IMG/VR virus record: IMGVR_UViG_3300037851_000057
Span: 1-64,000 of that record
DNA: 64,000 nucleotides
From: a virus
Strand: one strand, 5' to 3'
Shown: one piece after another, positions 1 through 64,000 of the stretch
Layout: every line of letters starts with the position of its first letter
How positions within the stretch are numbered: position 1 is the first letter of the stretch
Position numbers and translations under genes: made by a program
The notes under the pieces: model-generated
Seen by the model: only the letters and a program-made list of their open reading frames with translations
The model's database searches: none
Told to the model about the DNA's origin: nothing

Positions 1-1893
1 GGGGCCGTGCTTCTCCGCCAACTCGGCCATGAGCGCCGGCCGGTCAAAGTCATCCGCCCATTCGGATGGGAACTTGTCCTTGATGGCCTCCCACACCGCC
101 GTGGTCTGTTCCTTGGTCGGGGTAGACGAGCGCTCCGCCACGAGGGCCCGCCACTCCTCCCGCTCGCCCTCGGTCAGCTCGCGGTAGTAGAAGCGATGCC
201 CCAGCTCGTGGACCATGACGCTGGACGGGTAGGCTTCTCGGAAGCCCGGGGAGTAGATGGTCACGTCCCCCTTGCCGGCCTTCTCACGCTCGCCGCTCGG
301 GGTCCACGTCTCATAGGGGTGATAGGTGCCCGCGGCAAAGAAGCGCCCGTGCGCCGTGTCGCTCTCCGTGCGGTACTTGGTGGGGCGGAAGTCCATGTAG
401 ACGGTGAGGTCCTTCACCGCGGACGGGAAGCCAGCCTTCTTGATCTGGTCAATGGCCAGCTCCATGGCGCGGATATTGGCCCCCACGCTCGCCTTCTGTT
501 CCTCGGTCGCGTGCTGGAGCTGGAGGCGGAACTTGGTCCCGCCGCGGCCGGACACCTCCGAGGTCACCGGGTTGGCTCGCTCGTTCCCAAAGCGCACCTC
601 GCGTTGGGCCTTGGTCGCCGCCGTGGTGGCCGCCGAGGCTTCCTGGACGAGGTTGAAGTAGCGGGTGATCTTGGCCTTGGCTTGGCGAGCCCACTTCTCG
701 GGTTCCTTCTCCCGGGTCAAGTTGTCGAACGCTTGGATCATGAGCTGACCGGGAGGGCCGAGCTTCTTGGCCGTCTCCCACGCCGTCTGCATGAGCGCCG
801 AGACTTCGGGGTCCGAGTGTTTCCGCTCGGAGGTCTGTTCCTCATGCTTGGCCAGATCGTAGTTGAGGGCGTCCACCATGCCCCAGATCGGCCGAATCAT
901 CCGGGAGAAGGGCTCCTTAGTGTCCTCGTAGAACTTGGACTCGATGCGTTGCGTCTCTTGGTAGGACGCGCCCCGCTCCCACGCGGCATGTTGCTCGTCC
1001 CGGTAACGCTGCAAGATGGGCTGGATGGCTTCCACCACGCCATGAAGCTCGTCCCGATACCACCCAAACAACTCGGACTTCGCGGCGTAGTCCATGAGCG
1101 AATGGTACTTCTCATAGGGGTCGAACAAGCGTTGAAGCTCTGAGCGCCGGGCCTCCAGCATCTTGGCCCAATGGGCCGTGGGCTTCGGGCGCGTGACGGC
1201 CGGCCCTTGATCGGGGTCGTAGCCGCCCAGGGTCGCGTCAATCTTTCGCAGGGCTCGCCACGCGGCATCCTTGACGTTGTGGGTCTGGCGGAACAGCTCG
1301 TTCAATACGATCTCGCTGACCCACGTTTCCTTTCCAGTCTCATCGTGCTTCACGTAGAGCTGGCGGACGCCTTCCTTGGTCGTGCGCTCTTTCAGCACCT
1401 CCAGGTGGCCAGGCTGACCCTTGTGCTTCACGGCCACCTTGTCGCCCACTTGGTAGTGGCGGAGGGTCGCCGTGGCCAACACGTTGTACTCGTAGCGGTA
1501 CTTGCCATCCGGGCCGCGCCAACGCCGCACGTACTTGTGATCCGCCCCCTTCTCCAGGGTGTCCTCGTCCAGGAACTCCAGCTCGGACTTCTCCAGGTCG
1601 ATGGTCGCCCACCGCTCGGACTTGTCGAACATGGGTGTCCGGCCGGCCTCGGTGAGCACGCGACCAATGGCCGCGACCATCTTGTCCAGAGTCTTGCGGT
1701 ACTCGACCTTGGTGTGCTCGTGCAGATCGCGGAGAACGCGGTACTTGAGAGCCGGCTCCTTTTCAGGGAGAGCCTTCTCCAGGTTCTCGGCCAGGTCCAG
1801 AGAGAACGGGCTGACGGCCTCCACGAGGGCCCGAATCAGTTGCTCGCCCTTCTCCTCCAGCTCCTTGGGTGTTGCTTCAACGCTCAGCCTCAT
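1..1893 (-). CDS. large virion-module protein with HExxH zincin motif (N-terminal 631 codons; C-terminus beyond window start)
   Basis: Absent from the track because it has no stop in the window. My own translation from ATG 1893 (GAGGGG upstream) stays open in one GC3-rich frame to nt 1. Contains DHKYVRRWRGPDGKYRYEY and VMVHELGHRFYY (HELGH = nt 196-210). Confidence 0.6.
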   Translation of the reverse strand, partial: MRLSVEATPKELEEKGEQLIRALVEAVSPFSLDLAENLEKALPEKEPALKYRVLRDLHEHTKVEYRKTLDKMVAAIGRVLTEAGRTPMFDKSERWATIDLEKSELEFLDEDTLEKGADHKYVRRWRGPDGKYRYEYNVLATATLRHYQVGDKVAVKHKGQPGHLEVLKERTTKEGVRQLYVKHDETGKETWVSEIVLNELFRQTHNVKDAAWRALRKIDATLGGYDPDQGPAVTRPKPTAHWAKMLEARRSELQRLFDPYEKYHSLMDYAAKSELFGWYRDELHGVVEAIQPILQRYRDEQHAAWERGASYQETQRIESKFYEDTKEPFSRMIRPIWGMVDALNYDLAKHEEQTSERKHSDPEVSALMQTAWETAKKLGPPGQLMIQAFDNLTREKEPEKWARQAKAKITRYFNLVQEASAATTAATKAQREVRFGNERANPVTSEVSGRGGTKFRLQLQHATEEQKASVGANIRAMELAIDQIKKAGFPSAVKDLTVYMDFRPTKYRTESDTAHGRFFAAGTYHPYETWTPSGEREKAGKGDVTIYSPGFREAYPSSVMVHELGHRFYYRELTEGEREEWRALVAERSSTPTKEQTTAVWEAIKDKFPSEWADDFDRPALMAELAEKHGP

Positions 1894-1905
1894 CGGCGCC
1901 CCTCG

Positions 1906-2292
1906 CTAGGTCGTGGGATCGCCCCATACCACATAGACGCCACTGAGCGCTTCGGATGTCGGGTTCTCGACGGTGACTTGGGTGAGGTCCGCCTCCAGGA
2001 ACAGCTTGGCCACACTGGCATCCGGCGCCTTGCGGAGCTGGATGGCCTCGGTGCCTCCGTTCAACCGCACGATGGCGTCCCGGTTCACCTCCAGGTAGAT
2101 GCCCTTCACGAGGGTCACGTCCCCGAACTTCAAGTCCTCCAAGCCGGCTGGATCGATGGCCAGAAGGCTGTTGGCTTGCTTCTCGAACCCGCTCGTGTCG
2201 GTCTGGGCCGAAGTCGCGTCATCGGAGTAGAGCTTTCGCTTCGCGTCGGCGTCTTGCGAAAGCTGGACTTGGACCGTGTGCTTCAAACGCAT
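1906..2292 (-). CDS. hypothetical virion-module protein (128 aa)
   Basis: Track ORF. ATG 2292 is preceded by AGGAGG. Tightly packed between the portal stop (2302) and the next start (1893). No recognisable motif. Confidence 0.6.
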   Translation of the reverse strand: MRLKHTVQVQLSQDADAKRKLYSDDATSAQTDTSGFEKQANSLLAIDPAGLEDLKFGDVTLVKGIYLEVNRDAIVRLNGGTEAIQLRKAPDASVAKLFLEADLTQVTVENPTSEALSGVYVVWGDPTT

Positions 2293-2301
2293 GGGGGCCT
2301 C

Positions 2302-3996
2302 CTACAGGGTCAGGTTGAGCCGGAACTTGCCGCCACCCGCAGGGGTCATGCTCTTAGCCACCGGCTGTTCTTGTTCTTGCCCGCCGTACTGCGTGAGTAG
2401 TTGCTGGAAGTCCACGGGCTCGGCTTCCCCTTCGGCACCGGGTTGACCACCCATCTGGCTACCCGGGGCCATGCCCGGCATCCCACCCTGAGCCGCTTGG
2501 TCCTTGGCCGATGCGAATTGGAGCCACGTCGGGTCCAGGATGCACTCGCCCTTCCCATCGGGAAGCGGCGGGAGGTCATCCTCGGCCCGTAGCTCGTCAA
2601 TGGTCCGCACCGTCTTGACCAGCTTGGTGTTGAGGTCGGCCGTCTCCTCACGGGTGCGGGCGTCCATGCCCATGAACTTGAACTCGAAGTTCTCGTTGAT
2701 GGGCCAGATCACCCACTGGTTGATGCACGCCTCAGCGAAGCGCAAGAGCGGGCGCAAGCCGCGCTCCTTGGACTCGACGATCTTCTCCTTGTTGTTGGCC
2801 TCAGTCATTCCAGACTTCTGGCCCGTGTTGCCGTACTTGAAGTTGATCTCCACCGGGTCGATGGTGAACATGGCACACGCGATCTTGATCAAGAAGTCGA
2901 ACCAGGCGTTGTACTCCATATCCCGGTTGCTGTTCTGCATCGCCACCCACTGGAGATCCTCAGCGTTGGTGATGGGTGTGCGCCAAGCGTTCTCGACTCC
3001 AGAGATCATCTGATACCAGTGCCGCCGAAACGCCTTGAGCTGTCGTTCTGGGATGGCGCCCTTGAAGTTGAGCACGCCTTTCTGGGAGCTGCCCTGGGAG
3101 AACGCCTTTTGGTTGTAGTCCCACCCGAACAGGATGGCCGTGATGACCACCATGAGCATTTCCAGCTCGCTCACGCCGTAGCCGAACAGGCGGATGTCCG
3201 TGCGAGGGTTCCGCACGCCGAAGCACAACTCCTCCTGGTTGTACTCCGAGATGATCATGCCGTCGTAAATCTGGACGTAGCGGACGGCCGTTTTCTCGTC
3301 CTCGTTCAAGTAGGTGCTCGCCGTGTCCGCCAACCGGAACGTGCTCGCGTCCACCGCGTAGAACTCGGTCGGCCGGCCCATCCGGTCGGGGACCACCTCC
3401 ATGCACGCTTGGTCGTACACGAGCGAGTCCCACATGAACTTCCGAAGGAACTTCTCGAAGCTGTCCCGGCCGCGGGGGTTATCGGTGATGCCTGTCCTGA
3501 GCATCATCGTCTCGGCTTGCTTGATCCACTTGGCCTCGGCCGGAGTCGGCTCGTGAGTCGCCTCACGGGTGCGGATCTTGAAGCCCAAGTCGTAGCGGTC
3601 CCGGCTCACCTGAGAGAAGGCCGCCATTTGCTGGATGCGGGTCTGGATGATGGCCTGGAGGATGGGGGTCCGCCACGCCATCGCCTTGAGGGTGCCGTAG
3701 GTGACCGCGCTCGGCCGTTCCTTGTACCCGAGCTGTTCGATGATGGCGAACGGGTCCCAGAACAGGGTCTTGGGGTCCTGGTCCGTGGGCTCGTCCGGCA
3801 TGGGCTCGCCCTCAGCGGTGTCCATCTGGTCACCGCCCGGGGCAGTCTCTTGCGAGTCCTCGCCTTCGGGGTCCGGCGTTGCCGGCTCGGCCTTCATGAG
3901 GGGAAGCGCATCTTCCCCCGAAAGGTCGCCCAGCGCCTCAGCCGTCGCTCCAGCCAAGCCGCGGCCGATATGTCGTAGTCGTTCTTGCCAGCTCAC
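2302..3996 (-). CDS. portal protein
   Basis: 564-aa ORF in the packaging/head module. Portal-like core (..GYGVSELEML.., ..WFDFLIKIACAMFTIDPVEINF..) with an acidic low-complexity C-terminus. GTG start at 3996 with GGAAGGGGA upstream. Confidence 0.8.
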   Translation of the reverse strand: MSWQERLRHIGRGLAGATAEALGDLSGEDALPLMKAEPATPDPEGEDSQETAPGGDQMDTAEGEPMPDEPTDQDPKTLFWDPFAIIEQLGYKERPSAVTYGTLKAMAWRTPILQAIIQTRIQQMAAFSQVSRDRYDLGFKIRTREATHEPTPAEAKWIKQAETMMLRTGITDNPRGRDSFEKFLRKFMWDSLVYDQACMEVVPDRMGRPTEFYAVDASTFRLADTASTYLNEDEKTAVRYVQIYDGMIISEYNQEELCFGVRNPRTDIRLFGYGVSELEMLMVVITAILFGWDYNQKAFSQGSSQKGVLNFKGAIPERQLKAFRRHWYQMISGVENAWRTPITNAEDLQWVAMQNSNRDMEYNAWFDFLIKIACAMFTIDPVEINFKYGNTGQKSGMTEANNKEKIVESKERGLRPLLRFAEACINQWVIWPINENFEFKFMGMDARTREETADLNTKLVKTVRTIDELRAEDDLPPLPDGKGECILDPTWLQFASAKDQAAQGGMPGMAPGSQMGGQPGAEGEAEPVDFQQLLTQYGGQEQEQPVAKSMTPAGGGKFRLNLTL

Positions 3997-4014
3997 GTCG
4001 ATCCCCTTCCGCGG

Positions 4015-6963
4015 TTACCTCCGCGTGCGGAACACCACCACGTTCTCGGGAAGGCCAACCATCACGTCGGCTTCCTCGGGGCGTGGCTGGAGGATGGGAT
4101 CGTGTGCGGACTTCTCCAGGATGGTCCCGGAGCCGCCGCCAACGTGCGCGGAATGGGGCAGGAGACGGTTGACGGTCTGACCGTTACCGCACTCGGGGCA
4201 GGACGTGTAGAACGCGGGGTAGCTCACGCCACACGCCTCACTCTTGCACAGGACGCTCTTGCGGATGACGGTGCCCGGAGGCGCCAGCGTCGGCTCGTGA
4301 CCGCCCTCGTAGAACTCGCTCTTGAGCAAGCCCTCGGTGGCCGCGTCCACGTCGCCCATGCTGCTCATCATGTAGGGGTGGTCTGCCACGCCTACCCGAA
4401 CATCCTCGCTCTTGGTCAGCTCTTGGACCTTGAGCGCGTGTTCACGAGCCACCATCGCCCGCTGGCCGGCTGGGGTGAGGGACTTCTCCCTCACCTCCTC
4501 CTCCAGGGCGGTCTTGCCATCGGTCATCTGCTTTTCGGGGTCACGTTCCTCATCGTTGAGGGTGTCCTTGTCGATGACCGGGTTGCCGCCCACGTCCTCC
4601 GGGGTGCCAGCGCCCGCGCCCTGGGGCACGGACTTGGCCGGGCTCGGAGCGTCGATGCCCGAGGTCCCGGGCTTGCCGCCCGAGCCGCCCTTGGCATCGC
4701 CCACCCGGTCGCCACCGAAGTCACGGGTCTTGCCCGCCAGCTCGCCGCCGTCCGGGCTCTCGCCCACTTCCTTGCTCTTGGAGTAGCCGAGGTCGCACTT
4801 GTTGTCAGGCATCGGGTCCTCCAGACTCTTGCTCAGGTATTCGCCCAAGGCTTCCAGACCTGTTCTCATGGACTTCTCCATTCCTTTACGGGCTGAGCCG
4901 GAGGCCACAGCGCCAAAATACTTCCGTTGTTGTTCCGTGATCGGTTGGCCGTGAACCGTACCATCGTGGAGGATCTGTCGCGCCTTCTGGGGCGTCAGGT
5001 CCCCCTTGGTCATGCACTTCTCGGCCTCCATGCGGGCCAGCTTGGTGTAGTAGTCCGGGTCCTCGGTCAGGTGGTCCATGGCAATCTCCCGCGCCTTGGC
5101 GGGGTCGCCCGTGTGCTCCATCTCCACCTTCTGGCCTTGCGACAAGGCTTGCCGGTCGAAGTCCTCGGGGCTCTTGCCGGCCGCCATGCCGCCCGGAATC
5201 TTCTCGGCCTTCTCCAGGAAGTCCCCAAGAGCGCCGAGCCCTTCCAGAGACTTCTTGGTGCCTTCCCATTGCGTTTTCAGGTGCTCGTGAGTCCAGCCTT
5301 GCTGCCATGCACGGAGGATGTCCGCCGCGCCCTCACCCACCTTGTACCCCTCGATCAGCTTGCTGACCTTGGGGTCATTCGCTGGAATGGAACCACCGCC
5401 CGCCAGCTTGTGAGCACGCCCCAGCTCACGGGCTTGCGCCACACGCTTCTTGTGGTCGGCATCGCTACCCCGACCCGAAGCGGGCGCCGGCTTCTCGTCA
5501 TGGGCATGATGCACATGATCACCCGGCTTGGCCCGGGCCACTTGGTAGTGCTGCCCCAGGTTATGCTTGATCTCGTCTTTGAAGTTCTTGGCCCCCGTGT
5601 CCAGGTAGGTGGCCATGTTGCGATGCGCCGCCGCCAGGTAGTTGTCCCCACCGGCATGGGCTTGGTCACCCCATTCACGATGTTGCGTCGCCGATGCCCC
5701 CGCCGTCTGCTCGTGGAAGGCTTGCTCCGTGTATGAATGCCCCGACCGGTACGTGTAGGTGTAGTGCCCGGGCGTGCCTTCTCGCTTGAGGTACTTGTGC
5801 CCGCCACCGCCCGCCTTCTCCATCCAGTCGCCGAGCGCTTCCAGCCCCATGGACTTGCCAAAGGGCTTCCGTCCGGGCGCCGGCTTGGCTGGCGGAGCCG
5901 CTGGAGCGCCCCCCACGGGGGCCCGAGGGGCCGCCGCTTGCGCCGGCTGAGCCGGGGGCGTCGCCGGGGCGGGGGTGCCCCCTGGAAGCGCCTGGCGAGG
6001 CGCCGGAGGGGGTGTTCCCGGGGGCGTCTGGGGAGCTGGGCCCGCTTGGGGGCCCGCCGCGGGGGGTGTCGGGGGTTTCTGAGCCGGGCCGACCTGGGGA
6101 TGACCCTGCCATGCGGTCGGGGGGCCACTCATCATGCCGGGTTGCTGTCCGCCCACGAGCGGGGTCTGGGGGGTGGACCCCGGCCGTGGGGGTTGGGCCG
6201 CGCCCGCGGATGGAACCGGGGGCGTAGCCTTCGGGGGAGGCGGAGGCGGAGCCTTCGCCGGATTGCTCTGGTTGGGTCGGACGCCCTTCGGCGCCGGAGG
6301 TTGACCGGGACCCTGGGGTGCTCCCGGTTGGGGGGCCGCTTGCCCCGGCTGTCCGGGTTGCTCACCGGCCGGCTTGTTCCAGCCCGGGTGATGCACGTCC
6401 TTGTGGTAGACGGTCATGCCCGAGTCGCTGTTGTAGCCGCGGACGCTGAGCTTGCCGTGATGGGGGTCGTTGATCTCGTCCGGTAGCTCACCGCCGCCCT
6501 TCTGGGGCAGACCGCTCACATGGAACAGGCCGCCCGCCACACCCTTGGCCTCGACGGGGACCGCTTCACGAGCGAAGCCCGTGGCCGGGTCCATGACGTG
6601 TCGGCCGGGCTGGTACTCGTGGTAGCCCACCGTGTTGTTGTCCGTGTTGTAGCCAGCTCGAACCCAATGCTTGCCGCCGTGTTCCAGGTGTCGCGGAGCT
6701 TGGTCCTCGTGACCGGGCGCCGTCTTGGTGACCAGCACCTCACCCCAATCCTTCACGGAATGGGGGCCACGCTCCAGCGCTTGCAATGGCTGGCCACTCG
6801 CCGTCTGCCCGATGACGCCCTCCCCATTGCCTTCCTGGGGTTGGTCGTAGGTGTACTGGTAGGCGCCAGGGCTTCCCGTGCGTTGCGCGTACTTGTGTCC
6901 GGCACGCTCGCCGCCTTCTGCTTTTTCCAGAAACTCGCCAAGCTGACTCAAGCCGTCGTTCAT
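4015..6963 (-). CDS. giant proline-rich head-module protein with repeated LGxFLEKA/GHKY..Y.YTY modules, an EMEHT..DHL.EDPDYY domain and a C-terminal zinc ribbon
   Basis: Track ORF 4015..6984. ATG 6963 has GAGG 7 nt upstream; the alternative GTG 6984 overlaps the upstream stop as GTGA. ~180-aa P/A/Q-rich centre. C-terminal CKSEAC..CPEC. Confidence 0.7.
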   Translation of the reverse strand: MNDGLSQLGEFLEKAEGGERAGHKYAQRTGSPGAYQYTYDQPQEGNGEGVIGQTASGQPLQALERGPHSVKDWGEVLVTKTAPGHEDQAPRHLEHGGKHWVRAGYNTDNNTVGYHEYQPGRHVMDPATGFAREAVPVEAKGVAGGLFHVSGLPQKGGGELPDEINDPHHGKLSVRGYNSDSGMTVYHKDVHHPGWNKPAGEQPGQPGQAAPQPGAPQGPGQPPAPKGVRPNQSNPAKAPPPPPPKATPPVPSAGAAQPPRPGSTPQTPLVGGQQPGMMSGPPTAWQGHPQVGPAQKPPTPPAAGPQAGPAPQTPPGTPPPAPRQALPGGTPAPATPPAQPAQAAAPRAPVGGAPAAPPAKPAPGRKPFGKSMGLEALGDWMEKAGGGGHKYLKREGTPGHYTYTYRSGHSYTEQAFHEQTAGASATQHREWGDQAHAGGDNYLAAAHRNMATYLDTGAKNFKDEIKHNLGQHYQVARAKPGDHVHHAHDEKPAPASGRGSDADHKKRVAQARELGRAHKLAGGGSIPANDPKVSKLIEGYKVGEGAADILRAWQQGWTHEHLKTQWEGTKKSLEGLGALGDFLEKAEKIPGGMAAGKSPEDFDRQALSQGQKVEMEHTGDPAKAREIAMDHLTEDPDYYTKLARMEAEKCMTKGDLTPQKARQILHDGTVHGQPITEQQRKYFGAVASGSARKGMEKSMRTGLEALGEYLSKSLEDPMPDNKCDLGYSKSKEVGESPDGGELAGKTRDFGGDRVGDAKGGSGGKPGTSGIDAPSPAKSVPQGAGAGTPEDVGGNPVIDKDTLNDEERDPEKQMTDGKTALEEEVREKSLTPAGQRAMVAREHALKVQELTKSEDVRVGVADHPYMMSSMGDVDAATEGLLKSEFYEGGHEPTLAPPGTVIRKSVLCKSEACGVSYPAFYTSCPECGNGQTVNRLLPHSAHVGGGSGTILEKSAHDPILQPRPEEADVMVGLPENVVVFRTRR

Positions 6964-6980
6964 TGCTGTACCTCGTGGAT

Positions 6981-7622
6981 TCACCGCTTGATCAATACGC
7001 CATCCCGGTAGGATAGGCCACCCCTATCCCCACACTCGCACTCCAGAGTATCGGCCACCGCCTTCACCCCGTAGCTTTTCACGAGGTCCTGGAGCTGGCC
7101 GAGGGGCAAGCCTTTGGGGGCACGCTTCACGCGACGGTAGATGGACTTGCGAAGGTCCTCGGGGGCTCGGGATTCCAGCTCTTGGCTCTTGCGTAGCTCA
7201 TCCGGGGTGGCGACGCTCACCATGCTCTTTCGCATGTCGCGGTAGAACTGCATCGAACGCTGGAATAGCGCTTGTCGGGTGGCGCCGTCCATCCGGTCGT
7301 AGAGCATCTTGCCCAGAACGTCTTGGCGGAAGGTCAACTCGTTGGTGCCCCGGACGGCCTTGCTCAGGTGCGAGATCCACTCGCTCCGCTTGGCGTCATC
7401 CATGCCGATGCCGTCCACCACACTGGCCGGGCTCAGGTAGGCGCCGTCATGCGCCAGGAGACGCGCCACAGAAAACTTCGGGGGCTCTTGCTGGGCCAGT
7501 CGGAGGGCTTCGATGTTGTCGCGGTTGGGGACTTGCCCGGGCCACTTGCTCATGACGAACCGCGGCGTCGCCGCGAGGGCCGTGCTCTTGGTCAAGTCAT
7601 CTTGGGGTTTGGCCATCTCCAT
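6981..7622 (-). CDS. hypothetical protein (~213 aa)
   Basis: Track ORF 6981..7634 begins at TTG. ATGs at 7622 and 7616 follow GAGGAG. Lies between terL and the giant protein. Confidence 0.6.
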   Translation of the reverse strand: MEMAKPQDDLTKSTALAATPRFVMSKWPGQVPNRDNIEALRLAQQEPPKFSVARLLAHDGAYLSPASVVDGIGMDDAKRSEWISHLSKAVRGTNELTFRQDVLGKMLYDRMDGATRQALFQRSMQFYRDMRKSMVSVATPDELRKSQELESRAPEDLRKSIYRRVKRAPKGLPLGQLQDLVKSYGVKAVADTLECECGDRGGLSYRDGVLIKR

Positions 7623-7706
7623 CTCCTCACGCAAAAGGGAAGGGCGGGTACTTTGACGAGGAGAGCGACCCCCGAGTCATTTCCACCGCCCAACCCAGCC
7701 TGCAAG

Positions 7707-9500
7707 CTACCAGAAACTTCGGAGCATGTCTGGGGATGGAGCGCCAGTCAGTCCATCCTCTACACCATCATCGTCATCGTCGTCCACAAGGTTCCCGCTG
7801 GCGCCCTCGGTATCGTCCCCGATGCCCAACGCGGTCTTGATGGACGCCTCGATCTCACGCTCGTCACGCTCAGGCTTGGGTTGGTCCTTCTTGTCCTCCT
7901 CAGCGTTCTCCCGCTCCAGCATCTTGTCCAGGTCCTCGGTTTCCACGTCATCGCCGAAGTCGAATGAGAAGCCACCTTGCTTGACGGCTTGATCGCAAAT
8001 CCAGCAAGCCATCGCCGTGTCGTCATGGGTGCCCACGCTCTTGATCTGCCCGTCCACCCAGGTGAGCGCCCGCATTTCCTCGATCCAGGTGTTGGTCATC
8101 TCCACGCTTCGCTTGTCGCCACGGGGGATGCGGAACTTGCCATTCTCCAGCAACACGCGGAGGGATGGCACGCCCTTGTCCAGTTGATGCTTGGCCGCCG
8201 TGGTCACGAACTTGCGGATGGGCAGGTCCGTGGTCCGAATCAGCTCGTCCCCGAAGATGCGTTGCATCTGGTTCGCTTCCAGGAACACGAGGGCGGGTTG
8301 GTACTTCCGGCCGGCATCATTGATCATGCTGAGCTGGCGTTGGTAGCTGAGCCCCTTGCCCCGCTGGATGTCCACGATCCAACGATTCCCGAACTTGTCC
8401 ACGCCCATGGTCCAGATCACCATGTAGTCGGCCTGGGCCGAGCTGGACATTGCGAAGTCCACCCCGATGTAGGTGGTGATTCCGGCCTTCTCCCAGAACG
8501 AGTAGGGCATCCCAAGCCGAATCGCCAGTTGCTCGGTGGGGTCGCCCTTGAACAGCGCCAGGGGGAACAAGCTCATGTCATCGGCCACCGGCTCGCACTG
8601 GAACTCGCGGGTGAACCGAATGGAGCCAATCTCCCGCCGCTTCTGTTGGAGCCGCTTCTTGCTGTAGCGGGCCTCCCAGAGGGGCCGTTCCTCGGGCCCC
8701 TGGAGGGCCTGGTATCGGCGGAACTCGTACTCGGTGTTCTCGGACAGGTCGGCGTAGAGGTCAGCTTGGTGGAAGGGGGTGCCCACCACGATGATCTGGC
8801 CGCCCGGCACGATCATGTTGGAGATGGCCGTGTAGAAATACTCGACCTGCTTCTTGCGGACCACCTCGGAGTAGGCCGTCTCATCGTTCAGGGCGTCATC
8901 CACCACGATCCAGTGGGGGTGGGCGCCGCGGACCTTGGTGCCGAAGCCGCGGGCGTAGATGCGATGCCCGTTGGCGAGCTGGATGGCCGTGCTCGACCAC
9001 TTGCGACCCTTGCCCACGCTCATGTCCGGCATGAGGTGTTGGAGCTTGGGGTTGTTCTCGATCTCGACCTTGATGTCCCCGAGGATGCGGATGGCCTGGT
9101 CTTGGGTCGCCGAGAAGATGTAGCCGATGCCGTTGCGGAGCCGCGCCGCCTGCCACAACGGGTAGGCGAAGTCGAAGAAGAAGGTCTTGCCGTGGTCGCG
9201 GGGAGCGAGGGCACAGATCCGCTTGTAGTTGCGGATCAGGTAGTCCCACTCCTCATGGTGGGGGCCGATCAGGAACTTGCCGTTGTAGGGGTGCTCAGGG
9301 GGCCCGGTCAGGATCTCCAAGGCGAAGGCGCCACAGCATTGCTCAAAGCTGGCCGTGAGAGTGTCCAGGCTCGCCGTGTGCCCGAGAGCGAGGGTCCGCC
9401 GCGTGATCTCTCGCATGACGGACTCTGGAAGGTTCAACTTCGCCGACTCCAAGACGGAGACGGCCTCGAAGGTAGTCTCAGGCTCACGTTCCATAAGCAT
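7707..9500 (-). CDS. terL: terminase large subunit
   Basis: Walker A-like LAPRDHGKTFF, Walker B HWIVVDDALNDE, VVGTPFHQADLY. C-terminal RNaseH-like nuclease (IGVDFAMSS..ADYMVIW, ..THDDTAMA). Start trimmed to ATG 9500 after GGGAGCGACCC. Confidence 0.9.
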   Translation of the reverse strand: MLMEREPETTFEAVSVLESAKLNLPESVMREITRRTLALGHTASLDTLTASFEQCCGAFALEILTGPPEHPYNGKFLIGPHHEEWDYLIRNYKRICALAPRDHGKTFFFDFAYPLWQAARLRNGIGYIFSATQDQAIRILGDIKVEIENNPKLQHLMPDMSVGKGRKWSSTAIQLANGHRIYARGFGTKVRGAHPHWIVVDDALNDETAYSEVVRKKQVEYFYTAISNMIVPGGQIIVVGTPFHQADLYADLSENTEYEFRRYQALQGPEERPLWEARYSKKRLQQKRREIGSIRFTREFQCEPVADDMSLFPLALFKGDPTEQLAIRLGMPYSFWEKAGITTYIGVDFAMSSSAQADYMVIWTMGVDKFGNRWIVDIQRGKGLSYQRQLSMINDAGRKYQPALVFLEANQMQRIFGDELIRTTDLPIRKFVTTAAKHQLDKGVPSLRVLLENGKFRIPRGDKRSVEMTNTWIEEMRALTWVDGQIKSVGTHDDTAMACWICDQAVKQGGFSFDFGDDVETEDLDKMLERENAEEDKKDQPKPERDEREIEASIKTALGIGDDTEGASGNLVDDDDDDGVEDGLTGAPSPDMLRSFW

Positions 9501-9555
9501 GGGTCGCTCCCTGCCCCCGAATCTGCCGGGGCCCGAAGGGATTGTCCAGGCTTGG

Positions 9556-9684
9556 CTACGTGTACTCGGTGGAATCGGCTCCAGCCGTCCGGGGATCAGA
9601 GCGCTTGTACCCGTATCGACCCCCGGCACGCCAGGACGGCGGAGGGGTTTCTTGCTGGCCGCACCGGCACACCCGGGCGCCCAT
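9556..9684 (-). CDS. possible small ORF (42 aa, MGARVCRCGQQ..)
   Basis: GC3-rich frame filling the 198-nt gap between dNK and terL. First in-frame ATG after the dNK stop. No clear RBS. Confidence 0.25.
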   Translation of the reverse strand: MGARVCRCGQQETPPPSWRAGGRYGYKRSDPRTAGADSTEYT

Positions 9685-9698
9685 GTCGTAGACGTGGA

Positions 9699-10412
9699 TC
9701 ACAACGGAAGTCGGATCTGCTTTGCGGCACTCTCCAAATCCCGGTCCCAACCCGGGGTCGGGCCGTGTCTCTGGAACAACGCTTCCCGAATGGTGGCAAC
9801 GATGGGCTCGACGGGGAGGTTGTGCTCGGACCATGGGATCTTGACCACCTGCATACCATTCGACCACGGATGTTTTCCGGCTTCAATCTCCGCCAGCAAC
9901 CGATGGTACGCTCCGGTCAGCTCTGTGAGATACCCCACGCCGATCACTTCCTCGCCCGGCCGGGCTCGCCCCTGGATGCGCTCCAAGGCCACCTCGGGTT
10001 GCACATCCAGGTAGACGAGCATGGTGGGCTGGAGATGGGGGATGCTCATGAACTCGGCGTACAGGGCCTCGTAAGTTTCCCACTCCAGCTTGTGGATGTT
10101 GCCCGCCTGGTAGTGAAGCCACGCGAACACCCGGTCCCCGGGCATCCCGCGGTCCAAGAGACACCCAGCCACGTTCCCACACCGGCACTCCAGCATCGCC
10201 AGCCTATGGATCTCCCACCGCCGCCTCAGCATCTCGACCTGGAGCGAGAACGCCCACCGCTTGGGGTCGGCGTAGAACAGCTCCAGGTAGCCCTTGTCGG
10301 CCACCGGCTCAGGGAAGGCTCGGAAGCCGAGGGCCTTCTCCAGTTGGGAGGTCAGCCGGCTCTTGCCGGCCGCGATCAGTCCTTCAATCCATAGGGTAGG
10401 CTTCATTGTCAT
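9699..10412 (-). CDS. deoxynucleoside kinase
   Basis: P-loop IEGLIAAGKSRL, DRGMPGDRVFA, LID-like IQGRARPGEE. ATG 10412 overlaps the upstream stop as ATGA (alternative ATG 10406). Confidence 0.8.
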   Translation of the reverse strand: MTMKPTLWIEGLIAAGKSRLTSQLEKALGFRAFPEPVADKGYLELFYADPKRWAFSLQVEMLRRRWEIHRLAMLECRCGNVAGCLLDRGMPGDRVFAWLHYQAGNIHKLEWETYEALYAEFMSIPHLQPTMLVYLDVQPEVALERIQGRARPGEEVIGVGYLTELTGAYHRLLAEIEAGKHPWSNGMQVVKIPWSEHNLPVEPIVATIREALFQRHGPTPGWDRDLESAAKQIRLPL

Positions 10413-10714
10413 CCTCTCACCACGCCAGCCGCCACCGTGGGTTGTGCCGTCTCCATCACTCGTTGTCGGAGCCCGTTGTAGGCCACGTCGCTCAGCTTGC
10501 GGCATCGCTGGAGCGCCACGAGCACGCCGAGGGCGTGTCCGAACTTGATCCGATACTGGTCAAAGGCCCGCTTACGGTCGGGCGCCAGGGGAATGAGGTC
10601 AATCTGGCGCCGCTCGGACTCCAGCTTGTCTACCAGCTCCATCACCCATGCCCGGGCCTGTTCCTCAGAGTCGATGGACGCCCCGGTTGGGCACTCGAAC
10701 TTCACTTCATCCAT
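10409..10714 (-). CDS. hypothetical protein (101 aa)
   Basis: Track ORF trimmed to ATG 10714, which lies 5 nt after GGAGG. GC3-rich. Confidence 0.55.
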   Translation of the reverse strand: MDEVKFECPTGASIDSEEQARAWVMELVDKLESERRQIDLIPLAPDRKRAFDQYRIKFGHALGVLVALQRCRKLSDVAYNGLRQRVMETAQPTVAAGVVRG

Positions 10715-10791
10715 GATGGCCTCCACAGACTATTGAGTCCCCGTCCCCGGTTTCGGGAACATCCTACCACGCCAAAAACAGCGTGCGACGA

Positions 10792-12213
10792 TCAGCGGTT
10801 GGGAACGATAGGGGGCATCGCGCCCGCGGGCTGGGGCGGGATGATGGGCACTGGAGCCGCGGGAACCGGCACGGTCACCACCACGGTCTGGTCCGGGCCC
10901 TTCGCGGAGTCCATGCCCATGACCATCGTAGAGCCGGGCTCTTTTTCCTTTGACGCGGGGATGCTCCCCAGCTCGGCGCCGTGCTGGCTCCACCCCTCCC
11001 GCGCCTTCCGGGAGAACAGCTCGCCCTTCACGCCCGGGCAATACTTCTGGACGATCTCGTAGAACACGTCCGGCTTCTGGGAGTGTTGCTCAGGCGCCGC
11101 CGTGAACAGCGTGCTGGGGCAGGGCTTCTCCAGGAACTTGGTCCCGCCCTCGCCCTTGGTGGCCAGGATGCAATGCTCGGTCTGCCCACGGAGCCAATCG
11201 CCCACGCCCATCTTGGTCTTGGCCCAGGTCAGAAGCCCACGGGCTTCCAGTCCCCACGCCTTGAGAACGTCCAGGGCCTCGCCGCTCAGGAGATGGGCGT
11301 TGGTCACCCACAGCCACACCACGGCGTCCTTCTCGATGGGGAGCTTGAGCGCCTTGATCTCATCCGTGGTCATCGTCGGGTAGGGCGTCCGGCCACGTTG
11401 GGTGGAGTCATCCTCCCGGGTCTTGTTGAAGGTCCACGGCGGGTCCACCACGAGCACTTGAACGATGCCCTTGGGTGGCGGGTTCGCCTTGATGGCCTTG
11501 AGCTGTTCCTCGAAGGTGAGCTTCCGCTCCGCGTCGCGCACATTCTTGGCGTCGCCCTTCTCGATGGCCTTCATGATCTTCTCTTGCTTGGTCGGCGTGT
11601 GCTTGGCCAAAGCCGCCGCCTCGTGGACGCGCATGGCGCCTTTGTCCACCGCCTTCTGGACCGCCTCGATGGCGCCCTTGCGGACCTTGTTGGCATACGC
11701 CACCAACCGGGTAGAGACGCCACCCACAGCGTTGGCCGCATCTTCGGCCGCCGTGTGAGCGGGGGTCCGAGGGCTTGACTGCAAATTTGCAGTCAAGCCT
11801 TCCTCTTTCGCTTTACCCTTGGCCTTGGTCTTGGTCGCCTCGCCCCCTGCTTTTCGGCCTTCCTCTGCCCGGAGCTTGGCCGCCTTCTCGTACAGATCGG
11901 TCAGCTTTGACGCGATCATGGCCAGTTGGCTCTCGTTCAAGTGGCGCCGCTTGACGTTCAAGCTCACCACCTCTCGCGCCAGCTCGTAATCGTCCTCGTG
12001 TTTCGAGCGGATGTAGCTGGGGTCAATGCCCAGCTCCTTGCACGCCTTGTAGCGATGCCGGCCGTCCACGATGCGACCGTCCTTGCTCAGTAGGATGGGG
12101 TTCTGGAGCCCGCGGAGCTTGATGTCCTGTTTCAGCTCGTGGAACTCCAGCTCCGTCATCTCGGGCATGAGGGACGCTACCGGGTGAATCTTCATGGGCT
12201 TGACCTTGCTCAT
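10792..12213 (-). CDS. ParB-like nuclease domain fused to MT-A70-type (DPPW) DNA N6-adenine methyltransferase
   Basis: N-terminus: NPILLSKDGRIVDGRHRYKA (ParB/Srx fold). C-terminus: VVDPPWTF, YPTMTTDEI, WLWVTNAHL, TWAKTKMGVGDWLRGQTEHCIL, HSQKPD. RBS is GAGGAGAGCGACGT before the ATG. Confidence 0.9.
   Translation of the reverse strand: MSKVKPMKIHPVASLMPEMTELEFHELKQDIKLRGLQNPILLSKDGRIVDGRHRYKACKELGIDPSYIRSKHEDDYELAREVVSLNVKRRHLNESQLAMIASKLTDLYEKAAKLRAEEGRKAGGEATKTKAKGKAKEEGLTANLQSSPRTPAHTAAEDAANAVGGVSTRLVAYANKVRKGAIEAVQKAVDKGAMRVHEAAALAKHTPTKQEKIMKAIEKGDAKNVRDAERKLTFEEQLKAIKANPPPKGIVQVLVVDPPWTFNKTREDDSTQRGRTPYPTMTTDEIKALKLPIEKDAVVWLWVTNAHLLSGEALDVLKAWGLEARGLLTWAKTKMGVGDWLRGQTEHCILATKGEGGTKFLEKPCPSTLFTAAPEQHSQKPDVFYEIVQKYCPGVKGELFSRKAREGWSQHGAELGSIPASKEKEPGSTMVMGMDSAKGPDQTVVVTVPVPAAPVPIIPPQPAGAMPPIVPNR
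11772..11799. repeat. 28-bp perfect palindrome GGCTTGACTGCAAATTTGCAGTCAAGCC, copy 1 (inside the ParB-methylase linker)
   Basis: Read directly. A 34-nt stretch (11769-11802) is identical to 56295-56328. Confidence 0.95.
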
Positions 12214-12857
12214 ACGTCGCTCTCCTCTACGGATTCCAGTATCCGCTCATAACAGTTGTCCACCACTTGCTGGAATGGACGCATGGCATCGATCACGTCC
12301 CACCGGCCATTCCCCTCGTGTTGCTTCCACAGCTCTCGATAGGACTCGACCACCTTGGTGGTGAAGTCCAGCTTCCCCTCGTACAGCTCAGGCGCGAGGT
12401 CACCATCCCGCGCCGCCCGCCGCCGCATCGCCTCCTCCGGGGTGATGTCCAGCAACAGGCTCAGGTCCGGCTCGGCCATCATCTCGTGAACGCGCTCCAG
12501 CCACGCCCGGTCCAGACCATCCAGGCCGCCGTAGACCCACCCACTCTGCCAGTAGCGGGCCACGATGACCCGAGGGCCCTCGGGCTCGTTCAAACTGGCG
12601 TCCATGAGCTTGGGCATGAACTCCAAACGGTTCACCACCTGGAGGGCCTGGAAGGCGAGGGCACTGTAGTGCTTGGAGACTTGGGCCGTGCCGTAGACGG
12701 GGATGTACCAATTCTTGCGGAGATAGTCCCGGATGATGGGCCCGGTCACGCCGGCATCGTTGGGGAAGGCCATCGCCTCCGCCTTCAACCGCCTCGCCAG
12801 CTCCTCAGCCACGCTCGTCTTGCCCGAACCATCAGATCCTTCGATGACGATCAACAT
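12210..12857 (-). CDS. tmk: thymidylate kinase
   Basis: MLIVIEGSDGSGKTS P-loop typical of Tmk. 215 aa. Stop overlaps the next start as ATGA. Confidence 0.9.
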   Translation of the reverse strand: MLIVIEGSDGSGKTSVAEELARRLKAEAMAFPNDAGVTGPIIRDYLRKNWYIPVYGTAQVSKHYSALAFQALQVVNRLEFMPKLMDASLNEPEGPRVIVARYWQSGWVYGGLDGLDRAWLERVHEMMAEPDLSLLLDITPEEAMRRRAARDGDLAPELYEGKLDFTTKVVESYRELWKQHEGNGRWDVIDAMRPFQQVVDNCYERILESVEESDV

Positions 12858-13327
12858 ACGTGTTTCCAGCTTTCTCTACGGACGATGGCACTGACGTGTT
12901 GTGAACTCAATCCGTACTCTTGCGCGATGCGCGTCTGAGACACTGTTGTTGCGAGCTGACGGATACGTCGCACATCTTTGTCCGTCAACTTGGCCCCAGG
13001 AACATCCGAGCCCCTAAGTATAGACCGCCGCCCCTTCCGAATCATGTCTTGGACGTTATCGCGTTGCGTACCCAGACGTAGATGATCAGGACAAACACAG
13101 GCCGGGTTATCACAGGTATGCAGCACCGACATTCCCGCGGGAATCGGCCCAACAAAGTGAGCATATGCCCACCGATGGGCTGCAATGGTGTGACCGTCAC
13201 ACCAAAAACTACCGTAACCAAACTCTTTAATAACGCCGCCAACCCATAACCAGCAACTCCGTGTCCTTCGGACACGGGACAAAAACCTACTTTCAGGCGA
13301 TGGACGCGGATAGACACCCCGAGGCAT
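12851..13327 (-). CDS. HNH homing endonuclease (HNH_3-type with C-terminal HTH)
   Basis: ..FGYGSFWCDGHTIAAHRWAY.., LHTCDNPACVCPDHLRLGTQRDN. Visibly lower GC than its neighbours. Own canonical SD TAGGAGGTAAGAT before the ATG. Confidence 0.85.
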   Translation of the reverse strand: MPRGVYPRPSPESRFLSRVRRTRSCWLWVGGVIKEFGYGSFWCDGHTIAAHRWAYAHFVGPIPAGMSVLHTCDNPACVCPDHLRLGTQRDNVQDMIRKGRRSILRGSDVPGAKLTDKDVRRIRQLATTVSQTRIAQEYGLSSQHVSAIVRRESWKHVC

Positions 13328-13390
13328 ATCTTACCTCCTAGTGAGGCATCCGGTCTAACATGATGGTGCTGCCCCTGTCAATCCGCGCCT
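12851..13390 (-). mobile_element. free-standing homing-endonuclease gene cassette (HNH ORF plus its own upstream signals)
   Basis: Compositional break (AT-richer). An RBS unlike the phage-typical motif. TTGACA at 13370-13375 (minus strand). Inserted between two phage operon genes. Confidence 0.45.
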
Positions 13391-13657
13391 TCAACCGCGA
13401 TCAACATCGGGCGCCTCGGGGGTCATGATCTGGGCCGCCACCATCGCCTTCTGGCTCGGGGTCAGCACGTTCAAGCCGCGGAGAACGTCCCGTTGCTGGC
13501 TCAGCAACCCGATGGCCTTGTGGTAGGCATCGGCGTCCACCTTCTCACCCGCGCTTTCACAGTTGATGGCCTCCCGCCGTAGCAGGTCGATGGCCACCTG
13601 GAGGCCGGGCTCCAGCGTGCCGTAGCTCATGGGCCGGTACTCAGGTCTTGCTTCCAT
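13391..13657 (-). CDS. hypothetical protein (88 aa)
   Basis: Track ORF. ATG 13657 is preceded by GAGGAGAGCGAAC. Confidence 0.6.
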   Translation of the reverse strand: MEARPEYRPMSYGTLEPGLQVAIDLLRREAINCESAGEKVDADAYHKAIGLLSQQRDVLRGLNVLTPSQKAMVAAQIMTPEAPDVDRG

Positions 13658-13880
13658 GTTCGCTCTCCTCTGGATTCAGGTTCTCGTCCACGAGCGTCCG
13701 CAACGCCGCGCTCCGGTTGGGGAGCTTACGCTCCGCCTTGAACCGCTCCAACGCTGCCAGTTGCTTTTCCTCGAATCGGACGATGGTTGTGGACGGGTTC
13801 TCCAGACTCGGCTTGCGGCCGGCGCCGTCCCGCCGCCCGCCATGCTGGGGCTTCTGTTTCGCTCTCCTCTTGGACTTCAT
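13641..13880 (-). CDS. ribbon-helix-helix (CopG/Arc-like) DNA-binding protein
   Basis: Trimmed to ATG 13880 (GGGAG upstream). Basic N-terminus, then TTIVRFEEKQLAALERFKAERKLPNRSAALRTLV, an RHH pattern. Confidence 0.5.
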   Translation of the reverse strand: MKSKRRAKQKPQHGGRRDGAGRKPSLENPSTTIVRFEEKQLAALERFKAERKLPNRSAALRTLVDENLNPEESEHGSKT

Positions 13881-13902
13881 GACGCACTCCCTTACCTCCA
13901 AG

Positions 13903-13920
13903 CATATACAAAATCAAGTC
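13903..13920 (-). promoter_or_regulatory. degenerate half-copy of the promoter/operator motif (CTTGATTTTG-TATATG)
   Basis: Minus strand reads ggaCTTGATTTTGTATATGcttgg. The left arm and a -10-like box are conserved. The right arm and -35 are not. Confidence 0.2.
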
Positions 13921-14252
13921 CCCAGCCAAGCAAACTGGAACAGCCGCTTGCCCGTCTTGAAAGCGAGCCGGGCCGCGCCCGCGTCAGGGGCCTTCACCTC
14001 GAAGGCCACGATGACGGCCGCCCGGTCAGGGTTGGCTAGCTCCAGGGCCGCCTCCAACGTCTCAGCCGCGTGAGTGTCCTTCCCCTCGTCATCGCACACC
14101 ACCACGATCCACTTCTTGGAGCCCGACTCCGGGCCCACGGTCAGGTGCAGCTCGTCATGGATCACGTCCACCCCACGGAGCTTCCAAGGCACGTTGCCCG
14201 GGCCCCACACCTTGACCTTGTGCTGTTCCAGCAATCTCGCCACATCACTCAT
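13914..14252 (-). CDS. hypothetical protein (112 aa)
   Basis: C-terminal part of track ORF 13914..14705. ATG 14252 follows GGAGGA. The track N-terminal extension looks non-coding. Confidence 0.55.
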   Translation of the reverse strand: MSDVARLLEQHKVKVWGPGNVPWKLRGVDVIHDELHLTVGPESGSKKWIVVVCDDEGKDTHAAETLEAALELANPDRAAVIVAFEVKAPDAGAARLAFKTGKRLFQFAWLGT

Positions 14253-14272
14253 GCTTCCTCCGATTCCAGCCA

Positions 14273-14791
14273 TCATACGCCCCTGAGCGAGCGGACCAAG
14301 AGCTTCCCGGCCAAGTCGCTCGCCTCTTGGCTCGGCTCGTAGACCACACCCTTGGGCAGATCGAAGATGGAGCACCACAGGTAGTCCGGGGGCCGCGTCG
14401 CCCGCCAGTCGATTCCCTGGAGCGCCCGGGCCTGAGCCGGCCACATGCCCGTGGTCAGGTCGATGATCTCCCCACCGGCCGGATGGACCGCCCAGACGTG
14501 CATCTCGGGGAGCGTGTCCGCCAGCTCCGCCTGGGCCACGTACAGCTTCCCACCGGGCTGGTACTCGTAGCCGAAACGGTTGGGACTCACCCCATCGTCC
14601 AGCTCGGTCGCCACGCATGGCCAGTAGGCCGTCCCCGCCTGGAGGCGGAAGTAGTGGTCCCGCTTGTTGGCGACCACGGCCACCGCCCACGCATGGTAGA
14701 GGCACGCTTGCCTCAGCTCCACGCCCGGGAACACCCGCCGCACGAGCTTGCGGGCCTCCGCCACGATGATGCGCCGCTCCGTTCTGTTCAT
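14273..14791 (-). CDS. hypothetical protein (172 aa)
   Basis: Trimmed to ATG 14791, which overlaps the upstream stop as ATGA. Confidence 0.55.
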   Translation of the reverse strand: MNRTERRIIVAEARKLVRRVFPGVELRQACLYHAWAVAVVANKRDHYFRLQAGTAYWPCVATELDDGVSPNRFGYEYQPGGKLYVAQAELADTLPEMHVWAVHPAGGEIIDLTTGMWPAQARALQGIDWRATRPPDYLWCSIFDLPKGVVYEPSQEASDLAGKLLVRSLRGV

Positions 14792-15039
14792 TGGCCCTTG
14801 TTCTCCAGCACAGCCAGCGCCTTCACGCACATGGGCCCCTGCCACTTCTGGCCGAAGCTCTTGAGGCCGATGACCGCGCATCCCGTGGCCACGTCCAGCT
14901 CGGCCGCGGAGACGTGAGCGCACCGCTCGCGCAACCGCTCGCACGGGTCCCCGATGTAGCCCATGCGGTACGCCCGCACGCCAATCCACGCTCCGATGGC
15001 GCCCAACAACAGCAACAGCAATCCAGCTCTCCGTGTCAT
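14788..15039 (-). CDS. small secreted/membrane protein (83 aa)
   Basis: N-terminal hydrophobic RRAGLLLLLLGAIGAWIGV. RBS GGAGGAGAGCG before the ATG. Confidence 0.55.
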   Translation of the reverse strand: MTRRAGLLLLLLGAIGAWIGVRAYRMGYIGDPCERLRERCAHVSAAELDVATGCAVIGLKSFGQKWQGPMCVKALAVLENKGQ

Positions 15040-15350
15040 CGCTCTCCTCCTTGTTTCCGTTTCTCCAGCTCACGCATCACCTGGAGCGCGAACCGCCACC
15101 CACAGGTGAGGCCACAGAAGTAGCCATCCCCGTAGCGCCCGTACTCGCCCGCCCACAAGCTCAGCATGGACCGAAGTTGCCCCTCAGCGTAGCCGGGCCG
15201 CGGTCGGCGCCGAAGGACGGACACCACCGGCTTGTCGTAGATGGTCGCGGGGTCTGGCTCTCCGTCCTTGAGGTCGTAGTGGTAGGTCCGCTTGGGCAGT
15301 TGCCTCCCACAATACTGGCAGGTCGGCCGTGGCGTCTTGGGCTTGCTCAT
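15036..15350 (-). CDS. zinc-ribbon protein (104 aa)
   Basis: CQYCGRQ...CGLTCGW. ATG 15350 overlaps the upstream stop (ATGA). Confidence 0.55.
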   Translation of the reverse strand: MSKPKTPRPTCQYCGRQLPKRTYHYDLKDGEPDPATIYDKPVVSVLRRRPRPGYAEGQLRSMLSLWAGEYGRYGDGYFCGLTCGWRFALQVMRELEKRKQGGER

Positions 15351-15805
15351 AAGCCGCCCCACACCACCGGGTTGGGCCCAGGCGCCAGGAAGGTCCGGCT
15401 CACGTCCGCCGCTTCCACCCGAATGAACCCCGCCCGCTCCAGCCGGGTGAGCACCCCCTCCAGCTCCGCCTTGGGCACCTCCCGGCACAGCCGCGCCGCG
15501 ATCTGGGGGTAGCTCACGCCGTCCGGCTCCGCCTGGATGACAGTGAACACCTCCTGGCCGAGGGTCATGCCGTAACGTCGGCACCAACACTCGGGATCGT
15601 CGCACGCAACGCCCCGCGGCCGGGCCTGCTCATCCCGCCGCCGAAGGTCCTCCGCCGTCGCCTCGCGGACCACCTCATCCTCGGACGCCCAATAGTGGCC
15701 ACCCCCGTGAGCATGGAACACGAGGGCCGTGGCCCGGTCCAAGCGCATCTCACCGCGCCCCGCGATGACGTAGATCCGCCCTGCTACCAGATCTTCCCGC
15801 TTCAT
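15347..15805 (-). CDS. hypothetical protein with C-terminal winged-helix-like region (152 aa)
   Basis: ..VSYPQIAARLCREVPKAELEGVLTRLERAGFIRV.. ATGA overlap at its start. Confidence 0.5.
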   Translation of the reverse strand: MKREDLVAGRIYVIAGRGEMRLDRATALVFHAHGGGHYWASEDEVVREATAEDLRRRDEQARPRGVACDDPECWCRRYGMTLGQEVFTVIQAEPDGVSYPQIAARLCREVPKAELEGVLTRLERAGFIRVEAADVSRTFLAPGPNPVVWGGL

Positions 15806-16131
15806 GGCGTCCCCCCGAGCAAGCTGGCCACGTAGGCGTCCGCCTCCGCCGTGTCCGAGATGACGCGCAACACCGTGTCATGCCAGAGCACGAGCCACGC
15901 TTGGTTGACCGGGCTCCAGACCTTGGACACGCCGTTCATGGTCTGGCGAGCCGCCCTCTTGGCCTTGCACCGTTGCCGCGCCGCCTGTTGCTCCAGCTTT
16001 GCGGTCAGCCTGGGGTGCCTGGGCTGGGGAGGGAACGCGGGAGCCGGGCCCTTCGCGCACTTGGAGCACAGCCCCAGCTCGGACTTGGTGATCTTCCGCT
16101 TCTCACAGTTGATGCACATGGACTCGCTCAT
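15802..16131 (-). CDS. zinc-finger protein (109 aa)
   Basis: CINCEKRK...CSKCAK at the N-terminus. ATGA overlaps at both ends. Confidence 0.55.
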   Translation of the reverse strand: MSESMCINCEKRKITKSELGLCSKCAKGPAPAFPPQPRHPRLTAKLEQQAARQRCKAKRAARQTMNGVSKVWSPVNQAWLVLWHDTVLRVISDTAEADAYVASLLGGTP

Positions 16132-16355
16132 GACTCACCCATCCTTCGGATCTTGTACTCGCAGAACACGGTCACGATGTTGCGGGCTCGCTCGATGGCC
16201 AGCTCGTCCGTCACCACCTCGCCGCGCCGGGTCAGGATCAGCTTGGTCACCGCCTCTACCGCTTCCCGCGGGGTCATGGTGCCGTCATCGAAGGCATCGC
16301 CCCCACAGCTCTCTCGCGGATTCCCGCCCGTCTCGTGGAACTTGCAGCACTTCAC
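16128..16355 (-). CDS. hypothetical protein (75 aa)
   Basis: Track ORF trimmed to GTG 16355, which overlaps the upstream stop as GTGA. Confidence 0.45.
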   Translation of the reverse strand: MKCCKFHETGGNPRESCGGDAFDDGTMTPREAVEAVTKLILTRRGEVVTDELAIERARNIVTVFCEYKIRRMGES

Positions 16356-16552
16356 AGCGCACCGCCTTCCGGCTTGGGCTCGACCACCCGACGCAACCGG
16401 GCCGCGCCGCGGATACGAACCTGGCGCCCGGTCTTGGTGTTGGTCCCGATCCACCCACCGAAGGGGCTCTCAGCGTCCAGCCTCACCGTGGTCAACGCGC
16501 CACTCACCTTCACCACGTACAGAGCACCGATGGTCACGTCCGCCTTTTTCAT
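16352..16552 (-). CDS. hypothetical protein (66 aa)
   Basis: ATG 16552 after GGAGGAGAGCGAC. First gene downstream of promoter copy P1. Confidence 0.6.
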   Translation of the reverse strand: MKKADVTIGALYVVKVSGALTTVRLDAESPFGGWIGTNTKTGRQVRIRGAARLRRVVEPKPEGGAL

Positions 16553-16564
16553 GTCGCTCTCCTC

Positions 16565-16602
16565 CTTGATTCTGATTATACAGAATCAAGCGCCAATGTC
16601 AA
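16565..16602 (-). promoter_or_regulatory. promoter/operator module P1: TTGACA-16 nt-TATAAT with 10-bp inverted arms flanking the -10 box
   Basis: Minus strand: TTGACAttggcgCTTGATTCTGTATAATCAGAATCAAGgagg. -35 = 16597-16602. -10 = 16575-16580. Arms 16565-74 and 16581-90 match 10/10. Confidence 0.7.
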
Positions 16603-16603
16603 G

Positions 16604-16888
16604 TCAACCTTCGGCCCGCGTGTCCTTCCACATGGAAGGGCCGGTCACGTACACCTGGAAGTTGGCCACGATGCTGGAAAGGTACGCCGAGTAGTTCTCG
16701 GTGTGCGTCCACACGCCCCCGCTCACGTCCATCCGCGCCATCGGCCGCGCCAAGTGAACCAGGGGCTCGTGACCTTCCACGGCCTCGATGCGGGTGATGA
16801 TACTGGAGCCGAAGGCGCCCTCGAACGATTGCACTACGTCACCAACGGCCACTTCGCTTGCGTCTTGGTACTTGCGGGTTTCTTGCAT
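16604..16888 (-). CDS. hypothetical protein (94 aa)
   Basis: ATG 16888 after AAGGAGAGCGACC. The only gene between promoter copies P2 and P1. Confidence 0.6.
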   Translation of the reverse strand: MQETRKYQDASEVAVGDVVQSFEGAFGSSIITRIEAVEGHEPLVHLARPMARMDVSGGVWTHTENYSAYLSSIVANFQVYVTGPSMWKDTRAEG

Positions 16889-16897
16889 GGTCGCTCT

Positions 16898-16936
16898 CCT
16901 TGATTGTCATTATACACAATCAAGGGAGCGTGTCAA
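16898..16936 (-). promoter_or_regulatory. promoter/operator module P2
   Basis: Minus strand: TTGACAcgctcCCTTGATTGTGTATAATGACAATCAAGGagagcgaccATG. -35 = 16931-36. -10 = 16909-14. A-tract (UP-like) just upstream of -35. Confidence 0.7.
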
Positions 16937-16973
16937 CACGATTCCAGTCTTTTTTTCTGGGGACGATCCAGGG

Positions 16974-17468
16974 TCAGTTGGTAGTGGGAGCGCCGTGCGC
17001 TTCCAGCATCGCCGGCATGGTGTCATCCACCGCGGCTTGCTGGACTTGCTGGAAGGATGGGAGCCGGGCCGCCTTGAACTCGGACACGTCAACCGCCACG
17101 GCCGTCTCCCCGACAACAGGCGCCAGGGCTCCGTGTTCCTCGGGCGCCACCGGGGGCCTGAGGGCGGGGCTCGGAGTCGGGGGGCCCACCGCGGGGGCCT
17201 CGATGGCGTGCGCCTTCTCCAGCTTGTCCAGCCGAAGGGCCACCTCGTCCAGCCGTCCGGCCAACAGCTCGTAGACGCCTTGCTGAGTCCGGGAGGCCAT
17301 CGCCTTCTCGATGATGGCGTCTACCCGGTTCCAGATCGCGCCGCCGAAGCCAGCCAGGGCCGCGAGCACGAGGGCGAGGGCCTTCCAGTCAACGGCCGCC
17401 AACGCCTTGATGCACCGGAGAATGAGGGGGTCTTTGGGGTTGTCCTTGGTGGGCTCAGTATCGCTCAT
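16974..17468 (-). CDS. membrane protein (164 aa, one TM helix)
   Basis: TM segment ALALVLAALAGFGGAIW, then coiled-coil and P-rich regions. Confidence 0.6.
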   Translation of the reverse strand: MSDTEPTKDNPKDPLILRCIKALAAVDWKALALVLAALAGFGGAIWNRVDAIIEKAMASRTQQGVYELLAGRLDEVALRLDKLEKAHAIEAPAVGPPTPSPALRPPVAPEEHGALAPVVGETAVAVDVSEFKAARLPSFQQVQQAAVDDTMPAMLEAHGAPTTN

Positions 17469-17491
17469 GCCCCCAAGCTACCAGAATGGGC

Positions 17492-17815
17492 TCAGTCGGC
17501 AAGCCCAGAGGTCCGGTCGCCAGCCAGGTGGTTCTCCATCTGGGCCAGCACCTCGCGCACGCTCACGATGTCCCGGGGGTCCATGAACGGGAAGGGCTTG
17601 TCGGGTTGGTCCTGGCTCTCCTTGCCGATGCGGAAGGACCGCCGCACGCCCCCATTGTCCAGGTTGGCCGCCTGGAGCACGAGCACGATGCGCCCATGCT
17701 GGAAGGTTTGCTCCGTCCGCCATTGGAGCGGCGCCCTTGGTTCCCGTTGTTCACGCTCACCGCCGCCGTCCCGATGCCCACGATGCTGCCGGCCGTTGTC
17801 GCCACGATAGCCCAT
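17492..17815 (-). CDS. hypothetical protein (107 aa)
   Basis: Trimmed to ATG 17815 after AGAGGAGATC. Basic/Gly-rich N-terminus. Confidence 0.55.
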   Translation of the reverse strand: MGYRGDNGRQHRGHRDGGGEREQREPRAPLQWRTEQTFQHGRIVLVLQAANLDNGGVRRSFRIGKESQDQPDKPFPFMDPRDIVSVREVLAQMENHLAGDRTSGLAD

Positions 17816-17865
17816 GATCTCCTCTTGGTGTTGTGCGGGAGAACCCCCGCGATTGAATCCAGCTT

Positions 17866-17991
17866 TCACTTGCCCCGCATTGCTCGAAGGGCCGCGCACA
17901 GTAGGTTGAAGGCACCGGCTCCCACCGCCCACCCAAAGCCGAAGGCCGCCCCGTAGAGGGCCGCCGCCAGAAGGGCGTACTGGTCAGGCAT
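17866..17991 (-). CDS. possible small hydrophobic peptide (41 aa, MPDQYALLAAALYGAAFGFGWAVGAGAFNLLCAALRAMRGK)
   Basis: Below the track size cut-off. ATG 17991 overlaps the mazG-like stop (ATGCCTGA). GC3-rich. One TM-like stretch. Confidence 0.3.
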   Translation of the reverse strand: MPDQYALLAAALYGAAFGFGWAVGAGAFNLLCAALRAMRGK

Positions 17992-18397
17992 GTGGAGGCT
18001 GAGCATCGCTTGGTAACTCCAGAGCCGCTACATTACCACGCCCGAGGGCCGTGGCAATGTCTGGAGGCACCCATCCCGGGGGCTTGAGAATCTTGCCGTC
18101 CGCCCGCCGCGGGCCGCCGTCCTTGGCCATGTTGGAGCGCTGCACTTCCTTCCAGACTTCTCGGAGGTCGATGCCCATGGTCACGGCCGCCCCGATGCAC
18201 ACGTAGATCAGGTCGGCCAGGGCGTCCGCCATCTCGTTGATGTCGCGGTCATTCAGGGCCTTGGTCAGCTCCGCCAGCTCCTCGGAGATCAGACTCGTCC
18301 GCATGTGAAGGGTCGCCTCGTCCGGCCACGAGGGCCGCTCACGTACCGGGAGGCCGAACTTCCGATGGAATGCCACCACGTCCTCGAACCAGCTCAT
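17984..18397 (-). CDS. mazG: MazG-like nucleoside triphosphate pyrophosphohydrolase
   Basis: ..LISEELAELTKAL..EMADALADLIYVCIGAAVTMGIDL..VQRSNMAK.. is the typical phage MazG EExxE/D helix pattern. Confidence 0.8.
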   Translation of the reverse strand: MSWFEDVVAFHRKFGLPVRERPSWPDEATLHMRTSLISEELAELTKALNDRDINEMADALADLIYVCIGAAVTMGIDLREVWKEVQRSNMAKDGGPRRADGKILKPPGWVPPDIATALGRGNVAALELPSDAQPPHA

Positions 18398-18630
18398 ACT
18401 CGTCTCCCATCATGTAGGGCCGGCTTCACCACCGATGCCGACCAATGCCCAACGTCACCCGTCTTGTTCCAGCCCACCGTGTCGTAGGGGTCATCCTCCA
18501 GCAATCGCACGTAGCGCTCATGCCCGCGTGCTCCAACCAACACACCCCGCACTGTGCGCCGGCATCCTGCCACAGGCAAACGCATCCACGCGCTACCGCG
18601 CTCGACGGTCACGACGGTCCCGAACTTCAT
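18394..18630 (-). CDS. hypothetical protein (78 aa)
   Basis: Trimmed to ATG 18630 (ATGA overlap with the upstream stop). Confidence 0.5.
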   Translation of the reverse strand: MKFGTVVTVERGSAWMRLPVAGCRRTVRGVLVGARGHERYVRLLEDDPYDTVGWNKTGDVGHWSASVVKPALHDGRRV

Positions 18631-18830
18631 ACCAGTTCTTTCTCCTCCGCCAGCCAACGGGGGATTTCCAAGGTGTCCGTGTCCTCATACTCGATCTGGC
18701 TCTTGGCTATCCAGACTTCCCCTTCATCGAACATGAACAACTTGGCCTTGTCCGTCTCATGCTTCACGCCGTAGTGGTCCAGGACCACGTTGCTTGGCTC
18801 GCTCGTCTTGCACTTCCGTGACTCGCCCAT
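18627..18830 (-). CDS. hypothetical protein (67 aa)
   Basis: ATG 18830 after GGAGGA. Motif ..KAKLFMFDEGEVWIAKSQIEY.. is common in small phage proteins. Confidence 0.55.
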   Translation of the reverse strand: MGESRKCKTSEPSNVVLDHYGVKHETDKAKLFMFDEGEVWIAKSQIEYEDTDTLEIPRWLAEEKELV

Positions 18831-19258
18831 CACTTCCTCCGCTTCATGGGCAAGCGGTCATCCTCATCGGAGCCGCCGCCGATTCCCGCCTCTATGCCAT
18901 CCCCGGCCTGGGGCCAACCAAGGGGCGGGTCCTTCTGCCACGCCGTCGCCCCCAGCTCCGCCCGCGCCTTGCGGATGCTCATGCCCATGGTCGCCCGCTT
19001 CCACAACGCCGTGGTGACCAAGGGCATCCATTCCGTGTCCAGCCCCAGCCTGGAGGCGAGGTCCGTGAAGGATTGCTCGCAAAGGGCGTTGACCTGTTTC
19101 AGGCCATCGCACCATTTCGCTTGTACCGTCACCACCCGGTTGCAGAGGGCCGTGTTCTCCCGAAGTAGGTGGTTGGTCCAGAGCGTCCACGCCAGCGCCA
19201 AGGCCAGCACGCCCGACACCACCGGCCAGAACCATCGCTTGCATTGCTGTAGTCTCAT
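18830..19258 (-). CDS. N-terminally anchored membrane protein (142 aa)
   Basis: TM WFWPVVSGVLALALAWTLW. Several Cys. Confidence 0.55.
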   Translation of the reverse strand: MRLQQCKRWFWPVVSGVLALALAWTLWTNHLLRENTALCNRVVTVQAKWCDGLKQVNALCEQSFTDLASRLGLDTEWMPLVTTALWKRATMGMSIRKARAELGATAWQKDPPLGWPQAGDGIEAGIGGGSDEDDRLPMKRRK

Positions 19259-19267
19259 CGTTCCAGG

Positions 19268-19669
19268 TTATCGGTTGCCACGCAATTCTGGAACGTCTAT
19301 CGACTTGCCCACGAGCGCCCGCATGTCCCGGAGATGAGCCTTGGTGGCCTCCAGCTCGCCCGCGCTCCCCGCCTCGCTCGGTCGCACGCCCACGCGCCAC
19401 AGCTCATCCATGAGCGCTTGCACTTGGTCCCGCCTGAGCTTGAAGGTCGGCTGTAGCTCTTGGCCTTCCTCCACGGGCTCGAAGGTCACATTGGTGGCCA
19501 TGTAGTAGCGGCGCCGGTCGTTGGGTGCCACGTCTCGCCCCATGAGACAGAAGGCCGTCCGCCCGTCCCACGGAACATGGTGACACCGGATCTCCAGGTC
19601 CGTTAGAGACTGCTCGATGCCCGAAGGCGGAAAGATCCTGGGCTCATTTCTTTCCATCTTGCTTTTCAT
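19268..19669 (-). CDS. hypothetical protein (133 aa)
   Basis: ATG 19669 after GAGGAGAGCGGCAC. Confidence 0.6.
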   Translation of the reverse strand: MKSKMERNEPRIFPPSGIEQSLTDLEIRCHHVPWDGRTAFCLMGRDVAPNDRRRYYMATNVTFEPVEEGQELQPTFKLRRDQVQALMDELWRVGVRPSEAGSAGELEATKAHLRDMRALVGKSIDVPELRGNR

Positions 19670-20051
19670 GTGCCGCTCTCCTCTTTCGCGTCCGCCCCTT
19701 CCATCGGTCGGCCGCCAGGTAGTCCACGAGCGCGATAGCTTGCTCCGTGGTAATCAACAGCTTCCGGTTGGTCGCTCGCTTCCAGTGTTGATTGAGGGCA
19801 TCACCCGCTCGCCGAAGTTGATGGCGGTCGTAGCCCGTCTCCCGGCTCAGCTCCCGGAGCGTTGTGGTCCCCTGGTCCAGGGGGTGACCAAGCGCCTTGG
19901 CTCGCTTGCGGAGGGCGTCCACGGACTTGCCCAACGCCTTGGCCATCTGAGCGTAGGACTTGGAGCCGATCATGTCCAGCAATCGGGCATCCAGCTCTTT
20001 GGTCCAGACGGGGTTGAACTTGTAGCACGGGCCTCCCTTGGTGAAGGTCAC
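19644..20051 (-). CDS. HTH DNA-binding protein, paralogous to the central domain of 36217..36846
   Basis: GTG 20051 overlaps the upstream stop (GTGA). LRELSRETGYDRHQLRRAGDALNQHWKR..ITTEQAIALVDYLAADRW matches FWELARVTGYSRCQLKRAQNALGQKWKR..ITEEQLEELVAWLAHDYW. Confidence 0.55.
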   Translation of the reverse strand: MTFTKGGPCYKFNPVWTKELDARLLDMIGSKSYAQMAKALGKSVDALRKRAKALGHPLDQGTTTLRELSRETGYDRHQLRRAGDALNQHWKRATNRKLLITTEQAIALVDYLAADRWKGRTRKRRAAHEKQDGKK

Positions 20052-20527
20052 TGGCCGCAACCTTCACAGCACTCGGGGTGGCACTTCTCGCCACGGGCCA
20101 TCCGCTCCAGGGCCTCGTCCTTGGGCATGGGCCAGCCGAAGTGGTCCGCCACGAGCTTGAGGATGGGCGCCCCGTAGTTCTCATAAGGGGCCGCCGCCAT
20201 CCGGTCCAACAGCTCGTCCTCCCCGGCCAGCCACACCCATGCCGTGAGCTTCTGGACCGTCCGGCTCGCCGAGATGCCCCGATGGTCCCGCGCCTTGGGC
20301 CAGCCGTACTCGGCCATGTAGTCATACGCCCTGGCCAGCACGTTCGCTCGCTTGTACGCCGGCCGGTCGCTGTCCCACTTGTCCTTGGTCACTTCGGGCT
20401 TCAACAGCCCCTTGGCGTGCTCATAGTCCAGCCACTCGAACAGCACCTCGGGCTCGAAGCACAAGAACTCCTGTTGCTTGGCCTTGATGCGTTCCAGTAT
20501 CTCATCTTGGGTCCGTAGCTTCCGCAT
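20048..20527 (-). CDS. hypothetical protein (159 aa)
   Basis: ATG 20527 after GAGGAGAGCGAC. C-terminal CHPECCEGCG. Confidence 0.6.
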   Translation of the reverse strand: MRKLRTQDEILERIKAKQQEFLCFEPEVLFEWLDYEHAKGLLKPEVTKDKWDSDRPAYKRANVLARAYDYMAEYGWPKARDHRGISASRTVQKLTAWVWLAGEDELLDRMAAAPYENYGAPILKLVADHFGWPMPKDEALERMARGEKCHPECCEGCGQ

Positions 20528-20629
20528 GTCGCTCTCCTCATGTTGAAGTGGCCCGGGCCGAAGGGTGCAGCTCCGACCCGGACCGAAGGGTGGTGAAGCG
20601 GAAACACACCAACACCACCCAACCTCGAT

Positions 20630-21007
20630 TCAGTGTTGTACGCCTGGCCGCCCCTTCCCCGCGTCCTCGGTCCCGGCCATCTGCCCGAGGGCCTCGGCCA
20701 TGCTCCCGAGCACGGCCGCGTTGGTCTTGGCCCACCGCCCATCCTGCCCGGTTTGGTCGATGGCTCGGCTCACGTCCAGCATGAGCCGCCCGAGATTGCC
20801 CACGAGGGTGGCCGCACCCACCAACAGCTCGGGCACGCTCGTCCCGCTCTGCCACTCGATACTCGCCTCCATGTGCTGGAGCGCCGAATCCAGCATCGTG
20901 GTGATCTCGATCTTGTGCGCCACGTCCGGGGTGGGCTCGTAGGGGATCTCCAGCGTCCCCAGCTCCTTGAACTCGCCTTGGTCACTCATGGCCTTCACCG
21001 CCTTCAT
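20630..21007 (-). CDS. hypothetical protein (119-125 aa)
   Basis: Track ORF. The alternative ATG 20989 would give only an 8-nt overlap with the upstream gene. Confidence 0.5.
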   Translation of the reverse strand: MKAVKAMSDQGEFKELGTLEIPYEPTPDVAHKIEITTMLDSALQHMEASIEWQSGTSVPELLVGAATLVGNLGRLMLDVSRAIDQTGQDGRWAKTNAAVLGSMAEALGQMAGTEDAGKGRPGVQH

Positions 21008-21194
21008 TGAACGAGAACTTGCCCATCATGAGCGCATCCTCCGCACCGATGACGGTGTTCCCCTCACACACCGGGCAATCGTACCCTTCCGCGTCCGGCT
21101 CGGTTTGCTCCCGCGTGAACGCCTCACAGGTCGTACACCACCCCATGAACAGGTCCCGCGCTTCCTCGAACTCCGACTTCTCGATCCGCTTCAT
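20982..21194 (-). CDS. zinc-ribbon protein (70 aa)
   Basis: CTTC...CPVC. ATG 21194 overlaps the upstream stop (ATGA). Confidence 0.5.
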   Translation of the reverse strand: MKRIEKSEFEEARDLFMGWCTTCEAFTREQTEPDAEGYDCPVCEGNTVIGAEDALMMGKFSFNEGGEGHE

Positions 21195-21478
21195 GCTGGC
21201 ACCTTGGCCTGGGCCGCGCAGTCGGGGCACACGTAGCGCACACCCTTGGGGTTGTCCGGGTCATTCCGCCAGTCGCCCATCGGCGCCGTGGACTGCTTCC
21301 CGCACTTGGGGCACAGCTTCCCCTTCGCCGTGAGGGAAAGCTGGACAGTCGCCTTCAAGCCCCGCACGCTCGCGTAGGCTTGGACGTTGTAGGCCAGCTC
21401 CATGCCCTCGCGCTCCATCTCGGCCACGAGCTTGTTGAGCACGCCCTCCAGGGCCACGCCAAGGTCCAGCTTAGCCAT
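21191..21478 (-). CDS. zinc-ribbon protein (95 aa)
   Basis: CPKCGK...CPDC. Trimmed to ATG 21478 (8-nt overlap, GAGGTGG upstream). Confidence 0.5.
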   Translation of the reverse strand: MAKLDLGVALEGVLNKLVAEMEREGMELAYNVQAYASVRGLKATVQLSLTAKGKLCPKCGKQSTAPMGDWRNDPDNPKGVRYVCPDCAAQAKVPA

Positions 21479-21914
21479 GGCCCACCTCATCCCGGGGGTC
21501 CAGGTGTCGCCCCATACCATCGGGCCCGAGGTAGTGGTCCACGTAGACGCCCTTGTGGTCATCCGGTCGCCGCCCTCGCTCCCGGGCATGGCGGAAGCTA
21601 TGCACGAGCTTAGGATCCAGCTCCAGCTTCTCCGCCCACACCTGGAGCTGTCGCACGATCTTGTGCTCCCAAGGGGCATCGAAGGCCGAGATGTAGACGG
21701 GCTTGCCCTCGCTCATCTCCACGAGGGCATGGACCATCATCTCGGTGGAGCGCCCGGTCCCACGAGTCCACACCGCTTGCTGGACTTTGGTGTCCCACAG
21801 GTCGGCGCACCCGCGCATCTTGCGGACGTTCTCCGCCACCGCCATGCACTTCCAGAGTCGGTTGGGTATGAGGCCGATGGCCTTGGCCACCTGCTCAGTC
21901 GTCATTGCTGGCAT
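21471..21914 (-). CDS. hypothetical protein (147 aa)
   Basis: Track ORF. TRGTGRSTEMM is P-loop-like but not canonical. Confidence 0.55.
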   Translation of the reverse strand: MPAMTTEQVAKAIGLIPNRLWKCMAVAENVRKMRGCADLWDTKVQQAVWTRGTGRSTEMMVHALVEMSEGKPVYISAFDAPWEHKIVRQLQVWAEKLELDPKLVHSFRHARERGRRPDDHKGVYVDHYLGPDGMGRHLDPRDEVGHG

Positions 21915-21916
21915 GG

Positions 21917-22312
21917 TCAGCTCCCCACCTTCTCAAAACGAACAGGCGCCGCAAGAGCGCTCGGCTTCACTTTCTCGAAAGGCCGCAGGCATACGGGGAG
22001 CCAATGGAGCTTCTTGTAAGAGCGGCAACGCTTCGCAATCGGCAGATTCAGCCGCCCGCCGTCAATGAGATAGGTGAGCATCTGGGCTGGCGCCAACGCC
22101 AACACATTATCTCGCACCAATTCCAGCAATGCTTGGGAGAACGTGTCCGACATACCCGCCCAGAAGATCACGTTGAACTTCCGCATGAGCCATTGGAAGT
22201 CGCCACGCGCCTCCTCGCCGAGCACGCGCTCCAGCTCAGGGAATGACACCCAATCATTCTCCCTCACGTAGGTCACAATCCGCTCTTTCATCCCGTCCAA
22301 GTTTTCAAGCAT
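21917..22312 (-). CDS. hypothetical protein (131 aa)
   Basis: ATG 22312 after GAGGAGAGCGACG. Confidence 0.55.
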   Translation of the reverse strand: MLENLDGMKERIVTYVRENDWVSFPELERVLGEEARGDFQWLMRKFNVIFWAGMSDTFSQALLELVRDNVLALAPAQMLTYLIDGGRLNLPIAKRCRSYKKLHWLPVCLRPFEKVKPSALAAPVRFEKVGS

Positions 22313-22577
22313 CGTCGCTCTCCTCATCCTCCCACGGGTAAGGAACTTCTGAGGGATGGCACCTAAAGCAAATGTGGAACGTCACAGGTTCGCCGTCCTC
22401 AGTCTCGTCCAGCACGTCCTCCCTTACCGCGGGGTCTATCTCGATGGAGTAGTCCTTCGCTTCCTTTTCCGACACCCCCTGCAAACAACCCGAACAGAAG
22501 GACGCACCACAAGAATCACACTCCAGAAACTCAAAAGGCTTGTCCTCCTCACAACCACAGCTCTCACAGTTGCTCAT
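22305..22577 (-). CDS. acidic Cys-rich protein (90 aa)
   Basis: CESCGC..CDSCG..CSGC..CFRC. TGATG junction with the upstream gene. Confidence 0.55.
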   Translation of the reverse strand: MSNCESCGCEEDKPFEFLECDSCGASFCSGCLQGVSEKEAKDYSIEIDPAVREDVLDETEDGEPVTFHICFRCHPSEVPYPWEDEESDDA

Positions 22578-23020
22578 CACCGCACCGCCTTGATGGGCGT
22601 CCGCCTCGCCGGGCTCACCCCCACGAACACGTCATCCATGCCCATGGGCTTGTCCACCCACACGGGCTCGCCCACGCCCAGATCCTCTTTCAACCGCTCG
22701 ACCACCGCCTTGTACTCCTGAGCCGTCATCGTCGGCTTCATGTCCAGAATCTTCACCCGGTCCTGGTCACCGATGCGGGTCAGGAGAATGAGCTTCCCCG
22801 TCTCCTTGAAGCCCACGTCCAACGCCTGGGCCGCCGCCATCTGGCGCCGGAGAAGCCGCACCTCCTCCACGGCCGCCTGGGCCACGGACAGGGCCTTCTC
22901 GGCCGTCTTGACGGCTTCACCCAGCTTCGCTCCGAAGTCCTTGGTCAGGGCCTCCAGCTCGGGGGCCACCACGTCCCGGACAATGCCCCGGGCCAGCGTT
23001 CTCCAGAATCCCATGCTCAT
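22577..23020 (-). CDS. hypothetical protein (147 aa)
   Basis: Trimmed to ATG 23020 (ATGA overlap). Confidence 0.55.
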   Translation of the reverse strand: MSMGFWRTLARGIVRDVVAPELEALTKDFGAKLGEAVKTAEKALSVAQAAVEEVRLLRRQMAAAQALDVGFKETGKLILLTRIGDQDRVKILDMKPTMTAQEYKAVVERLKEDLGVGEPVWVDKPMGMDDVFVGVSPARRTPIKAVR

Positions 23021-23421
23021 CTCCCGCGGGGCCACGAGAACCCGCTCAGTAGGAGCCCAGCCAGTTGCTCGGCCAGGCTCGCCTTCAACGCATCCATGAC
23101 CGCGTGCCTACCGTCCAGAAGCGCCGCCTCCATGGGCACGCTCACCACCGCCTCCAGCTCGCGCCCGTTCACCTTGAGCCCCATCCGGTAGCTCACAAGC
23201 CCGGTCGCCTCGTTCTTGGAAGGATGCTCGGCCACCAGGGCCGCCTGGAGGGTGTTGTTGGTCTGCCCGACCACCGCATGGAAGCGGTTGTCCAGCTCGT
23301 TGCCCACTTCCTCCTGGATGATCTCCCAGAGGGCCTGGGCCCGCGCCTTCTTGTCCTCATCGCCGAGCCGGTTTGCCAGCTCCCGAAGGAACTCGGCCGT
23401 TGGTGCCTTTCGTTCCGCCAT
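23017..23421 (-). CDS. hypothetical protein (134 aa)
   Basis: ATG 23421 after GAGGAGAGCGAC. Confidence 0.55.
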   Translation of the reverse strand: MAERKAPTAEFLRELANRLGDEDKKARAQALWEIIQEEVGNELDNRFHAVVGQTNNTLQAALVAEHPSKNEATGLVSYRMGLKVNGRELEAVVSVPMEAALLDGRHAVMDALKASLAEQLAGLLLSGFSWPRGR

Positions 23422-23638
23422 GTCGCTCTCCTCTACCACTATTGATGCCGCGAGGGGCCTTTCGGGAACCAAGAATCAACCCGTCCAGCAACCCGAGTAC
23501 CACAACCGCCTCGCCTCGTTCCAGCTTTTCTGCCAAGGGGCCAGCGTCATCCGCCGCCCTCGCCACTTCCTTGCGGAGCGTCAGCAACAGCCGATCCATG
23601 TGCTCGCATCTCGGGCATCCGCCCGTCTGTATCGCCAT
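23357..23638 (-). CDS. possible small CPRC-containing protein (93 aa as drawn)
   Basis: ATG 23638 after GGAGGTAGGA. The first ~58 aa look coding. The tail overlaps the next gene by 65 nt and looks like read-through. Confidence 0.35.
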   Translation of the reverse strand: MAIQTGGCPRCEHMDRLLLTLRKEVARAADDAGPLAEKLERGEAVVVLGLLDGLILGSRKAPRGINSGRGERHGGTKGTNGRVPSGAGKPARR

Positions 23639-23677
23639 TCCTACCTCCGTTCTCGTGGGGGACGTACCCCCGCCGAT

Positions 23678-23710
23678 CTACCACGCGCCTACCACGCGCC
23701 TACTACGTTC
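23678..23710. repeat. three tandem 11-bp direct repeats CTACCACGCGC / CTACCACGCGC / CTACTACGTTC
   Basis: Read directly in the 118-bp thyX-downstream intergenic region. One repeat per helical turn. Confidence 0.9.
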
Positions 23711-23756
23711 CACATTCCAGTCTTTTATACAGCCTTTTCCCTGGAATATCCAGGCT

Positions 23757-24404
23757 TTAGGCCGTTTCCTCCCCCTCCACGCTCAGATCATCGAAAATGA
23801 CCGGAATCCGCTGCTTGAAAAGGGCCAGCAAGGGGGTCATGAGCCGTCGCATCTGAGGGTGCGCCGCCTTCCCCGTCCTGAGCCGGAGGATATGCCTCCA
23901 CTCTCGCAGGTTGGCCGTCACCACGATCTCGGTCTTGAGGCACGTTGGGAGGTTGTCCCTCGCTTGCTGGGGCTTCACCCCCTCCTCTACCTCCGCCAGG
24001 TAGACCCGCTCCATCTCTGCCCACAGCTTCATGCGACGCTCGACCTGGGCAGGGGTCAGCCCGTCCATCATGGGCACGAGCGCCACCTCTCCGCCGAACT
24101 TGTCTTGGCTGTAGTTGCAGTAGCGGGTGGACTCTTGGGAGAAGCTGGCGATGCGATGGCGGACCATCTCGTGACTGAGCCCGCGGTCCAGGACGAACCG
24201 CACCGTCACCTTCTCATGCTCCAGGACGCTCTCATGCCCCTTCTGGATGCAATGGCGGACCAGGGCCTCCATGGACCCATCGCCGATCATGTGCTCGCTC
24301 TTGTAGCAGGTCCGCGCCGCCTTCTCGATTGCCTTGGCCATGCGGATACCGTCCACCGCGGTCAGCTTGTCCTCCACCTCGTAGCTCAGCTCCAACACCT
24401 TCAT
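23757..24404 (-). CDS. thyX: flavin-dependent thymidylate synthase
   Basis: ThyX signature ..HESVLEH.. and MVRHRIASFSQESTRY. Trimmed to ATG 24404 (ATGA overlap). Confidence 0.9.
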   Translation of the reverse strand: MKVLELSYEVEDKLTAVDGIRMAKAIEKAARTCYKSEHMIGDGSMEALVRHCIQKGHESVLEHEKVTVRFVLDRGLSHEMVRHRIASFSQESTRYCNYSQDKFGGEVALVPMMDGLTPAQVERRMKLWAEMERVYLAEVEEGVKPQQARDNLPTCLKTEIVVTANLREWRHILRLRTGKAAHPQMRRLMTPLLALFKQRIPVIFDDLSVEGEETA

Positions 24405-24676
24405 GACACGCTCCTTGGCCCGGGCCTCGCCGGGCACCTTTCGTAGACGGCCTTCACAGGGCCGTTGCTGTACCGGCCACACGCCCGGCATCGCCACCCC
24501 ATCTTTCCCGTCCGCGAGCTTTGGGCCGGCTCGTCATCGTGGCCGTACCACTTCTCGGCGTACCACTCCCGGTAGCGCCTCACGAGGTTCGCCCGCCTCA
24601 CCCAATGCCGCACCCTTCTCGGGAACAGCTCCACTTGGTAGAGCACCCATGCCCAGCTCGATTCCAGCTTTGTCAT
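24401..24676 (-). CDS. small basic Trp/Arg-rich protein with CRAC (91 aa)
   Basis: Track ORF. ATGA overlaps at both ends. Confidence 0.5.
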   Translation of the reverse strand: MTKLESSWAWVLYQVELFPRRVRHWVRRANLVRRYREWYAEKWYGHDDEPAQSSRTGKMGWRCRACGRYSNGPVKAVYERCPARPGPRSVS

Positions 24677-25158
24677 AAGCCACCGTCCTCGTCATGGTGG
24701 CATCGGAACTCGGGGTCACCGCACACCGGGCACTTCTCCTCATCCAGCCGCTTGTGCGAGCACTCTAGGCACAAGTAGTGGCCATCCCCCTCACAGCGGT
24801 TGCTCGGGTCGGGTGAACCTGGATGGAAGTCATGGCACGGGTTGTCCGCATCTCGGAGGCCAGGCGTCCCGTCTGGGGGTCGTTCTCGCTCCAGAGCTTC
24901 CGGTTGTTCCCCCGTCCCGTGGCACACGTCGCACCGCTCCCGCACCACTTCCTTCACGAGGTTGGTCCGCCCATCGTAGATGGTCGCCACCCGCTCGCCC
25001 TTCCCCTTGCATCGCTCGCACACGGGCCGCCTCCAGCCACACGCCTTGGCGTAGGCCAGGGCCGCCGCGGTCAGGTCCGTGAGCCGCCCCGTGATGGTCG
25101 CCGCGGTCGGGGTCCATGCTCGGTTGCACAAGGTCTGCTCAGCTTCCTCTCGGGTCAT
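24673..25158 (-). CDS. multi-zinc-finger protein with DnaJ-type CxxCxGxG motifs (161 aa)
   Basis: CERCKGKG, CDVCHGTG, CLEC, CPVC. ATG 25158 overlaps the upstream stop. Confidence 0.55.
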   Translation of the reverse strand: MTREEAEQTLCNRAWTPTAATITGRLTDLTAAALAYAKACGWRRPVCERCKGKGERVATIYDGRTNLVKEVVRERCDVCHGTGEQPEALERERPPDGTPGLRDADNPCHDFHPGSPDPSNRCEGDGHYLCLECSHKRLDEEKCPVCGDPEFRCHHDEDGGL

Positions 25159-25436
25159 GGCTTCACTCGCTTGGCCTGGTAGGCGTAGCACCCGAAGGGC
25201 TCGCCGAGGGCATTGGTCACAGCCTGGCAAGTGGGGCACGGTCGGTTGCTGACTTGGTGCATGTCCTTGCTCACGAGCTTCACCGCCTCATAGAGCACCG
25301 CCCCTCGAATGAGGTCCACCATCGTTGCTTCCAGCCCATCCAGCCGTTCCAGTATCCGTTGCTTCGCCTCTTGCACACCGTCCAACGCTCCCAGGGCATT
25401 GGCTCTTGCTTGCCGGGCATCCTCCTCTACGCTCAT
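25155..25436 (-). CDS. hypothetical protein with CPTC (93 aa)
   Basis: Trimmed to ATG 25436 (ATGA overlap). Confidence 0.5.
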   Translation of the reverse strand: MSVEEDARQARANALGALDGVQEAKQRILERLDGLEATMVDLIRGAVLYEAVKLVSKDMHQVSNRPCPTCQAVTNALGEPFGCYAYQAKRVKP

Positions 25437-25645
25437 GGGGTCACCTCGTCGAACCAGCCACGGGGTACGCGCCGGATGTAGCCCTTCTCGCCCACCCGTA
25501 GCAGGTGGAACTCGCCGCGCCAGCTCCCGTCTACCGTCCACACCGTTCCCTCGGGATAGATGATGCCGTCGCTCCGCGTGATCTCCCGGTTGGTCCGCAC
25601 CTTCACGCCCACCCACTCCCGGCACAATCGCTTCTTGATTGTCAT
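25433..25645 (-). CDS. hypothetical protein (70 aa)
   Basis: Track ORF. ATGA overlaps at both ends. Confidence 0.5.
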   Translation of the reverse strand: MTIKKRLCREWVGVKVRTNREITRSDGIIYPEGTVWTVDGSWRGEFHLLRVGEKGYIRRVPRGWFDEVTP

Positions 25646-25818
25646 CGCAACACCGTCATCCGTAGTTGAATGAGCATGTCCACCATACGGAGAATCATCC
25701 GCGTGTTCACCGGCACCTTCTCCGGGAGGTCCTGGCCTTCGATGCGCTCTTGCACCTCTTGATTCCGCACGGCCGCGTAGGCCAGTTGAATCAACTCATC
25801 ATCCGGTTCCAGCTTCAT
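25642..25818 (-). CDS. hypothetical protein (58 aa)
   Basis: Trimmed to ATG 25818 (ATGA overlap). Confidence 0.4.
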   Translation of the reverse strand: MKLEPDDELIQLAYAAVRNQEVQERIEGQDLPEKVPVNTRMILRMVDMLIQLRMTVLR

Positions 25819-26006
25819 GGCTTCACGTCCTTCTTGCAATCCGGGCACCCGTCGCACTCGATCCGCACCGTGGGCACGTCCCATTCCGGTCCAGCGATCA
25901 CGATGAAGTAGCCCCGCCCCCCACACCGCGCCAACGTCGGCTTGGCCTTGAAGATCCACTTGGTCAGGGACGATTCCCGGATGCTCTTGGGGGCCTTCTT
26001 GGTCAC
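25815..26006 (-). CDS. small zinc-binding protein (63 aa)
   Basis: GTG 26006 overlaps the upstream stop (GTGA). CDGCPDC at the C-terminus. Confidence 0.4.
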   Translation of the reverse strand: MTKKAPKSIRESSLTKWIFKAKPTLARCGGRGYFIVIAGPEWDVPTVRIECDGCPDCKKDVKP

Positions 26007-26245
26007 GGCCGGACCTTGCCTGTCCCCTGGCAATGGGGGCACGCCATCCAGCCCGTCCGTTGCCACCCCTTCTTGGTAGGCTCGATCCAGCCGCCCTTGC
26101 GGAGCTTCTGGAGGGCCTGGTCGATGCCCTGCACGTAGGTCTTGGCGCCCGGGGCCAGCTTCTCCCTCAGCTCCGCGTTGGTCATCGGCTCCTTGACCGC
26201 CAGAGCCCCGAGGATGTCCGCCCCGTAGTCGTAGCTCGCCGGCAT
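26003..26245 (-). CDS. winged-helix-like protein with C-terminal CPHCQGTG (80 aa)
   Basis: ATG 26245 after GAGGAGAGCGAG. ..MTNAELREKL..GIDQALQKLRKGGWIE.. Confidence 0.55.
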   Translation of the reverse strand: MPASYDYGADILGALAVKEPMTNAELREKLAPGAKTYVQGIDQALQKLRKGGWIEPTKKGWQRTGWMACPHCQGTGKVRP

Positions 26246-26257
26246 CTCGCTCTCCTC

Positions 26258-26494
26258 TCACCACTCGATGGTATGCGGGCCCGTCTTGAACAGAGGGGCC
26301 ACCTTCTCTTTCCAGCATCTCGGGCACACGTCGAACTCCTCCGTGGTCCCTCCGTCGCTCCCGTAGCTCTCCCGCTTCTCCACCTCGTAGGTGGTCACCG
26401 GGTCCCGCTTAAAGGGCTCACCACAGCAATCGCACAAGGTCTGGACCGTCACCTTCTCCTCACGGGTCACCGTCCTACTTTCCTCGACTCGCAT
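26258..26494 (-). CDS. zinc-ribbon protein (78 aa)
   Basis: CDCCGE...CPRC. TGATG junction upstream. Confidence 0.5.
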   Translation of the reverse strand: MRVEESRTVTREEKVTVQTLCDCCGEPFKRDPVTTYEVEKRESYGSDGGTTEEFDVCPRCWKEKVAPLFKTGPHTIEW

Positions 26495-26772
26495 CACTTC
26501 CTCCCGTGTTCTCGGTCGCACAGCTCCTCGGCCGTGATGCCCAACCGAGCCGCCTCTTGTCGCAAGCTCAGCCCCCGAGCGATGCGGTCCTGGCGCCGGT
26601 TCTCGCCAAGGGCCAGCCGCGCCTCGAACCCCTCGTCCACCTCTCCCGTTCCGTTGCACATGAAGCATGGCATGGACCCGTACCCACCCGTCCGCTTTCC
26701 AGTCTTTGGATCCACACCATCCCAGAAGCACTCCATCGTCTTGCTACCGTGACAATGAGGGCACGTTGTCAT
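26494..26772 (-). CDS. zinc-finger plus XRE-like HTH protein (92 aa)
   Basis: CPHCHGS, CFMCNGTG, then RIARGLSLRQEAARLGITAEELCDRE (HTH). Confidence 0.55.
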   Translation of the reverse strand: MTTCPHCHGSKTMECFWDGVDPKTGKRTGGYGSMPCFMCNGTGEVDEGFEARLALGENRRQDRIARGLSLRQEAARLGITAEELCDREHGRK

Positions 26773-27068
26773 CCGTTTCCTCCGTGGCCCGGCCAGAAGA
26801 ACATGGGGGCCTTCACCTGGAACCCCACCGGCTCGGGGGCCCTCCGCTTCCGTTTCTTGTTCTGGGCCGCCGCCTCTCGCTCAGCCGTGCAGTTGGGGCA
26901 CTGGCACGGCATCCCGTTCAACACCGACCGAAACTTGTCCGCCAGCTCGTCCACCGCCTGGGCCATGTCCGTGGGCGCCTCGGGGTTGTGGCGGAGATCA
27001 TTCAACGCAAATTCCAGACACCGGAGAATCAGGTCCGCGTCTTGGAGCGTCAACGGGGTCACCATCAT
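26769..27068 (-). CDS. hypothetical protein with CQCPNC (99 aa)
   Basis: Trimmed to ATG 27068 (ATGA overlap). Confidence 0.5.
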   Translation of the reverse strand: MMVTPLTLQDADLILRCLEFALNDLRHNPEAPTDMAQAVDELADKFRSVLNGMPCQCPNCTAEREAAAQNKKRKRRAPEPVGFQVKAPMFFWPGHGGNG

Positions 27069-27430
27069 GACTTGGTTCCTTTCACTGGCACTTCCTTCCA
27101 GAGAGCCATTCCTTGCCACGCGCACAGGCATTGCCGCTGACCGTTCTTCCAGGGCTTCCCGCACGCCGGGTTGGCGCACACCCGCCGCACCTTCACCGGG
27201 GTGGCGTTGACCTTCGCCTCATCTCGGATGTTCTTGACCGTGAGCCGCACAAACGCCCGCCGCTCAGCCAACCTTGCTCGGTTGGCCGCCCACACGATGG
27301 CGCCCATGATGGTCACGTCCTTGTCCCGCGCCCGGTCGTAGCTCTTGCCACACGAGGGGCACATGAACGATTGCCCCCGAGCCCGCGGCTTCTCTTGGCA
27401 CACCACGCACAGGTCTGACTTCCGCTTCAT
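27065..27430 (-). CDS. zinc-finger protein (121 aa)
   Basis: CVVCQEK...CPSCGK. Trimmed to ATG 27430 (ATGA overlap). Confidence 0.5.
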   Translation of the reverse strand: MKRKSDLCVVCQEKPRARGQSFMCPSCGKSYDRARDKDVTIMGAIVWAANRARLAERRAFVRLTVKNIRDEAKVNATPVKVRRVCANPACGKPWKNGQRQCLCAWQGMALWKEVPVKGTKS

Positions 27431-28071
27431 TCCCAGAATCTCCCGTACTCCCGCTCCCGTCTTTTCTCCCGCCGAAGTCTGGAACGCAAGCTCTCCTCCA
27501 TCCACGCCCGCATCCAGCTTTTCGGGTTGTCTCGATTCAGCCGCCGCGCATACCGCCGCTTGAGCTTGGTCACCCCTTTCAGGTTGTCCGTACAAATGTC
27601 CGGCCACACGTCAAAGTAGATGCAGTCCCAGCACCGCCCCGTAGGAGCTTCCCAGGTGAAGGCATCCGCCTCCACCACTGTAAGCTTGACCGCCGCCTCC
27701 CCCACGTAGCGCCGAACCGCCACCTCCACGAGCTGGATGACGCCCGCGGACTTCTCCAACACAAGCACCGTCCGCACCTCGGGCTTCTGGAGCATGGGCA
27801 CGAGCACCATCCCGATGCCGAGCCCCGCCACGAGCACGTCCCCATGAGCCAGCCGAACGGCCTCGCTGTTGGTTCGCTTCTCGTGCTCCCCATCGCTCAT
27901 CATGAGCCCACCGTTGACGAACAGCCGAGCCATCGGGCCTGGGGCCATGGGCATGCGGTCCCGGATCATGGAAAAGAGCGCGGCATCCCGGCTCACTTCC
28001 ACATGGTCCACCCGGGCGTTGCCCGCCTCGCCCGAGGGCACCACCTCCACCATCGGCGTCCAAGTAGTCAT
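27427..28071 (-). CDS. class I SAM-dependent methyltransferase-fold protein (214 aa)
   Basis: Motif I-like VLVAGLGIGMVL, acidic beta2 end VLVLEKS, DCIYFDVW. Substrate unknown. Confidence 0.5.
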   Translation of the reverse strand: MTTWTPMVEVVPSGEAGNARVDHVEVSRDAALFSMIRDRMPMAPGPMARLFVNGGLMMSDGEHEKRTNSEAVRLAHGDVLVAGLGIGMVLVPMLQKPEVRTVLVLEKSAGVIQLVEVAVRRYVGEAAVKLTVVEADAFTWEAPTGRCWDCIYFDVWPDICTDNLKGVTKLKRRYARRLNRDNPKSWMRAWMEESLRSRLRREKRREREYGRFWE

Positions 28072-28523
28072 GACCCACGCCTCGCGTGTTCCTGGCACAT
28101 TCGCGCCCCGCACCCGTGGCATTGCACCGGGTCCTCGCACACGCACGCCACGCACCCGCACAAGAGGGTCCGTGGCTGGGGCTTGAGAGTGCAGCTCGAA
28201 TCCACCTCGATGGTCCGGTCACACGTATGGACTCGACGGTCCACCGGATGGGGGCACTCCTCCGTCCCGAGGGCCGCCTCCACGTTGCAGGCATGGCACT
28301 TCCCCCGGTAGGGCCCCACCTCAGCCAAGAGGGCCGCGTTCTCGTCCTCCAGCGTGTTGACATAGGCTCGGAGCGATTCCAGCTCCCGCTTCACGTCCAG
28401 CAACGTCCAGCCCCGGCCTTGGGCCTCTCCCCGCCAGAGTCGCCACAGCCGCCGCCAGCCCGCTACCGTTGTGGGAATCCGAATCCCCTCGGTTTGCAGC
28501 TTCCACCATTCCTCGCCGATCAT
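28068..28523 (-). CDS. Cys-rich protein (151 aa)
   Basis: ATG 28523 after GAGGAGAGCGAGTC. CHAC..C..C..CGCVACVC..CHGCG..C. Confidence 0.55.
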   Translation of the reverse strand: MIGEEWWKLQTEGIRIPTTVAGWRRLWRLWRGEAQGRGWTLLDVKRELESLRAYVNTLEDENAALLAEVGPYRGKCHACNVEAALGTEECPHPVDRRVHTCDRTIEVDSSCTLKPQPRTLLCGCVACVCEDPVQCHGCGARMCQEHARRGS

Positions 28524-29173
28524 GACTCGCTCTCCTCGAACATCTCCGTTTGCTGGCGCTTCACGTCAACCAACTCGATGCCCCGCTTCTCCAGCCGGTC
28601 CAGCTCCTCCTCCGTCTCGTCCCCCTTCACCACGTACTCCACCACCCGGGGGATGAACGCCGCGAACACGGCCGGTTGGTCCAGGGTCGTCGGGACTCCA
28701 GCCTTCACCCGGAAGGCCACCTTCCGATGGGCCAGGTACACCACCGTCTTGCCCGGCTCGAAGCCCTTGGGGAGCGCCGGGATGCGCCGCGAGATGCCCA
28801 TGGCCTGGGCCTCGCGGGAGAAGGCGTCCGCCGTGTCGTAGTAGGCGCCGCCCACCCAGAGAAGGCCCGCCGTCTCGGGCATACAGTCGCCGACCACGCA
28901 CGCCCGACACGCGCTCTTGCCCGCCAACGCGAGGGGAGCCGCCACTTCCATGCTGGCGAACGCGCACACCGCGTCCGAGAACAGGGCCCGCGGCTTGATC
29001 CATTGCCAGCCCCTCGTGGGCTTCACGCCCGCGCCGCATGTCGGGCAGACGTGCAACGGGAGGGGGAGCTTGCCACACGGTTGCTCCAGCTTCCCGCCCA
29101 CGAGGTACAGCCCGCCCTTCTTGCGGTAACCACACCCACGCTCGGACTCGTAGCTCACTCGGATGGATGCCAT
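28520..29173 (-). CDS. hypothetical conserved-looking protein with CPTC/CRAC (217 aa)
   Basis: Trimmed to ATG 29173 after GAGGAGAGCGACC. First gene downstream of promoter copy P3. Confidence 0.6.
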   Translation of the reverse strand: MASIRVSYESERGCGYRKKGGLYLVGGKLEQPCGKLPLPLHVCPTCGAGVKPTRGWQWIKPRALFSDAVCAFASMEVAAPLALAGKSACRACVVGDCMPETAGLLWVGGAYYDTADAFSREAQAMGISRRIPALPKGFEPGKTVVYLAHRKVAFRVKAGVPTTLDQPAVFAAFIPRVVEYVVKGDETEEELDRLEKRGIELVDVKRQQTEMFEESES

Positions 29174-29205
29174 GGTCGCTCTCCTCAGTTGAGGGCTCGC
29201 GCCCG

Positions 29206-29243
29206 CTTGATTGTCATTATACAGAATCAAGGGGGCATGTCAA
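29206..29243 (-). promoter_or_regulatory. promoter/operator module P3
   Basis: Minus strand: TTGACAtgccccCTTGATTCTGTATAATGACAATCAAGc. -35 = 29238-43. -10 = 29216-21. Arms match 8/10. Confidence 0.65.
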
Positions 29244-29302
29244 GCGCCTAATCGGCGCCCTGTTCCCGAACGGAGAAGCGCTCCAGGTCCATGTTGCGTC
29301 GG

Positions 29303-29848
29303 TCAGCCATGCCGCACCTCGAATGGATCGTAGATCCGTTTCCGCGGTTTGTATTCAGCCCGCAACCGTAAGCCCAATTCCAGCTCTACGATGTCTCGCA
29401 ATTCCTGGACCCCCTTCTGACCCATCCCCCTCCATTCCAGGATCTCAGAGGCTCGGTAACGAACCAAATCCCCCACCGTTTTCACGCCAGCCTTGAGACA
29501 CGCATTGGCCGTCCGTTTGCTGCACAACCCCGCCAGCCCCAATATGAGCTTTGCCCGATGCTCGGTTTCTTTCTCCTCCGCGGTCACAGCTCGAAGGCCG
29601 CCCTGGCCATCCGCAATGATGCGCTGAGCGGGAACTCCTCCTCTTTTGGTCCCGCCAATCCAGATTCGGAAGTGGTTTTCCCCACAGTAGTGGGCTTCGC
29701 CTGGGGCCAGCTTGGCGTCACGGTAGTCGTAGTATTTCACCGTCCGTTGGTTGTGGTGCCAACGATCTTCGATCTCCATGATGTAGCGACCCGAACCGTC
29801 CAGGAATCCCCAAAACTGTCCAGGTTTTAGTTGCCCGATCTTGTTCAT
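29303..29848 (-). CDS. protein with C-terminal RNA-polymerase alpha-CTD-like helix-hairpin-helix domain (181 aa)
   Basis: ..LCSKRTANACLKAGVKTVGDLVRYRASEILEWRGMGQKGVQELRDIVELELGLRL.. resembles RpoA alpha-CTD. Lower GC than the flanks. Confidence 0.45.
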   Translation of the reverse strand: MNKIGQLKPGQFWGFLDGSGRYIMEIEDRWHHNQRTVKYYDYRDAKLAPGEAHYCGENHFRIWIGGTKRGGVPAQRIIADGQGGLRAVTAEEKETEHRAKLILGLAGLCSKRTANACLKAGVKTVGDLVRYRASEILEWRGMGQKGVQELRDIVELELGLRLRAEYKPRKRIYDPFEVRHG

Positions 29849-30360
29849 GGCTTCTGCCCCCTTGGCCCCACGGGCGCCAAAGGCACCGCCGCAATGCCAC
29901 CCACCTTCCCCTTGCACCGCTCATTCCGTTCCACTTGCGCCTTGAGGATGCGGTAAGCCATTTCCTTGGAAGCATCGGTCGCGTGTTTGTCGAACGCATA
30001 GCCAAACCACTCCAGCTCAGCATCACCCGGATCGTGTACCTCGGCATTAGGCATCGTAGGCGCCCAGCCGTATTGTTCAATGTCCGCCTTCTCGTAATGA
30101 ATCAACTCCGCGCACACTCGCGGAATCCCGCCATCAGAGGGAAAGATCACCGTGTCCACCACGAAGTAGGTCCCCTCATCAGGGTTGGGACCACAAAAGT
30201 CCACCCAATCCCCTTTCCTCGGGAGGGCCGCCAAGGTCACCTTCTGAGCATGGAACGCTCGCTTCTTGTCGCCACCTTTCCCCCCATGTCGGCCACCATC
30301 CTCGTAGTAGCCCACCTCAATACACAACACCTCAATTCCAGACTTCTCACTTGTCCCCAT
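29845..30360 (-). CDS. hypothetical protein (171 aa)
   Basis: ATG 30360 after GAGGAGAGCGACA. Confidence 0.5.
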   Translation of the reverse strand: MGTSEKSGIEVLCIEVGYYEDGGRHGGKGGDKKRAFHAQKVTLAALPRKGDWVDFCGPNPDEGTYFVVDTVIFPSDGGIPRVCAELIHYEKADIEQYGWAPTMPNAEVHDPGDAELEWFGYAFDKHATDASKEMAYRILKAQVERNERCKGKVGGIAAVPLAPVGPRGQKP

Positions 30361-31450
30361 TGTCGCTCTCCTCTCTGGGGTCCTTGTCCAACGTCCTATA
30401 GACACTCCCATGATGAATCCACTCACGGTCACCAATCCACGCCGGCCGCCGAAACACCTTCTGGCCTCGCATGTTGATATACCGTTCCGCTTGCAACAGC
30501 ATGTAATGACCCTTGCGTTGATGCGGTATCGGGGAAACGTGAGTCCCCACGGCCTCCCGCCCATGCACCGGATAGTGCCTAACCGGGTCCAGCAATACGA
30601 TCCGCGGGGCCTCCTCATCCAACCAAGGGAACAGGCGCGTTGTCTTGGCCGCCTTCTTAGCCACCTTCTCCGATTGCGTTCTGGAGACGGGCTTCACGGT
30701 CACAAAATGCTCGGCCGTAGAGTCCAGGTAACCCAACGCCGGCACAATGCTCCCCATGTTGACCCCTATCTTGTGATGGCGGACTTCTTGGCTGTCACGC
30801 CCCACTTCAATCGTAGAGTCCCATGACACCATGCAAATCTCGTTGGCACTGTTTCCACGAACGAACATGAGGGTGAAGAACCACGTCGGGCAGACAAAAC
30901 GAGCCCGGTCCAGACACTCGGATTGATCTTCACGAAGTTGACCCGGGATAGGCTCGTTGGTGAACTCGTCCCGCGCCTCCAAGCGCCAGGACTCCACCAC
31001 GTACAACACTCGGTCAGGGGTGAACACTATCTCCCGCCCCTTCTCCGTTCCGAACACTCCGGTCGGTTCTCGCTTGGGGACCGGAAAATGAAACCCAACA
31101 CGATCAACCGCCCGAATCCAGGTGACCTGGGCACCCATCCGCATCCGCCCCATGTCAGGATTCCAGGGCCCACCGGCCGCGAGACTTTCCTCCTCCAACT
31201 CCTCGATGTAGTCCTCCTCGGCCATCACACAGGGCCAAAGGTACACGGCGTCATTCCAGAGAAGCCGGGGCCATGGTAGGGGCTTTTCCGGGCCCATCAC
31301 CCAGGTACTCGGGGAATTGGCGCGATAGTCACAGTGTCTCAGGTCCACAAGAACCGCTCGCATCCAAGCCCGGGCCATCTCTAACCCTTGTGTGTGAGAC
31401 AACGCCCGCGCCACCTCCCAATCCGGCCGCAATCGTTTCAGGTCTGTCAC
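30347..31450 (-). CDS. hypothetical protein (367 aa)
   Basis: Start set to GTG 31450 because it sits exactly behind GAGGAGAGCGAC. The track TTG 31498 lies inside a hairpin. Lower GC. Confidence 0.55.
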   Translation of the reverse strand: MTDLKRLRPDWEVARALSHTQGLEMARAWMRAVLVDLRHCDYRANSPSTWVMGPEKPLPWPRLLWNDAVYLWPCVMAEEDYIEELEEESLAAGGPWNPDMGRMRMGAQVTWIRAVDRVGFHFPVPKREPTGVFGTEKGREIVFTPDRVLYVVESWRLEARDEFTNEPIPGQLREDQSECLDRARFVCPTWFFTLMFVRGNSANEICMVSWDSTIEVGRDSQEVRHHKIGVNMGSIVPALGYLDSTAEHFVTVKPVSRTQSEKVAKKAAKTTRLFPWLDEEAPRIVLLDPVRHYPVHGREAVGTHVSPIPHQRKGHYMLLQAERYINMRGQKVFRRPAWIGDREWIHHGSVYRTLDKDPREESDNGDK

Positions 31451-31465
31451 GTCGCTCTCCTCGAT

Positions 31466-31497
31466 TGCTGCAAAATCAACCTTCCCGTTTTGCAGCA
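31466..31497 (-). promoter_or_regulatory. 10-bp perfect-stem hairpin TGCTGCAAAA-N12-TTTTGCAGCA immediately upstream of an RBS
   Basis: Read directly. The loop contains the stop codon of 31476..32129. The hairpin ends 3 nt before GAGGAGAGCGAC-GTG. CTGCAAA half-sites resemble the 28-bp palindrome core. Confidence 0.35.
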
Positions 31498-32129
31498 ACT
31501 TTCTCGATCCGCTTGAGCTTGGCCTCCCACTTCCTGAGCATGGTCTTGGCCAGCTTCACCTTCCGTTGCCACTTGGCGACCTGGGCCCGGACGTGGGCGT
31601 CCTTAGCCGCCTTGCGTTTCGCCTTCCGCTCGTCCAGCTCGGCCGCTCGCTCATCCTCAGTCGGCACCGGGGTCAGTCGGCCCGGACCACAGGCCAGCTC
31701 ACCACGCCGGTAGCGCCTCACCGCTTGGATGGCGTAGGCGTCCGCGTCCCGCTCGCTCAGCTTCCCCCGCGCACCCCACACCCGTGATCCCCGAGGGTGC
31801 TTCTCCTGCCACAGGTGGCGGATCTCGTGGGCCATGAGAAACACGGCCAGCTCGAAGATGCTGTAGACGGTCCCACCCAGGTAGCCCTTCCGCCGCGCCT
31901 TCGCCTCGAACGTGTGCGGGTACTTCTCCCGCTCGGAGATCCGAAGGTTCACAAATGACCGCGCCGTCGCGTGGTAGCCTGAGCCCCGGGTGTACGCCAC
32001 GGCCCTCGAACCCCACTTGGTATCGGTCACGCGGATGTCGAAGGCTTGCTTCAACCCGGACGGCCTCACGGCCTCAGCCAGCTCTTTGAGCCAACCCGTG
32101 TCCAGCTTTGTGGTGTTCTTGAGGGCCAT
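31476..32129 (-). CDS. putative zinc metallopeptidase (HExxH) with Lys-rich coiled-coil tail (217 aa)
   Basis: FLMAHEIRHLWQ. The C-terminal 60 aa are K/A/E-rich. ATG 32129 after GGGAGGAACGCC. Confidence 0.5.
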   Translation of the reverse strand: MALKNTTKLDTGWLKELAEAVRPSGLKQAFDIRVTDTKWGSRAVAYTRGSGYHATARSFVNLRISEREKYPHTFEAKARRKGYLGGTVYSIFELAVFLMAHEIRHLWQEKHPRGSRVWGARGKLSERDADAYAIQAVRRYRRGELACGPGRLTPVPTEDERAAELDERKAKRKAAKDAHVRAQVAKWQRKVKLAKTMLRKWEAKLKRIEKVAAKREG

Positions 32130-32148
32130 GGCGTTCCTCCCGTTGGGT

Positions 32149-32346
32149 TCAGACTTCCTTCGCCGACACCGCCGTCATGGTGATGCCATCCCGATCCAGC
32201 CCGCCGCCGCCCCTTTCCTGCATCGCCGTGTTAGCGAGGTTGATGATCTCGCTCACCGTGTTGACCACTTCCTCGGGGTAGTTCTGACCATTCTCTGGAA
32301 CGGTCGTCTCGACGCGCACGATCACTTCAAACGCTTGCTTCTTCAT
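32149..32346 (-). CDS. hypothetical protein (65 aa)
   Basis: ATG 32346 after GAGGAGAGCGTT. Confidence 0.5.
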   Translation of the reverse strand: MKKQAFEVIVRVETTVPENGQNYPEEVVNTVSEIINLANTAMQERGGGGLDRDGITMTAVSAKEV

Positions 32347-32434
32347 AACGCTCTCCTCTACCAAAGGCGGCATCCCCTTGTTGGTATTGATGCCGCGAAT
32401 CCACGTTTGGAAACACCTCTCGGTACGATTCCAG

Positions 32435-32875
32435 CTACCCTTGCTTCACCCCCTTGTACTCCCGCCCCAAAAGCGCCGGCTTGACGCACTCCGAACCAAA
32501 GGGAAACGCCCCTTGGCTCTCAGCCTCGGGCCAGGGCTTGTCCGGGGTGGTCCATTCCCCCGTGGTGCAATTCAGCTCCAGCCACATGGCCTTCCGCTTG
32601 ATGACCTTCCCGCACCGCTCGCACCGGACACCGGCCACCCGGTCAGCCACCTCGCCCAACCCGGGGAGGGCCGCCTGGGCACGGGTCAGGGCTTCCGTGG
32701 CCGTGCTTCCGTAGAACCGAGCCACGGGCTCCAGCTTTTGCCAGGGAGGGATGCCATGCTCGTGGACGATCCCCACCTCGTAGACGGTCGGGATGCCCCT
32801 CGCCTGGGGTTGCTCGATGACGAGCCGGTCCAGGTTGTTCACCACGTAGATGTTGGGGTTGGGGTTCTCGATCAC
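32435..32875 (-). CDS. hypothetical protein with CERCGK (146 aa)
   Basis: GTG 32875 overlaps the upstream stop (GTGA). AGGAGG upstream. Confidence 0.55.
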   Translation of the reverse strand: MIENPNPNIYVVNNLDRLVIEQPQARGIPTVYEVGIVHEHGIPPWQKLEPVARFYGSTATEALTRAQAALPGLGEVADRVAGVRCERCGKVIKRKAMWLELNCTTGEWTTPDKPWPEAESQGAFPFGSECVKPALLGREYKGVKQG

Positions 32876-33156
32876 GGCCGCACCTCCTTGACCTTAGTTT
32901 CGTACCCGAACGCCGCGAGGGCCGCAGCAATGCTCCCCGCGCAAACCGCGTGGAGCTGGTTGCCGAGCCTGAGCGCCACCCAGCACTCGACTCGGCCGAT
33001 GTCCCCCGTGACCACCACGAGGGCGTCCCCGCCCCGCCACTTCCAGCATTGGGTGGTGGGGAACCACCGACTCATGACCGGATGGTCGTAGCGGAGCGCC
33101 ACCGTCCGCTTGTCGATGCTCTCCTGGGCCACGATGTCGATGGTCAGCTTCCGCAT
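32872..33156 (-). CDS. hypothetical protein (94 aa)
   Basis: ATG 33156 after GAGGAGAGGACC. Confidence 0.5.
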   Translation of the reverse strand: MRKLTIDIVAQESIDKRTVALRYDHPVMSRWFPTTQCWKWRGGDALVVVTGDIGRVECWVALRLGNQLHAVCAGSIAAALAAFGYETKVKEVRP

Positions 33157-33166
33157 GGTCCTCTCC

Positions 33167-33463
33167 TCAGCCGCGATAGGCCACCACGTCCACGCCGCGG
33201 CGGGCTTGGGCGTAGTCGTACAGGTCCGCCAACACGTTCGCCCGAGGGTCCACGTCCCCGCGGAGCGTCGGCCGGTAGCCGTGATTGGCACCGTCCAACA
33301 GCTCGTTGAAAGACGTGGCCGCGGTCAGCTCTTTGGTGAGCTTGTCCGCGATGGCGAACGCCTCGTTGCCCGCGTTCACGTTGCCCGCGGCATGTTGCGC
33401 CACAAGCCGCTCCACCTTCGCGCTCAGCACCGCCGCTTCCTGTTTCTTGCTCGCCTTGCTCAT
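33167..33463 (-). CDS. hypothetical protein (98 aa)
   Basis: ATG 33463 after GAGGAGAGCGACG. First gene downstream of promoter copy P4. Confidence 0.55.
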   Translation of the reverse strand: MSKASKKQEAAVLSAKVERLVAQHAAGNVNAGNEAFAIADKLTKELTAATSFNELLDGANHGYRPTLRGDVDPRANVLADLYDYAQARRGVDVVAYRG

Positions 33464-33493
33464 CGTCGCTCTCCTCTGGGGACGTTGTGCCCT

Positions 33494-33531
33494 CTTGATT
33501 GTGATTATACACAATCAAGGAAGCACGTCAA
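33494..33531 (-). promoter_or_regulatory. promoter/operator module P4
   Basis: Minus strand: TTGACGtgcttcCTTGATTGTGTATAATCACAATCAAGag. -35 = 33526-31. -10 = 33504-09. Arms match 10/10. T9 tract just upstream. Confidence 0.65.
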
Positions 33532-33532
33532 C

Positions 33533-33557
33533 AAAAAAAAAGCTGGAGTCAGTCCAG
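33533..33557 (-). terminator. possible intrinsic terminator (5-bp stem CTGGA/TCCAG followed by C then T9)
   Basis: Lies 15 nt after the stop of 33572..33793 on the minus strand. The stem is weak. Confidence 0.35.
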
Positions 33558-33571
33558 AAAATGATCGTGAG

Positions 33572-33793
33572 CTATTTCGGAAGGTGAGAGTTGGACTTAG
33601 CGATGGTCAGAAAGCGTCGGAGAGCATCGAAGTAGATGTCCCGGTTCTCGACGGCACACGCGCCCGCCATTGCAGCGAGCTGGTTGTTCAAAGCGTGAAG
33701 GGTCGCTCCATCGGCCAAGCGATGGATCATCTCGCGGTAGGCCGTGATGCACTCCCAGCACCCACCGCTCGGGTGGATGGGGCAGGGCTTCAT
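33572..33793 (-). CDS. hypothetical protein (73 aa)
   Basis: Track ORF. CPIHPSGGCWEC at the N-terminus. Confidence 0.5.
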   Translation of the reverse strand: MKPCPIHPSGGCWECITAYREMIHRLADGATLHALNNQLAAMAGACAVENRDIYFDALRRFLTIAKSNSHLPK

Positions 33794-33799
33794 GGCGGA

Positions 33800-34957
33800 C
33801 TAGAGGATGCCGCGGTCTTTCAAGCGCTCCAGAAGCGCCCACCGTGTCTCGACGCCCGGCCGCCCATCGGTCGTGATGCCGGCCATCCTCTGGAACAGCC
33901 ACACGCTCTGCACCTCATCCGAATCCAGGTGCGATTCCAGATTGTCCCGCATCGCCCCTCCCTTCTCGATGCTGGGAATGTAGTACCCCAACAGCCAGAG
34001 CGCCAGCTTGCCCCAGGCACCGAAAGCCGAGTCCTTCACCGGGAGCGTATGGACCGCGCTCTTGAAGCGCTCCCACGCCACGTCAGCCGGGGGCATCTCC
34101 GCCATCTCGCTCACGGCCGCCACCACACGCTGGACGATCTCCGTGCGAGCATGAAGCACGCTCGCCACGTCCTGGCGCATGAGGTTCCACCACGTCAGTT
34201 GCTCCAGGGGCCTCCAGTCATCGAACACCGCATCTCGGATGCCGTGAATGGGGCAGGTTGGGCCCGGGTCCCGCTTGTCCGTCGCCATCTTCTTGCCGTT
34301 GGCGCGGAGCGTGTTCACCGCCTGGACGTGCTCGTGACCAATGACCTGGGGCCGCCGTAGCTCGGCGCCGGGGAGGTCCCGGACGTAGCGGAGCACCGCG
34401 ATCACCGCCGCCACTTGCTCAGCCGTGAACGGGTCCCACCACTTCCCCCACGCCTGCATCGGGGTCTTGTAGGCACTGTGCCACTCGGCCGTCCACTCGG
34501 GGGCGTCCTTTGCCTTCGGCCGCCAGGTGTTGAAGGTCTTGCCGTCCGCCGTTTTCAGCTCGCCCGCGCTCACGCACTCCACACCGTAGTAGGTATCGTT
34601 GGTCCAGGTCCCGTGCCACGCTTCCGTGGTCGGGGGCCGGCACTGGATGACGGTCGCGGGAAGCGCCGCCACGAGGGGCAAGTCTTGGGTGAGCATCGCC
34701 TGGGAGCCGAGGGCTCGATCCGCTATCACCACATGCGAGCTGGCCTTGGCGTTCAGCTCGGGATCGTTGAACCACCTGATGACGCGGTTCAGGTCCTCGT
34801 CCGCCGTGTAGTGGACCACCGCGCCTTTCAGGGCCCCCATCTTGGAGTCGCCCCACGGGCTTACGGGAAGCGCCTTCTTGACGTTCTGAGCGATGTACCG
34901 CTCGGAAAAAAGGGCAAGCTGGCGGAAGAACTCTAGGGCTTGGTTTCCATCTGGCAT
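33800..34957 (-). CDS. N-acetylmuramoyl-L-alanine amidase (Amidase_2/PGRP fold) with C-terminal peptidoglycan-binding repeat
   Basis: ..AVVHYTADED..SSHVVIADR..YYGVECVSAG..IGHEHV..KRDPGPTCP.. and MAGITTDGRPGVETRWAL. ATG 34957 after GGAGGA. Confidence 0.85.
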   Translation of the reverse strand: MPDGNQALEFFRQLALFSERYIAQNVKKALPVSPWGDSKMGALKGAVVHYTADEDLNRVIRWFNDPELNAKASSHVVIADRALGSQAMLTQDLPLVAALPATVIQCRPPTTEAWHGTWTNDTYYGVECVSAGELKTADGKTFNTWRPKAKDAPEWTAEWHSAYKTPMQAWGKWWDPFTAEQVAAVIAVLRYVRDLPGAELRRPQVIGHEHVQAVNTLRANGKKMATDKRDPGPTCPIHGIRDAVFDDWRPLEQLTWWNLMRQDVASVLHARTEIVQRVVAAVSEMAEMPPADVAWERFKSAVHTLPVKDSAFGAWGKLALWLLGYYIPSIEKGGAMRDNLESHLDSDEVQSVWLFQRMAGITTDGRPGVETRWALLERLKDRGIL

Positions 34958-35979
34958 CACGTCCTCCAGGGCCAAAGCCCCTCGACCATCGCCCCGGATT
35001 CTACTCGGAGCGGGCCATCGGGCTGACCCTGGTAACATAGCCGGACGTTGGGCGTGCGAACAGCCTTGAGGGTTTGCACGAGGCACTTACCGTTGATGAT
35101 CTTGGTGGCCTGGATGGTCGGCCCTCCCGCCTGCCCACGGACCACCGCTCGGAAGCCCTTGCCGCCTTCCTCCGCGTTCCAGCTTTTGACGATCACCTCG
35201 GGACCGTTGAAGTCCAGCGCCACCGTCTTGAGAGCGCTCACCACGAGGGCCTTCTCCACCGCCTTGAGCATCCGTTTCGTCTCGACCACGAGCACCGGCC
35301 AGTCATGCGCCGAAGGTAGGTGCTTCTTGCAGTCCGGGAAGTGACCCTCCAGCTTGAGCGGAGCGAACCGTAGCTCATCCCCACGCCGGGCGAACACGAG
35401 CTTGTCCGTGAAGGCCAGCGCTACCCGGCCATCCTTCCAGCCTTTCAGCATCCGGGCCGGAACCAGCCGGTCCTGGGGCCAGCCGGGCACGTCAGCCACC
35501 GTCACCCGAATGGCGTCCGTGGCCTCCACGTAGCCCGGCCGGAATCGGATGTTCTTGAAGGTCGGTTGCTTGGACTTCTCCTCCGCCGCCGCGTGCAGGA
35601 TAGGCCAGACGTGATTCCAGTAGGGGTACTCCGCCATCTCCGGCATCTCGGCCGGGGGCCGCGGGTAGGCGATGGCGTCCTTGACCTGGGCCTGGAACGA
35701 ACCGCCTTCCTCGGTGCGGAAGGTCACCATGTTCCCGTCCCGGTCGGCCCCCAAGAGCTTGTGCCTGGCGATGGGCTTCACCGCGTCCAGGGGAATGAGC
35801 GCCGCGGGAATGGAAGCGTCCACGGACACCATGCACCCCACGAGCCCGTCCGTGGCAAACACCCACGCGGACGAGTCCCCGACGCTCGGCAAGAGCATCA
35901 CCGCTTGGTACAGGTCAGGAGACTTCCGCCCCGTGGCCGCGAACTTCGCCGCCGTCTGAATCGCCTTGTGCAGTTGCAT
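34957..35979 (-). CDS. DNA polymerase sliding clamp (DnaN/beta-clamp-like)
   Basis: 340 aa. ..FATDGLVGCMV.., ..EATDAIRVTV.., EGHFPDCKKHLP, ..INGKCLVQTLKAV..PLRVES.. follow the beta-clamp domain pattern. Confidence 0.6.
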   Translation of the reverse strand: MQLHKAIQTAAKFAATGRKSPDLYQAVMLLPSVGDSSAWVFATDGLVGCMVSVDASIPAALIPLDAVKPIARHKLLGADRDGNMVTFRTEEGGSFQAQVKDAIAYPRPPAEMPEMAEYPYWNHVWPILHAAAEEKSKQPTFKNIRFRPGYVEATDAIRVTVADVPGWPQDRLVPARMLKGWKDGRVALAFTDKLVFARRGDELRFAPLKLEGHFPDCKKHLPSAHDWPVLVVETKRMLKAVEKALVVSALKTVALDFNGPEVIVKSWNAEEGGKGFRAVVRGQAGGPTIQATKIINGKCLVQTLKAVRTPNVRLCYQGQPDGPLRVESGAMVEGLWPWRT

Positions 35980-35982
35980 CGA

Positions 35983-36213
35983 TCAGTTGCCCTCCAGAAG
36001 TGTGCTCTCAGCCGTGAGGGTGGCTTCGGCTTCCTGGAGCGCCGCCAAGGCCGCAATCGGACTCGGCGCCAGGACCTTCTGGAGTAGGCGGGTGGCGATG
36101 ACGGCCGCCATGAGCAAGTCCTTGGGGTGGATGCCTTGCGAACCCGACACCCCGATCAGGTCGGAGGCGATGTCGTCCGCCAGCTCCATGATCTGTTTCG
36201 AGTCCAGTCTCAT
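35983..36213 (-). CDS. hypothetical protein (76 aa)
   Basis: Track ORF, tightly packed. Confidence 0.5.
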   Translation of the reverse strand: MRLDSKQIMELADDIASDLIGVSGSQGIHPKDLLMAAVIATRLLQKVLAPSPIAALAALQEAEATLTAESTLLEGN

Positions 36214-36216
36214 CGT

Positions 36217-36846
36217 TCACTCCACCCAGAGCGCCAACCAGTCAAGGTCGGCCTCCGTAAGGGCCAGCCCGGCTTCCAGCCGTGCTACAGCTTCTCTCAT
36301 AACCTTACCCGATACTCCAGCTTTGTCACCCCCTGAGCGTTGATTTTTCCGAATCAGGACCAGTTGCTCGGCAAAGGTGGTCGGCAACCCCAAGCGGATA
36401 CACAGCCTCCGATGCCGGTAGTAGCACCTCTCGCACAGCCCGCCGCCCGTATGCCGGCGCCTCTCCGTCGCGCACCACGCGCACCCGTAACGCCGAAGGG
36501 TTGCGCTCCAGTAATCGTGTGCCAGCCAGGCTACCAACTCCTCCAGTTGTTCCTCGGTGATGATGTGAGCGCCCCGCGGGCCCAACCGCTTCCACTTCTG
36601 CCCCAAGGCGTTCTGGGCCCGCTTGAGCTGGCACCGGGAATAGCCGGTCACCCGAGCCAGCTCCCAGAACGTGTACGCACCCCTCGTGAAGCCGCCCTCC
36701 CCGTACTCTCGCCGGAGCTTGGCCTTGATGGCGTCCCGAGTCCGGCCGCAATGCCGCTCGAACCACGAGATGCCCGAGATGGACACCCCGTTGAACAGAT
36801 CCATCTCCTGTTCTTTGGTCCAGAACCACGGCTTACGCCTCGCCAT
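36217..36846 (-). CDS. Myb/SANT-like plus HTH DNA-binding protein with Cys4 cluster (209 aa)
   Basis: WTKEQEMDLF..RTRDAIKAKLRR. Paralogous domain shared with 19644..20051. CAWC..CERC. Confidence 0.55.
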   Translation of the reverse strand: MARRKPWFWTKEQEMDLFNGVSISGISWFERHCGRTRDAIKAKLRREYGEGGFTRGAYTFWELARVTGYSRCQLKRAQNALGQKWKRLGPRGAHIITEEQLEELVAWLAHDYWSATLRRYGCAWCATERRRHTGGGLCERCYYRHRRLCIRLGLPTTFAEQLVLIRKNQRSGGDKAGVSGKVMREAVARLEAGLALTEADLDWLALWVE

Positions 36847-37591
36847 CCTCGCCGTCCTCATCGCCCTCATCCAGTGGAGGCGGGCGCTTCTTTCGGGGGG
36901 TCGGTTCCTCCGCCTCACCGCGCTCCCGCAACAGCTTCTCCACCTCCTCACGCCTCATCCGCATGAGCAACACGCCCATGGCCGTAGCCTCGTTCTCGGT
37001 GGGCCGAATCCGAAGGTTGGGATGAAGCGTGGTCGGCCTCTGTTCCTCCTGGGGCTCAGGCCGTGGCGATACCGCTGGGATGATGTACTCCCCGAGGGAT
37101 GATCGCATCTTGTCCAGGTACTCCGAATACTCCAACCGCACCCGGGCCCAACCTTCCAGACTCTTGGGCTGGAGGGTGAGCACGATGTTACCATCGGCGT
37201 CCTTGGTCATGCCGGCCTTCTCGATGGCGGAGCACACCTGCTCCATCATCCGAAGCTCCTTGACCCGGGATTGGACAAGCTCCGAACCGATCTCGTTCTC
37301 GACGTGCTTGGAGTACAGGACCACGAACTCCCGCCGCCGCTCGGACCACTTATCCTGGAAGCACCAATTTTCCATCGTCCGCATGGACAGGTGCGCGAAT
37401 TGGGGTTGGTCGTGGATCTGCTTGATCGTCAGACCCTCGATGCTCGTAATGTACTGTTGTCCCGCCGCCAACCGAAGCGCCGCGTTGGTTTGCTGGAGCA
37501 CCATGGACAGGGGTGTCCCGTCCGGGAGGATGATCTCCGCCTGGGGCACCGCCTTCACCGGCTTGCGCTTGATGGGGGCCTTCTTAGCCAT
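36833..37591 (-). CDS. hypothetical DNA-binding-like protein (252 aa); weak resemblance to a small terminase subunit
   Basis: ATG 37591 after GGAGG. Basic N-terminus, ..MRTMENWCFQDKWSERRREF.., acidic C-terminus. The function call is tentative. Confidence 0.5.
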   Translation of the reverse strand: MAKKAPIKRKPVKAVPQAEIILPDGTPLSMVLQQTNAALRLAAGQQYITSIEGLTIKQIHDQPQFAHLSMRTMENWCFQDKWSERRREFVVLYSKHVENEIGSELVQSRVKELRMMEQVCSAIEKAGMTKDADGNIVLTLQPKSLEGWARVRLEYSEYLDKMRSSLGEYIIPAVSPRPEPQEEQRPTTLHPNLRIRPTENEATAMGVLLMRMRREEVEKLLRERGEAEEPTPRKKRPPPLDEGDEDGEDGEA

Positions 37592-37868
37592 AGGGCCTCC
37601 GTTGATGCACCCCGGCCAGCCGCTCATCCAGCATCGGCTTGGCTTCCAGGCTCCACACGCGCTCTACCACCACTTGGATGCCCTTGTCCGTGACACCCTT
37701 GGCCGCGTCCTTCTCGACCGAGAACTCCACGTCCAGCTTGCCCCGCTCGTTCTGATACCAGTTGGGGTGGATGGCCGCGGGAGGCACCTTGAGAAGGTCC
37801 GAGATGCGGTACACCGCCCAGGTCACCACCTCGTTGGCCACCATCGCCGTGTTCATGAGGATGATCAT
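37584..37868 (-). CDS. hypothetical protein (94 aa)
   Basis: Track ORF. ATGA overlap at the start. Confidence 0.5.
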   Translation of the reverse strand: MIILMNTAMVANEVVTWAVYRISDLLKVPPAAIHPNWYQNERGKLDVEFSVEKDAAKGVTDKGIQVVVERVWSLEAKPMLDERLAGVHQRRPYG

Positions 37869-38242
37869 GTCCGGGCTCTCTCCTCAAACGCCTCTTGGAA
37901 CTCGGGGTCCTCGGGCTCGGGGGGCTCCGCTTCCGTGAAAGCGTGCTCGATGCCGCCGTCCTCCTCATGCTCGTAGATGTCCGCCCACGTCGTCAGGATC
38001 TCGGCCGCCGCCTGCTCGACGCTCCCGTCCTTGCAGATCCGGGCCAGGAACTCATGCACCCGCGGGGGCACGCTGATAGTCCCCAGCTCCACGAGGCTCA
38101 CTTCCTCAGCCTGGGGGGCCACTTCCACCTCCGGGGTGGCCTTTTCCACCTCGGGAGTAGCCGTTTCCACCTCGGGGGTGGTTTCCTTCACTTCTGGCGT
38201 CTCCGCTTTCGCTCGCACGCCCTTCCGCTTCTTGGTCGCCAT
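37865..38242 (-). CDS. acidic protein with 4 x TPEVE heptad repeats (125 aa)
   Basis: ATG 38242 after GAGGAGAGCGTC. ETPEVKETTPEVETATPEVEKATPEVEV. Confidence 0.55.
   Translation of the reverse strand: MATKKRKGVRAKAETPEVKETTPEVETATPEVEKATPEVEVAPQAEEVSLVELGTISVPPRVHEFLARICKDGSVEQAAAEILTTWADIYEHEEDGGIEHAFTEAEPPEPEDPEFQEAFEERART
38118..38201. repeat. 4 x 21-bp tandem repeat (coding, TPEVE units)
   Basis: Read directly: GCCnnTTCCACCTCGGGnGTn units. Confidence 0.85.
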
Positions 38243-38254
38243 GACGCTCTCCTC

Positions 38255-38848
38255 TCACATGCCCGCGAGGGCTCTGATACGGTACATTTCCTCCAACGCC
38301 AGGTAGGCCAGTCCCACCGCGTCGTAGATGTGCTCGTGCTTCCCCTTGGCCGTGTCCGCCATGATCGGCGCCAACCCCTCCACCGCCTGAAGAAGGGCGT
38401 AGCCCACCCGGTTCTTGTCGCCGGCCTTGTTGCCCAGGAACCGCCGCTTGATGTCGGACGGTAGGAACACGGCCGGGTTCAACCCGCACGCCCACCCAAC
38501 GCATTGGACCACTTGGACGGCCGCGCCCACCTTCCAGGCATTGCCACCCATCTGCCCCGGGAACGGGCGCCAGCCTTCCACACCTACAGCCTTCGGTTGG
38601 TGCTCCCGGATGATCTCCATGAGCCCATCCCAGAACTCCCGAAGCCGCCGCTGGTCATCACTCGCCACGCGGAGTGTCTGGAGTGTTTTCTTGTCCGCCT
38701 TCTTGGTTTCCATCACGTCCACCATCCGGGCTCTCACTTCCCCCGTTGGTAGATGCTCCAGAATCGCCACTCCCAACGACGCGAAGCCCGGGTCCACTCC
38801 CATCACCGTCACCGGCATGTTGGGCTTGGGCAAGTTGTTGCTCTGCAT
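38255..38848 (-). CDS. ruvC: RuvC-like Holliday junction resolvase
   Basis: VMGVDPGFASLGVAILE.., ..AVGVEGW.., C-terminal EHIYDAVGLAYLAL. ATG 38848 after GGGAGAGGACT. Confidence 0.8.
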   Translation of the reverse strand: MQSNNLPKPNMPVTVMGVDPGFASLGVAILEHLPTGEVRARMVDVMETKKADKKTLQTLRVASDDQRRLREFWDGLMEIIREHQPKAVGVEGWRPFPGQMGGNAWKVGAAVQVVQCVGWACGLNPAVFLPSDIKRRFLGNKAGDKNRVGYALLQAVEGLAPIMADTAKGKHEHIYDAVGLAYLALEEMYRIRALAGM

Positions 38849-39236
38849 AGTCCTCTCCCTTCTTGATCACCTCAGCCGCTTCCTTGGGGGTGAGCTTCAC
38901 CGCCCGGAGCACGCTGACATTGTGGGAGATGACGCACACCGGCCGCTTCACCACCGCCATCACCCGATTCTTGATGTCCTCGGCCATCTCGTAGCTGGTC
39001 GTCTCAGGGACGCTCACCACGATGTAGTCCTCCAGCTTCCCCTCGATGTGGTGCTTCTCAGCCTGCACCGCCACCGCGCTCTCCATCTCCTCCTCCGTCA
39101 GAGGCTCCAGAGCGGACTCCAGCCGATACACCTCGGCGTTGTACCTTTCGGCCCTGTTTCTTTTTCTTAGGTGGCTCGGGTTCGCTGAGGATCGCTTGTC
39201 CGTCACCCGGAAGCCCTTGCTGTTGTCGTTGCTCAT
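38658..39236 (-). CDS. hypothetical protein (192 aa as drawn; the last ~60 aa are an out-of-frame read-through across the ruvC 5' end)
   Basis: ATG 39236 after GGAGAGCGTCA. GC3 bias is good up to ~38850, then drops. Confidence 0.5.
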   Translation of the reverse strand: MSNDNSKGFRVTDKRSSANPSHLRKRNRAERYNAEVYRLESALEPLTEEEMESAVAVQAEKHHIEGKLEDYIVVSVPETTSYEMAEDIKNRVMAVVKRPVCVISHNVSVLRAVKLTPKEAAEVIKKGEDYAEQQLAQAQHAGDGDGSGPGLRVVGSGDSGASTNGGSESPDGGRDGNQEGGQENTPDTPRGE

Positions 39237-41169
39237 TGACGCTCTCCATGATGGCCGCTCGGCCGTTCTGTTTCCTTATCGTCACCCGTTGCTCGAAGTG
39301 AGCCTGGAAGTCGCTGTCGTGCTCTACCACGAAAATGCTGGAACGCTCCCTCTTGAGGTAGCCCAGCATCTCGACCACAGCCTCCCCACCCTTGGCGTCC
39401 ACATGCTTGAACACCTCGTCCAGGACGAGAGCATCCCAACGCTTGCGGGCCCTGGCCGCCACGAGCCGGCTCAGCCCGAAGTCGATAGCCCAGCTCACCC
39501 GCCGCTTCTCGCCCCCGCTCCAGCTCTTGTAATTGCGCTCGGTGATGGTCCCGTTGGTGTTGTAGCGGAACACGCGGATGTTGATGTCGTTGCTCAGCCG
39601 CTTGGTGCTCCGCCCCATCTTCTGAGTCTCGAACCGCACCCAGATCGTCCCGCCCGTTAGGAGCTTCACCCAATGGTTGGCCGCGTCAGTCATCTCCCCG
39701 AGCCGATGGTCCAGGATGTAGTTCTTGAGCCCCTTGTTGGCGAAGGCGTCCACCCAGAAGTCCACGTAGCGTTGCTGGAGCGCCTTCCCATTGAGCGCCA
39801 GCTTGGCGCCGTCCCGTTGGGCATCCAGCGCCGCAATCTTCTGTTGGGTGTCCCCAGCCGCCACCGCCCATGGGTTCTGCTCCCCCTTGATACTCAGCCA
39901 GTCCTGGCGAAGGGTAGCCAGCTCCCGGTCTTGGGCGGTCACCATCGCTCGGATCTGAGCAAAGGACTCGACCTGGCGCCGGAGGTTGGCGAGCTGCGTC
40001 TGTTGCTCCCGATGAAGCGCGTCCGCCCGCTCCACCTCTTGCCGTCGCTGCGTCTGCAAGGTGGCGATGGTCGCGTGAGCCGCCTTCACCTTGGCCTGCA
40101 TGTCCCCGAGCGGGAACCCCAGGTTGGTCAGCTCTTGCTGGAACCGCGATACCTCACGAGCCAGGTGCTCCGCCGTCACCGGCTGTCCGCACTGTGAGCA
40201 CGTCCCGGCCTTCTGGACCTGCATCTTGGTGAGCGCCGCTTGGATGGCCTTGGCCTGGCCCTGGATGATGCCTTCCTGGGCAATCCACCCCTGGAGCCCC
40301 CGTTGCTCGTTCTGAATCTGGGCATCCAGCCCGGACACGTCCGCCACCGGACGCACCACCGCCGCCTCAGCCTGAGCCAAGGCGTTGCGTGCCGCTTCCT
40401 CGCCGGCCAGAAGGGTCAGGTTGTGACCCCGTTGGGCATTCAACTCCTCTCCCCGTTGTTGCTTGGCCAAGAGCTTCGCTTCCCGTGCCTGTTCCCATTG
40501 AGCATGACGCGCTACCGCGTCCGCGGCCGAGGCTTGGTGCTCCATGATGCGGGCCGTGAGCTGCCCAATGCTGGACTCCAGGGCCCCCATCTCCTCCGTC
40601 ACGGTCTTGGCCGCCGCCTTGGCCCTCTCGCTCCACCCGTCAATGACGGCCAGCTCGGGGAGGATGCGAGACAACAGCTCCATGCGGCGGGCCTCGGTCG
40701 CCTCCGCGAAGTGGAACGTGTCCGCCTGCCCGTAGAACACGGTCGCGTGGAACACCTCACGGTCCAGCCCCAGCTCGTTCTCCAAGAGCCTTTGCGTCTC
40801 CGTCAGGTCCAGCGCCGCTTGCGCTTGGTCGCCCACCCAGAATTGAAGCTGAGTCGCCTTCCCGCGCTCTTTCAACCTCTCGACCATGACGCCAAGGTTG
40901 CGGTCCTCATCCCACAGAGCCACCCGGCCCTTCACCGCCTTGGCCTCATCGTTGATCACGCTGTCCACATGGTCACCCTTGGGGATGACTCCGAACAGCG
41001 TCCAGTCCAGCGCATCGAACAAGCTGGACTTGCCCGACCCGTTGCTGTTCATGCGAGGCTCGTCCAGGTTCTCACCCAACACGAGCACAAGCCCGCGGCC
41101 GGACACCCCGAAGGTGTGAGAGCCCAAGAAGGGGCCGTAGTTCTCCAGCTCTATCCGCTCGATTCTCAT
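39058..41169 (-). CDS. sbcC: SbcC/Rad50-like SMC ATPase
   Basis: Walker A NSNGSGKSSLFDAL. Long coiled coil with zinc hook CSQCGQP. Signature SGGEKRR. Walker B ALVLDEVF. Confidence 0.9.
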   Translation of the reverse strand: MRIERIELENYGPFLGSHTFGVSGRGLVLVLGENLDEPRMNSNGSGKSSLFDALDWTLFGVIPKGDHVDSVINDEAKAVKGRVALWDEDRNLGVMVERLKERGKATQLQFWVGDQAQAALDLTETQRLLENELGLDREVFHATVFYGQADTFHFAEATEARRMELLSRILPELAVIDGWSERAKAAAKTVTEEMGALESSIGQLTARIMEHQASAADAVARHAQWEQAREAKLLAKQQRGEELNAQRGHNLTLLAGEEAARNALAQAEAAVVRPVADVSGLDAQIQNEQRGLQGWIAQEGIIQGQAKAIQAALTKMQVQKAGTCSQCGQPVTAEHLAREVSRFQQELTNLGFPLGDMQAKVKAAHATIATLQTQRRQEVERADALHREQQTQLANLRRQVESFAQIRAMVTAQDRELATLRQDWLSIKGEQNPWAVAAGDTQQKIAALDAQRDGAKLALNGKALQQRYVDFWVDAFANKGLKNYILDHRLGEMTDAANHWVKLLTGGTIWVRFETQKMGRSTKRLSNDINIRVFRYNTNGTITERNYKSWSGGEKRRVSWAIDFGLSRLVAARARKRWDALVLDEVFKHVDAKGGEAVVEMLGYLKRERSSIFVVEHDSDFQAHFEQRVTIRKQNGRAAIMESVNEQRQQQGLPGDGQAILSEPEPPKKKKQGRKVQRRGVSAGVRSGASDGGGDGERGGGAG

Positions 41170-42167
41170 GTGGCACTCCCGGTCAGGGCCTTGAACGTCG
41201 CCATGAGCTGGCCCTTGTCCAGGTCAGTCTGGAGCTGGGCCACGTAGGCTTCCGCGTATTGCTGGAGCGTCGCCCCGTCCGCCACCGCGAGCCGAGCCTC
41301 CATCTTCTGGACTTCGGGCGTCACGGTATGGCGAGCGATGCCGGCCTGGGCCAGAAGCGCCCCGATCTGCTCAGCCGCTTGCTCAGCACCCGGGCCCACG
41401 GTCTTGACCCGCACCTCATCCCGCGGGTTCACGCCGGCCAGGTTGAACGCCGCGCCATCCGCCACCTCGAAGGTGTGGAACCGCGGGCCCCAATGCCGCT
41501 CGACGAACGCAAGCCCCGCCCCACCGGGCATCCAGGTACAGAAGCCCTTGGGTTGCCCCGCCTCATGCACGCTGGTCTGCCAGGGGCTCCCGATGTACCA
41601 GAGCCGGTCCCCCACCCGTTGGTGCTTGTGGTAGTGCCCACAGAGGATGGCCCGCCACCCCGCACCGAACGCCTCCAGAGGGATACCCTCGGGGTCGGTC
41701 ACGTTGTCGTTCATGAAGGCGCCGCGGATGCCGTGATGCAGGAACAGCACCGGAGCCACCTGGAGCCCATCGGGCACCCGGGTAGCCAACGCCGACACCA
41801 CCGTGGCCGGGTCCTTCCGGTAGGGCACCCACAAGCCATCCGTGTCCCAGGTGGGCTCGGAGTAGACCGACACCTGGGGTAGGTGGTCGAACAGCTCCAG
41901 GGCGTTGCGCCCGTTCACGTCGTACTGGTCATGATTGCCTGGAAGGATGCGGAGATGGATGCCGGCCGCCGCCCACCGCTTGAACTCATCCTTCACCGCA
42001 TTCTGGATGCGGGCGTCGATCTTGTAGCGAAAGTGGAACAGATCCCCGAGGCACACCGCCTGGTAGTCTTGCCGTTCCAGACACGCCTGATAGATGCCCG
42101 GGAACACCTCCCCGAGCACCGTCTCCGCGCTGTCCTCTCGAAGGTGAACGTCTGAGAAGATGATCAT
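41166..42167 (-). CDS. sbcD: SbcD/Mre11-like nuclease
   Basis: Metallophosphoesterase motifs IIFSDVHL, GDLFH, GNHD, LFLHHG, CGHYH. ATG 42167 after GGAGGAAGCGACG. Confidence 0.9.
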   Translation of the reverse strand: MIIFSDVHLREDSAETVLGEVFPGIYQACLERQDYQAVCLGDLFHFRYKIDARIQNAVKDEFKRWAAAGIHLRILPGNHDQYDVNGRNALELFDHLPQVSVYSEPTWDTDGLWVPYRKDPATVVSALATRVPDGLQVAPVLFLHHGIRGAFMNDNVTDPEGIPLEAFGAGWRAILCGHYHKHQRVGDRLWYIGSPWQTSVHEAGQPKGFCTWMPGGAGLAFVERHWGPRFHTFEVADGAAFNLAGVNPRDEVRVKTVGPGAEQAAEQIGALLAQAGIARHTVTPEVQKMEARLAVADGATLQQYAEAYVAQLQTDLDKGQLMATFKALTGSAT

Positions 42168-42445
42168 CGTCGCTTCCTCCGAACCGCCTCTTTCCCGAAG
42201 TGGCCCTTGATGTGGTCCCCGTTGCCGAGCACCGCTTGAGACTGGAACGCGGGCTTGCCAATGGTCGGGGCTTCCAGCCCGCCCTCCCGCTCCAGACTCC
42301 CGCCACACCGCTCACGGTAGGCGGGGTCCGTGCGCTCCCACTCGTTGGAGCCCTCATGCTGCATGGGCTTGTCCCGGTCCTCGTATTTCACCAAATGCTC
42401 CTCGATCAGTCCGCACTGTCGGCATCGGTAGGTGTAGAGGGGCAT
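42164..42445 (-). CDS. FmdB-family zinc-ribbon protein (93 aa)
   Basis: MPLYTYRCRQCG..., typical of the FmdB N-terminus. ATG 42445 after GGAGGA. Confidence 0.55.
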   Translation of the reverse strand: MPLYTYRCRQCGLIEEHLVKYEDRDKPMQHEGSNEWERTDPAYRERCGGSLEREGGLEAPTIGKPAFQSQAVLGNGDHIKGHFGKEAVRRKRR

Positions 42446-43578
42446 GTCACGTTCCTCCATGCGTTCACGAGCCGGGGCCACAGCTCGGGGTTCTCGGTAC
42501 ACTTGGCCTTCAAGCCCTGCCATCCCTGGAACTTCAACACGTCGCCGTCCAGGTTCACGGCCGCCCACCCACCCGACACCACGAGCACCTTGGCGTCTTT
42601 CAGGTCCTCGTAGAGGGTGTAGACGTTCTCCACGCCAACACCGTGCAGGATGGGGACGTGCGCTTCGGTAGCTGGGGAACCCAGCCGACTCTTGACCAGC
42701 TTGACCAGCACCTCGGTCCCGAGATGGGCACCATCACTGGCCTTGATGTGCGTCCCGCTGGACCGGAGCTTCATGCGAAGGCTTCCGAGATGACGCACCC
42801 CAGAGCCGCCATAGGTTTCCATACGAGGGCCCTGGCCAAAGCCACCCCCGAAGCCGCCCACCTTCTCGTACTCATGATTCAGGATGACCACCGCGATCTT
42901 GCGCCCACGTAACCGCTCGGGGAACAGGCGAGCCGCGCTCCCCATCACCCGGGCCGCGAGCGCCGGTTGGGCGCCCTTCTCACCCGGAACCAGTTGCTTC
43001 TCCAGCTCGTCCTTGGTCGCCGTCCCGCCGAGGGCGTCCAACCCAATGACCACGGGCATGTCTGGAAACTTCTCTCCCCAGAAGTCGATGGTCTTGTAGA
43101 TGGCGAGCATGACGTTCTCCAGGTACATGGCGCCACGCTCGAACTCCAGGTATTGGAGCTTGCTCAGGTCCACACCCAACCGCTGGACGTAGTGGCGGTC
43201 CCGGCTCACCTCGGTGTCCGCCAGAATCGACGTTCCCCCCGCTTGTTGGCATTGACCCATGATGCAGTCCAGCAACGTGGACTTGCCGATGAAGGGAGGG
43301 CCGAATATCTCAGTCACGCGCCCGAGCGGAATACCCGCCCAGCCCTGGGGCTCCATCGGGTTCTGGAGGAGACGGTCCAGGGCCAGGCTCCCCGTGGAGA
43401 TCCGGCCCCGGATGTTGGGCATCGCGTCATCGTCCGCCAGGTAGCTCACACGGGCGATGCCCTGGCTTTTCATCGTCTCGGCGTACTCTTTGATCGGATC
43501 AACGCGCACCCGGACCTTCGTGTCCTTCTTGCTCTCTTTCTTGGCCGTCACCGGCTTTCGTTTCTTGGGCGCGGTCAT
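42406..43578 (-). CDS. RecA-family recombinase
   Basis: ..ISTGSLALDRLL..GIPLGRVTEIFGPPFIGKSTLL.. (RecA N-terminal and Walker A), ..VIGLDALG.., ..VVILNHE.. Confidence 0.85.
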   Translation of the reverse strand: MTAPKKRKPVTAKKESKKDTKVRVRVDPIKEYAETMKSQGIARVSYLADDDAMPNIRGRISTGSLALDRLLQNPMEPQGWAGIPLGRVTEIFGPPFIGKSTLLDCIMGQCQQAGGTSILADTEVSRDRHYVQRLGVDLSKLQYLEFERGAMYLENVMLAIYKTIDFWGEKFPDMPVVIGLDALGGTATKDELEKQLVPGEKGAQPALAARVMGSAARLFPERLRGRKIAVVILNHEYEKVGGFGGGFGQGPRMETYGGSGVRHLGSLRMKLRSSGTHIKASDGAHLGTEVLVKLVKSRLGSPATEAHVPILHGVGVENVYTLYEDLKDAKVLVVSGGWAAVNLDGDVLKFQGWQGLKAKCTENPELWPRLVNAWRNVTCPSTPTDADSAD

Positions 43579-43776
43579 CTACTCTCCGTGCAACGCCTGT
43601 TTCAGTAGGTGGAGCCGCGGGTCGTATTGGGTCGTCGCCCTCGACGCCCCTGGAGTCGCCAAGAGGCACGACTCCAGGAGCCACGAGTAGCGAGCCGCAC
43701 AGTCCTTGCACCACAGATCCTCGGGACTCCACTTACCGAAGCACAGGTGCCGACCGTCCGGCCGGGCCGGGCCTAG
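43579..43776 (-). CDS. start-less GC3-rich ORF (65 codons, ..WSPEDLWCKDCAARYSWLLESC..) filling the SSB-like/recA gap
   Basis: My own translation. Its TAG abuts the recA ATG (gagTAGATG). It has no in-frame ATG or GTG. It lies in the -1 frame of the upstream gene. Confidence 0.3.
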   Translation of the reverse strand, partial: LGPARPDGRHLCFGKWSPEDLWCKDCAARYSWLLESCLLATPGASRATTQYDPRLHLLKQALHGE

Positions 43777-45212
43777 AAAGGCGTCCCGTGCCCTTGACCC
43801 GGGTTCATAGGGTATGCCGGCGCACCCCCGGGAGCCGGTTGCGATGACACCATGGGTGGGGTCGGCATCGGCGGGGGTTGGTTGGGCATGGCTGGCATCA
43901 GTGGACCCTGATAGCCCGCGCCCGGTTGCGTTGACACCGGAGGCGGAGCCGGGGGCATCGCCTGGCCACCCCAGCTCTGGGGTGGGAGGCTTGGCGCCGG
44001 GTTGGGCGGAACCGGGGGCATCCCGGGGCCACCCTGGTACGGAGCCGGGCCCCCTTGGTACGGAGCGGGCCCTTGGGGGAACCCGGGAGCCGGAGCCGGA
44101 CCACCCTGATAGGGCGCCGGACCCTGGGGGAATCCCGGAGCCGGAGCGGGCGCCGTCTGCATCGGGTTGGGCCAGGGAGCGCCCGGGTTGGGCTGATAGC
44201 CGCCACCCGGATAGGCACCACCCGGATAGCCACCCGGAACCTGCCCGAAGCTCGGGCCCGTCGCCGGCATCGGAAGGCCCAGCTCACGGATGGCCGCGAT
44301 CACCTCGTCTTGGGTGGGGAGCTTGTTGACACTCTCCAGGTCCCAGAGAGTCTGGAGCAACGGCCAGAGCTGTTGGGTGAAGGGAGCCGGGTCCATGTCC
44401 AGCATCCCCCACTCCACGTTGCGTTCCTCGTTGCCCGTTTTCTTCTTGGACAAGATCAGGTCACGCCCTTGCTCGACGTGGACCAGCTTGGAGATGCCGC
44501 CGCGAGCGTTGGCCAGCCGCGCAATGTCCGCCTGGAGCTGGGGACCAGCCGCCAGAACAAACGGCTTCATGATGCCGTCCTGGCCGTAGTGCGTCTGAGG
44601 GTTGCCCACGTCGGCCACGTTGTAGAGAAACTGGCGCCGCACCCGCCCGAATTGCTGAGCGATGGTCTGGAGCCGTTGGTCCGGGTTCTGGAGCGCCAAG
44701 TGGAGGGCGTGCTGGAACAGCGAGTCCTCGCCCATGTAGACGAGCACCTTGCCCTTGGGGTTTTGCGGCGAGCGGTAGAAGTAGGACTTCACCTCATGCC
44801 ACACCGGCTTCCCGGCCGCCCACGGGGGCAGGATGCGGATGCGGAGCCGGCCCTCGTAGCCGATATGCACGCTCGCATCCCACTTCACCTGTCCGGCCGG
44901 CCCGGGGACTTTCAGGAAGTTGGGCAAAGTGCCCTTCCCCCCGCCACCTTGCGCCGATGCCGCCATGGCCGCCGCCGCCGCGGCATCGTCAACCGCGTGC
45001 GTCTGGGGCATGGTCCCCATGTGTTGGGGCTGAAACCCTTGGGCTTGGGGGTGAGCCGGATACCCCGGTTGCTGGGGGTAACCCGGTTGCGGAGCCCCGC
45101 CTTGCGGCGGATACCCCGGCTGTTGTGGGTAGCCCGGCTGCGGGTAACCCGGTTGCTGAGGGTAGCCCGGCTGCGGATACCCCGGTTGCTGGAATCCTTG
45201 GTATGAACTCAT
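43773..45212 (-). CDS. putative ssDNA-binding protein (gp32-like core) flanked by P/Q/G/Y-rich low-complexity tails
   Basis: ATG 45212 after AGGAGAGTGAC. N-terminal (QPGYP)n. Core ..GRLRIRILPPW... C-terminal PAPYQGG repeats. Sits between the recA-like and UvsY-like genes. The function is inferred. Confidence 0.55.
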   Translation of the reverse strand: MSSYQGFQQPGYPQPGYPQQPGYPQPGYPQQPGYPPQGGAPQPGYPQQPGYPAHPQAQGFQPQHMGTMPQTHAVDDAAAAAAMAASAQGGGGKGTLPNFLKVPGPAGQVKWDASVHIGYEGRLRIRILPPWAAGKPVWHEVKSYFYRSPQNPKGKVLVYMGEDSLFQHALHLALQNPDQRLQTIAQQFGRVRRQFLYNVADVGNPQTHYGQDGIMKPFVLAAGPQLQADIARLANARGGISKLVHVEQGRDLILSKKKTGNEERNVEWGMLDMDPAPFTQQLWPLLQTLWDLESVNKLPTQDEVIAAIRELGLPMPATGPSFGQVPGGYPGGAYPGGGYQPNPGAPWPNPMQTAPAPAPGFPQGPAPYQGGPAPAPGFPQGPAPYQGGPAPYQGGPGMPPVPPNPAPSLPPQSWGGQAMPPAPPPVSTQPGAGYQGPLMPAMPNQPPPMPTPPMVSSQPAPGGAPAYPMNPGQGHGTPF

Positions 45213-45280
45213 GTCACTCTCCTTTGGGTGGGGCATCCACCCCTGCATGTATTGATGCTCAAACCTCGCTTACGGGAACA

Positions 45281-45793
45281 TCACAACGACGGCGAAGCGC
45301 CATCTTCGTGGTATTTCTTCTTGAGGGCGATCAGAACGTCCTTCTTGGCCCGGAAGGCTTGGAGCACCCCCTCCGCCGTGTTGAACGCTTCCTCCGCCCG
45401 CTCCACCCGTGCCTGGAGTCGGTGGTACTCGGGTTGCGTCCGGTACATGGCCTCCACCACGGCCTCGGTGGGTTTCTTCCACTCCTTGGGCTTGTCGGTC
45501 GCGTCGATGGCCTTGAGGTAGAACTCCGAACGCCACGCCCGATAGCGTCTCTCCTCCAGCTCCCACACCCGCTTGGTGAGCGCGGAGAAGCGCCCCCACT
45601 TCTGGATCTCGGCGGTCACCACGGAGAGCTGACTCGGGATGGTCAGCTCGTTCACCACGAGGTCCGCCACCACGGTTTGCATCTGTACCTCGTACCAAGG
45701 CACCGCGTTCTGGCCCTCGTCCGCCACCGCATGAATGTTGATGCTCGGGATGTTCTGGAACCGAGCAATGTAGGCATCCAACGTGTTATCCAT
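45281..45793 (-). CDS. possible UvsY-like recombination mediator (170 aa)
   Basis: Helical. ..IQKWGRFSALTKRVWELEERRYRAWRSEFY.. and ..AFNTAEGVLQAFRAKKDVLIAL.. parallel the T4 UvsY layout. Tentative. Confidence 0.45.
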   Translation of the reverse strand: MDNTLDAYIARFQNIPSINIHAVADEGQNAVPWYEVQMQTVVADLVVNELTIPSQLSVVTAEIQKWGRFSALTKRVWELEERRYRAWRSEFYLKAIDATDKPKEWKKPTEAVVEAMYRTQPEYHRLQARVERAEEAFNTAEGVLQAFRAKKDVLIALKKKYHEDGASPSL

Positions 45794-47855
45794 TCGCCAC
45801 CTCGAACTCTCTCTTGTCCGCCCAGGTTTGGTCGCTCCAGTCCGCATCCACGATGATCGGGATGGGCTGAAACTCTGGAAACGCCTCCATGCGCTTCTTG
45901 GCTTCTGCTACCACGAGGGGCAGACACTCTCGGGGGCAGTCGATCTGAATCTCATCGTGGACGGTGTTGCACACCAAAGCTGGAATACCCGATGCCTTGA
46001 TCCAGTCATCCACCCGGACCAAGCTCTCCTTGGTCAGCTCCGCGGCCGTCCCTTGGATGGCGGAACCGATCATCTGTCGCTCAGCCCGCTTGCGACGCCA
46101 GAACTCATGCGAGCGGAGGTCATCCAACCGGCGCGTCCGCCCGAAGATGTTGTTCCAGGCATTGCCCTGGCGCCGAGCCTGAGCCCACAAGTCCTCCCGG
46201 AACCCGGCCACCCCACGGTAGCGCTGAAAGAACGCCGCCAAGAACGCCTGAGCTTCCTCGTAGGGGATCTTGGCTTGACTGGAGAGCCCCTTCTCGGACA
46301 AGCAATACGAGAGGCCGAAGTTGACCACCTTGGCAACACGCCTCGGGCATTCACGCCCAAGGATGGCGCCAACCTCCTTAGCTGTACGGGCGTGAATGTC
46401 CTCACCCTTGAGGTAGGCATCCACCATCACGGGGTCTTTCGAGTAGAAGGCCAGGACCCTCAGCTCGATCTGGCTGTAGTCCAGGAACACGCGCACCCAT
46501 CCGGGCCCGCGCATGGGGAAGGCTCGCCGGATGCTCCACGGGTCGATGCCCCCGTCCTCCACCTTCTTGCCCGAGAACACCCGCGCTCGCTCGTCATCGT
46601 CGGAGGGAAAGTTCTGGTAGTTGGGCTTCTCACAGCTCAGCCGACCCGTGTTGGTCCCGACCTGTTTCAGGTCCCCGTGCAGGTAGCCGCGGGGGTCCAG
46701 CATCGCCAGAATGGAGTCCGTGTAGGTCGTGGCGATCTTCTCCGCATCCCGCCACTTGAGGAGAAGCTGGCAGACGTAGTTGCCCTCGGCGAACGTCTCC
46801 AGCACCTCACGGTCCACCGCTTTCTTCTCCCGCTCGTAGAAGTTGGCGAACGGGGCGAACTCCTCTTGGCTTATCGACCCCTCTTGGAGCCGCCGAGCCG
46901 CCTGTTGGTAGCGGCGGAAGTCCGCCTCGCTCGTCTGAGTCCGCTTCTCCCACTGGAGCCCAATGACGTTCAGGAGAAGGTTCCGCACCTCATCGTCGGA
47001 ACCCGGGTTGATCATGTGACCACCCAACGCTTGCTGGAGCTGGGCCTCGTAGCTCGCCTTGGCTTGCTGGACTTGGGCCTTCACGCCCTGGAGGTAGCCG
47101 ATGTCGATGGGGAGCCCGTTCTCCTCCATGGAGCACAGGATCTCCGTGAGCCGCATCTCGGTGGGCCAGATCCGCGAGTAGCGCCCGGACAACCCCCACC
47201 GCTCATAATGCTGGAACAGCCGGCCAGTCTGGTCCGTGTCGCTCCCGCAATAGAGCGCCGTGAAGGCGATGGGCAATTCCGAGTAGCCGAAGCGGGACTT
47301 GTACGCCTTCACGCCCAGCTTGTTCGCCTTGGCGAGGTCCCGGATCAGCTCGTCCAGGGCCGTGGACCACTTCCGGGCGTCCGGGTCTTGAAGGTCTTGT
47401 TCCGCCCGAATGTCCAGGTAGGCCGCCCGGTTCTCATCGTAGAGCCGAGCCGCCACCATCGTGTCGTAGCGGGGCCCCTGGATGCGCCACCCCTCCCTCC
47501 GGGAGAAGTGATCCTCGAACTTGATGTTGTGGGCGACCTTGAGAGTCCGGGGGTCCTCCAGCAATCGCTTGATAGCGGGCCCGATGACCTGGATGTCGAG
47601 TTGCTGTTCCCCGGTACGATGGCGGAAGGGCACGTAGGCGTTCCAGAGTCGGCCTTGGTCATCCCAGGACGCCAACCCCGCGCCTACGGCCTCCGCGCTC
47701 TTGAACCACTCCACCCCGCTCGTTTCATAGTCCACCACGAGGGTCCGGCCCGTCAGGAACCGAACCAGCGTCTCGAAACGCTCAGGGGTGTTGACCAGAA
47801 TCTTGTTGGGCTCGTTGGGCCACTCACGGCCGAAGGGTGTTGTCTGGATTCCCAT
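45786..47855 (-). CDS. polA: family A DNA polymerase with 3'-5' exonuclease domain
   Basis: Exo I VVDYETSG, Exo II HNIKFEDH. Pol motif A FLDYSQIELRVLA, motif B RRVAKVVNFGLSY, motif C VHDEI. ATG 47855. Confidence 0.95.
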   Translation of the reverse strand: MGIQTTPFGREWPNEPNKILVNTPERFETLVRFLTGRTLVVDYETSGVEWFKSAEAVGAGLASWDDQGRLWNAYVPFRHRTGEQQLDIQVIGPAIKRLLEDPRTLKVAHNIKFEDHFSRREGWRIQGPRYDTMVAARLYDENRAAYLDIRAEQDLQDPDARKWSTALDELIRDLAKANKLGVKAYKSRFGYSELPIAFTALYCGSDTDQTGRLFQHYERWGLSGRYSRIWPTEMRLTEILCSMEENGLPIDIGYLQGVKAQVQQAKASYEAQLQQALGGHMINPGSDDEVRNLLLNVIGLQWEKRTQTSEADFRRYQQAARRLQEGSISQEEFAPFANFYEREKKAVDREVLETFAEGNYVCQLLLKWRDAEKIATTYTDSILAMLDPRGYLHGDLKQVGTNTGRLSCEKPNYQNFPSDDDERARVFSGKKVEDGGIDPWSIRRAFPMRGPGWVRVFLDYSQIELRVLAFYSKDPVMVDAYLKGEDIHARTAKEVGAILGRECPRRVAKVVNFGLSYCLSEKGLSSQAKIPYEEAQAFLAAFFQRYRGVAGFREDLWAQARRQGNAWNNIFGRTRRLDDLRSHEFWRRKRAERQMIGSAIQGTAAELTKESLVRVDDWIKASGIPALVCNTVHDEIQIDCPRECLPLVVAEAKKRMEAFPEFQPIPIIVDADWSDQTWADKREFEVANG

Positions 47856-48028
47856 TACCAGCGCACCTTCACAGCTTCCCGAGCCATTGCCACTTGCTTG
47901 GCCGCCTCCTGGGCGGGCCACCCATCGGCCACGAGCTTCTTGAAGCGCTCGATGCCCGCGTAGGTGACAATCAAGGCCCCGTCCACCATGGCCGGGTCCT
48001 GTTGCACTCGAATCCAACCGCCCAACAC
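47855..48028 (-). CDS. possible small protein (~57 aa, ..DGALIVTYAGIERFKKLVADGWPAQEAAKQ..)
   Basis: Coding-looking C-terminal part of junk-headed track ORF 47855..48565. The start is uncertain (GTG 48028, TTG 48025 or ATG 47989). TAATG junction with polA. Confidence 0.3.
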   Translation of the reverse strand: MLGGWIRVQQDPAMVDGALIVTYAGIERFKKLVADGWPAQEAAKQVAMAREAVKVRW

Positions 48029-48075
48029 CTCACTCCAGAAATAGCCGTTCTGGAACGAGCCGCATCGGAGGGCGT

Positions 48076-49389
48076 TTAGGAATCCGAGCTGGTCTGCGCC
48101 TCCGGTGGGAGCGGCGGGGGCTCCGATGACACCGGAGCTGGAGGTGGGGCCTCCTGGACCGGAGCTTCCTGAGCCGGGGTCGCTTCCTTCTGAGCCTTCG
48201 GCTTCACCGCCTTCTTGGTCTTGGTCGCCGCCTTCTTGGCCGCCTTCTTGGCCGGCTTGCCAAACAGCTTCTCCAGGTCCCAGAACTTGGCCGCCGAGTA
48301 GTTGCCCACCTGGCGTTCTCCCTCCACCGGCTTCCCGTCCGGGCTCTGGCGCGGACGCGCCACCGTTCCCGTGTACGGGAGCACCGTCATGTAGAGGGTG
48401 GGAACCGTCTCCCCCTTGACCGAGTAGCCCATCTTGAGCACCCGGCACTCGCACTTCTGGTCCTTGTAGACCTTCTTGAGCACCATCCCCGCCTTGAGCT
48501 GCCCGATCAGCGGGGACCGTTCCCGCTCCCTCTCCCAGCGGTCCTTGAAGGTGTGCTCCCCCCAATGCTTGGAAGGGGTAGAGCCGGCCCGTGCCTTGGC
48601 AGGCTTCACAGGTGTGGCCTTTACCTTTGCCCCAGCCCCAGCCTTGGCACGTTTGGCAGACGGGGCCTTCTGAGGGCCCGGGCCACCGGCCTTTGCCTTC
48701 TCGGCCTTCTTGCCCTTCGCCGGCTTGGTCGGCGCCTTCTTGGTTGCTTTCTTCTTGCTCACCGGACTCACCTCCGCCTTCGGCGCCTCAGCCGAGGGCT
48801 CTTGTTTCGGAGGCTCCACCTTCGATGCCTCTTGCACCGGAGGCGGGGGCTCCGCCGCTTTCATCGGCTCGGGGTCTGGAGGCGGCGCCTTTTTCTTCTT
48901 GGGCTTCTCCTCCTTGATGGGGGCCGGGTTGGCGCCACCCTTCACGTAGGCCATGAGCGCGAGGATGCTCTCCTCCGAGATGTTCATGGCGTTCTCGCCG
49001 GCCAGGTCTTGCAACGAGTGACCCGCTCCCAAGCGAATCTGGGCCGCGGGTAGAGCTTGGCGGGCGGTCAGCTCCATGCAACACGGGGAGAAGTCACACT
49101 CCTGCTTGCACTCCACCGCCGCTCGGGGACCCACGCCGTCCCACAGCTCGCCAAAGCACTCCGGTTGCGGGCTCCCGTCACTGGCCCGGAACTGCCCGTC
49201 TATGAACTGCAACCCGTTGGGCGGATCACCGTCAATGACCCACTCCCCATCCTTCCAAAGTACCTTTCCCATGATCGTCCTCTCACGCGCCACAACGAGC
49301 CGGCGCAAAGTTTCGGTGGAGTCGGCACTGGTCCAGGGAATGCCCAAGCGGTCTGCACGCCGGCAGAGGTCGGCTCGTTCCAGATCCAA
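48076..49389 (-). CDS. histone-H1-like Lys/Ala/Pro-rich DNA-binding protein with N-terminal SAP-like motif and DUF2924-like core
   Basis: LCRRADRLGIPWTSADSTETLRRLV. KKKATKKAPTKPAKGKKAEKAKA and KPAKKAAKKAATKTKKAVKPKA. TTG 49389 after GAGGAGAGCGACCA. Confidence 0.6.
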   Translation of the reverse strand: MDLERADLCRRADRLGIPWTSADSTETLRRLVVARERTIMGKVLWKDGEWVIDGDPPNGLQFIDGQFRASDGSPQPECFGELWDGVGPRAAVECKQECDFSPCCMELTARQALPAAQIRLGAGHSLQDLAGENAMNISEESILALMAYVKGGANPAPIKEEKPKKKKAPPPDPEPMKAAEPPPPVQEASKVEPPKQEPSAEAPKAEVSPVSKKKATKKAPTKPAKGKKAEKAKAGGPGPQKAPSAKRAKAGAGAKVKATPVKPAKARAGSTPSKHWGEHTFKDRWERERERSPLIGQLKAGMVLKKVYKDQKCECRVLKMGYSVKGETVPTLYMTVLPYTGTVARPRQSPDGKPVEGERQVGNYSAAKFWDLEKLFGKPAKKAAKKAATKTKKAVKPKAQKEATPAQEAPVQEAPPPAPVSSEPPPLPPEAQTSSDS

Positions 49390-49426
49390 TGGTCGCTCTC
49401 CTCACCTACAGGTATTGATGCCGCCT

Positions 49427-49987
49427 CTACTCCTCCGGGAACCAATTTTCCAGAATCTCGTGCGCTTTTTTCCGAAGTCGCTGGACTCGCATCTTGAAAG
49501 CGCCGTAGGTTCCATCGGTTGCTGGATCGTGAACGCTCGCCAGCTCCCCTCCCGCTTCGGCCACCCGAGCGAGGGTGGACCACTCCACCGGGTTGAAATG
49601 GAGCTGGAGCGCACGCAACGCTCGAATCGCGTCCAGCCGCGCCTCGAAATCCACCTCGTAGGTAAGAGCCTCAGAATCCTGGAGGCCGGGTGTGTTCTCC
49701 AGGCTCACGGTCGTCACGCGCTTCCGAGCGTAGCGACGGCGCCATTGGAGCGCCCGGTTCCACAGGCACTTGTAGGTGTACCGTTCCTCGGCTGGTTGGC
49801 AGAACCCATACGCTTGCTGAAACGCCACCGCGGACTTGGCCGCCCACAGCCGAAGGTCCTCGGTGTAGTCCTCTTGGTTCATGGCCATCGCGTCGATGAC
49901 GCCCGGGTCCGCTTGAAGCGTCCGCGAGATGGTTTTGGAGACGGGTTGGTAGTGTTGAAACGCCACGGCAAAGCTCGATGTTTCCAT
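49427..49987 (-). CDS. possible ECF-type sigma factor (186 aa)
   Basis: Region-2-like FQHYQPVSKTISR..YTYKCLWNRALQWRRRYARKR and region-4-like ..GAFKMRVQRLRKKAHEIL. Tentative. Confidence 0.45.
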   Translation of the reverse strand: METSSFAVAFQHYQPVSKTISRTLQADPGVIDAMAMNQEDYTEDLRLWAAKSAVAFQQAYGFCQPAEERYTYKCLWNRALQWRRRYARKRVTTVSLENTPGLQDSEALTYEVDFEARLDAIRALRALQLHFNPVEWSTLARVAEAGGELASVHDPATDGTYGAFKMRVQRLRKKAHEILENWFPEE

Positions 49988-50166
49988 CGGTGTCCCTTTC
50001 TGGGCCTCTCGGCCCGCCGTTCCAGCATCGGCTGGAGCGGGTTGTGGTGCCTGGAATGGCACCGGGTTCCAGCTTTTACGGCAAACTGGAGTAGAACGCA
50101 AACCTTTTTGGTCAAAAAGGGTCGGTTATCTGGAGCCGGGTCGGGCGAAGGCGGGGAAGGCCCGTT

Positions 50167-50394
50167 TCATGCGGCTTTGCGGGCCTCCTCCATGATCGCA
50201 TCCCATTGCGTTTGAAGGTCCGCCAAGAGGGCGAGTCTCTTTTTTTGAGGCATCGCTTTCACGAGCTGAGCGATCAATAGCATACCCCCCAGACAGAAAA
50301 AAGCGTTCCGCCCAACGCCCAACCATCGCTTCGCCACGTCATCGATCACGCCCATGAGTCCCACGGGCACCATCACCGTCACCTTTCGTTTCAT
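50167..50394 (-). CDS. small RHH-like protein (75 aa)
   Basis: KVTVMVPVGLMGVIDDVAKR.. TGATG junction with the primase gene. Confidence 0.45.
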   Translation of the reverse strand: MKRKVTVMVPVGLMGVIDDVAKRWLGVGRNAFFCLGGMLLIAQLVKAMPQKKRLALLADLQTQWDAIMEEARKAA

Positions 50395-51389
50395 CACACG
50401 CTCCTAATGAGTGAGCGGGGCCTCACCGGCACCGCGTATTGGCGGAGCTGGACCAGAGCCTCGCGTGGCCAACCGCCCGGATCGCCGTGGGGCAGGTAGA
50501 CCAACCGCGTGTCGAACAGGGACGCCAGCAACGGTGCCAGCGCCTCCATGTCGGCCCTCGCGTCCGCGTCGTACATGAGATCCAACGCCCTCACGCCCGC
50601 TCGCCACAGCCGATGAAGCTGGACGGGGCTGAGGGACTTGCCGAACGAGCACACGGCGTCCGGGCCCGCGTGGATCGCATCCACGGGCCCCTCCGTCACC
50701 ACCACCCGCGGGTAGGCCCGGGCGTAGTGGAGGTTCATGAGCACTTCGCTGGAGACGGCCGCGCCTGGGATGCGGGGAGGGTTGAGCGCCTTCACGTACT
50801 CCTCACCCGGCCGCGGTTCCCACATGGCCCGCGCCTGCCAGTAGACCAACCGCCCCTCATCCCACACGGGGAACACGAGCCGGTTGCTGTACCGCCCACC
50901 CTCCACCCAGAACATCCCGAGCCGCTGGGCATCGTCCATCGTGATGCCCCGCTTGGCCATGTAGGGGAGCTGGACCGTGATGGGCCGCCAGTTGGGGGGC
51001 GGGTGGATGGGAGTCAGGGCCGCGTCGGAGCCCACCTCCATGGCCATGAACTCGGCCATGGTGAGCTGGCTCAGGTCCCGGCTTGTGATGCCGGCCGCCA
51101 GGACCATCTGGACCGCTCGCTTGCGGTCGCAATGGTCCATGAGCTGGATCAGGTCCAAGAGCCCGCCAGCGCCCGCCTCCGGGCGCCGCTTGGGGCCAGT
51201 CGGGGTCTGGATGACAACGTAGCGTTGACACACCCAGCAATGCCACGCCCGCCGCTTGAGGTTCACCACGAGCTTGTCCTTCCCGCACGTCGGGCAGGTC
51301 AGAATCCACTCCTGGACTTGAGCCTCCTGGCCGCCGTGGTCGATGACGTAGCCCTTGAGATCGAACCGCTCTATCGCCAGCTCGATCAT
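50394..51389 (-). CDS. DNA primase (zinc finger plus Toprim)
   Basis: CPTCGKDK..HCWVCQ zinc-binding domain. Toprim VVVTEGPVDAIH and DLMYDADARAD. Confidence 0.85.
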   Translation of the reverse strand: MIELAIERFDLKGYVIDHGGQEAQVQEWILTCPTCGKDKLVVNLKRRAWHCWVCQRYVVIQTPTGPKRRPEAGAGGLLDLIQLMDHCDRKRAVQMVLAAGITSRDLSQLTMAEFMAMEVGSDAALTPIHPPPNWRPITVQLPYMAKRGITMDDAQRLGMFWVEGGRYSNRLVFPVWDEGRLVYWQARAMWEPRPGEEYVKALNPPRIPGAAVSSEVLMNLHYARAYPRVVVTEGPVDAIHAGPDAVCSFGKSLSPVQLHRLWRAGVRALDLMYDADARADMEALAPLLASLFDTRLVYLPHGDPGGWPREALVQLRQYAVPVRPRSLIRSV

Positions 51390-52861
51390 GAGAGCGCCGC
51401 GTAGGTTTGGACGGCCGCTGGATTAGCTGGAGGGGGCACAGCGGGCTTAGCGGGGGGGAGGGATTGCGCCTGCGCCCGCTGCACCCCCAACTTTCGATCC
51501 GCGTACAGATCGGGCATCTGCTTGGAGGCCACGTTAGGGTCATCACGGATCAGCATCTTGTTCAAGTCGCAATGGACACAGAAGCGAACGTCCGCCGCGT
51601 TGTCGCGGTACAGCTCGCCCATCACCCGCATGATCTTGTCCTGCTTCTCCAGGTTGCAGGCATTCAGACTCCCGATGAAGTCCGCCACGCGGACCTTCTC
51701 GTAGGAGTCGGCAATCATGCGGGAGAAGATCCAGTGCGCCTCGTTCTCCGAGCCCTTCTCCGGCCGCTGGGCCTGGGAAGCGGTCCACACGGCGTAGCCG
51801 CGGTTGGACAGGCTCTTGAGGTCCCGGAAGGCCGCCTTCTGTTTCTCCTGCTCGCTCCGGTAGTGGGCCTCCCGGCCGTTCAACAGGTCGCCGTAGTCCA
51901 CGATGACGAGATCCGGCTCCCAATTATGGGTCCGCTTGAGATCCTTGAGCGCTTGATGGATGTCCACCACGGAGTAGTTCCACTCGTCCGTGAAGCCTCG
52001 GAGGTAGAGCTTCCCTCGGCAGAGCTGGTACTCCTGATAGGCCCTCTTGTAGCCGTCGCTGGACAAGCCCCCGTTGCGGACTTCGCGGTACAGCTCTTGA
52101 GTGAGGGCCGCCTCGTAGCGGTCCTCGACCTGGGCCCGGGACCCCTCGAACACGAAATGGGCCGTGGGGCGAAGCTGGAGCTTGGTGGCCGCCACCCCAT
52201 GCGTCATGAGCATGGACGACTTGCCGCCCTTGGCGTAGGCCACCCAGATCCCCAGCTCGCCCTTGGAGAGCCCGCCGCCCATCATGTGGTCAAGCTGGTC
52301 GAACCCGGTCGCCACCGCTCGGGAGCCGAGGTCATTGGCCAGGTGCTTCACCTGGCGAGCCGCCAGGTCATCGTAGAACCACGTATCGTCCACGGGCGCC
52401 CACATGGTCCGGGTGATGCGCTCCATCTCCCCCATCATGTAGTCGTAGGCTTTCTCCACCTCGTTCTTGTTGTAGAGCCGCTGGCTCTCGTGGAACGCCC
52501 GGACGAAGATGTTGCGCTTCACGAAGTCCAGCACCGTGTCCCGGAGCCAGGCGTCGTCCCGAATCCGCGCCGCGCCCACTTGCTCCAGGGTGAGCTGGTA
52601 GAGCGGTCGGAGCTTCGGGTCCATGCGAAGCGTCTGTTGCTTGATGGTCTGGAGGGTGGGGAACGCCCCGTACTCGTCCTTGAACCGGATGGCGTAGCTC
52701 CACGCCCAGCTCAGCACCTCGTTCTCGAAGTAGCGGGGGGACAAGAACGGGGCGGTCAGTTGCGCGAAGCGGGGGTCCTCACACAACAGCCGCAAGAGCG
52801 CCTTCTGGTACTCCAGCTCGAAGGGAAAACGCTCAGGGGTAGTGGGGAGATCACCGGCCAT
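51386..52861 (-). CDS. dnaB: DnaB-family replicative helicase
   Basis: ..TGFDQLDHMMGGGLSKGELGIWVAYAKGGKSS.. (Walker A), LVIVDYGDLL (Walker B). N-terminal DnaB-like helical domain. Confidence 0.85.
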   Translation of the reverse strand: MAGDLPTTPERFPFELEYQKALLRLLCEDPRFAQLTAPFLSPRYFENEVLSWAWSYAIRFKDEYGAFPTLQTIKQQTLRMDPKLRPLYQLTLEQVGAARIRDDAWLRDTVLDFVKRNIFVRAFHESQRLYNKNEVEKAYDYMMGEMERITRTMWAPVDDTWFYDDLAARQVKHLANDLGSRAVATGFDQLDHMMGGGLSKGELGIWVAYAKGGKSSMLMTHGVAATKLQLRPTAHFVFEGSRAQVEDRYEAALTQELYREVRNGGLSSDGYKRAYQEYQLCRGKLYLRGFTDEWNYSVVDIHQALKDLKRTHNWEPDLVIVDYGDLLNGREAHYRSEQEKQKAAFRDLKSLSNRGYAVWTASQAQRPEKGSENEAHWIFSRMIADSYEKVRVADFIGSLNACNLEKQDKIMRVMGELYRDNAADVRFCVHCDLNKMLIRDDPNVASKQMPDLYADRKLGVQRAQAQSLPPAKPAVPPPANPAAVQTYAALS

Positions 52862-53513
52862 GGTTCCAACGCCCCTCAGCGATCTGAGCTTGCTCCAGCG
52901 TGATCAAGCCCGAGCGGAGCGCCACCGGATCAAACGCCGGCACCGCCGCCCGTAGCTTGGCCGCACAGGGCTGAGCCAGGGGGCATCGGATACACGCGAG
53001 ACTCTTGGGATGGTAGCCCCACGTTGGGTGGGCGTAGGGCGCGTTCACGAACATCTGGTCCATGCACCGGCCGGGCTCGCCGGCCGTCAGGTAGCGCCGC
53101 TTGAGCGCTTCCGCCATCGGGCTGAGGTCGCGGTTGGGGTCGAAGGTCGCGCCCTCGTGGAGCCGCTTGTGGGCCAGCTCCCGATGGATGCGATGGTCGA
53201 AGTAGGGGGTGTCTCGGAGGGTGCGGTACTTGGACAGGACGAGCGGTTCACGTTTCTCGGTTGGCGTGAGAGCCGTGAGCTTGGGAGCGAATCGGAAGTT
53301 GGTGCGAGCGAACAGCCAGTAGAGCCAACGTCGGGAGTCAATCTGGCGGGAGATGCACCACTCGTCCATCACTTGCAGGGATGGGAAGGCTTTGTCCTTC
53401 CCGAGTCCAGCAATGGGGTGGCCCCGCCGTATTCTCACCACGTATTCTGTTCGCGCTCGGTACTCATTGAAGTCATCCAACAGGGTTTGCAATCGCTCTT
53501 GCGTCCCGGTCAT
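52851..53513 (-). CDS. hypothetical protein (220 aa)
   Basis: Track ORF directly upstream of dnaB. CIRCPLAQPC. Could be an accessory replication factor, but I saw no supporting motif. Confidence 0.55.
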   Translation of the reverse strand: MTGTQERLQTLLDDFNEYRARTEYVVRIRRGHPIAGLGKDKAFPSLQVMDEWCISRQIDSRRWLYWLFARTNFRFAPKLTALTPTEKREPLVLSKYRTLRDTPYFDHRIHRELAHKRLHEGATFDPNRDLSPMAEALKRRYLTAGEPGRCMDQMFVNAPYAHPTWGYHPKSLACIRCPLAQPCAAKLRAAVPAFDPVALRSGLITLEQAQIAEGRWNHGR

Positions 53514-53551
53514 GGTTGTCCCTTTCCGGGCCCCCTCTCAAGGGCCGGGTG

Positions 53552-53788
53552 CTAGTCTTTCGTCATCGGTTCAATTCCAGAGATAGCGTGCTTGTAGATC
53601 ATCTGCGTGGTGTCCGTGCCGTCCACTTGGACGCCCACAGAGTACACGTCCACCCAGACAAGTCTCCCCACTACAGGCACCCATCCATCGTCATTCGGAT
53701 GCGTGAGCCACACGCGGATGGTCTTGCCCTTGTTGGCCTGGAACCATTCGCTCTCGGGGCTCTGTCGCGGCTTCTTGCCGTTCCCCAT
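53552..53788 (-). CDS. Hfq/Sm-like protein (78 aa)
   Basis: IRVWLTH..VVGRLVWVDVYSVGVQV..TQMIYKHAISGIEP. The Sm2 box YKHAIS matches bacterial Hfq (QMVYKHAISTVVP). ATG 53788 after GGAGAA. Confidence 0.6.
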   Translation of the reverse strand: MGNGKKPRQSPESEWFQANKGKTIRVWLTHPNDDGWVPVVGRLVWVDVYSVGVQVDGTDTTQMIYKHAISGIEPMTKD

Positions 53789-53808
53789 CACCTGTTCTCC
53801 GTTGTCAG

Positions 53809-54306
53809 TCACAGGGGGTTGTTCTCCAGCTTCCAGTTGGGGTCCAGCTCGCTCGCTTGGGTTATCAGGAACCGGATGGCCCGATCCAGCTCCTCGATGG
53901 TCAACGTCTCCGGGAAGCCCACGTCCATCATCTTGCCCTCGGCCGCCGCCTTGGGGTCCGGGTGCGGGACTTGGTGATGCTTGATGCCGGCCCGATGATC
54001 CCGGTAGCCCGCCACGAGGTTCTGGAAGTCGCGGATGCGTTCCTCCCAGATCACTGAGTCCATGGAGTCCACGAGATGGGTCGCGTTGAACACGAGCCAC
54101 GCTCGGCCACTGGCCGCCAGCCACTCCTTGAGCTTGTCCGGGCCCTGCATCCAGGTCCGCATCTGAGCCTCTGAGCGCTCGATGTCGCTCATGGCTTTCA
54201 CGTCCGGGGTTTCGATCAGCTTCGGTTCCGTCACGCCGCTCTCCTCATTCACGAAAAAATGCCCCGGCCGACCAAGGGACAGGTCAACCGGGGCCTTCGG
54301 TTTCAC
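53809..54306 (-). CDS. hypothetical protein (165 aa)
   Basis: Track ORF with a GTG start and no clear RBS. Alternative ATG 54192. Confidence 0.45.
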   Translation of the reverse strand: MKPKAPVDLSLGRPGHFFVNEESGVTEPKLIETPDVKAMSDIERSEAQMRTWMQGPDKLKEWLAASGRAWLVFNATHLVDSMDSVIWEERIRDFQNLVAGYRDHRAGIKHHQVPHPDPKAAAEGKMMDVGFPETLTIEELDRAIRFLITQASELDPNWKLENNPL

Positions 54307-54340
54307 GAGTTATGGGTCATGTCTACCATGTTCCGTTATC

Positions 54341-54368
54341 GGCGCCAACCCGTTTCGGGTGTGGCGCC
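54341..54368 (-). terminator. GC-rich hairpin GGCGCCACACCCG-AAA-CGGGTTGGCGCC just after the helicase stop
   Basis: Read directly. ~12-bp stem with one bulge, 10 nt after TAG 54378. No U-tract. Confidence 0.3.
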
Positions 54369-54377
54369 CTCCACTTC

Positions 54378-55964
54378 CTATTGATGCCCGGGGGCTCCTC
54401 CCGGTAACACCGCTCCCTCGAAAAAGTTGACGGTGGGGGGCATTCCCGCCTGGAGCCAGCCGGACAACAGCGAGAAGTCGTAGAGCACGCTCACCTCGAA
54501 CGTCGGCTCCGCGTGGTAAGTCAGCATCCGCTGTTCACTGTGCGCCATGAGCCGCTTGTGGTGGCGATCCGCGAAGTCCACGATCAACGCCGTCGTCTTG
54601 CCCGGCACCGCCGTGCAGACCCGGTAGGCGTTCTGAGTCATGGACACCTCGGCCTTCTCCCCGCGGGCGTACACGAGCGCGTCCACGCTCGGGAGGTCCA
54701 CGCCCTCGCCCAAGAGGGAGGTCCCCATGAGCACCTTCACCTCCTGGTCCGCCAAGAACGAGTCGATGATCCGCGTCTGGATGTCCCGGGGCCGGTCGGT
54801 GCTCAAGAACTCCACAGCATCGAACTCGGCGCCAGCCGGGGGCTTGGGTAGGAACTGACCCAGGATGTGGTCCAGCTCCCGCCCTTGCGCCTTGGTGCCC
54901 ACGAGAACCAGGACCTTCATGCCTCGCTGGTACAGCAACAGGGCCGCCTGGGCGACCATGTGGTTGCGGACCTTGTGCTCATGGATGCCGGCCTGGCCGA
55001 AGCCTCCCGAGAACTGGTTGCCGGCGCCGCGGAGCTTGGGGTGTCTGGGGACGGGAACAAACACCACCTTGGTGGGGACCAGGAAGCCCCGCCGCAACAG
55101 CTCCTCCGAGCTGACCTTGAAGATCGTGTTGCTCAGGAGCGCGTGCATCGCCATCGCATCGTGGCCGCTCCGAAAGAACGTCCCGGTCATCCCGTAGCGG
55201 TAGTAGATGTGGTCGCACTTGGGGATGATCTCGTTGGTGTAGGTCTTGGCCGCCGTGTGATGCCACTCGTCCACCACCAACATCTCCCGGCCCGCGTAGA
55301 ACTCCGGGGCCAGGTTCCCCGCCGTCGCCGACGTGCAGACCACAACCTTGTGGCGAGCCGCCCGTTCCAGCTTGTCCGCGCTCGTGCCCACGAGATGGTA
55401 GACGTAGTTGCGGCCGAAGTGGTCCTCGATGACCCGGGCCGTTTGCTGGACAATGCGGTCGGTGGGAGCAATCCAGATCGTGGGGAGCCCGAGCCTCCGG
55501 TGAAGCTCCAGCATCGTGCGGGTCTTGCCCGACCTGGGGGGCATGTCGAAAACGCCCCTCCCGAGCCGAAGCCCGGCCTCCACGGCCGCCTCCTGGTAGT
55601 CCCTCAGCTCGACCTTGGGGAACTCGGGCATCTCCTCCGCGGGGCGTCGCCGGGTGTCCAAGACGTGGGGCTGGTAGTTGAACTTGGTGCAGACCCGGGT
55701 GACCATGGGCAGTAGCCCGGTCGGGAAGTAGGGATACATGGTCTTGGGTCGCCTGAGCAACCGAATCCACCCGTCCCAGCCCTTCTCCTCGCCTGGGGGT
55801 GGCCTCCAGAAGGGTTGGCCCGTTGCCGGGTTGATGGCCATGGCGAGGGCCTGGGGGGTAGGGTAGGACGCCTCGTACTCCAGCACCCGAAGGATGAACT
55901 CGTCCGCCTGGAGGATGCTCGTCCAAGTGTTGCCTACCTCGAAGTGCACCTCAGCTCCCGCCAT
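54378..55964 (-). CDS. SF2 DEAD/DExH-box DNA helicase
   Basis: Motif I MPPRSGKTRT, motif II LVVDEWHH, motif III-like MTGTFF, motif VI-like QNAYRVCT. 528 aa. Confidence 0.85.
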   Translation of the reverse strand: MAGAEVHFEVGNTWTSILQADEFILRVLEYEASYPTPQALAMAINPATGQPFWRPPPGEEKGWDGWIRLLRRPKTMYPYFPTGLLPMVTRVCTKFNYQPHVLDTRRRPAEEMPEFPKVELRDYQEAAVEAGLRLGRGVFDMPPRSGKTRTMLELHRRLGLPTIWIAPTDRIVQQTARVIEDHFGRNYVYHLVGTSADKLERAARHKVVVCTSATAGNLAPEFYAGREMLVVDEWHHTAAKTYTNEIIPKCDHIYYRYGMTGTFFRSGHDAMAMHALLSNTIFKVSSEELLRRGFLVPTKVVFVPVPRHPKLRGAGNQFSGGFGQAGIHEHKVRNHMVAQAALLLYQRGMKVLVLVGTKAQGRELDHILGQFLPKPPAGAEFDAVEFLSTDRPRDIQTRIIDSFLADQEVKVLMGTSLLGEGVDLPSVDALVYARGEKAEVSMTQNAYRVCTAVPGKTTALIVDFADRHHKRLMAHSEQRMLTYHAEPTFEVSVLYDFSLLSGWLQAGMPPTVNFFEGAVLPGGAPGHQ

Positions 55965-56048
55965 GTTCTTCTCCAGTCACCTATGGTGGCCGTGGGCCAC
56001 CCCTTTGAGGCGAAGCCTCAAAGCTGCGAATTTTTCGTCTCTTTAGTA

Positions 56049-56088
56049 GATCCAGATCCAAGATCAACGATCCGATCCTGCCTGGATC
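56049..56088. repeat. cluster of six GATC sites in 40 bp (four as GATCC)
   Basis: taGATCCaGATCCaaGATCaacGATCCGATCCtgcctgGATCt, read directly. Confidence 0.95.
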
Positions 56089-56096
56089 TTCCAACG

Positions 56097-56151
56097 CACC
56101 CCGCCCCTTGACTACCTGGAAGGTAGCCTCCAACGGGGCAGGGGCGGGGTG
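56097..56151. other. nested stem-loop: 11-bp perfect GC-rich stem CACCCCGCCCC/GGGGCGGGGTG enclosing CTACC-TGGAA-GGTAG
   Basis: Read directly. Confidence 0.8.
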
Positions 56152-56297
56152 AAAAGTAGGGAAGCGAATTGATTTCGTTGAGTTTTTTGCTGTTTGATGT
56201 GCCTGGTTTGTCGTTGTGCTGAGGATGTTCAATCCTGATAGTGATGATGCCGGGTCGGGTCGTTTGGTAACACGTCCCGTGCATTTTTCTCGGGGAG

Positions 56298-56325
56298 GGC
56301 TTGACTGCAAATTTGCAGTCAAGCC
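56298..56325. repeat. 28-bp perfect palindrome GGCTTGACTGCAAATTTGCAGTCAAGCC, copy 2 (7 nt downstream of the 56333 stop codon)
   Basis: Read directly. Identical to 11772-11799. Confidence 0.95.
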
Positions 56326-56332
56326 TTCGAGG

Positions 56333-56791
56333 TCACTTCAAAGCCTGGACCGTCTTGACGCTCACCGCGAGCACGGCCACCGTCACCACCGCGGTCACGG
56401 CCGCGACGAACGCCGGCCGCTCGTACCAGCGGGGCGCGAGGGTGTCCTCCATCTCAGCCATCCGCCTCATGAGCAAGTCCTTCTGGAGCTGGAATGCCGC
56501 TTGGTCGGAGGCGCGGAGGGCCTTCTCCGCGTTCAGGTCGATGGTCCCTAGCTCCCGCGTTTCCCCCACCGCCAGGTCCACGCGGTCCTGGCATCCTCCC
56601 GCGAGCACGGCCAGCTTGGCCGCTCGCCGGCCGGTCATGAGCTGACCGGAGAAGGGGGCGGGCTCTCCCTCCATGAGGGGCTGGACACAGCTCTTGGGGT
56701 CGTCGGGGTCGCAGGACTTCGGGAGGGCTTGAGCGAGCGCCGTGCTACCGAGAAAGCCGCTCAAGGTAGCGAGCAAGAGCCACCGGGTCAT
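56333..56791 (-). CDS. envelope protein with N-terminal signal peptide, coiled-coil centre and C-terminal TM helix (152 aa); spanin-like
   Basis: MTRWLLLATLSGFLGSTALAQA signal. C-terminal FVAAVTAVVTVAVLAVSV. Overlaps the upstream gene by 47 nt. Confidence 0.5.
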   Translation of the reverse strand: MTRWLLLATLSGFLGSTALAQALPKSCDPDDPKSCVQPLMEGEPAPFSGQLMTGRRAAKLAVLAGGCQDRVDLAVGETRELGTIDLNAEKALRASDQAAFQLQKDLLMRRMAEMEDTLAPRWYERPAFVAAVTAVVTVAVLAVSVKTVQALK

Positions 56792-57071
56792 CTTCCAGCT
56801 CCTTCACTTGGGTCTGTTGCTGGGCATCCAGCGCCGCCAGCTTCGCCTGGTACTTGTCCTTGACGTGGGCCTTCGCCTGCTCCGCCCCGAGCTGGATGGC
56901 CATGTTCCGGGCGTCTGTACCAGCCTGGATGATGCCCAGCTCCTCTTTCACCCGCTTGAAGGGGTCCTCGCCCGGGCGCCATCGGCGGAAGGCAAAGAAG
57001 CCGACCACGGCCGCCAGGATCAAGACTGGAATGTACCAATGATCCAGGGTCCACGAGATTGCCTTACGCAT
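56745..57071 (-). CDS. type II membrane coiled-coil protein (i-spanin/Rz-like)
   Basis: TM WYIPVLILAAVVGFFAF, then coiled coil. ATG 57071 (8-nt overlap); the track start 57089 is also possible. Confidence 0.5.
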   Translation of the reverse strand: MRKAISWTLDHWYIPVLILAAVVGFFAFRRWRPGEDPFKRVKEELGIIQAGTDARNMAIQLGAEQAKAHVKDKYQAKLAALDAQQQTQVKELEDDPVALARYLERLSR

Positions 57072-57465
57072 CGGGCTGAGAGCTGCCATTGCTGCCCCCT
57101 TTGAACACGCCTACCACCTTGGAAGCCCCGTTGATGCCCAAGAGCGCCCAGAGGGTGTAGAGCATGGCATCCGGCACCACGGCCGCGCCCTGGAGGGCGG
57201 TTGGCACGTCGATGTTGGCCGCCTTGAGGGCCGCGTCCACCTCGGGCGCCACGGTCCCGCCCGTCACGCCGAGCCAGAGCCACATGCACGCCACGTAGGT
57301 GGAGAGCGCCAGGAGACGGTGCAAGCTGACCGCCTGCACGCCGTCCTTGGTTTCCATGAACAGGGCGCCAAAGAACTTCCAGAGTCCGTGGCGCGTGGCC
57401 TCGGCCGTCTTGGTGGCGAGCTGTCCGAGCTTGGATGGGGTTGCTGTTGCGGGTTGGTCTGCCAT
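57064..57465 (-). CDS. multi-TM small membrane protein (holin-like, 133 aa)
   Basis: ATG 57465 after GGAGG. Hydrophobic segments LWKFFGALFM, LLALSTYVACMWLWLGV, AMLYTLWALLGI. Confidence 0.45.
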   Translation of the reverse strand: MADQPATATPSKLGQLATKTAEATRHGLWKFFGALFMETKDGVQAVSLHRLLALSTYVACMWLWLGVTGGTVAPEVDAALKAANIDVPTALQGAAVVPDAMLYTLWALLGINGASKVVGVFKGGSNGSSQPDA

Positions 57466-57513
57466 GGGACACCTCCGTTGGAAGTGGAGCATCCCACGGT
57501 CGGAAGCTGGAGT

Positions 57514-57906
57514 CTACACCTGAGCTTCGGTGGCGCCCTCGGGCGGAACCACCTTCTCGTCCACGTCGGGTGTCGGCACCGCCGCCAATGCCGGAACCAC
57601 CACGGGCTCCCCCTTCTCGTCCAGTTTGCGGTCCCAAACCCGGATGTCCTCCAGGTATTTGTTGTGTTCACCCTGGACCACAAGAAGCCGCTTCTCCATC
57701 GCCTCCAACGCCGCTCGGGTTTGCTGGACGTTCTTGCCAAGCTCATCGAACTCTTTGCGGGAAACTCGGAGCTTGTCCAGCATGTACTCGACGAATGGGT
57801 TGGGTGGGGGCTCCCGACCGTCGATCAAATCCTTGATCCGCTTCTCCGCTTGTTCCTTGGCGTCAATCCGCGCCACGAGCTTCGGGTCCTTCTTGGCTTC
57901 TTTCAT
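57514..57906 (-). CDS. coiled-coil protein (130 aa)
   Basis: ATG 57906 after GGAGGAGAGCG. Confidence 0.55.
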   Translation of the reverse strand: MKEAKKDPKLVARIDAKEQAEKRIKDLIDGREPPPNPFVEYMLDKLRVSRKEFDELGKNVQQTRAALEAMEKRLLVVQGEHNKYLEDIRVWDRKLDEKGEPVVVPALAAVPTPDVDEKVVPPEGATEAQV

Positions 57907-57929
57907 CGCTCTCCTCCTTTGATGCCGGT

Positions 57930-58184
57930 TCATGACACAACCAGCGTGTCTTGCCCCTGCCACTGGATAGTGATCTCCCCGGTAGGGGTCGCTTGCACCC
58001 GCCACACGGGATTGAGAGGCAACGTACCCTCTGTTTGGAGCCGTTGCAATGTCGCCACCGTAGTAGCCACCGCCGCATCGGCCTGGTTTTGAGTGAGGGT
58101 TTCCCCGATATAGTCTGCGGCGTCGGCACGTACCGCCGCTTCTACCGCGGCAAGCACTTCCGGCTCCAGTCCCGGTCCAGGCAT
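57930..58184 (-). CDS. hypothetical protein (84 aa)
   Basis: ATG 58184 after GGAGGAAAGTC. Follows the tail-fibre gene. Confidence 0.55.
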   Translation of the reverse strand: MPGPGLEPEVLAAVEAAVRADAADYIGETLTQNQADAAVATTVATLQRLQTEGTLPLNPVWRVQATPTGEITIQWQGQDTLVVS

Positions 58185-58203
58185 GACTTTCCTCCGTTAG
58201 GCG

Positions 58204-60546
58204 TTAGGCGTTGGGCGCCTCGAAAATCTCAACCGTGAAACTGATAAGTTGAACCACGTCTCCATTCCCGTTATCCCAAATCTGGGCGTAGAAGGTGATG
58301 TTCTGGTCAGTCTTATTGAAGCCCCAATCCCAACCGGCCGCGTTGTAGACCTGGCAGTCGTACACGCCCGCGTAGCCCCCGGGGTCCACCATTGCGCGAG
58401 CCCACTGATTGCAAGTCGCCAAGAACCCCGTGTCCTCACGGTAGACGATCTCATCCACCTCGATGGTGGCGTTGATGTACCACCACCGTTGCCGGGTTTG
58501 CGTATTGAAAAGCTGGGCGTTCCATGAAGGACCCTTCGCCCCCACATAGAATCGAATCTCACCCGTGGGTGCGCCGCCCCCCGTATAGGTTTTCACACGG
58601 AACCCGGCTCGAATCCGAACCACCGAACCCGCCTTCAACGTCCCTCCCGGGATGACCACTTGGTCCGGGAAGTTGGTATAGGTACTGGCCGAGGTAATTT
58701 CCTGGGGATCATCCGAGATGTTCGAGTAGAACCCGATGGGGATGCCCACCCACTTGGTCCCATTGTAGAGCTTCAACCGCTGACCATTATCCGAGTCCGA
58801 AAACACGTAACCCGAAGTCGCCGTTCCCGTGGATTGCGGAACCAAGTACAGCTCAGCCCCCCGCAAGTAGGTGCCCGCCTGGACATAGGTGCCCGCCTGG
58901 ACATAGGTGCCCGCCTGCATGAAGCCACCACAGGTGATGTCCGCCTCGGCGTAGATGTCATTGTCCGTGGGGGCTCCCGTGGCCGAGCCCACGTAGAGGC
59001 CGTTGGTCACGGCCAAACCTGCCGACGTGAGGCGCATTTCCTCCACAGCATTCAAGATGAATTGCCAGTTGGTTCCGTCCCAAAGCTGGTAGTCATCCGA
59101 GCCCCAATAGACCCGGCCGCCATCCGCGTAGAGGTAGGTCCCCGCATGAATGGCCCCATCCGTGCGGACTTCATTGTCCGTAGGAGCCGTTCCGGCATTG
59201 CCCACGTAGAGGCCGTTGGTGATGGCCAAGCCGCTCGCCGTGAGGCGCATCTCCTCCGTGGCATTCAGGAACCATTGCCAGTTGGTCCCATCCCAGGCCA
59301 CGTAGTCATCGGTGCCCGCGTAGACCCGGCCGCCGAGGGCTTTCACGTAGCCGTCCGCGATGATGTTGTTGTCCTCGATGGTGCCAAAGCTGCCCACGTA
59401 GAGGCCGTTGGCGACCGACAACCCCGACGCGGAAAGCCGCATCTCCTCCGTAGCATCCAGGAACCAAGACCAGTTGGTGGCGTCCCACGCCTCGTAGTCA
59501 TCGGTGCCCAGGTAGAGGCGCCCACCCGCCCGCATGTACCCTTCGGCGATGATCTCGTTGTCCGTGGGCGAGGTCGTGACGTTGCCCACGTAGAGGCCGT
59601 TCAACACATTCAGGCCGCTCGGCCCGACCCGCATCTCCTCGGTTCCAGCAATCTTGAATTGCCAGTAGTTGTTGGTCCGGTCATAAGCGAGGTCATCATT
59701 GCCACCCGTAGCCGCCCAACGGATGTAGGGGTCCCCCGCCTTGTCCAGGTAGAACTCGGCATCACCGATGGCCAGCCGGTCCTCCACCGGAGCGGCATCG
59801 AACCCGATGTTCATGCCCCCGATGTCCCGGGACCACCACCGCCTGAGCCCCCGACCCTTGATGTCCTCCAGGCTTTGCCGCATGGCCGCCGTGAAGGTCT
59901 GGAGGTCGGTCACGCCGTAGGTGCGTCGATCTGCGTTCCGGTCATTGGCCCCTCCACCGCCATCCGAACTCCAGCCACTTTGGTAGGTGGAGTCCACCGA
60001 ACCCTCGAAGTAGAACTTCCGCTGGTCCACAAGGACCAGGCTGACTCCCGTGTTGTCAGCCGTGCCAATCTGCATCCACTCGGCGCCGGGGCTTCCTGTC
60101 TCCACGCGGACGGACCAGTTGGCCTTACGCCGGGTAGCGATGGTCGATGCGAACTCAGAGCCCGACCCCGCGGGGTCCCAGAAGATGCGCGAGCTGTTGT
60201 CTCCGTCTACCAGCTCGAACCGAAGGTAGACGTTGTAGTTGGTGGGCGTGAGAGGGCCCATGTCGATGGTCTTGGTAAGGTCCCCATCGGCCGAGATGTA
60301 GCCGTGCTGGAGGGCGCCGTCGATACGAGCGGCGAGAAGGGCGCGACCCAAGCTCACCACGAGCTGTTTCCCGCTCGGGTTGGTCATGCCAAAGCCACTC
60401 AGAATCCACGAGCGCACCGCCCCCGTGGGGTTGGTCAGGAATTGCTCCCCTTGCTGGCGGATGGCCGCCTCCAGCGCTTGGCTGGTTGCATAGGAAAAGT
60501 CGCCGTAGTCAACGCGCTCGTTTGCTTCTACTCGAAGGGTGTCCAT
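58204..60546 (-). CDS. tail fibre protein with four ~65-aa internal repeats
   Basis: 780 aa downstream of the baseplate genes. Repeats DDY.AWD.TNW.WFL.ATEEMRL.ASGL...NGLYVG x4 and QAGTYV x3. Confidence 0.7.
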   Translation of the reverse strand: MDTLRVEANERVDYGDFSYATSQALEAAIRQQGEQFLTNPTGAVRSWILSGFGMTNPSGKQLVVSLGRALLAARIDGALQHGYISADGDLTKTIDMGPLTPTNYNVYLRFELVDGDNSSRIFWDPAGSGSEFASTIATRRKANWSVRVETGSPGAEWMQIGTADNTGVSLVLVDQRKFYFEGSVDSTYQSGWSSDGGGGANDRNADRRTYGVTDLQTFTAAMRQSLEDIKGRGLRRWWSRDIGGMNIGFDAAPVEDRLAIGDAEFYLDKAGDPYIRWAATGGNDDLAYDRTNNYWQFKIAGTEEMRVGPSGLNVLNGLYVGNVTTSPTDNEIIAEGYMRAGGRLYLGTDDYEAWDATNWSWFLDATEEMRLSASGLSVANGLYVGSFGTIEDNNIIADGYVKALGGRVYAGTDDYVAWDGTNWQWFLNATEEMRLTASGLAITNGLYVGNAGTAPTDNEVRTDGAIHAGTYLYADGGRVYWGSDDYQLWDGTNWQFILNAVEEMRLTSAGLAVTNGLYVGSATGAPTDNDIYAEADITCGGFMQAGTYVQAGTYVQAGTYLRGAELYLVPQSTGTATSGYVFSDSDNGQRLKLYNGTKWVGIPIGFYSNISDDPQEITSASTYTNFPDQVVIPGGTLKAGSVVRIRAGFRVKTYTGGGAPTGEIRFYVGAKGPSWNAQLFNTQTRQRWWYINATIEVDEIVYREDTGFLATCNQWARAMVDPGGYAGVYDCQVYNAAGWDWGFNKTDQNITFYAQIWDNGNGDVVQLISFTVEIFEAPNA
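58868..58921. repeat. 3 x 18-bp perfect or near-perfect tandem repeat (TAGGTGCCCGCCTGGACA) inside the fibre gene
   Basis: Read directly. Encodes QAGTYV-QAGTYV-QAGTYL. Confidence 0.9.
58957..59700. repeat. four diverged ~190-bp coding repeats in the tail-fibre gene
   Basis: Derived from the protein repeat positions (aa ~283-530). Confidence 0.7.
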
Positions 60547-60553
60547 GATTGCC

Positions 60554-62911
60554 TCACACGATCAAATAGTCTGGAATCACACCGGCCGCCGTCACGTCCG
60601 ACAGGTAGATGCGAACGAACCCCAAGGGGTCCGCCAGGTAGAAGGGGTAGTATTTGAACCACAAGTCTGGAACTTCTTGGATGATGTAGTTGTCCACGTT
60701 CGCATCCAAGAGCACCTGGCTGGAGAGCACCTGGCTGTAGACGGTCCCGAGCACACGGACGAAGTTGGCATCCGTGAACGTCGGGAAGGGTCGCCTGGTC
60801 GTGATCGTCTGTCCCACAATGCTTGCCGCTCCAGGCATGTCATACCGCATCCCGCTTTCAGCGACAAAGGCTGGATGGACTTGCCACGTCAGACCCGTCT
60901 CTGGAACAAAGCTGGGGCCCGTCAGCTCGACCACGTTGGTCTTGGTCGGAATCCACGTTGACCACCCTTCCAAGGGCGTGAGCGTGCCCGGGTCCAGCAT
61001 GGACGTGATCACCCACGTCCCATTGTTGCCCAAGGTGGAGCCCGAAATCTCCAGCGTCTTGCCCAGGTCATCGGGAAACTGGAACAACCGCCCCGAGGTT
61101 GGGATCACCACCCGGGTGGGGTTCACGGAGTCCACCACCGCGTTGGGTCCCGGTATCCCGTCCAGGGTGACTTGAGAGCCGGAGTCCACCGAAACGATCT
61201 GGTAGAGCCCGTTGTTGTTGCCCCCTTGGGGGTTGGCCGCCACCGCTTCCGAGATCAGGAAGTGGCGTCCCACGTCCCCAGCCACGAAGTCGGCCAAGCC
61301 GATGTCGATCTGGTTCGCGCTCACCCGGGTGGCCGTGCGCCCCCACAAGCTGGAAAGATCGGTGATGTCCCGGCTCTTGAGCTGGATCTGTTTCACCACC
61401 ATGTCCGCGCTCGTGAGCCCGCTCACCACGCCGAGGGTCACCCGCCGCTCCGAGCTGGCCACGTCATCCGTGCCGTACACGGCGGTCAGCCGGCGCACCC
61501 CGTCAATCCACACCTCCCACCGTTGCCGGCGCACCTTGACCAACTTGAGGGTGTACCAAGTGTTGCTGCTTACCGTAGCCGTGGCCACCGGCACGCCGAG
61601 CGAGCCGTTGAAGTACCGGGAGAGCCCCACTTGGAGATTGCCACCGCCCAGCCACCGGAACACGATGGCCATGCCCCGCACCCCGTCCTCCAGGCTCAAC
61701 ACCGTGCAAGGCCACGTCTCGGACCCACCGGCCGCCACGGACTTCGCCACCACCTCGACGCTCAAGTCCGCGTTGTCGGTCACCCGGAGCTGGCGCTTGT
61801 AGCGGGCATCGCCGGCCGCCAGGTCGAATTGCACGCCCCCGTTCTGGAGCTTGACCTGGACACCTTCGGTCCCTCCCGAGTACCGCCATGCCTGGCGGAG
61901 GATGTCCGTGGGGAACTCGCGGACGAAGTGTGCGGACGGGTAGGCGGTTCGCGTGTCCGTCAACAGCTCCTCGTCCTTCCAGAAGATGCCGTGCAACGTC
62001 CCACGAGTGATGAACGCCTTGTCCGTGTTGACTTGGTTGGCCGCTACCGGGAGTAGCCACTCGGGGCCGCTCAGGAACGCCTTGCCCTGGGAACGGGCAT
62101 CCGTGGCCGCGGCACCCTTGAGGCGGATGAACACCTTGCAGGGGTAGCGGATCAGGTCCTCGTAAATCTCGAAGTTACCCTCGCCCACGAGCCCGGCCAA
62201 CGCCAGCTCCAACCCGAGCATAGTTCCACGGGGGTTGTAGCTCAGGGCCTTCACGATGGACCGGAAGCGCTCGTCCCCGGCCAAGAAGGGGAGGCGGAAC
62301 ACGCCGATGTTGCGGCCGATGGCGTTCAAGTCCTCGCCGGCCGCGTACTCCACGAGCATGGCGCGGCGGACTTGATCCAGGGCGTTGCGGTTGCGATTCA
62401 GGTCCAACACCGCCGAGTCCACACGATGCTGGCGGTAGGGGCCGGGGATGTTGTCCCCGCCCACCACATGGTAGACCCCATCGAAGGTGGTCCAGGTTTT
62501 GGACGTGTAGTGGTACACCACCCCGTCCACCGAGAACTTGCCATCATCCTGCCAGTCGATGGTGCTCTCCACCGGGAAAGTCTGGATGGCCTTGGAGCTT
62601 TGCGAGGTCCCCGTGGGAACCGGGTAGCCTACCGGATTGGCGATCTGGCACTCGACGTTGGGAATGATGCCCGTGATCTCGAAGTAACGCCCATCGGTGT
62701 CCAACCGAATCCAGTCCCCCTGGACCAGCTCGGACGTGTCCGTGGTTGCCACCGTCAAGGTGCCGTTCCAGTTGAGCGTGGTGGCCAGGGGCGTTCCCGT
62801 TTGCAGCGCCGAGGTCAGCCGGGTCAGGAACATCCCACCAATGAGGTTGTCCTCCTCACCGATACTGGAGGAGAGAGCCCGGAGAATGCCGTAGGGTAGA
62901 GGCGTGGTCAT
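60554..62911 (-). CDS. large baseplate/tail structural protein with concanavalin/LamG-like region (785 aa)
   Basis: Position between baseplate J-like genes and the fibre. ..CTVLSLEDGVRGMAIVFRW..NTWYTLKLVKVRRQRWEVWIDGVRR.. is lectin-fold-like. Confidence 0.6.
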   Translation of the reverse strand: MTTPLPYGILRALSSSIGEEDNLIGGMFLTRLTSALQTGTPLATTLNWNGTLTVATTDTSELVQGDWIRLDTDGRYFEITGIIPNVECQIANPVGYPVPTGTSQSSKAIQTFPVESTIDWQDDGKFSVDGVVYHYTSKTWTTFDGVYHVVGGDNIPGPYRQHRVDSAVLDLNRNRNALDQVRRAMLVEYAAGEDLNAIGRNIGVFRLPFLAGDERFRSIVKALSYNPRGTMLGLELALAGLVGEGNFEIYEDLIRYPCKVFIRLKGAAATDARSQGKAFLSGPEWLLPVAANQVNTDKAFITRGTLHGIFWKDEELLTDTRTAYPSAHFVREFPTDILRQAWRYSGGTEGVQVKLQNGGVQFDLAAGDARYKRQLRVTDNADLSVEVVAKSVAAGGSETWPCTVLSLEDGVRGMAIVFRWLGGGNLQVGLSRYFNGSLGVPVATATVSSNTWYTLKLVKVRRQRWEVWIDGVRRLTAVYGTDDVASSERRVTLGVVSGLTSADMVVKQIQLKSRDITDLSSLWGRTATRVSANQIDIGLADFVAGDVGRHFLISEAVAANPQGGNNNGLYQIVSVDSGSQVTLDGIPGPNAVVDSVNPTRVVIPTSGRLFQFPDDLGKTLEISGSTLGNNGTWVITSMLDPGTLTPLEGWSTWIPTKTNVVELTGPSFVPETGLTWQVHPAFVAESGMRYDMPGAASIVGQTITTRRPFPTFTDANFVRVLGTVYSQVLSSQVLLDANVDNYIIQEVPDLWFKYYPFYLADPLGFVRIYLSDVTAAGVIPDYLIV

Positions 62912-63321
62912 GTCGGCTCCACATTCTCCAGGTTCCGCGGTCCCAACAGATAGTAGGGTGGGAGAATGGCCCGGAGGTCAAAGACGGAGCTGTAGTATTG
63001 CTGGGGATAGACCTGGAGGGCGTTGGGAATGAGCTGTTCCCGCCCGCCATCGGTGCGCCGAATCAGCACGTTGATGACCCCCACGTCCAGGCGCGGGAGG
63101 TAGCACCTCAGCTCGATGTCGTTCCAGTAAATGATGTCATGCCTCTTTCCAGGCTTACCCGTGAACCCCCGCGAGTCCGCCACCGTACCCGTGGGTCCGA
63201 AGTGGACATTGTAGACGTACCCGAACTGGTTGGCGAAGTCGCCGAAGATCCGAAACAGCCGGCCGCCCGCGTTGTCCACGGCCTCGTCGGAGAGGGAGTA
63301 GATGGTGATGGGGTCCGGCAC
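62908..63321 (-). CDS. baseplate-module protein (137 aa)
   Basis: Track ORF. ATGA-type overlap with the downstream gene. An IPT/TIG-like N-terminus is possible. Confidence 0.55.
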   Translation of the reverse strand: MPDPITIYSLSDEAVDNAGGRLFRIFGDFANQFGYVYNVHFGPTGTVADSRGFTGKPGKRHDIIYWNDIELRCYLPRLDVGVINVLIRRTDGGREQLIPNALQVYPQQYYSSVFDLRAILPPYYLLGPRNLENVEPT

Positions 63322-63331
63322 GGTTGTCCTC

Positions 63332-64000
63332 CTATGCGATGATGATGTTTACGTCCGTGGTCCGGGCGATCTGGTCATCCAGAATGGTGATGTTGGTTGC
63401 TGGAACGTCCAAGTCGATGTCGTAGATGCCATCGATCCCCATGATGCGCTTGATCAGCTCGGAGCGCACGAAGTCCCCGGAGATAGGCAGGTTGTTCACG
63501 TAGTCCTTGATGACCTGGCGAGCCGCCGTCTTGGCCTCGTCCTGGTCGTAGCCGTCCTTCACCGTCAGGGTGCATTGGATGTTCTGGAGAAGGACCTGGG
63601 GCGTGTCTACCTCGACGTAGACACCGGCCGCCCGGTAGCCCGGGAAGTTGTCCCGGTCGTTGGGGTCGCCGTCGATGATCTTCTGAGCGTAGGCAATGAG
63701 CCCCGTGAAGTAGGTGTAGTCCGCGATGACCTTCTCCCCCGTCACCAAGGGGGTGATGAAGTCGATCTGGCCGTTGGTTGGATTCAGGATGTAGTCCGTG
63801 GTCAGGACGAGCACCCCGCGGGTGGAGCTGACCACGCTCAGAGGCTCGGAGTCCTTGAGCGGCTTGTTGTCGGTGTAGAGGGTCGTCTCCCCGCCCACCG
63901 CCGTGTTGGGAGGCGGACCATCCAAGCCGTTGGTGAGGTTGTCCGTCGCCCGCGAGCTGGCGCCCGCGCCCGTGGGGATGGTTGCCCCGCCCGGGTTCAG
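63332..64000 (-). CDS. baseplate J-like protein, C-terminal part (N-terminus beyond window end)
   Basis: The frame stays open from 63925 to 64000 (the track start is only a TTG). The C-terminal pattern ..VYVEVDTPQVLLQNIQCTLTVKDGYD..VIKDYVNNLPISGDFVRSELIKRIMGIDGIYD.. is gpJ/gp47-like. Confidence 0.55.
   Translation of the reverse strand: MNPGGATIPTGAGASSRATDNLTNGLDGPPPNTAVGGETTLYTDNKPLKDSEPLSVVSSTRGVLVLTTDYILNPTNGQIDFITPLVTGEKVIADYTYFTGLIAYAQKIIDGDPNDRDNFPGYRAAGVYVEVDTPQVLLQNIQCTLTVKDGYDQDEAKTAARQVIKDYVNNLPISGDFVRSELIKRIMGIDGIYDIDLDVPATNITILDDQIARTTDVNIIIA

Follow-up and report, generated by a model that had tools for sequence, protein, structure and literature searches.

In chromosomal ParB-parS systems, the ParB (Spo0J) protein carries a ParB/Srx N-terminal domain with a GxxRxxA motif followed by a helix-turn-helix (HTH), and the 16-bp palindromic cis site can lie in the parB gene. 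In B. subtilis, one parS locates inside spo0J. KorB of RK2 and Noc share the ParB fold and are CTP clamps with non-partition roles, which load at short scattered palindromes (OB and NBS, respectively) and act at a distance. The linear plasmid-prophage N15 possesses several SopB-binding palindromes far from the gene, together with SopA and a partition function. Outside the ParB fold, the lambda origin lies in the linker-coding DNA of the O gene and is bound by that gene's own protein, an initiator that recognizes iterons.

A survey (PMC12704722) reports that ParB-CTPase folds fused to DNA methyltransferases are frequent in phages and prophages, and gives both their function and their DNA targets as unknown. 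The DNA analysed here, a stretch of 64 kb (referred to as the window) of a 109-kb phage contig, encodes a fusion protein of this domain architecture class, and the gene contains a perfect palindrome. The string 'palindrom' is absent from the text of the survey, and our literature search found no description of such an in-gene palindrome. The in-gene palindrome, its covariation and its second copy are additional to the survey.

The ParB-HTH-MT-A70 fusion protein

ParB-like PHROGs match the fusion protein with E values down to 5e-16. Its PDB profile matches comprise Noc (7NG0, E 3e-6), the ParB-family entries 7BNR, 7BNK and 6T1F (E ~4e-5 to 7e-5) and METTL3, and the N-terminal domain also matches PadC. 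The alignment with Caulobacter ParB (6T1F) pairs positions 22-159 with chain residues 55-217 and reaches the DNA-binding domain of the latter. Residues G51, R54, A57, N86, R89, R90, H91 and L92, which make up the GxxRxxA motif and a box III-like N..R..L motif, are invariant in 22 homologues. Judged by sequence, the N-terminal domain is of the ParB/Srx type and has nucleotide-binding motifs; in the AF2 model, it is directly followed by a predicted HTH (helices 155-163, 168-180 and 183-190, pLDDT >90).

Unlike chromosomal ParB, the protein has no canonical C-terminal ParB dimerisation domain and ends in a DNA methylase. In a scan of ~40 ORFs, all of them from the window and none of them small, no ParA-like match was found. 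A partition role is unlikely, given this result and a phage that, at ~109 kb, looks large and lytic; this speaks against the genome segregation proposed in the preliminary description. Closure of a clamp is a conjecture, since both ParA and the dimerisation domain are missing. The fused methylase also sets the protein apart from KorB and Noc, and neither a KorA-like partner nor a membrane-targeting helix was identified.

Table 1. Positions of the palindrome copies and neighbouring features in the window
Feature	Position	Strand	Description
ParB-HTH-MT-A70 fusion gene	10792..12213	-	473 aa; PHROG 21315 and ParB-like PHROGs, Pfam MT-A70, PDB profile matches
MT-A70 adenine methyltransferase domain	10966..11466	-	residues ~250-416, DPPW motif
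Predicted helix-turn-helix	11644..11751	-	residues ~155-190, ..AVGGVSTRLVAYANKV.., directly downstream of palindrome codons
Palindrome copy 1	11772..11799		in frame, codons 138-148 of ORF 10792-12213(-), peptide EGLTANLQSSP
ParB/Srx-type N-terminal domain	11884..12192	-	residues ~8-110; G51..R54..A57 and N86..RRHL motifs
SF2 helicase	54378..55964	-	first replication-module gene downstream of copy 2
Conserved non-coding region	55965..56294	-	copy 2 to helicase gene
Two small hairpins	55985-56022		in non-coding region 55965-56294
Conserved box	56031-56049		in non-coding region 55965-56294
Six GATC in 40 nt	56049-56088		in non-coding region 55965-56294
GC-rich hairpin	56097-56151		in non-coding region 55965-56294
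A/C-rich tract	56169-56218		in non-coding region 55965-56294
Palindrome copy 2	56298..56325		34-nt identical stretch 56295-56328; 7 nt past TGA of ORF 56333-56791(-)
Last lysis-like gene	56333..56791	-	152 aa; N-terminal signal-like segment, C-terminal hydrophobic helix

Two copies of a perfect 28-bp palindrome

By exact search of the 64-kb window, the perfect 28-bp palindrome GGCTTGACTGCAAATTTGCAGTCAAGCC was located at two places, 44.5 kb apart (Table 1). Identity between the copies extends to 34 nt in the same orientation (11769-11802 equals 56295-56328), in agreement with the preliminary description. The relaxed search that it had suggested returns the same two sites: the window holds no third GGCTTGACTGCAAATTTGCAGTCAAGCC site even with up to 3 mismatches, where shuffles predict 0, and a search for the inner 14-mer that tolerates up to 2 mismatches finds these two only. 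A near-identical contig contains no further copy in the 10 kb past the window end. The palindrome is built of 11-bp arms and a 6-bp centre, and the copies are identical in a 14-6-14 arrangement. AAATTT is confined in the window to the two copies, and 6-bp palindromes are otherwise purged from it. The genes at both copies are on the minus strand.

A REP/MITE-like or small mobile palindromic element, earlier raised as an alternative, is rejected. There are only two copies, to which a tolerance of up to 3 mismatches adds none, and the orthologous linker of the relative L019 (65% amino-acid identity) is as long as that of the window gene.

Copy 1 is in frame in linker-coding DNA, as had been described, but the linker is not the one between the ParB and MT-A70 domains. 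In the AF2 model, its codons correspond to a disordered linker with the ParB N-domain and its long helix on one side and the HTH on the other. The codon string has a probability of ~1e-7 given the peptide and uses rare codons, of which ACT, GCA and TCA account for 6%, 5% and 3% of their synonymous sets. Copy 1 is kept at the DNA level, against codon bias.

Palindromes at the same position in relatives

At the same codons, L019 carries a different perfect palindrome, GGCTTGTGTGCACCGGTGCACACAAGCC. Four changes in the half-site are all mirrored, including those in the central 4 nt, which are unable to pair in a hairpin. Among 64 distinct viral loci with the ParB+HTH module, we found 48 palindromes located 70-210 nt after the RRHL motif, compared with ~0.12 expected per such interval. 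Nearly two thirds of these in-gene palindromes (31/48, 65%) are loop-less, that is, symmetric through the centre, versus 26 of 180 background palindromes (14%). At the ParB+HTH loci, ..ANL is followed without exception by P, H, Q or R, whose codons start with C, as GCAAATTTGC demands.

The domain behind ParB+HTH varies among MT-A70, phage Dam (PF05869), N6_N4_Mtase (PF01555) and unknown sequence. The palindrome goes with the ParB+HTH module and not with one methylase type, three unrelated methylase families being fused to it. Variation in the palindrome also corresponds to variation in the predicted HTH. The motif VS(T/P)RLVA is confined to three loci, those that have a CTGCAAATTTGCA core, GATC-containing arms go with (P/G)S(V/I)KRA, and where the centre is 4 nt longer the motif is (R/Q)Y(V/I)S; these correlations are partly confounded by phylogeny.

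In three lineages, an intergenic hairpin resembles the in-gene element. The L026 hairpin matches the L021 element over 19 + 10 nt, the L024 hairpin has 17 nt in common with the L022 element from the same sample, and the arms of the L025 hairpin equal those of L023. From these alignments, the in-gene and intergenic sites evolve together in close relatives. From the two exact copies, the mirrored changes in L019 and the palindromes of the other loci, the palindromes present themselves as dyad-symmetric candidate cis sites on the same replicon that are conserved by covariation. A second copy is not a constant feature, since a single one is present in each of 25 contigs of ~12-63 kb (most ~43 kb) and in each of two 94-kb contigs.

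The in-gene palindrome is perfect in the window, L019 and L028. Since L021 and L023 have an imperfect version and L022 has lost it, selection on it is not absolute. Template switching is an established route from quasi-palindromes to perfect ones, several changes at once included, and the graded series from imperfect to perfect may reflect such a process without any function. A quasi-palindromic coding sequence (..S/T-A-N-L-R/Q-S..) would have been perfected by template-switch mutation, and illegitimate recombination would have put a copy after the lysis gene. We regard this account as very improbable. It does not explain why ~70% of loci have a palindrome at one position, against ~0.12 expected, nor why the arms differ between lineages, why a genome otherwise purged of palindromes resorts to rare codons here, and why in-gene and intergenic sites match in the three lineages.

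Copy 2 and the non-coding region downstream

As reported before, copy 2 lies just past the stop codon of the last lysis-like gene, at the edge of a large non-coding region. It opens a 368-nt non-coding stretch ahead of the helicase gene. The last lysis-like gene has no family match in PHROG and Pfam profile searches.

Both copies fold as a 12-bp stem in the sense transcript, and the copy 2 fragment has a hairpin centroid of ~-22 kcal/mol with z ~-4. Copy 2 may have a hairpin role, and like intrinsic terminators it is a strong GC-flanked hairpin close behind a stop codon. The palindrome as a whole might then act as an RNA (or single-strand DNA) hairpin, with copy 2 as late-operon terminator or 3'-end stabiliser and copy 1 pausing, attenuating or processing the ParB-methylase mRNA. 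Gene conversion, for which the phage-encoded RecA-like, Mre11/Rad50-like and RuvC proteins are candidates, would keep the copies identical. At the copy 2 position, L024 and L026 have terminator-like hairpins followed by T-runs, and the hairpin that a 76-kb relative carries there is unrelated. Across 48 unrelated bacterial contigs, the identical 18-mer forms an ordinary terminator stem-loop flanked by A-runs and T-runs.

We nevertheless consider a purely hairpin-based role unlikely. Unlike intrinsic terminators, neither copy is followed by a U-tract on either strand, the terminator scan gives no prediction at both sites, and copy 1 is within an ORF, where a terminator would truncate the protein. 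A hairpin does not need the symmetric centre that distinguishes in-gene from background palindromes, nor the mirrored central 4 nt of L019. The constant link with ParB+HTH and the correlations between HTH and half-site would also be left unexplained.

The 11-6-11 form recalls the core of a dif- or lox-like recombination site, and the palindrome might belong to another machine, as such a core, an origin element or a pac/cos signal, being in the ParB gene by linkage only. Close relatives keep the arms and vary the centre, while the centres within the window are identical. Copy 1 is ~2 kb upstream of TerL, a terminase gene, copy 2 abuts the conserved, ori-like non-coding region with its GATC cluster, and the same 18-mer occurs in the terminase small subunit (TerS) gene of one unrelated contig. 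The TerS case may, however, be due to chance, because the 18-mer alone is a common hairpin. Among the 43-kb phages, the gene with the palindrome is located with CII-like and DNA polymerase clamp genes in an early or regulatory region, away from the terminase genes, and the element accompanies the ParB+HTH module in phages that are unrelated. Recombination between the two copies would moreover split the genome. Taken together, these observations make the site of another machine an improbable explanation. We also compared the element with tyrosine-recombinase core sites, in which inverted arms flank an asymmetric spacer of 6-8 bp: it has the 11-6-11 form, but the AAATTT spacer is symmetric and confers no directionality, and no tyrosine or serine recombinase was found among the ~40 ORFs scanned.

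A putative loading site for the ParB-HTH-methylase

We consider it somewhat probable that the palindrome is a dyad site of parS-like type, bound by the protein's own HTH, and that copy 2 is a second site which may also act as a hairpin. The preliminary description had suggested parS-like sites, and this part gains support from the same-position palindromes, the covarying arms, the symmetric centre, the rare codons, the correlation of HTH and half-site, and the linkage to ParB+HTH. Other points speak against that description: partition is unlikely, a second copy is not a general feature, and the 31.5-kb hairpin is probably not related to the palindrome. A dimer of the ParB-HTH-methylase would recognise the double-stranded site by means of its HTH, whose codons follow just downstream of copy 1; copy 1 would then be a cis site within the gene of the very protein that binds it. 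The other copy would be a second such site at the junction of late (lysis) and replication genes, at the position of the late-operon terminator hairpin.

We speculate that binding gates an NTP-dependent clamp, which is loaded at the site and delivers the methylase to phage DNA in cis. With two sites separated by 44.5 kb, a large genome would be easier to cover; the other way, they are ~65 kb apart if the 109-kb contig represents a whole genome that is circular or concatemeric. A wider and distinctly tentative proposal, which we hold to be doubtful, is that ParB+HTH and the palindrome in the linker codons form a portable cassette of loader and loading site. Here the clamp would load at the in-gene site and, in this phage, at the second site, slide, and direct methylation in cis to its own genome. 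Phages would have attached the cassette to unrelated methyltransferase domains (MT-A70, Dam, N6_N4), and the site within the gene would keep protein and site together through mosaic recombination.

The putative site differs from chromosomal parS in its length of 22-32 bp and in its fixed place in linker codons just before the HTH. By analogy with KorB, a silencer could act at copy 2, just upstream of the early-gene control region. Like N15, this phage genome has a candidate ParB-family binding palindrome far from the gene, while SopA and partition are features of N15. The candidate site shares with the lambda origin its position in linker-coding DNA of its own gene, and differs in that lambda uses iterons and an initiator.

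If the palindromes are loading sites, each such fusion protein has a predicted cognate site, and binding, clamp loading, sliding and cis-restricted methylation become directly testable. The widespread linker motif ..(S/T)ANL(P/H/Q/R).. would be explained as the translation of GCAAATTTGC, a clear case of DNA-level constraint writing protein sequence. In this phage, the two copies would be landmarks that set the replication module apart from the module for structure and lysis.

Besides the imperfect or lost in-gene palindromes, the hairpins of relatives at the copy 2 position and the single copy of most other phages, two further observations run against the parS-like reading. The centre (AAATTT) is the most conserved part of the palindrome, and it is usually the arms that dimeric HTH proteins read. 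It could also be the peptide ..ANL.. itself that is important for the protein.

The window also contains a hairpin with 11-nt arms and a 12-nt loop at 31465-31498, which had been described as related to the palindrome. The hairpin and its half-sites are present as described. The 7-mer CTGCAAA/TTTGCAG is all that it has in common with the palindrome, and this 7-mer occurs elsewhere in the window too.

The palindrome and its two copies

The 28-bp perfect palindrome GGCTTGACTGCAAATTTGCAGTCAAGCC occurs exactly twice in the window. An exact search thus confirms the preliminary description, which placed identical copies 44.5 kb apart, and the identity extends to 34 nt in the same orientation. With up to 3 mismatches, no third copy is present in the window, nor did 100 shuffles yield one; the inner 14-mer, searched with up to 2 mismatches, returned the same two places and no others. 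In a near-identical contig, none was seen in the 10 kb past the window end. ORF mapping also bears out the positions first described: copy 1 is read in frame in the ParB-methylase gene as EGLTANLQSSP (residues 138–148), and copy 2 starts 7 nt past the stop of the last lysis-like gene, opening a 368-nt non-coding region that precedes the helicase gene. A U-tract is missing behind both copies.

The codons ACT, GCA, AAT, TTG and TCA of copy 1 are rare in this phage, and the probability of its codon string given the peptide is ~1e-7. Meanwhile, 6-bp palindromes are purged from the window: among hexamers expected at least five times, 26 palindromic ones occur at most once, compared with 30 of 2,638 non-palindromic ones. 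AAATTT is found in the two palindrome copies only. GAGCTC (50 expected) and CAGCTG (42 expected) are absent, as are CTGCAG and CTCGAG, and CTAG occurs 9 times against 53 expected. Such extreme avoidance suggests large-scale avoidance of restriction sites.

A promoter in the palindrome arm was considered and rejected, as its TTGACT has no -10 partner and the promoter scan was negative. Among known operator families, LexA, LacI/PurR, MerR/HAIR and C-protein boxes do not appear to match the palindrome in spacing.

Coordinates of the features in the window
Feature	Position	Strand	Remark
ParB-methylase ORF	10792–12213	minus	473 aa
Copy 1	11772–11799		identical stretch 11769–11802
HNH endonuclease gene	12851–13327	minus	PF13392
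Promoter-like site	16575–16602	minus	SD and start codon behind it
Promoter-like site	16909–16936	minus	SD and start codon behind it
Promoter-like site	~29206–29245	minus
Hairpin with 12-nt loop	31465–31498		TTGCTGCAAAA-N12-TTTTGCAGCAA
ORF ending in this hairpin	31476–32129	minus
ORF with short-unit array	43773–45248	minus	15–18-nt units at 45071–45191
Promoter-like site	~33494–33533	minus
Helicase gene	54378–55964	minus	528 aa
Non-coding region	55965–56294	minus	upstream of helicase gene
A/C-rich tract		minus	within 55965–56294
Box CTACTAAAGAGACGAAAAA and two small hairpins		minus	within 55965–56294
Six GATC in 40 nt	56049–56088	minus
GC-rich hairpin	56097–56151	minus	CACCCCGCCCC..GGGGCGGGGTG
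Copy 2	56298–56325		identical stretch 56295–56328
Last lysis-like ORF	56333–56791	minus
Tail-fibre-like ORF	58204–60546	minus	780 aa; tandem repeats 58937–59643
ORF also found in L196	60554–62911	minus	785 aa

Gene order and the ParB-methylase protein

The window (64% G+C, nearly all genes on the minus strand) comes from a 109,201-bp contig of a phage family of ~105–110 kb known from metagenomes only. Megablast of both copy regions against 50,697 phage records gave no match, and no near match to the window was found among cultured phages. By protein search, Mesorhizobium phage vB_MseS-P1 is the only cultured phage with the full architecture; its ParB-methylase gene lacks the palindrome, and the linker is short. 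A 62-kb contig (L196, Logan SRR12687606_65763) encodes a protein identical to the 785-aa product of the window, which means that a second public assembly independently sampled this phage or one nearly identical to it.

Along the minus strand, tail and baseplate genes are followed by the lysis-like genes, copy 2 and the non-coding region, then by genes for the helicase, a DnaB-type helicase (labelled by homology to relatives' gene calls), RecA-like, Mre11/Rad50-like, RuvC, amidase and ThyX proteins. Many small genes, the HNH endonuclease and Tmk come next, then the ParB-methylase (with copy 1), dNK, the terminase large subunit (TerL), a DUF5661 protein and the portal. By this order, the two copies bracket a 44.5-kb replication and nucleotide-metabolism module. 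The palindrome could serve another machine, in recombination, origin function or packaging, but this is improbable: there is no candidate enzyme among the ~40 ORFs scanned, and the element does not travel with terminase genes in other phages. For a recombination site in particular, no recombinase was found in this set.

Tmk and the ParB-methylase gene come immediately after the HNH gene; no HNH call exists at the corresponding place in the relatives L021, L022 and L023, and the gene may thus encode a free-standing homing endonuclease. Among helicase relatives (P0153, P0165, P0170, P0190, P0191, P0202, P0221, P0223, P0232, P0236), several are ~635–856 aa long and have Pfam domains of the Hint, intein or homing-endonuclease type, which makes the helicase gene a recurrent intein host in this family; the window helicase has no intein-type domain. 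The tandem repeats in the tail-fibre-like ORF have a unit of ~190–213 nt in three to four copies of 60–79% identity.

The ParB-methylase begins with a ParB/Srx N-domain, of which the GxxRxxA and N..RRHL motifs are invariant, continues with a long helix, which a disordered linker joins to HTH-like helices, and ends in an MT-A70 domain. It is this disordered linker, immediately ahead of the HTH, that the palindrome codons encode. Noc and ParB family proteins match a profile built from 22 homologues, and the match to Caulobacter ParB reaches through the DNA-binding domain of the latter. Among the best 50 matches of a fold search with the full model, only METTL3-type folds appeared and nothing on the N-terminal half. 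M.EcoGII carries no ParB domain. According to a 2025 survey (PMC12704722), phages frequently have ParB-CTPase folds fused to methylases, with the role reported as unknown; 'palindrom' occurs nowhere in the survey text. We found no description of in-gene palindromes in the open-access papers searched, which does not in itself prove novelty.

In-gene palindromes accompany the ParB+HTH module

A viral-contig scan with protein alignment gave 80 loci (G+C 34–73%), in which palindromes with nine or more pairs, no more than 1 mismatch and a loop of up to 6 nt were counted with RRHL as the anchor. In 64 distinct loci, 48 palindromes lie 70–210 nt downstream of RRHL; the remaining ~400 kb holds 180, or ~0.12 expected per such interval. 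A neutral origin through quasi-palindrome correction leaves this enrichment unexplained, and we regard it as very improbable. Symmetry runs through the centre in 31 of the 48 in-gene palindromes versus 26 of the 180 in the background, and the centre is AAATTT in 22 of those 31. The linker peptide reads ..(S/T/D/E)ANL with P, H, Q or R as the next residue, each on a codon that starts with C, in keeping with what GCAAATTTGC demands. The C-terminal domain of the palindrome-bearing ORFs is MT-A70, phage Dam (PF05869), N6_N4_Mtase (PF01555) or unknown; the palindrome therefore belongs to the ParB+HTH module and not to one methylase.

L019, the nearest relative among viral contigs (65% aa identity, same linker length), carries GGCTTGTGTGCACCGGTGCACACAAGCC at the corresponding codons. 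This palindrome is perfect, spans 32 bp with its flanks and differs from that of the window at four half-site positions, all mirrored, the central four bases included. A metagenome scan with GGCTTGNNTGCANNNNTGCANNCAAGCC did not find a second copy of the L019 type. Other close relatives have an imperfect palindrome (L021 and L023, 11/14 pairs), a different perfect 24-mer (L028) or lost symmetry (L022), with an arm consensus of roughly GGCT[TC][TG]A[CG]YGCA and a variable centre.

In the HTH alignment, the CTGCAAATTTGCA core occurs in three loci only, namely the window, L089 (a Dam fusion) and L091 (an N6_N4 fusion), and VS(T/P)RLVA is exclusive to the same three. GATC-containing arms pair with (P/G)S(V/I)KRA, and a centre 4 nt longer pairs with (R/Q)Y(V/I)S. 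These patterns are what a co-evolving protein and site would show, partly confounded by descent.

The best-supported reading, towards which we lean on sequence comparison, is that the palindrome is a putative parS-like dyad site for the ParB-methylase's own HTH. The bound protein might load in cis as a sliding methylase, the most interesting option, or might act as a KorB-like silencer on the early region beside copy 2. That the palindrome is purely a hairpin or terminator is unlikely: the position of copy 2 fits, but copy 1, the central symmetry and the ParB+HTH link do not.

The second site

In all three helicase-anchored relatives (L024, L025 and L026), a hairpin directly follows the last lysis-like gene, with T-runs behind it in L024 and L026. 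The L026 hairpin matches the in-gene element of L021 over 19 + 10 nt; that of L025 has the arms of the L023 in-gene element around a different centre. As the two members of each of these pairs come from different samples, the evidence holds for the family and does not amount to proof for a single genome. The L024 hairpin and the L022 in-gene element, which come from one sample, have 17 nt in common. In a 76-kb relative further removed, the in-gene and post-lysis places bear no relation to each other. That two copies are the rule was rejected, since 25 contigs of ~12–63 kb (most ~43 kb) and two of 94 kb each hold a single copy of their own core.

The non-coding region beside copy 2 keeps the same anatomy in L024, L025, L026 and L145; the L025 counterpart also contains long repeats and a run of (AT)n. 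The region is a candidate for an origin or for early control.

Look-alike elements

The 18-mer core GACTGCAAATTTGCAGTC was rejected as a marker of homologous sites, as its viral matches are mostly low-GC hairpins between A-runs and T-runs. It occurs in 48 bacterial contigs (L147–L194) versus roughly 9 estimated by chance, in none of them inside a ParB-like ORF. A-runs and T-runs nearly always flank it (L147–L194; L001, L004, L006–L009, L011, L012, L014, L017), which marks it as a bidirectional terminator hairpin that recurs in Flavobacteria, Clostridia and gut phages. An unrelated high-GC phage (L010 and L013, IMGVR_UViG_3300044613_003103; L018/L003, 3300042294_003065) has GACTGCAAATTTGCAGTC twice, ~840 bp apart, once in frame (..RTANLQS..) in the terminase small subunit (TerS) gene and once 3 nt past the stop codon of the gene upstream. 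An HNH gene and an orphan ParB+HTH gene, the latter at 2.4 kb, lie 2–3 kb off; the layout may be due to chance or may represent a second type of ParB-site arrangement.

The hairpin at 31.5 kb, initially taken as related to the palindrome, has only one 7-mer in common with it. Considering also its 12-nt loop and its position over a stop codon, immediately ahead of the SD and GTG of the ORF that follows, we regard it as a probably unrelated RNA hairpin (-19 kcal/mol, z -3), which may couple translation of the two genes.

We notice four near-identical promoter-like sites, two of them confirmed with 12/12 matches to TTGACA-N16-TATAAT. Each forms a 10-6-10 palindrome, CTTGATT[C/G]TG-TATAAT-[C/G]A[C/G]AATCAAG, with the -10 box at the centre. 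Their outer CTTGA..TCAAG resembles the arms of the 28-bp palindrome, offset by 1 bp per side. The four look like an operator-controlled set of middle or early promoters.

Follow-up and report, generated by a model that had tools for sequence, protein, structure and literature searches.

Why should four near-consensus promoters scattered over one phage genome each carry the same palindrome around the -10 box, and what would read it? The sites lie on the minus strand of the 64-kb stretch analysed here (the window), part of the 109-kb genome of an uncultured phage. All have the form TTGAC(A/G)-N16-TATAAT, with the TATAAT held between 10-bp arms, CTTGATTSTS and SASAATCAAG. An earlier note on this DNA took them for sites of a common repressor. 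On recounting, the motif, the arm matches (10/10, 9/10, 8/10 and 10/10) and the gene starts given there (16552, 16888, 29173 and 33463) are right, as are the coordinates of P2, P3 and P4; P1 begins at 16899, not 16898.

16565-16602, minus strand: P2, -35 box TTGACA inside TTGACTTGACA; putative operator CTTGATTCTG-TATAAT-CAGAATCAAG, arms matching 10/10
16899-16936, minus strand: P1, -35 box TTGACA; putative operator CTTGATTGTG-TATAAT-GACAATCAAG, arms matching 9/10
29206-29243, minus strand: P3, -35 box TTGACA; putative operator CTTGATTCTG-TATAAT-GACAATCAAG, arms matching 8/10, outer heptamers perfect
33494-33531, minus strand: P4, -35 box TTGACG (33531-33526), -10 box at 33509-33504, arms matching 10/10
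33519-33494, minus strand: putative operator of P4, CTTGATTGTG-TATAAT-CACAATCAAG

A pattern search returned four matches to CTTGATTSTSTATAATSASAATCAAG in the window against 0.00 expected from shuffles, and TTGAC-N17-TATAAT occurs four times against 0.06 expected. We counted as a promoter of this class a -35 box near TTGACA and a -10 box near TATAAT with 16-18 bp between them; P1-P4 have this form, agreeing with the sigma-70 boxes at 12/12, 12/12, 12/12 and 11/12 positions over a 16-bp spacer, and no other site in the window with a spacer of 16-18 bp matches at 10 or more of the 12. With two mismatches allowed, the window holds no pair of the outer heptamers CTTGATT and AATCAAG without a -10 box. 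A fifth, weaker copy (P5) lies in the same genome 2.4 kb past the window start, on Logan contigs 100% identical to the window across the overlap. It reads TTGACC-N17-(CTTGATTGTG TATTCT CCTAATCAAG) and precedes the start of a polyvalent protein; its -10 box is poor, yet its heptamers are intact. We read P1-P5 as promoters for the host RNA polymerase carrying its housekeeping sigma factor.

From the end of the right arm, the RBS motif GAGGAGAGCGA follows after 0, 0, 19 and 17 nt, in place of the 9-29 nt given earlier, and the ATG after 12, 10, 32 and 30 nt (P2, P1, P3 and P4 in turn). The A/T tracts reported at two copies are both there: the region upstream of P1 (16941-16960) holds an A7 tract (16950-16956) and AAAAAGACTGGAA, and a T9 run directly precedes the -35 box of P4 as part of a further element.

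33534-33557, minus strand: terminator-like hairpin CTGGActgacTCCAG with a T9 run that abuts the P4 -35 box, from a consensus scan only

This element could both end upstream transcription and provide P4 with an UP-like A/T tract.

Comparison with related phages separates the arms from the promoter boxes. Relatives were chosen through homologs of the gene preceding P1 (16974-17468) and their contigs then fetched; because they were reached by way of a neighbouring gene, the motif did not bias their choice. They are metagenomic phages of 50-60% GC, with protein identities of about 45-78%. The gap after the 16974-17468 homolog always holds CTTGATT-N12-AATCAAG around a -10-like hexamer, with N13 at one site; this orthologous P1 site occurs in L019, L021, L029, L030 and L033 (N12) and in L037 (N13), and the right heptamer of L033 is ATTCAAG. 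Ten non-redundant sites were compared, drawn from the window phage and from five lineages related to it: in these CTTGATT and AATCAAG are invariant or nearly so, while the -35 box takes the forms TTGACA, TTGACG, TTGACC, TTGCGC, TTGCGT, TTGTGC and TTGAGG and the -10 box TATAAT, TATAAA and TATTCT; an 11th and a 12th site, both in L037, agree. The P4 26-mer has an identical copy in L029, and that of P2 is identical in the 51%-GC relatives L017-L019 and L021, where the -35 box is only TTGCGC. The inner arm bases drift as the boxes do, and the inner triplets are often non-complementary. Because the heptamers are kept while promoter boxes and inner arm bases drift, this comparative evidence indicates that the outer heptamers are selected in their own right, as expected for an operator. 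The earlier note had named arms that drift beside conserved boxes as an outcome that would refute a common repressor site; the relatives show the opposite, which supports that reading.

The same comparison bears on the idea that the copies merely reflect a promoter cassette that was recently duplicated, or spread by gene conversion, within the genome, with functionless arms. P1 and P2 are 334 bp apart and might be a tandem duplication, and one RBS motif is common to all copies. However, the copies differ in the stretch from the -35 box to the arm and again downstream of the arm, and the heptamers persist at 45-60% protein identity and a GC difference of 13 points while adjacent promoter positions change. 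We give this idea almost no weight, as cross-lineage conservation has largely refuted it already.

A palindrome might also act with no protein operator at all, if supercoiling extruded it as a cruciform or hairpin, baring the -10 box as a single strand and tuning promoter opening. P2 and P4 could fold into 10-bp stems that leave TATAAT as the loop (-8.8 kcal/mol, z about -8), but this stability is not conserved, weakening to -3.5 at P3, -3.7 at P5, -1.1 in L033 and -2.3 kcal/mol at L019b, the last two being no better than shuffles. Furthermore, changes in the inner triplets are not compensated, what is preserved in the outer heptamers is the sequence itself and not merely the pairing, and lone half-sites stand before the gene for a ribbon-helix-helix (RHH) protein, described below. 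The variable inner triplets and the spread of hairpin energies fit protein half-sites and not a required hairpin, and we regard the cruciform as very unlikely. The virion RNA polymerase promoter of phage N4 uses a conserved short hairpin, with a 5-7 bp stem and a 3-nt loop, as its recognition element. We considered a promoter of this type and rejected it: the loop would be 6-12 nt, stability ranges from -8.8 to -1.1 kcal/mol, and sigma-70 boxes are present.

The proposed reader of the heptamers is the product of the RHH gene.

13641-13880, minus strand: RHH gene, 79 aa, N-terminal arm basic (HGGRRDGAGRKP), tail acidic; proposed cognate repressor
13903-13920, minus strand: half-operator ACTTGATTTTG + TATATG, immediately before the RHH gene
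15347-15805, minus strand: winged-helix-like protein of 152 aa in the gene string from P2 to the RHH gene; HTH_20 at E=0.0019, below the Pfam cut-off

Among the three candidate binders that the earlier note named (13641-13880, 26494-26772 and 50167-50394), we singled out the RHH protein because it co-occurs with the operator, has a half-operator before its gene and has a fold that further analysis confirmed. An RHH homolog is found in every operator-carrying lineage, on the same strand and downstream of the operator, at a distance of 0.3 kb in L019 and L021 and of 1.4-2.7 kb elsewhere; in the TerL relatives L006, L010 and L011, which are without the operator, none was detected. The L005 lineage has the gene, and its contig stops before the expected promoter, which makes it uninformative on linkage. 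The gene is a syntenic core gene of the clade, and its co-occurrence with the operator could therefore partly reflect shared ancestry. Two RHH subtypes can be told apart by their beta-strand (LVRFE vs LVTLE), and both occur with identical heptamers; the pairing thus gains no decisive support from reading residues and operator changing together.

The degenerate half-copy reported at 13903-13920 proved real, and relatives keep one directly before the RHH gene as well. A half-operator is immediately upstream in eight lineages, as a left half-site with a -10-like box in L029, L033, L039, L021, L019 and L037 and as a right half-site instead in L030; TTGATT-N4-TATATAAT also stands upstream of a distant chromosomal RHH homolog. 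In the window, the CTTGATT of the half-operator includes the TGA stop of gene 13914-14252, and the half-operator runs into the tail of a weak terminator-like hairpin (13920-13940). The RHH gene, on the operator strand, is preceded by this hairpin and by a possible promoter of its own, and the half-operator is possibly a weak or autoregulated RHH promoter.

The operator might be real and yet belong to another phage protein, namely 15347-15805, 26494-26772 or 50167-50394. The first is encoded in the gene string that runs from P2 to the RHH gene and has homologs in L029, L033, L005 and L018 besides its weak HTH_20 match, and the sequence of the second resembles a Zn-ribbon plus helix-turn-helix. 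However, 15347-15805 is the one of the three whose region the fetched contigs of relatives cover, and L019, L021 and L030-32, all with perfect operators, have no homolog of it; neither 26494-26772 nor 50167-50394 has a significant Pfam or PHROG DNA-binding match; and none of the three is preceded by a half-operator, which the RHH gene is in every lineage. A different phage-encoded binder is therefore unlikely, if still worth considering. A host transcription factor on the palindrome, tying the phage early promoters to a host signal, seems to us quite improbable. In its favour, the half-site TTGAT/ATCAA has a superficial likeness to FNR/CRP-family half-sites. The TTGAT-N14-ATCAA spacing, on the other hand, is presumably at odds with FNR, CRP, LexA and Fur boxes, and CTTGATT-N3-TATAAT-N3-AATCAAG had only chance matches, in AT-rich Bacteroidota and Clostridia, among 185,579 species genomes. 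That the half-site stays tightly linked to the phage's RHH gene from lineage to lineage also points to a phage-encoded partner.

By profile comparison and structure prediction, the 13641-13880 protein belongs to the ribbon-helix-helix (MetJ/Arc/CopG/NikR) superfamily: it shows both a sequence relationship to RHH families and a strand-helix-helix of about 45 residues. A direct Pfam scan of the protein returned nothing. A nine-sequence profile reaches PF01402 (RHH_1) proteins at E = 3e-7 to 3e-4 (database of 5.8 billion), and a 34-sequence profile finds the NikR RHH domain in the PDB at 1.2e-5 and 6e-4, with further matches to the SvtR-like 2kel, MazE9 and CopG (E 0.12 for CopG). The AF2 model from the 34-sequence alignment (pLDDT 92-97 over residues 30-60) has the strand-helix-helix topology, with residues 30-37 extended and helices at 38-51 and 56-68, and a conserved NRS motif begins helix B. 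Foldseek places MazE9, NikR and the CopG-DNA complex at the top with probabilities of 0.82-1.00, although with a domain of this size the E-values do not reach significance; Arc comes no higher than rank 37 and is not a detectable homolog by sequence. The family also has a distinctive, highly conserved N-terminal arm, HGGxRxGAGRKP.

The solved structures nearest to the protein, CopG of pMV158 and the RHH domain of NikR, share the predicted fold and differ in how their sites are laid out. CopG occupies a 13-bp element at the -35 box of a single promoter, whereas here the half-sites bracket the -10 box. NikR reads two inverted hexamers far apart, GTATGA-N16-TCATAC, a wide spacing made possible by a C-terminal domain for tetramerisation and nickel binding, which the 79-aa protein lacks. 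The heptamer half-sites are 19 bp apart, centre to centre, a spacing unusual for a small RHH protein without a separate oligomerisation domain.

We consider it probable that an autoregulated RHH repressor silences a dispersed early regulon with variable cargo through shared operators that bracket the -10 box. The operator would consist of the inverted heptamers CTTGATT and AATCAAG, 12 bp apart, spanning roughly -22 to +4. The RHH protein would be made from the gene string downstream of P1 and P2, and possibly also from its own weak half-operator promoter; it would most likely bind the operators as dimers or higher oligomers and hinder recognition of the -10 box. Once accumulated, it would turn off its own synthesis together with all the dispersed promoters, giving an early burst of expression and then shut-off. 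The temporal switch suggested earlier is plausible on these terms, with strength, early timing and repression of P1-P4 all predicted from sequence. Such a switch would be well supported and mechanistically ordinary. The first genes it would control are as follows.

16352-16552, minus strand: first gene after P2, 66 aa; no family match; variable cargo
16604-16888, minus strand: first gene after P1, 94 aa; no family match; variable cargo
28520-29173, minus strand: first gene after P3, 217 aa, Cys-rich; no family match; variable cargo
33167-33463, minus strand: first gene after P4, 98 aa; no Pfam or PHROG match; variable cargo

P2 precedes 16352-16552 and then the gene string that reaches the RHH gene. 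The fetched relatives contain no homologs of these four genes. In general, the promoter-adjacent genes are small, unannotated and not conserved among relatives, one of them encoding the 2,912-aa polyvalent protein. The cargo has no Pfam or PHROG match and includes no known anti-defence gene; its character fits immediate-early functions in host takeover or anti-defence. Inspection of roughly 84 kb of the 109-kb genome revealed no gene for an integrase or for lysogeny.

Several known systems combine parts of this arrangement. In P22 immI, Arc is a small RHH repressor encoded in the operon it represses, and its operator lies inside the core of the strong sigma-70 promoter Pant, which gives a burst and then shut-off during infection. 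That operator is 21 bp long, between the -35 and -10 boxes, and binds two adjacent dimers about 11 bp apart at one promoter pair. The present phage likewise has an RHH gene behind its own putative operator, placed in the core of a promoter predicted to be strong; unlike Arc/Pant, it has no such 21-bp operator, its 19-bp-spaced heptamers bracket the -10 box, and at least five promoters are dispersed over the genome. P1 C1, the conserved inverted repeats of phiC31 and the stoperators of L5 are systems in which one repressor acts at many short dispersed sites, often overlapping promoters; these are immunity repressors of temperate phages. A short site is scattered over a large phage genome here too, but the RHH gene itself lies behind the promoters it would repress.

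In archaeal viruses, a single early promoter motif, tied to anti-defence, is common to many dispersed early genes (PMC11065993). Strong acr promoters in bacterial systems are controlled by an Aca repressor, encoded downstream in the operon itself, through a conserved inverted repeat in the core promoter (PMC9410906, PMC6765145), and the bacterial Aca families are helix-turn-helix proteins (PMC9410906). The regulator proposed here is an RHH and not a helix-turn-helix protein, and its regulon would extend over several promoters of a 109-kb phage and not one operon. The likeness to Aca/acr lies in the near-consensus promoters, the inverted repeat in their core and a proposed regulator gene downstream on the same strand, with small, unannotated, variable genes between promoter and regulator.

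Re-reading the minus strand and counting patterns confirmed the claim of an earlier note that four sigma-70-type promoters in the window are each wrapped in an inverted repeat. They read as follows, from the -35 box through the left arm, the -10 box and the right arm:

33531-33494, minus strand, promoter P4: TTGACG tgcttc CTTGATTGTG TATAAT CACAATCAAG
29243-29206, minus strand, promoter P3: TTGACA tgcccc CTTGATTCTG TATAAT GACAATCAAG
16936-16899, minus strand, promoter P1: TTGACA cgctcc CTTGATTGTG TATAAT GACAATCAAG
16602-16565, minus strand, promoter P2: TTGACA ttggcg CTTGATTCTG TATAAT CAGAATCAAG

Within these 64 kb the 26-bp pattern occurs four times against 0.00 expected, and TTGAC-N17-TATAAT four times against 0.06. 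Scanned with spacers of 16-18, the window holds no other site that matches at least 10 of the 12 promoter positions, and the operator itself (the inverted outer heptamers CTTGATT-N12-AATCAAG that bracket the -10 box) is absent from the rest of it even with two mismatches allowed. The arms match, as had been claimed, at 10, 9, 8 and 10 of 10 positions in coordinate order (P2, P1, P3, P4), and the ATG follows the right arm at 10 nt in P1, 12 nt in P2, 32 nt in P3 and 30 nt in P4. The RBS core GGAGAGCGA is strongly over-represented (19 copies against 1.1 expected, 18 of them on the minus strand); its motif begins 0-19 nt past the arm, so the gap of 9-29 nt first reported was slightly off. We dropped ATTCCAGAC as a further motif, since it is enriched only about 2-fold and lies mostly inside coding sequence.

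All genes of the window (64% GC) lie on the minus strand. In transcription order they run from baseplate and tail-like genes through a replication block (helicase, DnaB, Pol A, UvsX-like, SbcCD, RuvC and a clamp-like gene) and an amidase to 21 kb (34-13 kb) of small genes, most of them orphans, accompanied by ThyX, MazG, a methyltransferase and an alpha-CTD-like protein, and then to a ParB-methyltransferase, dNMP kinases, TerL and portal; P1-P4 all fall within the 21-kb small-gene block. Neither an RNA polymerase nor a sigma factor could be recognised among the window genes, and tRNA and Rfam scans of the window returned nothing. Among GenBank phages we found no close relative, either by a near-identity search with 16-34 kb, which gave no match, or by tblastn with TerL, for which the best hit was 33% identical.

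Exact-protein look-ups assign the window to a 109,201-bp JGI contig; the genome is also assembled as two Logan contigs of SRR12687606, with 100% identity to the window across a 23.6-kb overlap. A fifth copy lies in the same genome, 2.4 kb past the window start:

L023 14170-14233 (site at 14194), promoter P5: TTGACC-N17-CTTGATTGTG TATTCT CCTAATCAAG aggaggatgcc ATG

Both outer heptamers of P5 are intact, and its -10 box matches at 4 of 6 positions. It precedes a polyvalent protein of 2,912 aa (domains SNF2, ART-PolyVal and LPD1), whose true start is ambiguous, as the gene caller begins the ORF 84 nt earlier in frame. The five operator sites are those in the roughly 84 kb of the 109-kb genome that the analysis covered.

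A metagenome scan for CTTGATT-N3-TATAAT-N3-AATCAAG yielded three related contigs of 51% GC (L017-L019), in which the 26-mer is identical to that of P2 and is followed by the same RBS, with a -35 box of just TTGCGC. To avoid circularity, we fetched relatives through homologs (n=31) of the 164-aa protein encoded at 16974-17468, the gene that precedes P1. In each fetched relative, the gap of about 100 bp after the 164-aa gene holds an operator site; L037 adds two further sites and L019 a second one:

L029 (58% GC, 107-kb contig), after the 164-aa homolog: TTGTGC-N16-CTTGATTGTG TATAAT CACAATCAAG
L030-32, after the 164-aa homolog: TTGAGG-N17-CTTGATTTGG TATAAA CGTAATCAAG
L033-34, after the 164-aa homolog: TTGACG-N16-CTTGATTCTG TATTCT GGTATTCAAG
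L037, first site: TTGACA-N16-TTTGAATCGG TATACT TGTAATCAAG
L037, second site, after the ortholog of the 164-aa gene: an N13 variant
L019, second site, 1284-1309 (plus strand), in the opposite direction: before a 99-aa ORF at 1348-1647

The L005/L035/L036 lineage was left out as uninformative, its contigs ending before the expected promoter. The 99-aa product of the L019 ORF has a lipoprotein-type signal sequence and looks like a moron gene. The relatives' proteins are 45-78% identical to those of the window, and ten non-redundant sites give the consensus Ttg...cTTGAtT.tGTATaatca.AaTCAAG. Across these ten sites the outer heptamers are conserved at least as well as the promoter hexamers, and the inner triplets and spacer vary. 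The outcome that the earlier note had named as refuting its reading, loss of the arms with the -35 and -10 boxes kept, is thus the opposite of what the relatives display. A role of the inverted repeat purely as a hairpin is unlikely: the heptamers are conserved in sequence rather than in pairing, and predicted hairpin stability varies from -8.8 to -1.1 kcal/mol. The P1-orthologous promoters (window 16941-16960; L029, L033, L037) keep AAAAAGACTGGAA(A/T) about 15-30 nt before the -35 box, and TTCCAGACA recurs ahead of the -35 box at P5 and at the L030 and L037 sites; these elements might act in the manner of an UP element or be bound by a second protein.

It is conceivable that a host factor binds the operator, but a scan of genome contigs for the pattern gave AT-rich chance matches only and hence no supporting evidence. 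The exact pattern in IMG/VR likewise gave three chance matches in AT-rich contigs, so that neither search provides a host or prophage lead; no related loci came out of IMG/VR searches started from the amidase gene or from the alignments of the RHH and 164-aa proteins. Compared informally, the boxes of LexA (CTGT-N8-ACAG), FNR (TTGAT-N4-ATCAA), CRP (TGTGA-N6-TCACA) and Fur have spacings that do not fit the operator.

Among the DNA-binding proteins that the earlier note had listed, the 79-aa ribbon-helix-helix (RHH) product of 13641-13880 (minus strand) is the best candidate repressor and the likely binder, as predicted from operator linkage and half-operators, which supports the note's interpretation and makes it more specific. 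Of the three proteins listed, which include those at 26494-26772 and 50167-50394, it is the one whose region the fetched contigs of relatives cover. Specifically, an RHH homolog is present in every operator-carrying lineage, always downstream and on the same strand, at 0.3 kb from the operator in L019/L021, 1.4-1.6 kb in L033/L030, 2.4 kb in L029 and 2.7 kb in the window. An HMM built from the RHH sequences found no homolog in the TerL relatives L006, L010 and L011, which are operator-less too, and the winged-helix-like protein at 15347-15805 is missing from three operator-bearing lineages. In addition, a half-operator (a single heptamer) stands beside a -10-like box immediately upstream of the RHH gene in every lineage:

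window: ACTTGATTTTG TATATG
L029: ACTTGATTTCG TATATG
L033: GCTTGATTTCG TATATC
L039: GCTTGATTCGC GATAGA
L021: TTGACA-N6-CTTGATTGGG GATATA
L030: TTGACA-...-TATAAC tttAATCAAG

Judged from sequence, this is a signature of autoregulation that ties the RHH gene to the motif. The pairing is without support from co-variation, because the LVRFE and LVTLE subtypes of the beta-strand share one operator, and it is limited by half-sites 19 bp apart that a 79-aa protein would have to span.

A direct Pfam scan gave no match for the RHH protein and no significant DNA-binding family for the other candidates. Proteins annotated PF01402 (RHH_1/CopG) are found with a 9-sequence profile, and a 34-sequence profile matches the NikR RHH domain (E = 1.2e-5, 6e-4), SvtR-like 2kel, MazE9 and CopG. 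AlphaFold2 with three sequences gave a pLDDT of 65 and an empty Foldseek search; the 34-sequence alignment resolved both, with pLDDT 92-97 over residues 30-60, an extended segment (30-37), helices at 38-51 and 56-68, and best Foldseek matches to MazE9, NikR and the CopG-DNA complex. Conservation within the family is highest in a basic N-terminal arm, HGGxRxGAGRKP. This arm, and not the beta-ribbon, could read the widely spaced heptamers, a recognition mode that, if real, is undescribed for RHH proteins.

These results have mechanistic implications. The operator would span about -22 to +4, where a bound repressor would block recognition of the -10 box; at such a position, its action can only be negative. 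With the repressor gene located downstream of its own putative target promoters, expression is predicted to rise in an early burst and then to shut off, as is established for Arc/Pant of P22. Aca/acr modules form a burst-then-shut-off circuit like that proposed here (PMC9410906). The first genes after the promoters are orphans not common to relatives, which would fit early cargo that evolves fast, an argument also made for archaeal viruses (PMC11065993). We advance only tentatively the full reading, in which the RHH protein and the operator are an Aca-like master off-switch, with arm-reading of the heptamers, for a dispersed regulon, expressed immediate-early and devoted to anti-defence and host takeover, in a clade of ~107-110-kb phages.

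If this off-switch reading is true, CTTGATT-N12-AATCAAG around a -10 box is a search handle for new early effectors, with four small orphan genes, the 2,912-aa polyvalent protein and the lipoprotein of a relative as candidates. Confirmation would establish how early transcription is organised in a phage clade without a cultured member, provide a compact portable set (a 38-bp consensus promoter and a 79-aa repressor), and mark a small, fast-evolving orphan group as first-expressed cargo, the usual place of anti-defence and host-takeover functions in phages. As the promoter-operator-repressor arrangement is mechanistically of a textbook type, the value lies in annotation and discovery, not in a new principle.

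Other sequences carry variations on these elements. The more distant relative L006 (110-kb contig, TerL identity 63%) carries two sigma-70 promoters close to consensus (1402-1430 and 8661-8689) with a different inverted repeat, ACGGC-N5-GCCGT, within the -35/-10 spacer, and no RHH homolog was detected in its fetched 21.5 kb; this like architecture with another operator suggests a swapped repressor. In another relative, L013 (2400-2480, minus strand; 3530-3796, plus; 366-581, minus), TTGATT-N11-AATCAA is centred on the -35 box and CTCAA-N7-TTGAG surrounds the -10 box of a leftward promoter; of its two divergent RHH paralogs, one ends the leftward operon and the other sits behind a degenerate operator. 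A Pirellulales bacterium MAG (L040 3900-4003, GCA_020851115.1) encodes a distant chromosomal RHH homolog of the CopG family with the same N-terminal arm. Upstream of it stands TTGACTTGAC-N8-TTGATT-N4-TATATAAT, close to P2 (TTGACTTGACA-N6-CTTGATT-N3-TATAAT), a likeness that may point to the host phylum or to a half-site preference common to the RHH family.

The window also has five copies of a second bipartite motif, GTT(C/T/A)CC-N16-CATCAATA, against 0.02 expected:

23440-23469, minus strand
32385-32414, minus strand
45250-45279, minus strand
49413-49442, minus strand
54379-54408, minus strand

All five copies are on the coding strand. In four cases an RBS and start follow closely; the remaining copy overlaps the helicase gene at its end, and the next start is about 145 nt away. 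The motif may represent promoters of a phage-specific class, perhaps middle ones, read by some other factor; its -10 word did not turn up in relatives. Directly upstream of P3, in a low-GC3 block (29303-31450), a 181-aa alpha-CTD protein (29303-29848, minus strand) matches Pfam PF03118 at 28 bits and PDB alpha-CTDs at E about 1e-4, best to a mycobacterial alpha. Its R265-equivalent residue and helix-hairpin-helix motif look retained, and the protein might serve as a decoy for UP elements or activators, or compete for them.

An intein insertion is suggested for the terminase of L033, whose TerL gene (8458-11463) codes for 1,001 aa and weakly matches Hint_2. The 368-bp non-coding gap at window 55965-56332, between structural-like genes and the helicase gene, contains a perfect hairpin GGCTTGACTGCAAATTTGCAGTCAAGCC, an A-rich stretch and a GATC/GGATC repeat cluster and could be an origin or a transcription-unit boundary. 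Finally, a tandem direct repeat, GTAGGCGCGTG GTAGGCGCGTG GTAG (23660-23700, minus strand), lies beside a CCAG...CTGG hairpin in the 118-bp gap upstream of gene 23357-23638.

Follow-up and report, generated by a model that had tools for sequence, protein, structure and literature searches.

A large family of uncultivated phages shares a multi-part non-coding control region at the head of its replication genes

What does a 368-bp gap between the last late gene and the first replication gene of an uncultivated phage do: does it start transcription, replication or both? The gap lies in a window of 64 kb (the whole stretch of DNA that was analysed; mean GC 0.64, i.e., 64%) out of a 109,201-bp metagenomic phage, and essentially all the genes of the window are on the minus strand, as judged from codon-position GC. 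An earlier note had described the gap as the largest non-coding one in the window, placed at a late/early boundary, and had proposed an origin or a master early-promoter/regulatory region. That it is the largest gap is plausible, although the gene calls are crude and nominally larger gaps contain an HNH gene or lower-GC ORFs. All six elements listed at the time are present (the features are collected in Table 1), some with small corrections. The hairpin upstream of the helicase start (55985-56001) has the arms GGTGGCC/GGCCACC and ends 20 nt before the ATG, the second hairpin has a 9-bp stem and spans 56003-56023 (instead of 8 bp and 56004-56022), the six GATC sites within 56049-56088 are all there, four of them as GATCC, the nested GC stem-loop at 56097-56151 has a perfect stem of 12 nt (instead of 11 bp), and the palindrome spans 56295-56328, with 17-nt arms that are 94% complementary. 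Two ORFs cross the gap, but their GC is flat over the three codon positions (0.51/0.52/0.52, compared with 0.63/0.43/0.90 in the helicase), so that they were rejected as genes and the gap was taken as non-coding. Furthermore, the whole gap folds much better than shuffled sequence on either strand (z about -6). Scans of the window found no tRNAs and, at gathering thresholds, no Rfam families; at E up to 5, the region 55900-56400 gave chance-level Rfam matches only. We conclude that the gap is a real non-coding control region of several parts, which a large family of uncultivated phages has in front of its replication genes. Most likely it holds the replication-gene promoter and a structured mRNA leader, and a replication origin in it is possible.

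Table 1. Features of the gap and of the genes around it, from upstream to downstream on the minus strand.
Feature	Position	Strand	Remarks
Baseplate and tail-fibre genes	64000 to 56333	minus	Upstream of the gap
Last late gene	56333..56791	minus	Closes the tail/late block and adjoins the gap
Gap	56332-55965		368 bp (~370), between the last tail/late gene and the SF2 helicase
Palindrome, 36 nt	56294..56329	minus	Core CTTGACTGCAAATTTGCAGTCAAG; begins 4 nt past the stop of the last late gene
Small hairpin	56222..56236	minus	AGGAT-tgaac-ATCCT; a weak -10-like TATCAG precedes
A+C-rich, G-poor tract (coding strand)	56152..56221	minus	The "AT-rich stretch" of the earlier note
GC hairpin	56097..56151	minus	CACCCC-GCCCC-t-GCCCC-(inner hairpin CTACCT/AGGTAG)-GGGGCGGGGTG
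50-bp repeat module	56047..56096	.	Six GATC, imperfect dyad symmetry
GATC sites	56049, 56055, 56062, 56069, 56074, 56085		Four as GATCC, several as GGATCT
Purine-rich box	56029..56046	minus	CTAAAGAGA-CGAAAAATT; conserved in relatives
Two GC hairpins	55985..56023	minus	56003-56023 with UUC(G) loop, and 55985-56001
Shine-Dalgarno and start codon	55962..55974	minus	GGAG 55971-55974; helicase ATG 55962-55964
SF2/ResIII helicase	54378..55964	minus	First gene of the replication block; ATG at 55964
Two unknown genes, then Hfq-like ORF		minus	After the helicase
Replication genes			In order: helicase block, DnaB, primase, PolA; then UvsX-like recombinase, SbcCD, RuvC
Small-gene block	33 to 13 kb		Followed by ThyX, kinases, ParB_N + MT-A70 methyltransferase, large terminase, portal
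Large terminase	7707..9629

The gene order places the gap at the passage from the late genes to the replication ("middle") genes and not at a late/early boundary, the consensus early promoters being at 33.5, 29.2, 16.9 and 16.6 kb. Near-consensus sigma-70 promoters (TTGACA-N16-TATAAT) occur exactly four times in the window, on the minus strand, at 33531, 29243, 16936 and 16602. Each of them carries the operator palindrome CTTGATTgTG-TATAAT-CAcAATCAAG over its -10 box, and together they drive the small-gene block and are directed away from the replication genes. No sigma-70 promoter (TTGACA-N16-18-TATAAT-like) was found in 55500-56900. Because the sigma-70 promoters are elsewhere, a late gene lies upstream and the replication genes need to be expressed earlier, the promoter of the helicase operon should be in the gap, and since the predicted promoter has no sigma-70 consensus it is probably a factor-dependent one of the middle type. 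Our preferred reading, to which we give a probability of about 0.5, is that the gap heads the replication ("middle") operon and regulates it in cis, i.e., that it provides a promoter and a leader together with a melting or methylation module built on GATC. The proposal of an origin or master early-promoter region thus holds as regards a selected cis-acting region that heads the replication module, and is wrong as regards "early". No activator, sigma factor, GATC-specific methyltransferase or reader was found among the window ORFs. An Hfq-like ORF sits two genes downstream, and the two unknown proteins encoded between the helicase and DnaB (220 aa and 141 aa) gave confident AlphaFold models (pLDDT 92 and 87), with no fold match in PDB or BFVD and no PDB profile match.

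A close isolate relative of the phage appears to be absent from the GenBank phages: megablast with the gap region gave no match there, and tblastn with PolA and the helicase nothing above ~29% identity. A helicase search of IMG/VR was likewise without matches, and a hairpin-pattern search of the same resource gave seven, each in unrelated high-GC coding sequence. In metagenomes, helicase homologs, to which the N-terminus MAGAEVHFEVGNTWT can be aligned, were found by the hundreds, several of them on 104-111-kb contigs. From the JGI metagenomes 76 loci were fetched with a helicase profile, together with five closer relatives by exact protein look-up. Relatives occur in MAGs of Gemmatimonadaceae, Latescibacterota and Clostridiales, and the attempt to assign a host from such genome contigs was given up, because it yielded just MAGs of three unrelated phyla. 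In the relatives the helicase lies ~8.5, 50, 58 or 70 kb into contigs of 105-111 kb, and these scattered distances fit random breaks of circular or permuted genomes. They bear on the idea that the gap is a packaging site (pac or cos) or a genome terminus, modelled on P1 pac, which is Dam-regulated and has clustered GATC hexamers. The clustered GATC of the window is reminiscent of P1 pac, and the gap is a module boundary in a genome with all genes on one strand. However, it lies 46 kb from the large terminase gene, an mRNA leader follows the element, and the distances to the contig ends are unrelated, so that we regard a packaging function as highly improbable and rejected it on the terminase distance and the random contig-end positions.

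A common ordered architecture was found in ~26 of these loci, whose helicases are 48-82% identical and whose genome GC ranges from 0.41 to 0.64. The stop codon of a small late gene (1) is followed by a palindrome or a terminator (2), to which many of the loci add boxes of sigma-70 type and a small hairpin (3). Next come a G-poor tract rich in A+C, whose length is very variable (4), the GC hairpin (5) and a low-GC module of short repeats, roughly 50 bp long (6). The box (Y)CTAAAGRGA, then GAAAAA (7), precedes one or two GC hairpins whose loops are of the CTTCG type (8), and the first gene, with a conserved context of its ribosome-binding site, closes the series (9). The architecture heads the first gene of the replication module, whichever gene that is; in one relative (L010) the element is upstream of the helicase by ~800 nt, and the sequence between the two looks coding. 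As to the upstream end, the 14-nt core of the palindrome (CTGCAAATTTGCAG) is identical and in the same position in the window and in two relatives (L005 and L007), and the window has a near-identical second copy of the palindrome at 11768-11803. Neither the palindrome nor the GC hairpin is followed by a U-tract (T-run) on the minus strand, and a search for canonical terminators in the gap found none; several relatives have canonical terminators at the position of the palindrome. The palindrome thus resembles a terminator hairpin that lacks the U-tract, and it may be an operator-like site. The aligned position of the small hairpin is conserved in L077, L080 and L081, and sigma-70-like -35/-10 boxes were read by eye at this position, upstream of the tract, in relatives.

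The element that had attracted attention to the locus is the GATC cluster. The window contains 256 GATC sites, one per 250 bp, which is more than the ~1/300 bp that had been estimated, and six within 40 bp occur once, with at most 2 per 40 bp elsewhere. At least six in 40 bp were reached in 2/20,000 random placements, and the cluster is non-random. The module that contains it is itself foldable (dG -21.5, z -3.4). In the clade of the window the number and spacing of the GATC sites are kept (6 in the window, 6 in L077, 6 in L080 and 5 in L081) and the spacers drift. When the invariant columns of this clade were counted, they made up 17/24 of the GATC columns versus 7/29 of the other module columns (Fisher p ~9e-4), which argues for selection on the GATC tetranucleotide itself among these phages. 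In the 412 kb of related loci 11 GATC clusters were found, and 8 of them are in the same intergenic region; of the other clusters, that of L050 is in the intergenic gap upstream of the helicase module and that of L039 within the helicase gene. L033 has a GATC cluster ~280-410 nt upstream of the helicase. At the position of the module, L079 carries (TA)10 flanked by two GATC sites, L001, L074, L007, L017 and L035 carry AT-rich short palindromes, and L019, L045 and L016 carry other short tandem repeats. The length of the module is about 50 bp in the closest members of the clade and 30-71 nt across all 26 lineages, and its GC is 0.08-0.50 in 25/26 of them, mostly well under the genome value (the exception is L030, with 0.56), the window's own module being at 50%. 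Its dyad symmetry gives z -2 to -4 in the clade of the window, and z falls below -1.5 in just 11/26 relatives. It is the GATC module itself that is the low-stability element of conserved length, and what the family has in common is a low-stability, repeat-rich or dyad segment. The swap of the GATC run for (TA)n or AT-rich palindromes points to a common physical property, either easy melting or dyad-symmetric extrusion, and the GATC run is the way in which the clade of the window builds the module.

A segment of this kind could also belong to a replication origin, which we consider possible rather than probable and which could take two forms. In the first, in the style of T4 oriF/oriG or T7, a promoter-primed transcript would end or pause at the GC hairpin, and the adjacent 50-bp module would be the unwinding element at which the DnaB-type helicase and the primase load; this form is compatible with a promoter function. 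In the second, in the style of oriC or P1 oriR, methylation of the GATC cluster would control firing. The region is unique and conserved and heads the replication genes, the ~50-bp module is AT-rich or (TA)10 in relatives and is clamped by a GC stem, and the short repeats are lineage-specific, L033 having large tandem arrays that include 18 GATC. GATC-dense origins have been documented (PMC2865523; PMC11447400). P1 oriR is likewise GATC-dense, with 5 sites in 55 bp as GGATCT(A) units, compared with 6 in 40 bp, several as GGATCT, in the window, and both P1 oriR and the 13-mer region of E. coli oriC resemble the window in their dense GATC, in an adjoining low-stability segment and in the vicinity of replication genes. 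In P1 oriR, however, an annotated DnaA site adjoins the GATC sites and five RepA iterons of 19 bp lie close to repA, and the gap of the window has neither. DnaA boxes (TTATCCACA-like, up to 1 mismatch) occur once in the 13.3 kb of the 26 relatives, versus ~2.8 expected, and not at all in the gap of the window, which has no 19-bp iterons and no repeats of at least 17 bp, its longest direct repeat being of 15 nt in 2 copies. Searches with Pfam, PHROGs and NCBIfam over essentially all the window ORFs gave no match to MethyltransfD12, Dam, SeqA or MutH, and neither Rep (RepA), DnaA nor an O-type initiator is among them; the sole recognisable DNA adenine methyltransferase is the ParB_N + MT-A70 fusion, whose gene spans 10792..12213. 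BLAST of the GATC cluster against phages gave chance matches only, none of them to P1. In the window, unlike in P1 and oriC, the neighbours of the cluster are a conserved GC hairpin and an mRNA leader, the latter directly after the element, and the host is probably not enterobacterial. Dam/SeqA is not known from the Gemmatimonadaceae, Latescibacterota and Clostridiales groups, i.e., from the likely host phyla. The skew inflection by which an origin was to be recognised is missing, since at 56 kb there is no switch in the GC skew, nor in the GC3 skew calculated gene by gene, although skew is weakly informative here, with co-oriented genes and probable recombination-dependent replication. With no DnaA boxes, iterons, initiator, Dam/SeqA or skew switch, the analogy with methylation-controlled origins drawn in the earlier note was not borne out, and membership in the oriC/P1 origin class appears not to be supported.

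The first form fares differently. T4 oriF/oriG and the primary origin of T7 consist of a promoter and an unwinding element of roughly 50-60 bp. They resemble the window in their location at the start of DNA-metabolism genes and in the combination of a promoter-like region with a ~50-bp AT-rich or low-stability module, and the phage shares with T4 a set of replication and recombination genes (UvsW-like helicase, UvsX, SbcCD, DnaB, primase and PolA). In contrast to T4 and T7, the window has no recognisable MotA-type or phage RNA polymerase promoter, its module is GATC-based and has 50% GC, and its GC hairpin and purine box are without counterpart in either phage. A promoter-linked origin in the style of T4/T7 is nevertheless a live rival, which the clamped AT island would fit well.

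As for the low-GC stretch, the earlier note had called it far more AT-rich than the rest of the window and had seen in it an unwinding element. Its GC is indeed low (0.41 for 56153-56248, compared with a window mean of 0.64 and an sd of 0.053), but it is the second-lowest 96-nt stretch, the lowest being the early-promoter region at 33.5 kb. The composition of 56153-56248 on the plus strand is A17 C11 G30 T38, and what had been taken for an unwinding element is really an A+C-rich tract (GC 0.41-0.43). In relatives this tract can be as short as ~10 nt or exceed 100 nt, and it is several hundred nt long in L079, where the gap has 800 bp with roughly 100-nt repeats. In L013 and L081 its equivalent is caacaaaacagcaacaa. 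The A+C-only composition is kept among relatives and the sequence is not, and the tract is unpaired in the predicted RNA fold.

Downstream of the tract, the GC hairpin was found in ~26 relatives. Its perfect GC stem pairs 56097-56108 with 56140-56151 and encloses a variable inner hairpin. The GCCCC unit is present twice, and for the 5' half of the G arm either copy can serve as the partner. The G arm varies among relatives (GGGGC, GGGGT, GGGCT, GGGCC or GGCGGT) and both upstream copies change in step, so that matched pairs are found in both of them (GCCCC/GGGGC, ACCCC/GGGGT, AGCCC/GGGCT, GGCCC/GGGCC and ACCGCC/GGCGGT). Since both copies match the G arm, the hairpin would have two isoenergetic registers. 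On a MAFFT alignment the helix that the second copy forms with the G arm shows 95% pairing and a covariation of 0.28 versus 0.10 in shuffles (0/500 as high). The outer stem was blurred on this alignment by register shifts, so that pairing was scored in each sequence singly, which gave 8-12 bp in most of them, the automated picks for L012, L030, L031 and L035 falling outside the C1 arm. The covariation support for pairing includes the inner hairpin, whose sequence varies. When mismatches were read on the coding strand, U-G wobbles occurred and A-C pairs did not, which speaks for pairs formed within the minus-strand RNA or single strand. The GC hairpin has no Rfam counterpart at gathering thresholds, or at E up to 5 for 55900-56400.

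These RNA-like properties are the ground for a purely RNA-level explanation, in which the gap would be a structured 5' UTR of ~270 nt made from a weak promoter near 56240, or a small RNA ending at the GC hairpin. The A+C-rich tract would then be an unstructured platform for Rho, S1 or the phage Hfq-like protein, the GC hairpin with its two registers a switch or processing site, and the GAUC run a second hairpin. The strong fold of the gap on both strands, the hairpin fold of the GATC module in the clade of the window (z -2 to -4), the covarying pairing with its variable inner hairpin, the G-U wobbles on the coding strand only, the conserved A+C-only composition without conserved sequence, the Hfq-like ORF two genes downstream and the sigma-70-like boxes upstream of the tract in relatives are all consistent with it. 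However, GATC and (TA)n are palindromic features of duplex DNA, the module is significantly dyad-symmetric in just the minority of relatives given above, the window has a weak upstream promoter or none, and the GC hairpin lacks both a U-tract and an Rfam family. We therefore hold an explanation at the RNA level alone to be unlikely.

The purine-rich box, in the form CTAAAGAGA-cGAAAAA, follows the GC hairpin at a spacing of 47-53 nt (hand count in six relatives). It is single-copy, with one match at up to 1 mismatch in the 64 kb, and so it is not a reusable promoter consensus; a search for such a consensus was given up for this reason, and the inverted repeat TTCCAGAA/TTCTGGAA likewise occurs just once, upstream of PolA. 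The stems of the two GC hairpins that come after the box differ between relatives, with pairing and CTTCG-type loops kept, the ACTGGAG motif upstream of the ATG is conserved, and hairpins of the same type are present in other intergenic spots of the window. The two hairpins are best read as putative RNA-type leader hairpins of the helicase mRNA. They resemble the UUCG-capped intercistronic and leader hairpins of T4 mRNA in their short GC stems, in their CUUCG-type loops, in their location upstream of a ribosome-binding site and in their intergenic recurrence. They differ from these in that they are mostly UUC triloops closed by C-G, and not the canonical C(UUCG)G, and in that their presumed role is read from the sequence.

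The preferred reading, a promoter and leader at the head of the replication operon, brings together the family-wide ordered architecture, the conservation of the GATC sites, and the RNA-type hairpins with compensatory stem changes and the ribosome-binding-site context downstream. The 50-bp module and the box would be the recognition and melting region of a middle-type promoter, transcription would start near the A-run, and the two UUCG-type hairpins would stabilise the transcript as its 5' leader. Transcription that arrives from the late genes, or that begins at a weak promoter upstream, would be halted at the palindrome and the GC hairpin, or these would insulate the operon against it. Adenine methylation of the GATC sites, by the phage ParB-MT-A70 protein or by a host enzyme, may lower the local stability of the duplex, and it could tie promoter activity to the parental or newly replicated state of the DNA. 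Precedents for such control are the Dam-sensitive promoters (IS10 pIN, P1 cre, mom/OxyR and pap/agn43), which have 1-3 GATC inside defined -10/-35 boxes or regulator sites and which resemble the window in having GATC in the presumptive core or upstream promoter region. As in these promoters, methylation could gate transcription, telling parental from replicated DNA. The window differs from them in having six tandem GATC, interchangeable with (TA)n in sister phages, and in that no Dam, OxyR, Lrp or SeqA was found.

Two features of the locus lie outside what a promoter accounts for. An AT island of ~50 bp clamped by a GC stem of ~11 bp is not obviously needed by a pure promoter and fits a DNA-unwinding element too. 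The sequence conservation of the GC hairpin and its duplicated C-tract are likewise left without explanation by a promoter.

A more speculative and rather doubtful proposal is that the gap represents a new phage module for the start and control of replication, in which an unwinding element of 50 bp would be positioned by a GC "clamp" hairpin that is conserved in sequence and has a duplicated C-tract able to shift register. The element would owe its instability to AT or (TA)n sequence, or else to an adenine-methylated GATC run where the lineage is GC-rich, methylation taking the place of AT-richness, and the firing of the origin or promoter would be coupled to the methylation of the phage DNA, outside the Dam/SeqA gamma-proteobacteria. 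The GC hairpin, with its duplicated covarying C-tract and its absence from Rfam, could be curated as a new cis-regulatory family. The apparent exchange of a GATC run for (TA)n at one and the same position amounts to a natural experiment on clustered adenine methylation outside enterobacteria, and it asks whether such methylation is a helix-destabilising or a state-sensing device. If the reading proposed here is true, the gap would supply a defined cis-element for a widespread uncultivated family of ~105-110-kb phages of sediments and lakes, and would mark the site at which their replication genes are switched on and perhaps at which replication starts.

The palindrome of the non-coding gap, a terminator-like 36-nt inverted repeat located just past the late-gene stop codon, has a second copy within the methyltransferase gene (listed with the other features in the table), where its sequence forms an in-frame part of the linker that joins the ParB_N and MT-A70 domains. 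The exact 14-nt core of the palindrome occurs twice in the 64 kb of the window, which is beyond chance, and the copy in the methyltransferase gene could be a parS-like site or an operator.

Features located in the window
Feature	Position	Strand	Context
Second copy of the gap palindrome, GGCTTGACTGCAAATTTGCAGTCAAGCC, 34/36 nt identical	11768-11803	minus	inside ORF 10792..12213
HNH endonuclease gene (PF13392)	12851-13327		lower-GC patch between kinase genes and the early block
40-nt promoter element, four copies	33494-33533, 29206-29245, 16899-16938, 16565-16604	read on minus	
Short tandem repeats, 15-18 nt, GGGTAACCCGGTTGCTG-like	45071-45191		inside 491-aa ORF 43773..45248
Inverted repeat, TTCCAGAA-cggcta-TTTCTGGA	48018-48075		just upstream of PolA gene
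Small Hfq-like ORF	53552-53812	minus	two genes downstream of helicase
Tandem repeat, three copies	58937-59526		inside putative tail-fibre gene 58204..60546 (780 aa)

All four copies of the 40-nt element carry a consensus sigma-70 promoter (TTGACA/TTGACG-N16-TATAAT) together with a 26-bp operator palindrome, CTTGATTgTG-TATAAT-CAcAATCAAG, which is followed by the leader GGAGAGCGAC-ATG, and these elements are probably repressible early promoters. The operator half-site, CTTGAyTG, is similar to that of the gap palindrome. The early and recombination block (13000-43000) had a strongly negative GC skew, between -0.13 and -0.23, against values close to zero for the structural genes and the replication genes of the window; when GC3 skew was analyzed per gene, its sign differed between gene classes even though all of the genes share a single strand.

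In two related metagenomic loci, the intergenic stretch that precedes the helicase gene is expanded into tandem arrays. In L033 (3380-3720) the array consists of four copies of a unit of roughly 33 nt and (TCTTC)n, with about nine GATCAGACTA 10-mers and ten GATCCA hexamers, and in L079 (1635-2434) an 800-bp gap holds two to three units of roughly 100 nt, composed of small hairpins linked through ACAAC motifs. Upstream of the helicase of a distant relative (L038), TTCCAGAAA/TTTCTGGAA repeats were observed that are similar to the inverted repeat preceding PolA, which occurs only once in the window. As for the repeats inside genes, the tail-fibre copies (unit of roughly 185-213 nt) are 60-75% identical, and the 15-18-nt repeats probably encode a peptide repeat.

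The HNH gene probably encodes a homing endonuclease. Several helicase homologs from relatives (P0033, P0045, P0050, P0070, P0071, P0082, P0101, P0103, P0112 and P0116) have lengths of 635-856 aa; domains of inteins or homing endonucleases (PF14890, PF05203/4, PF14528, PF07591) are present in them, and their alignment with the query helicase spans only about half the length.

The product of the small ORF downstream of the helicase matched TIGR02383 (Hfq) below threshold (E 1.4e-6, 28 bits vs a cut-off of 61.7), and its homolog in the related locus L077 gave a weak PF17209 match. Such an Hfq-like phage protein could be related to the A+C-rich (ARN-like) tract of the gap.
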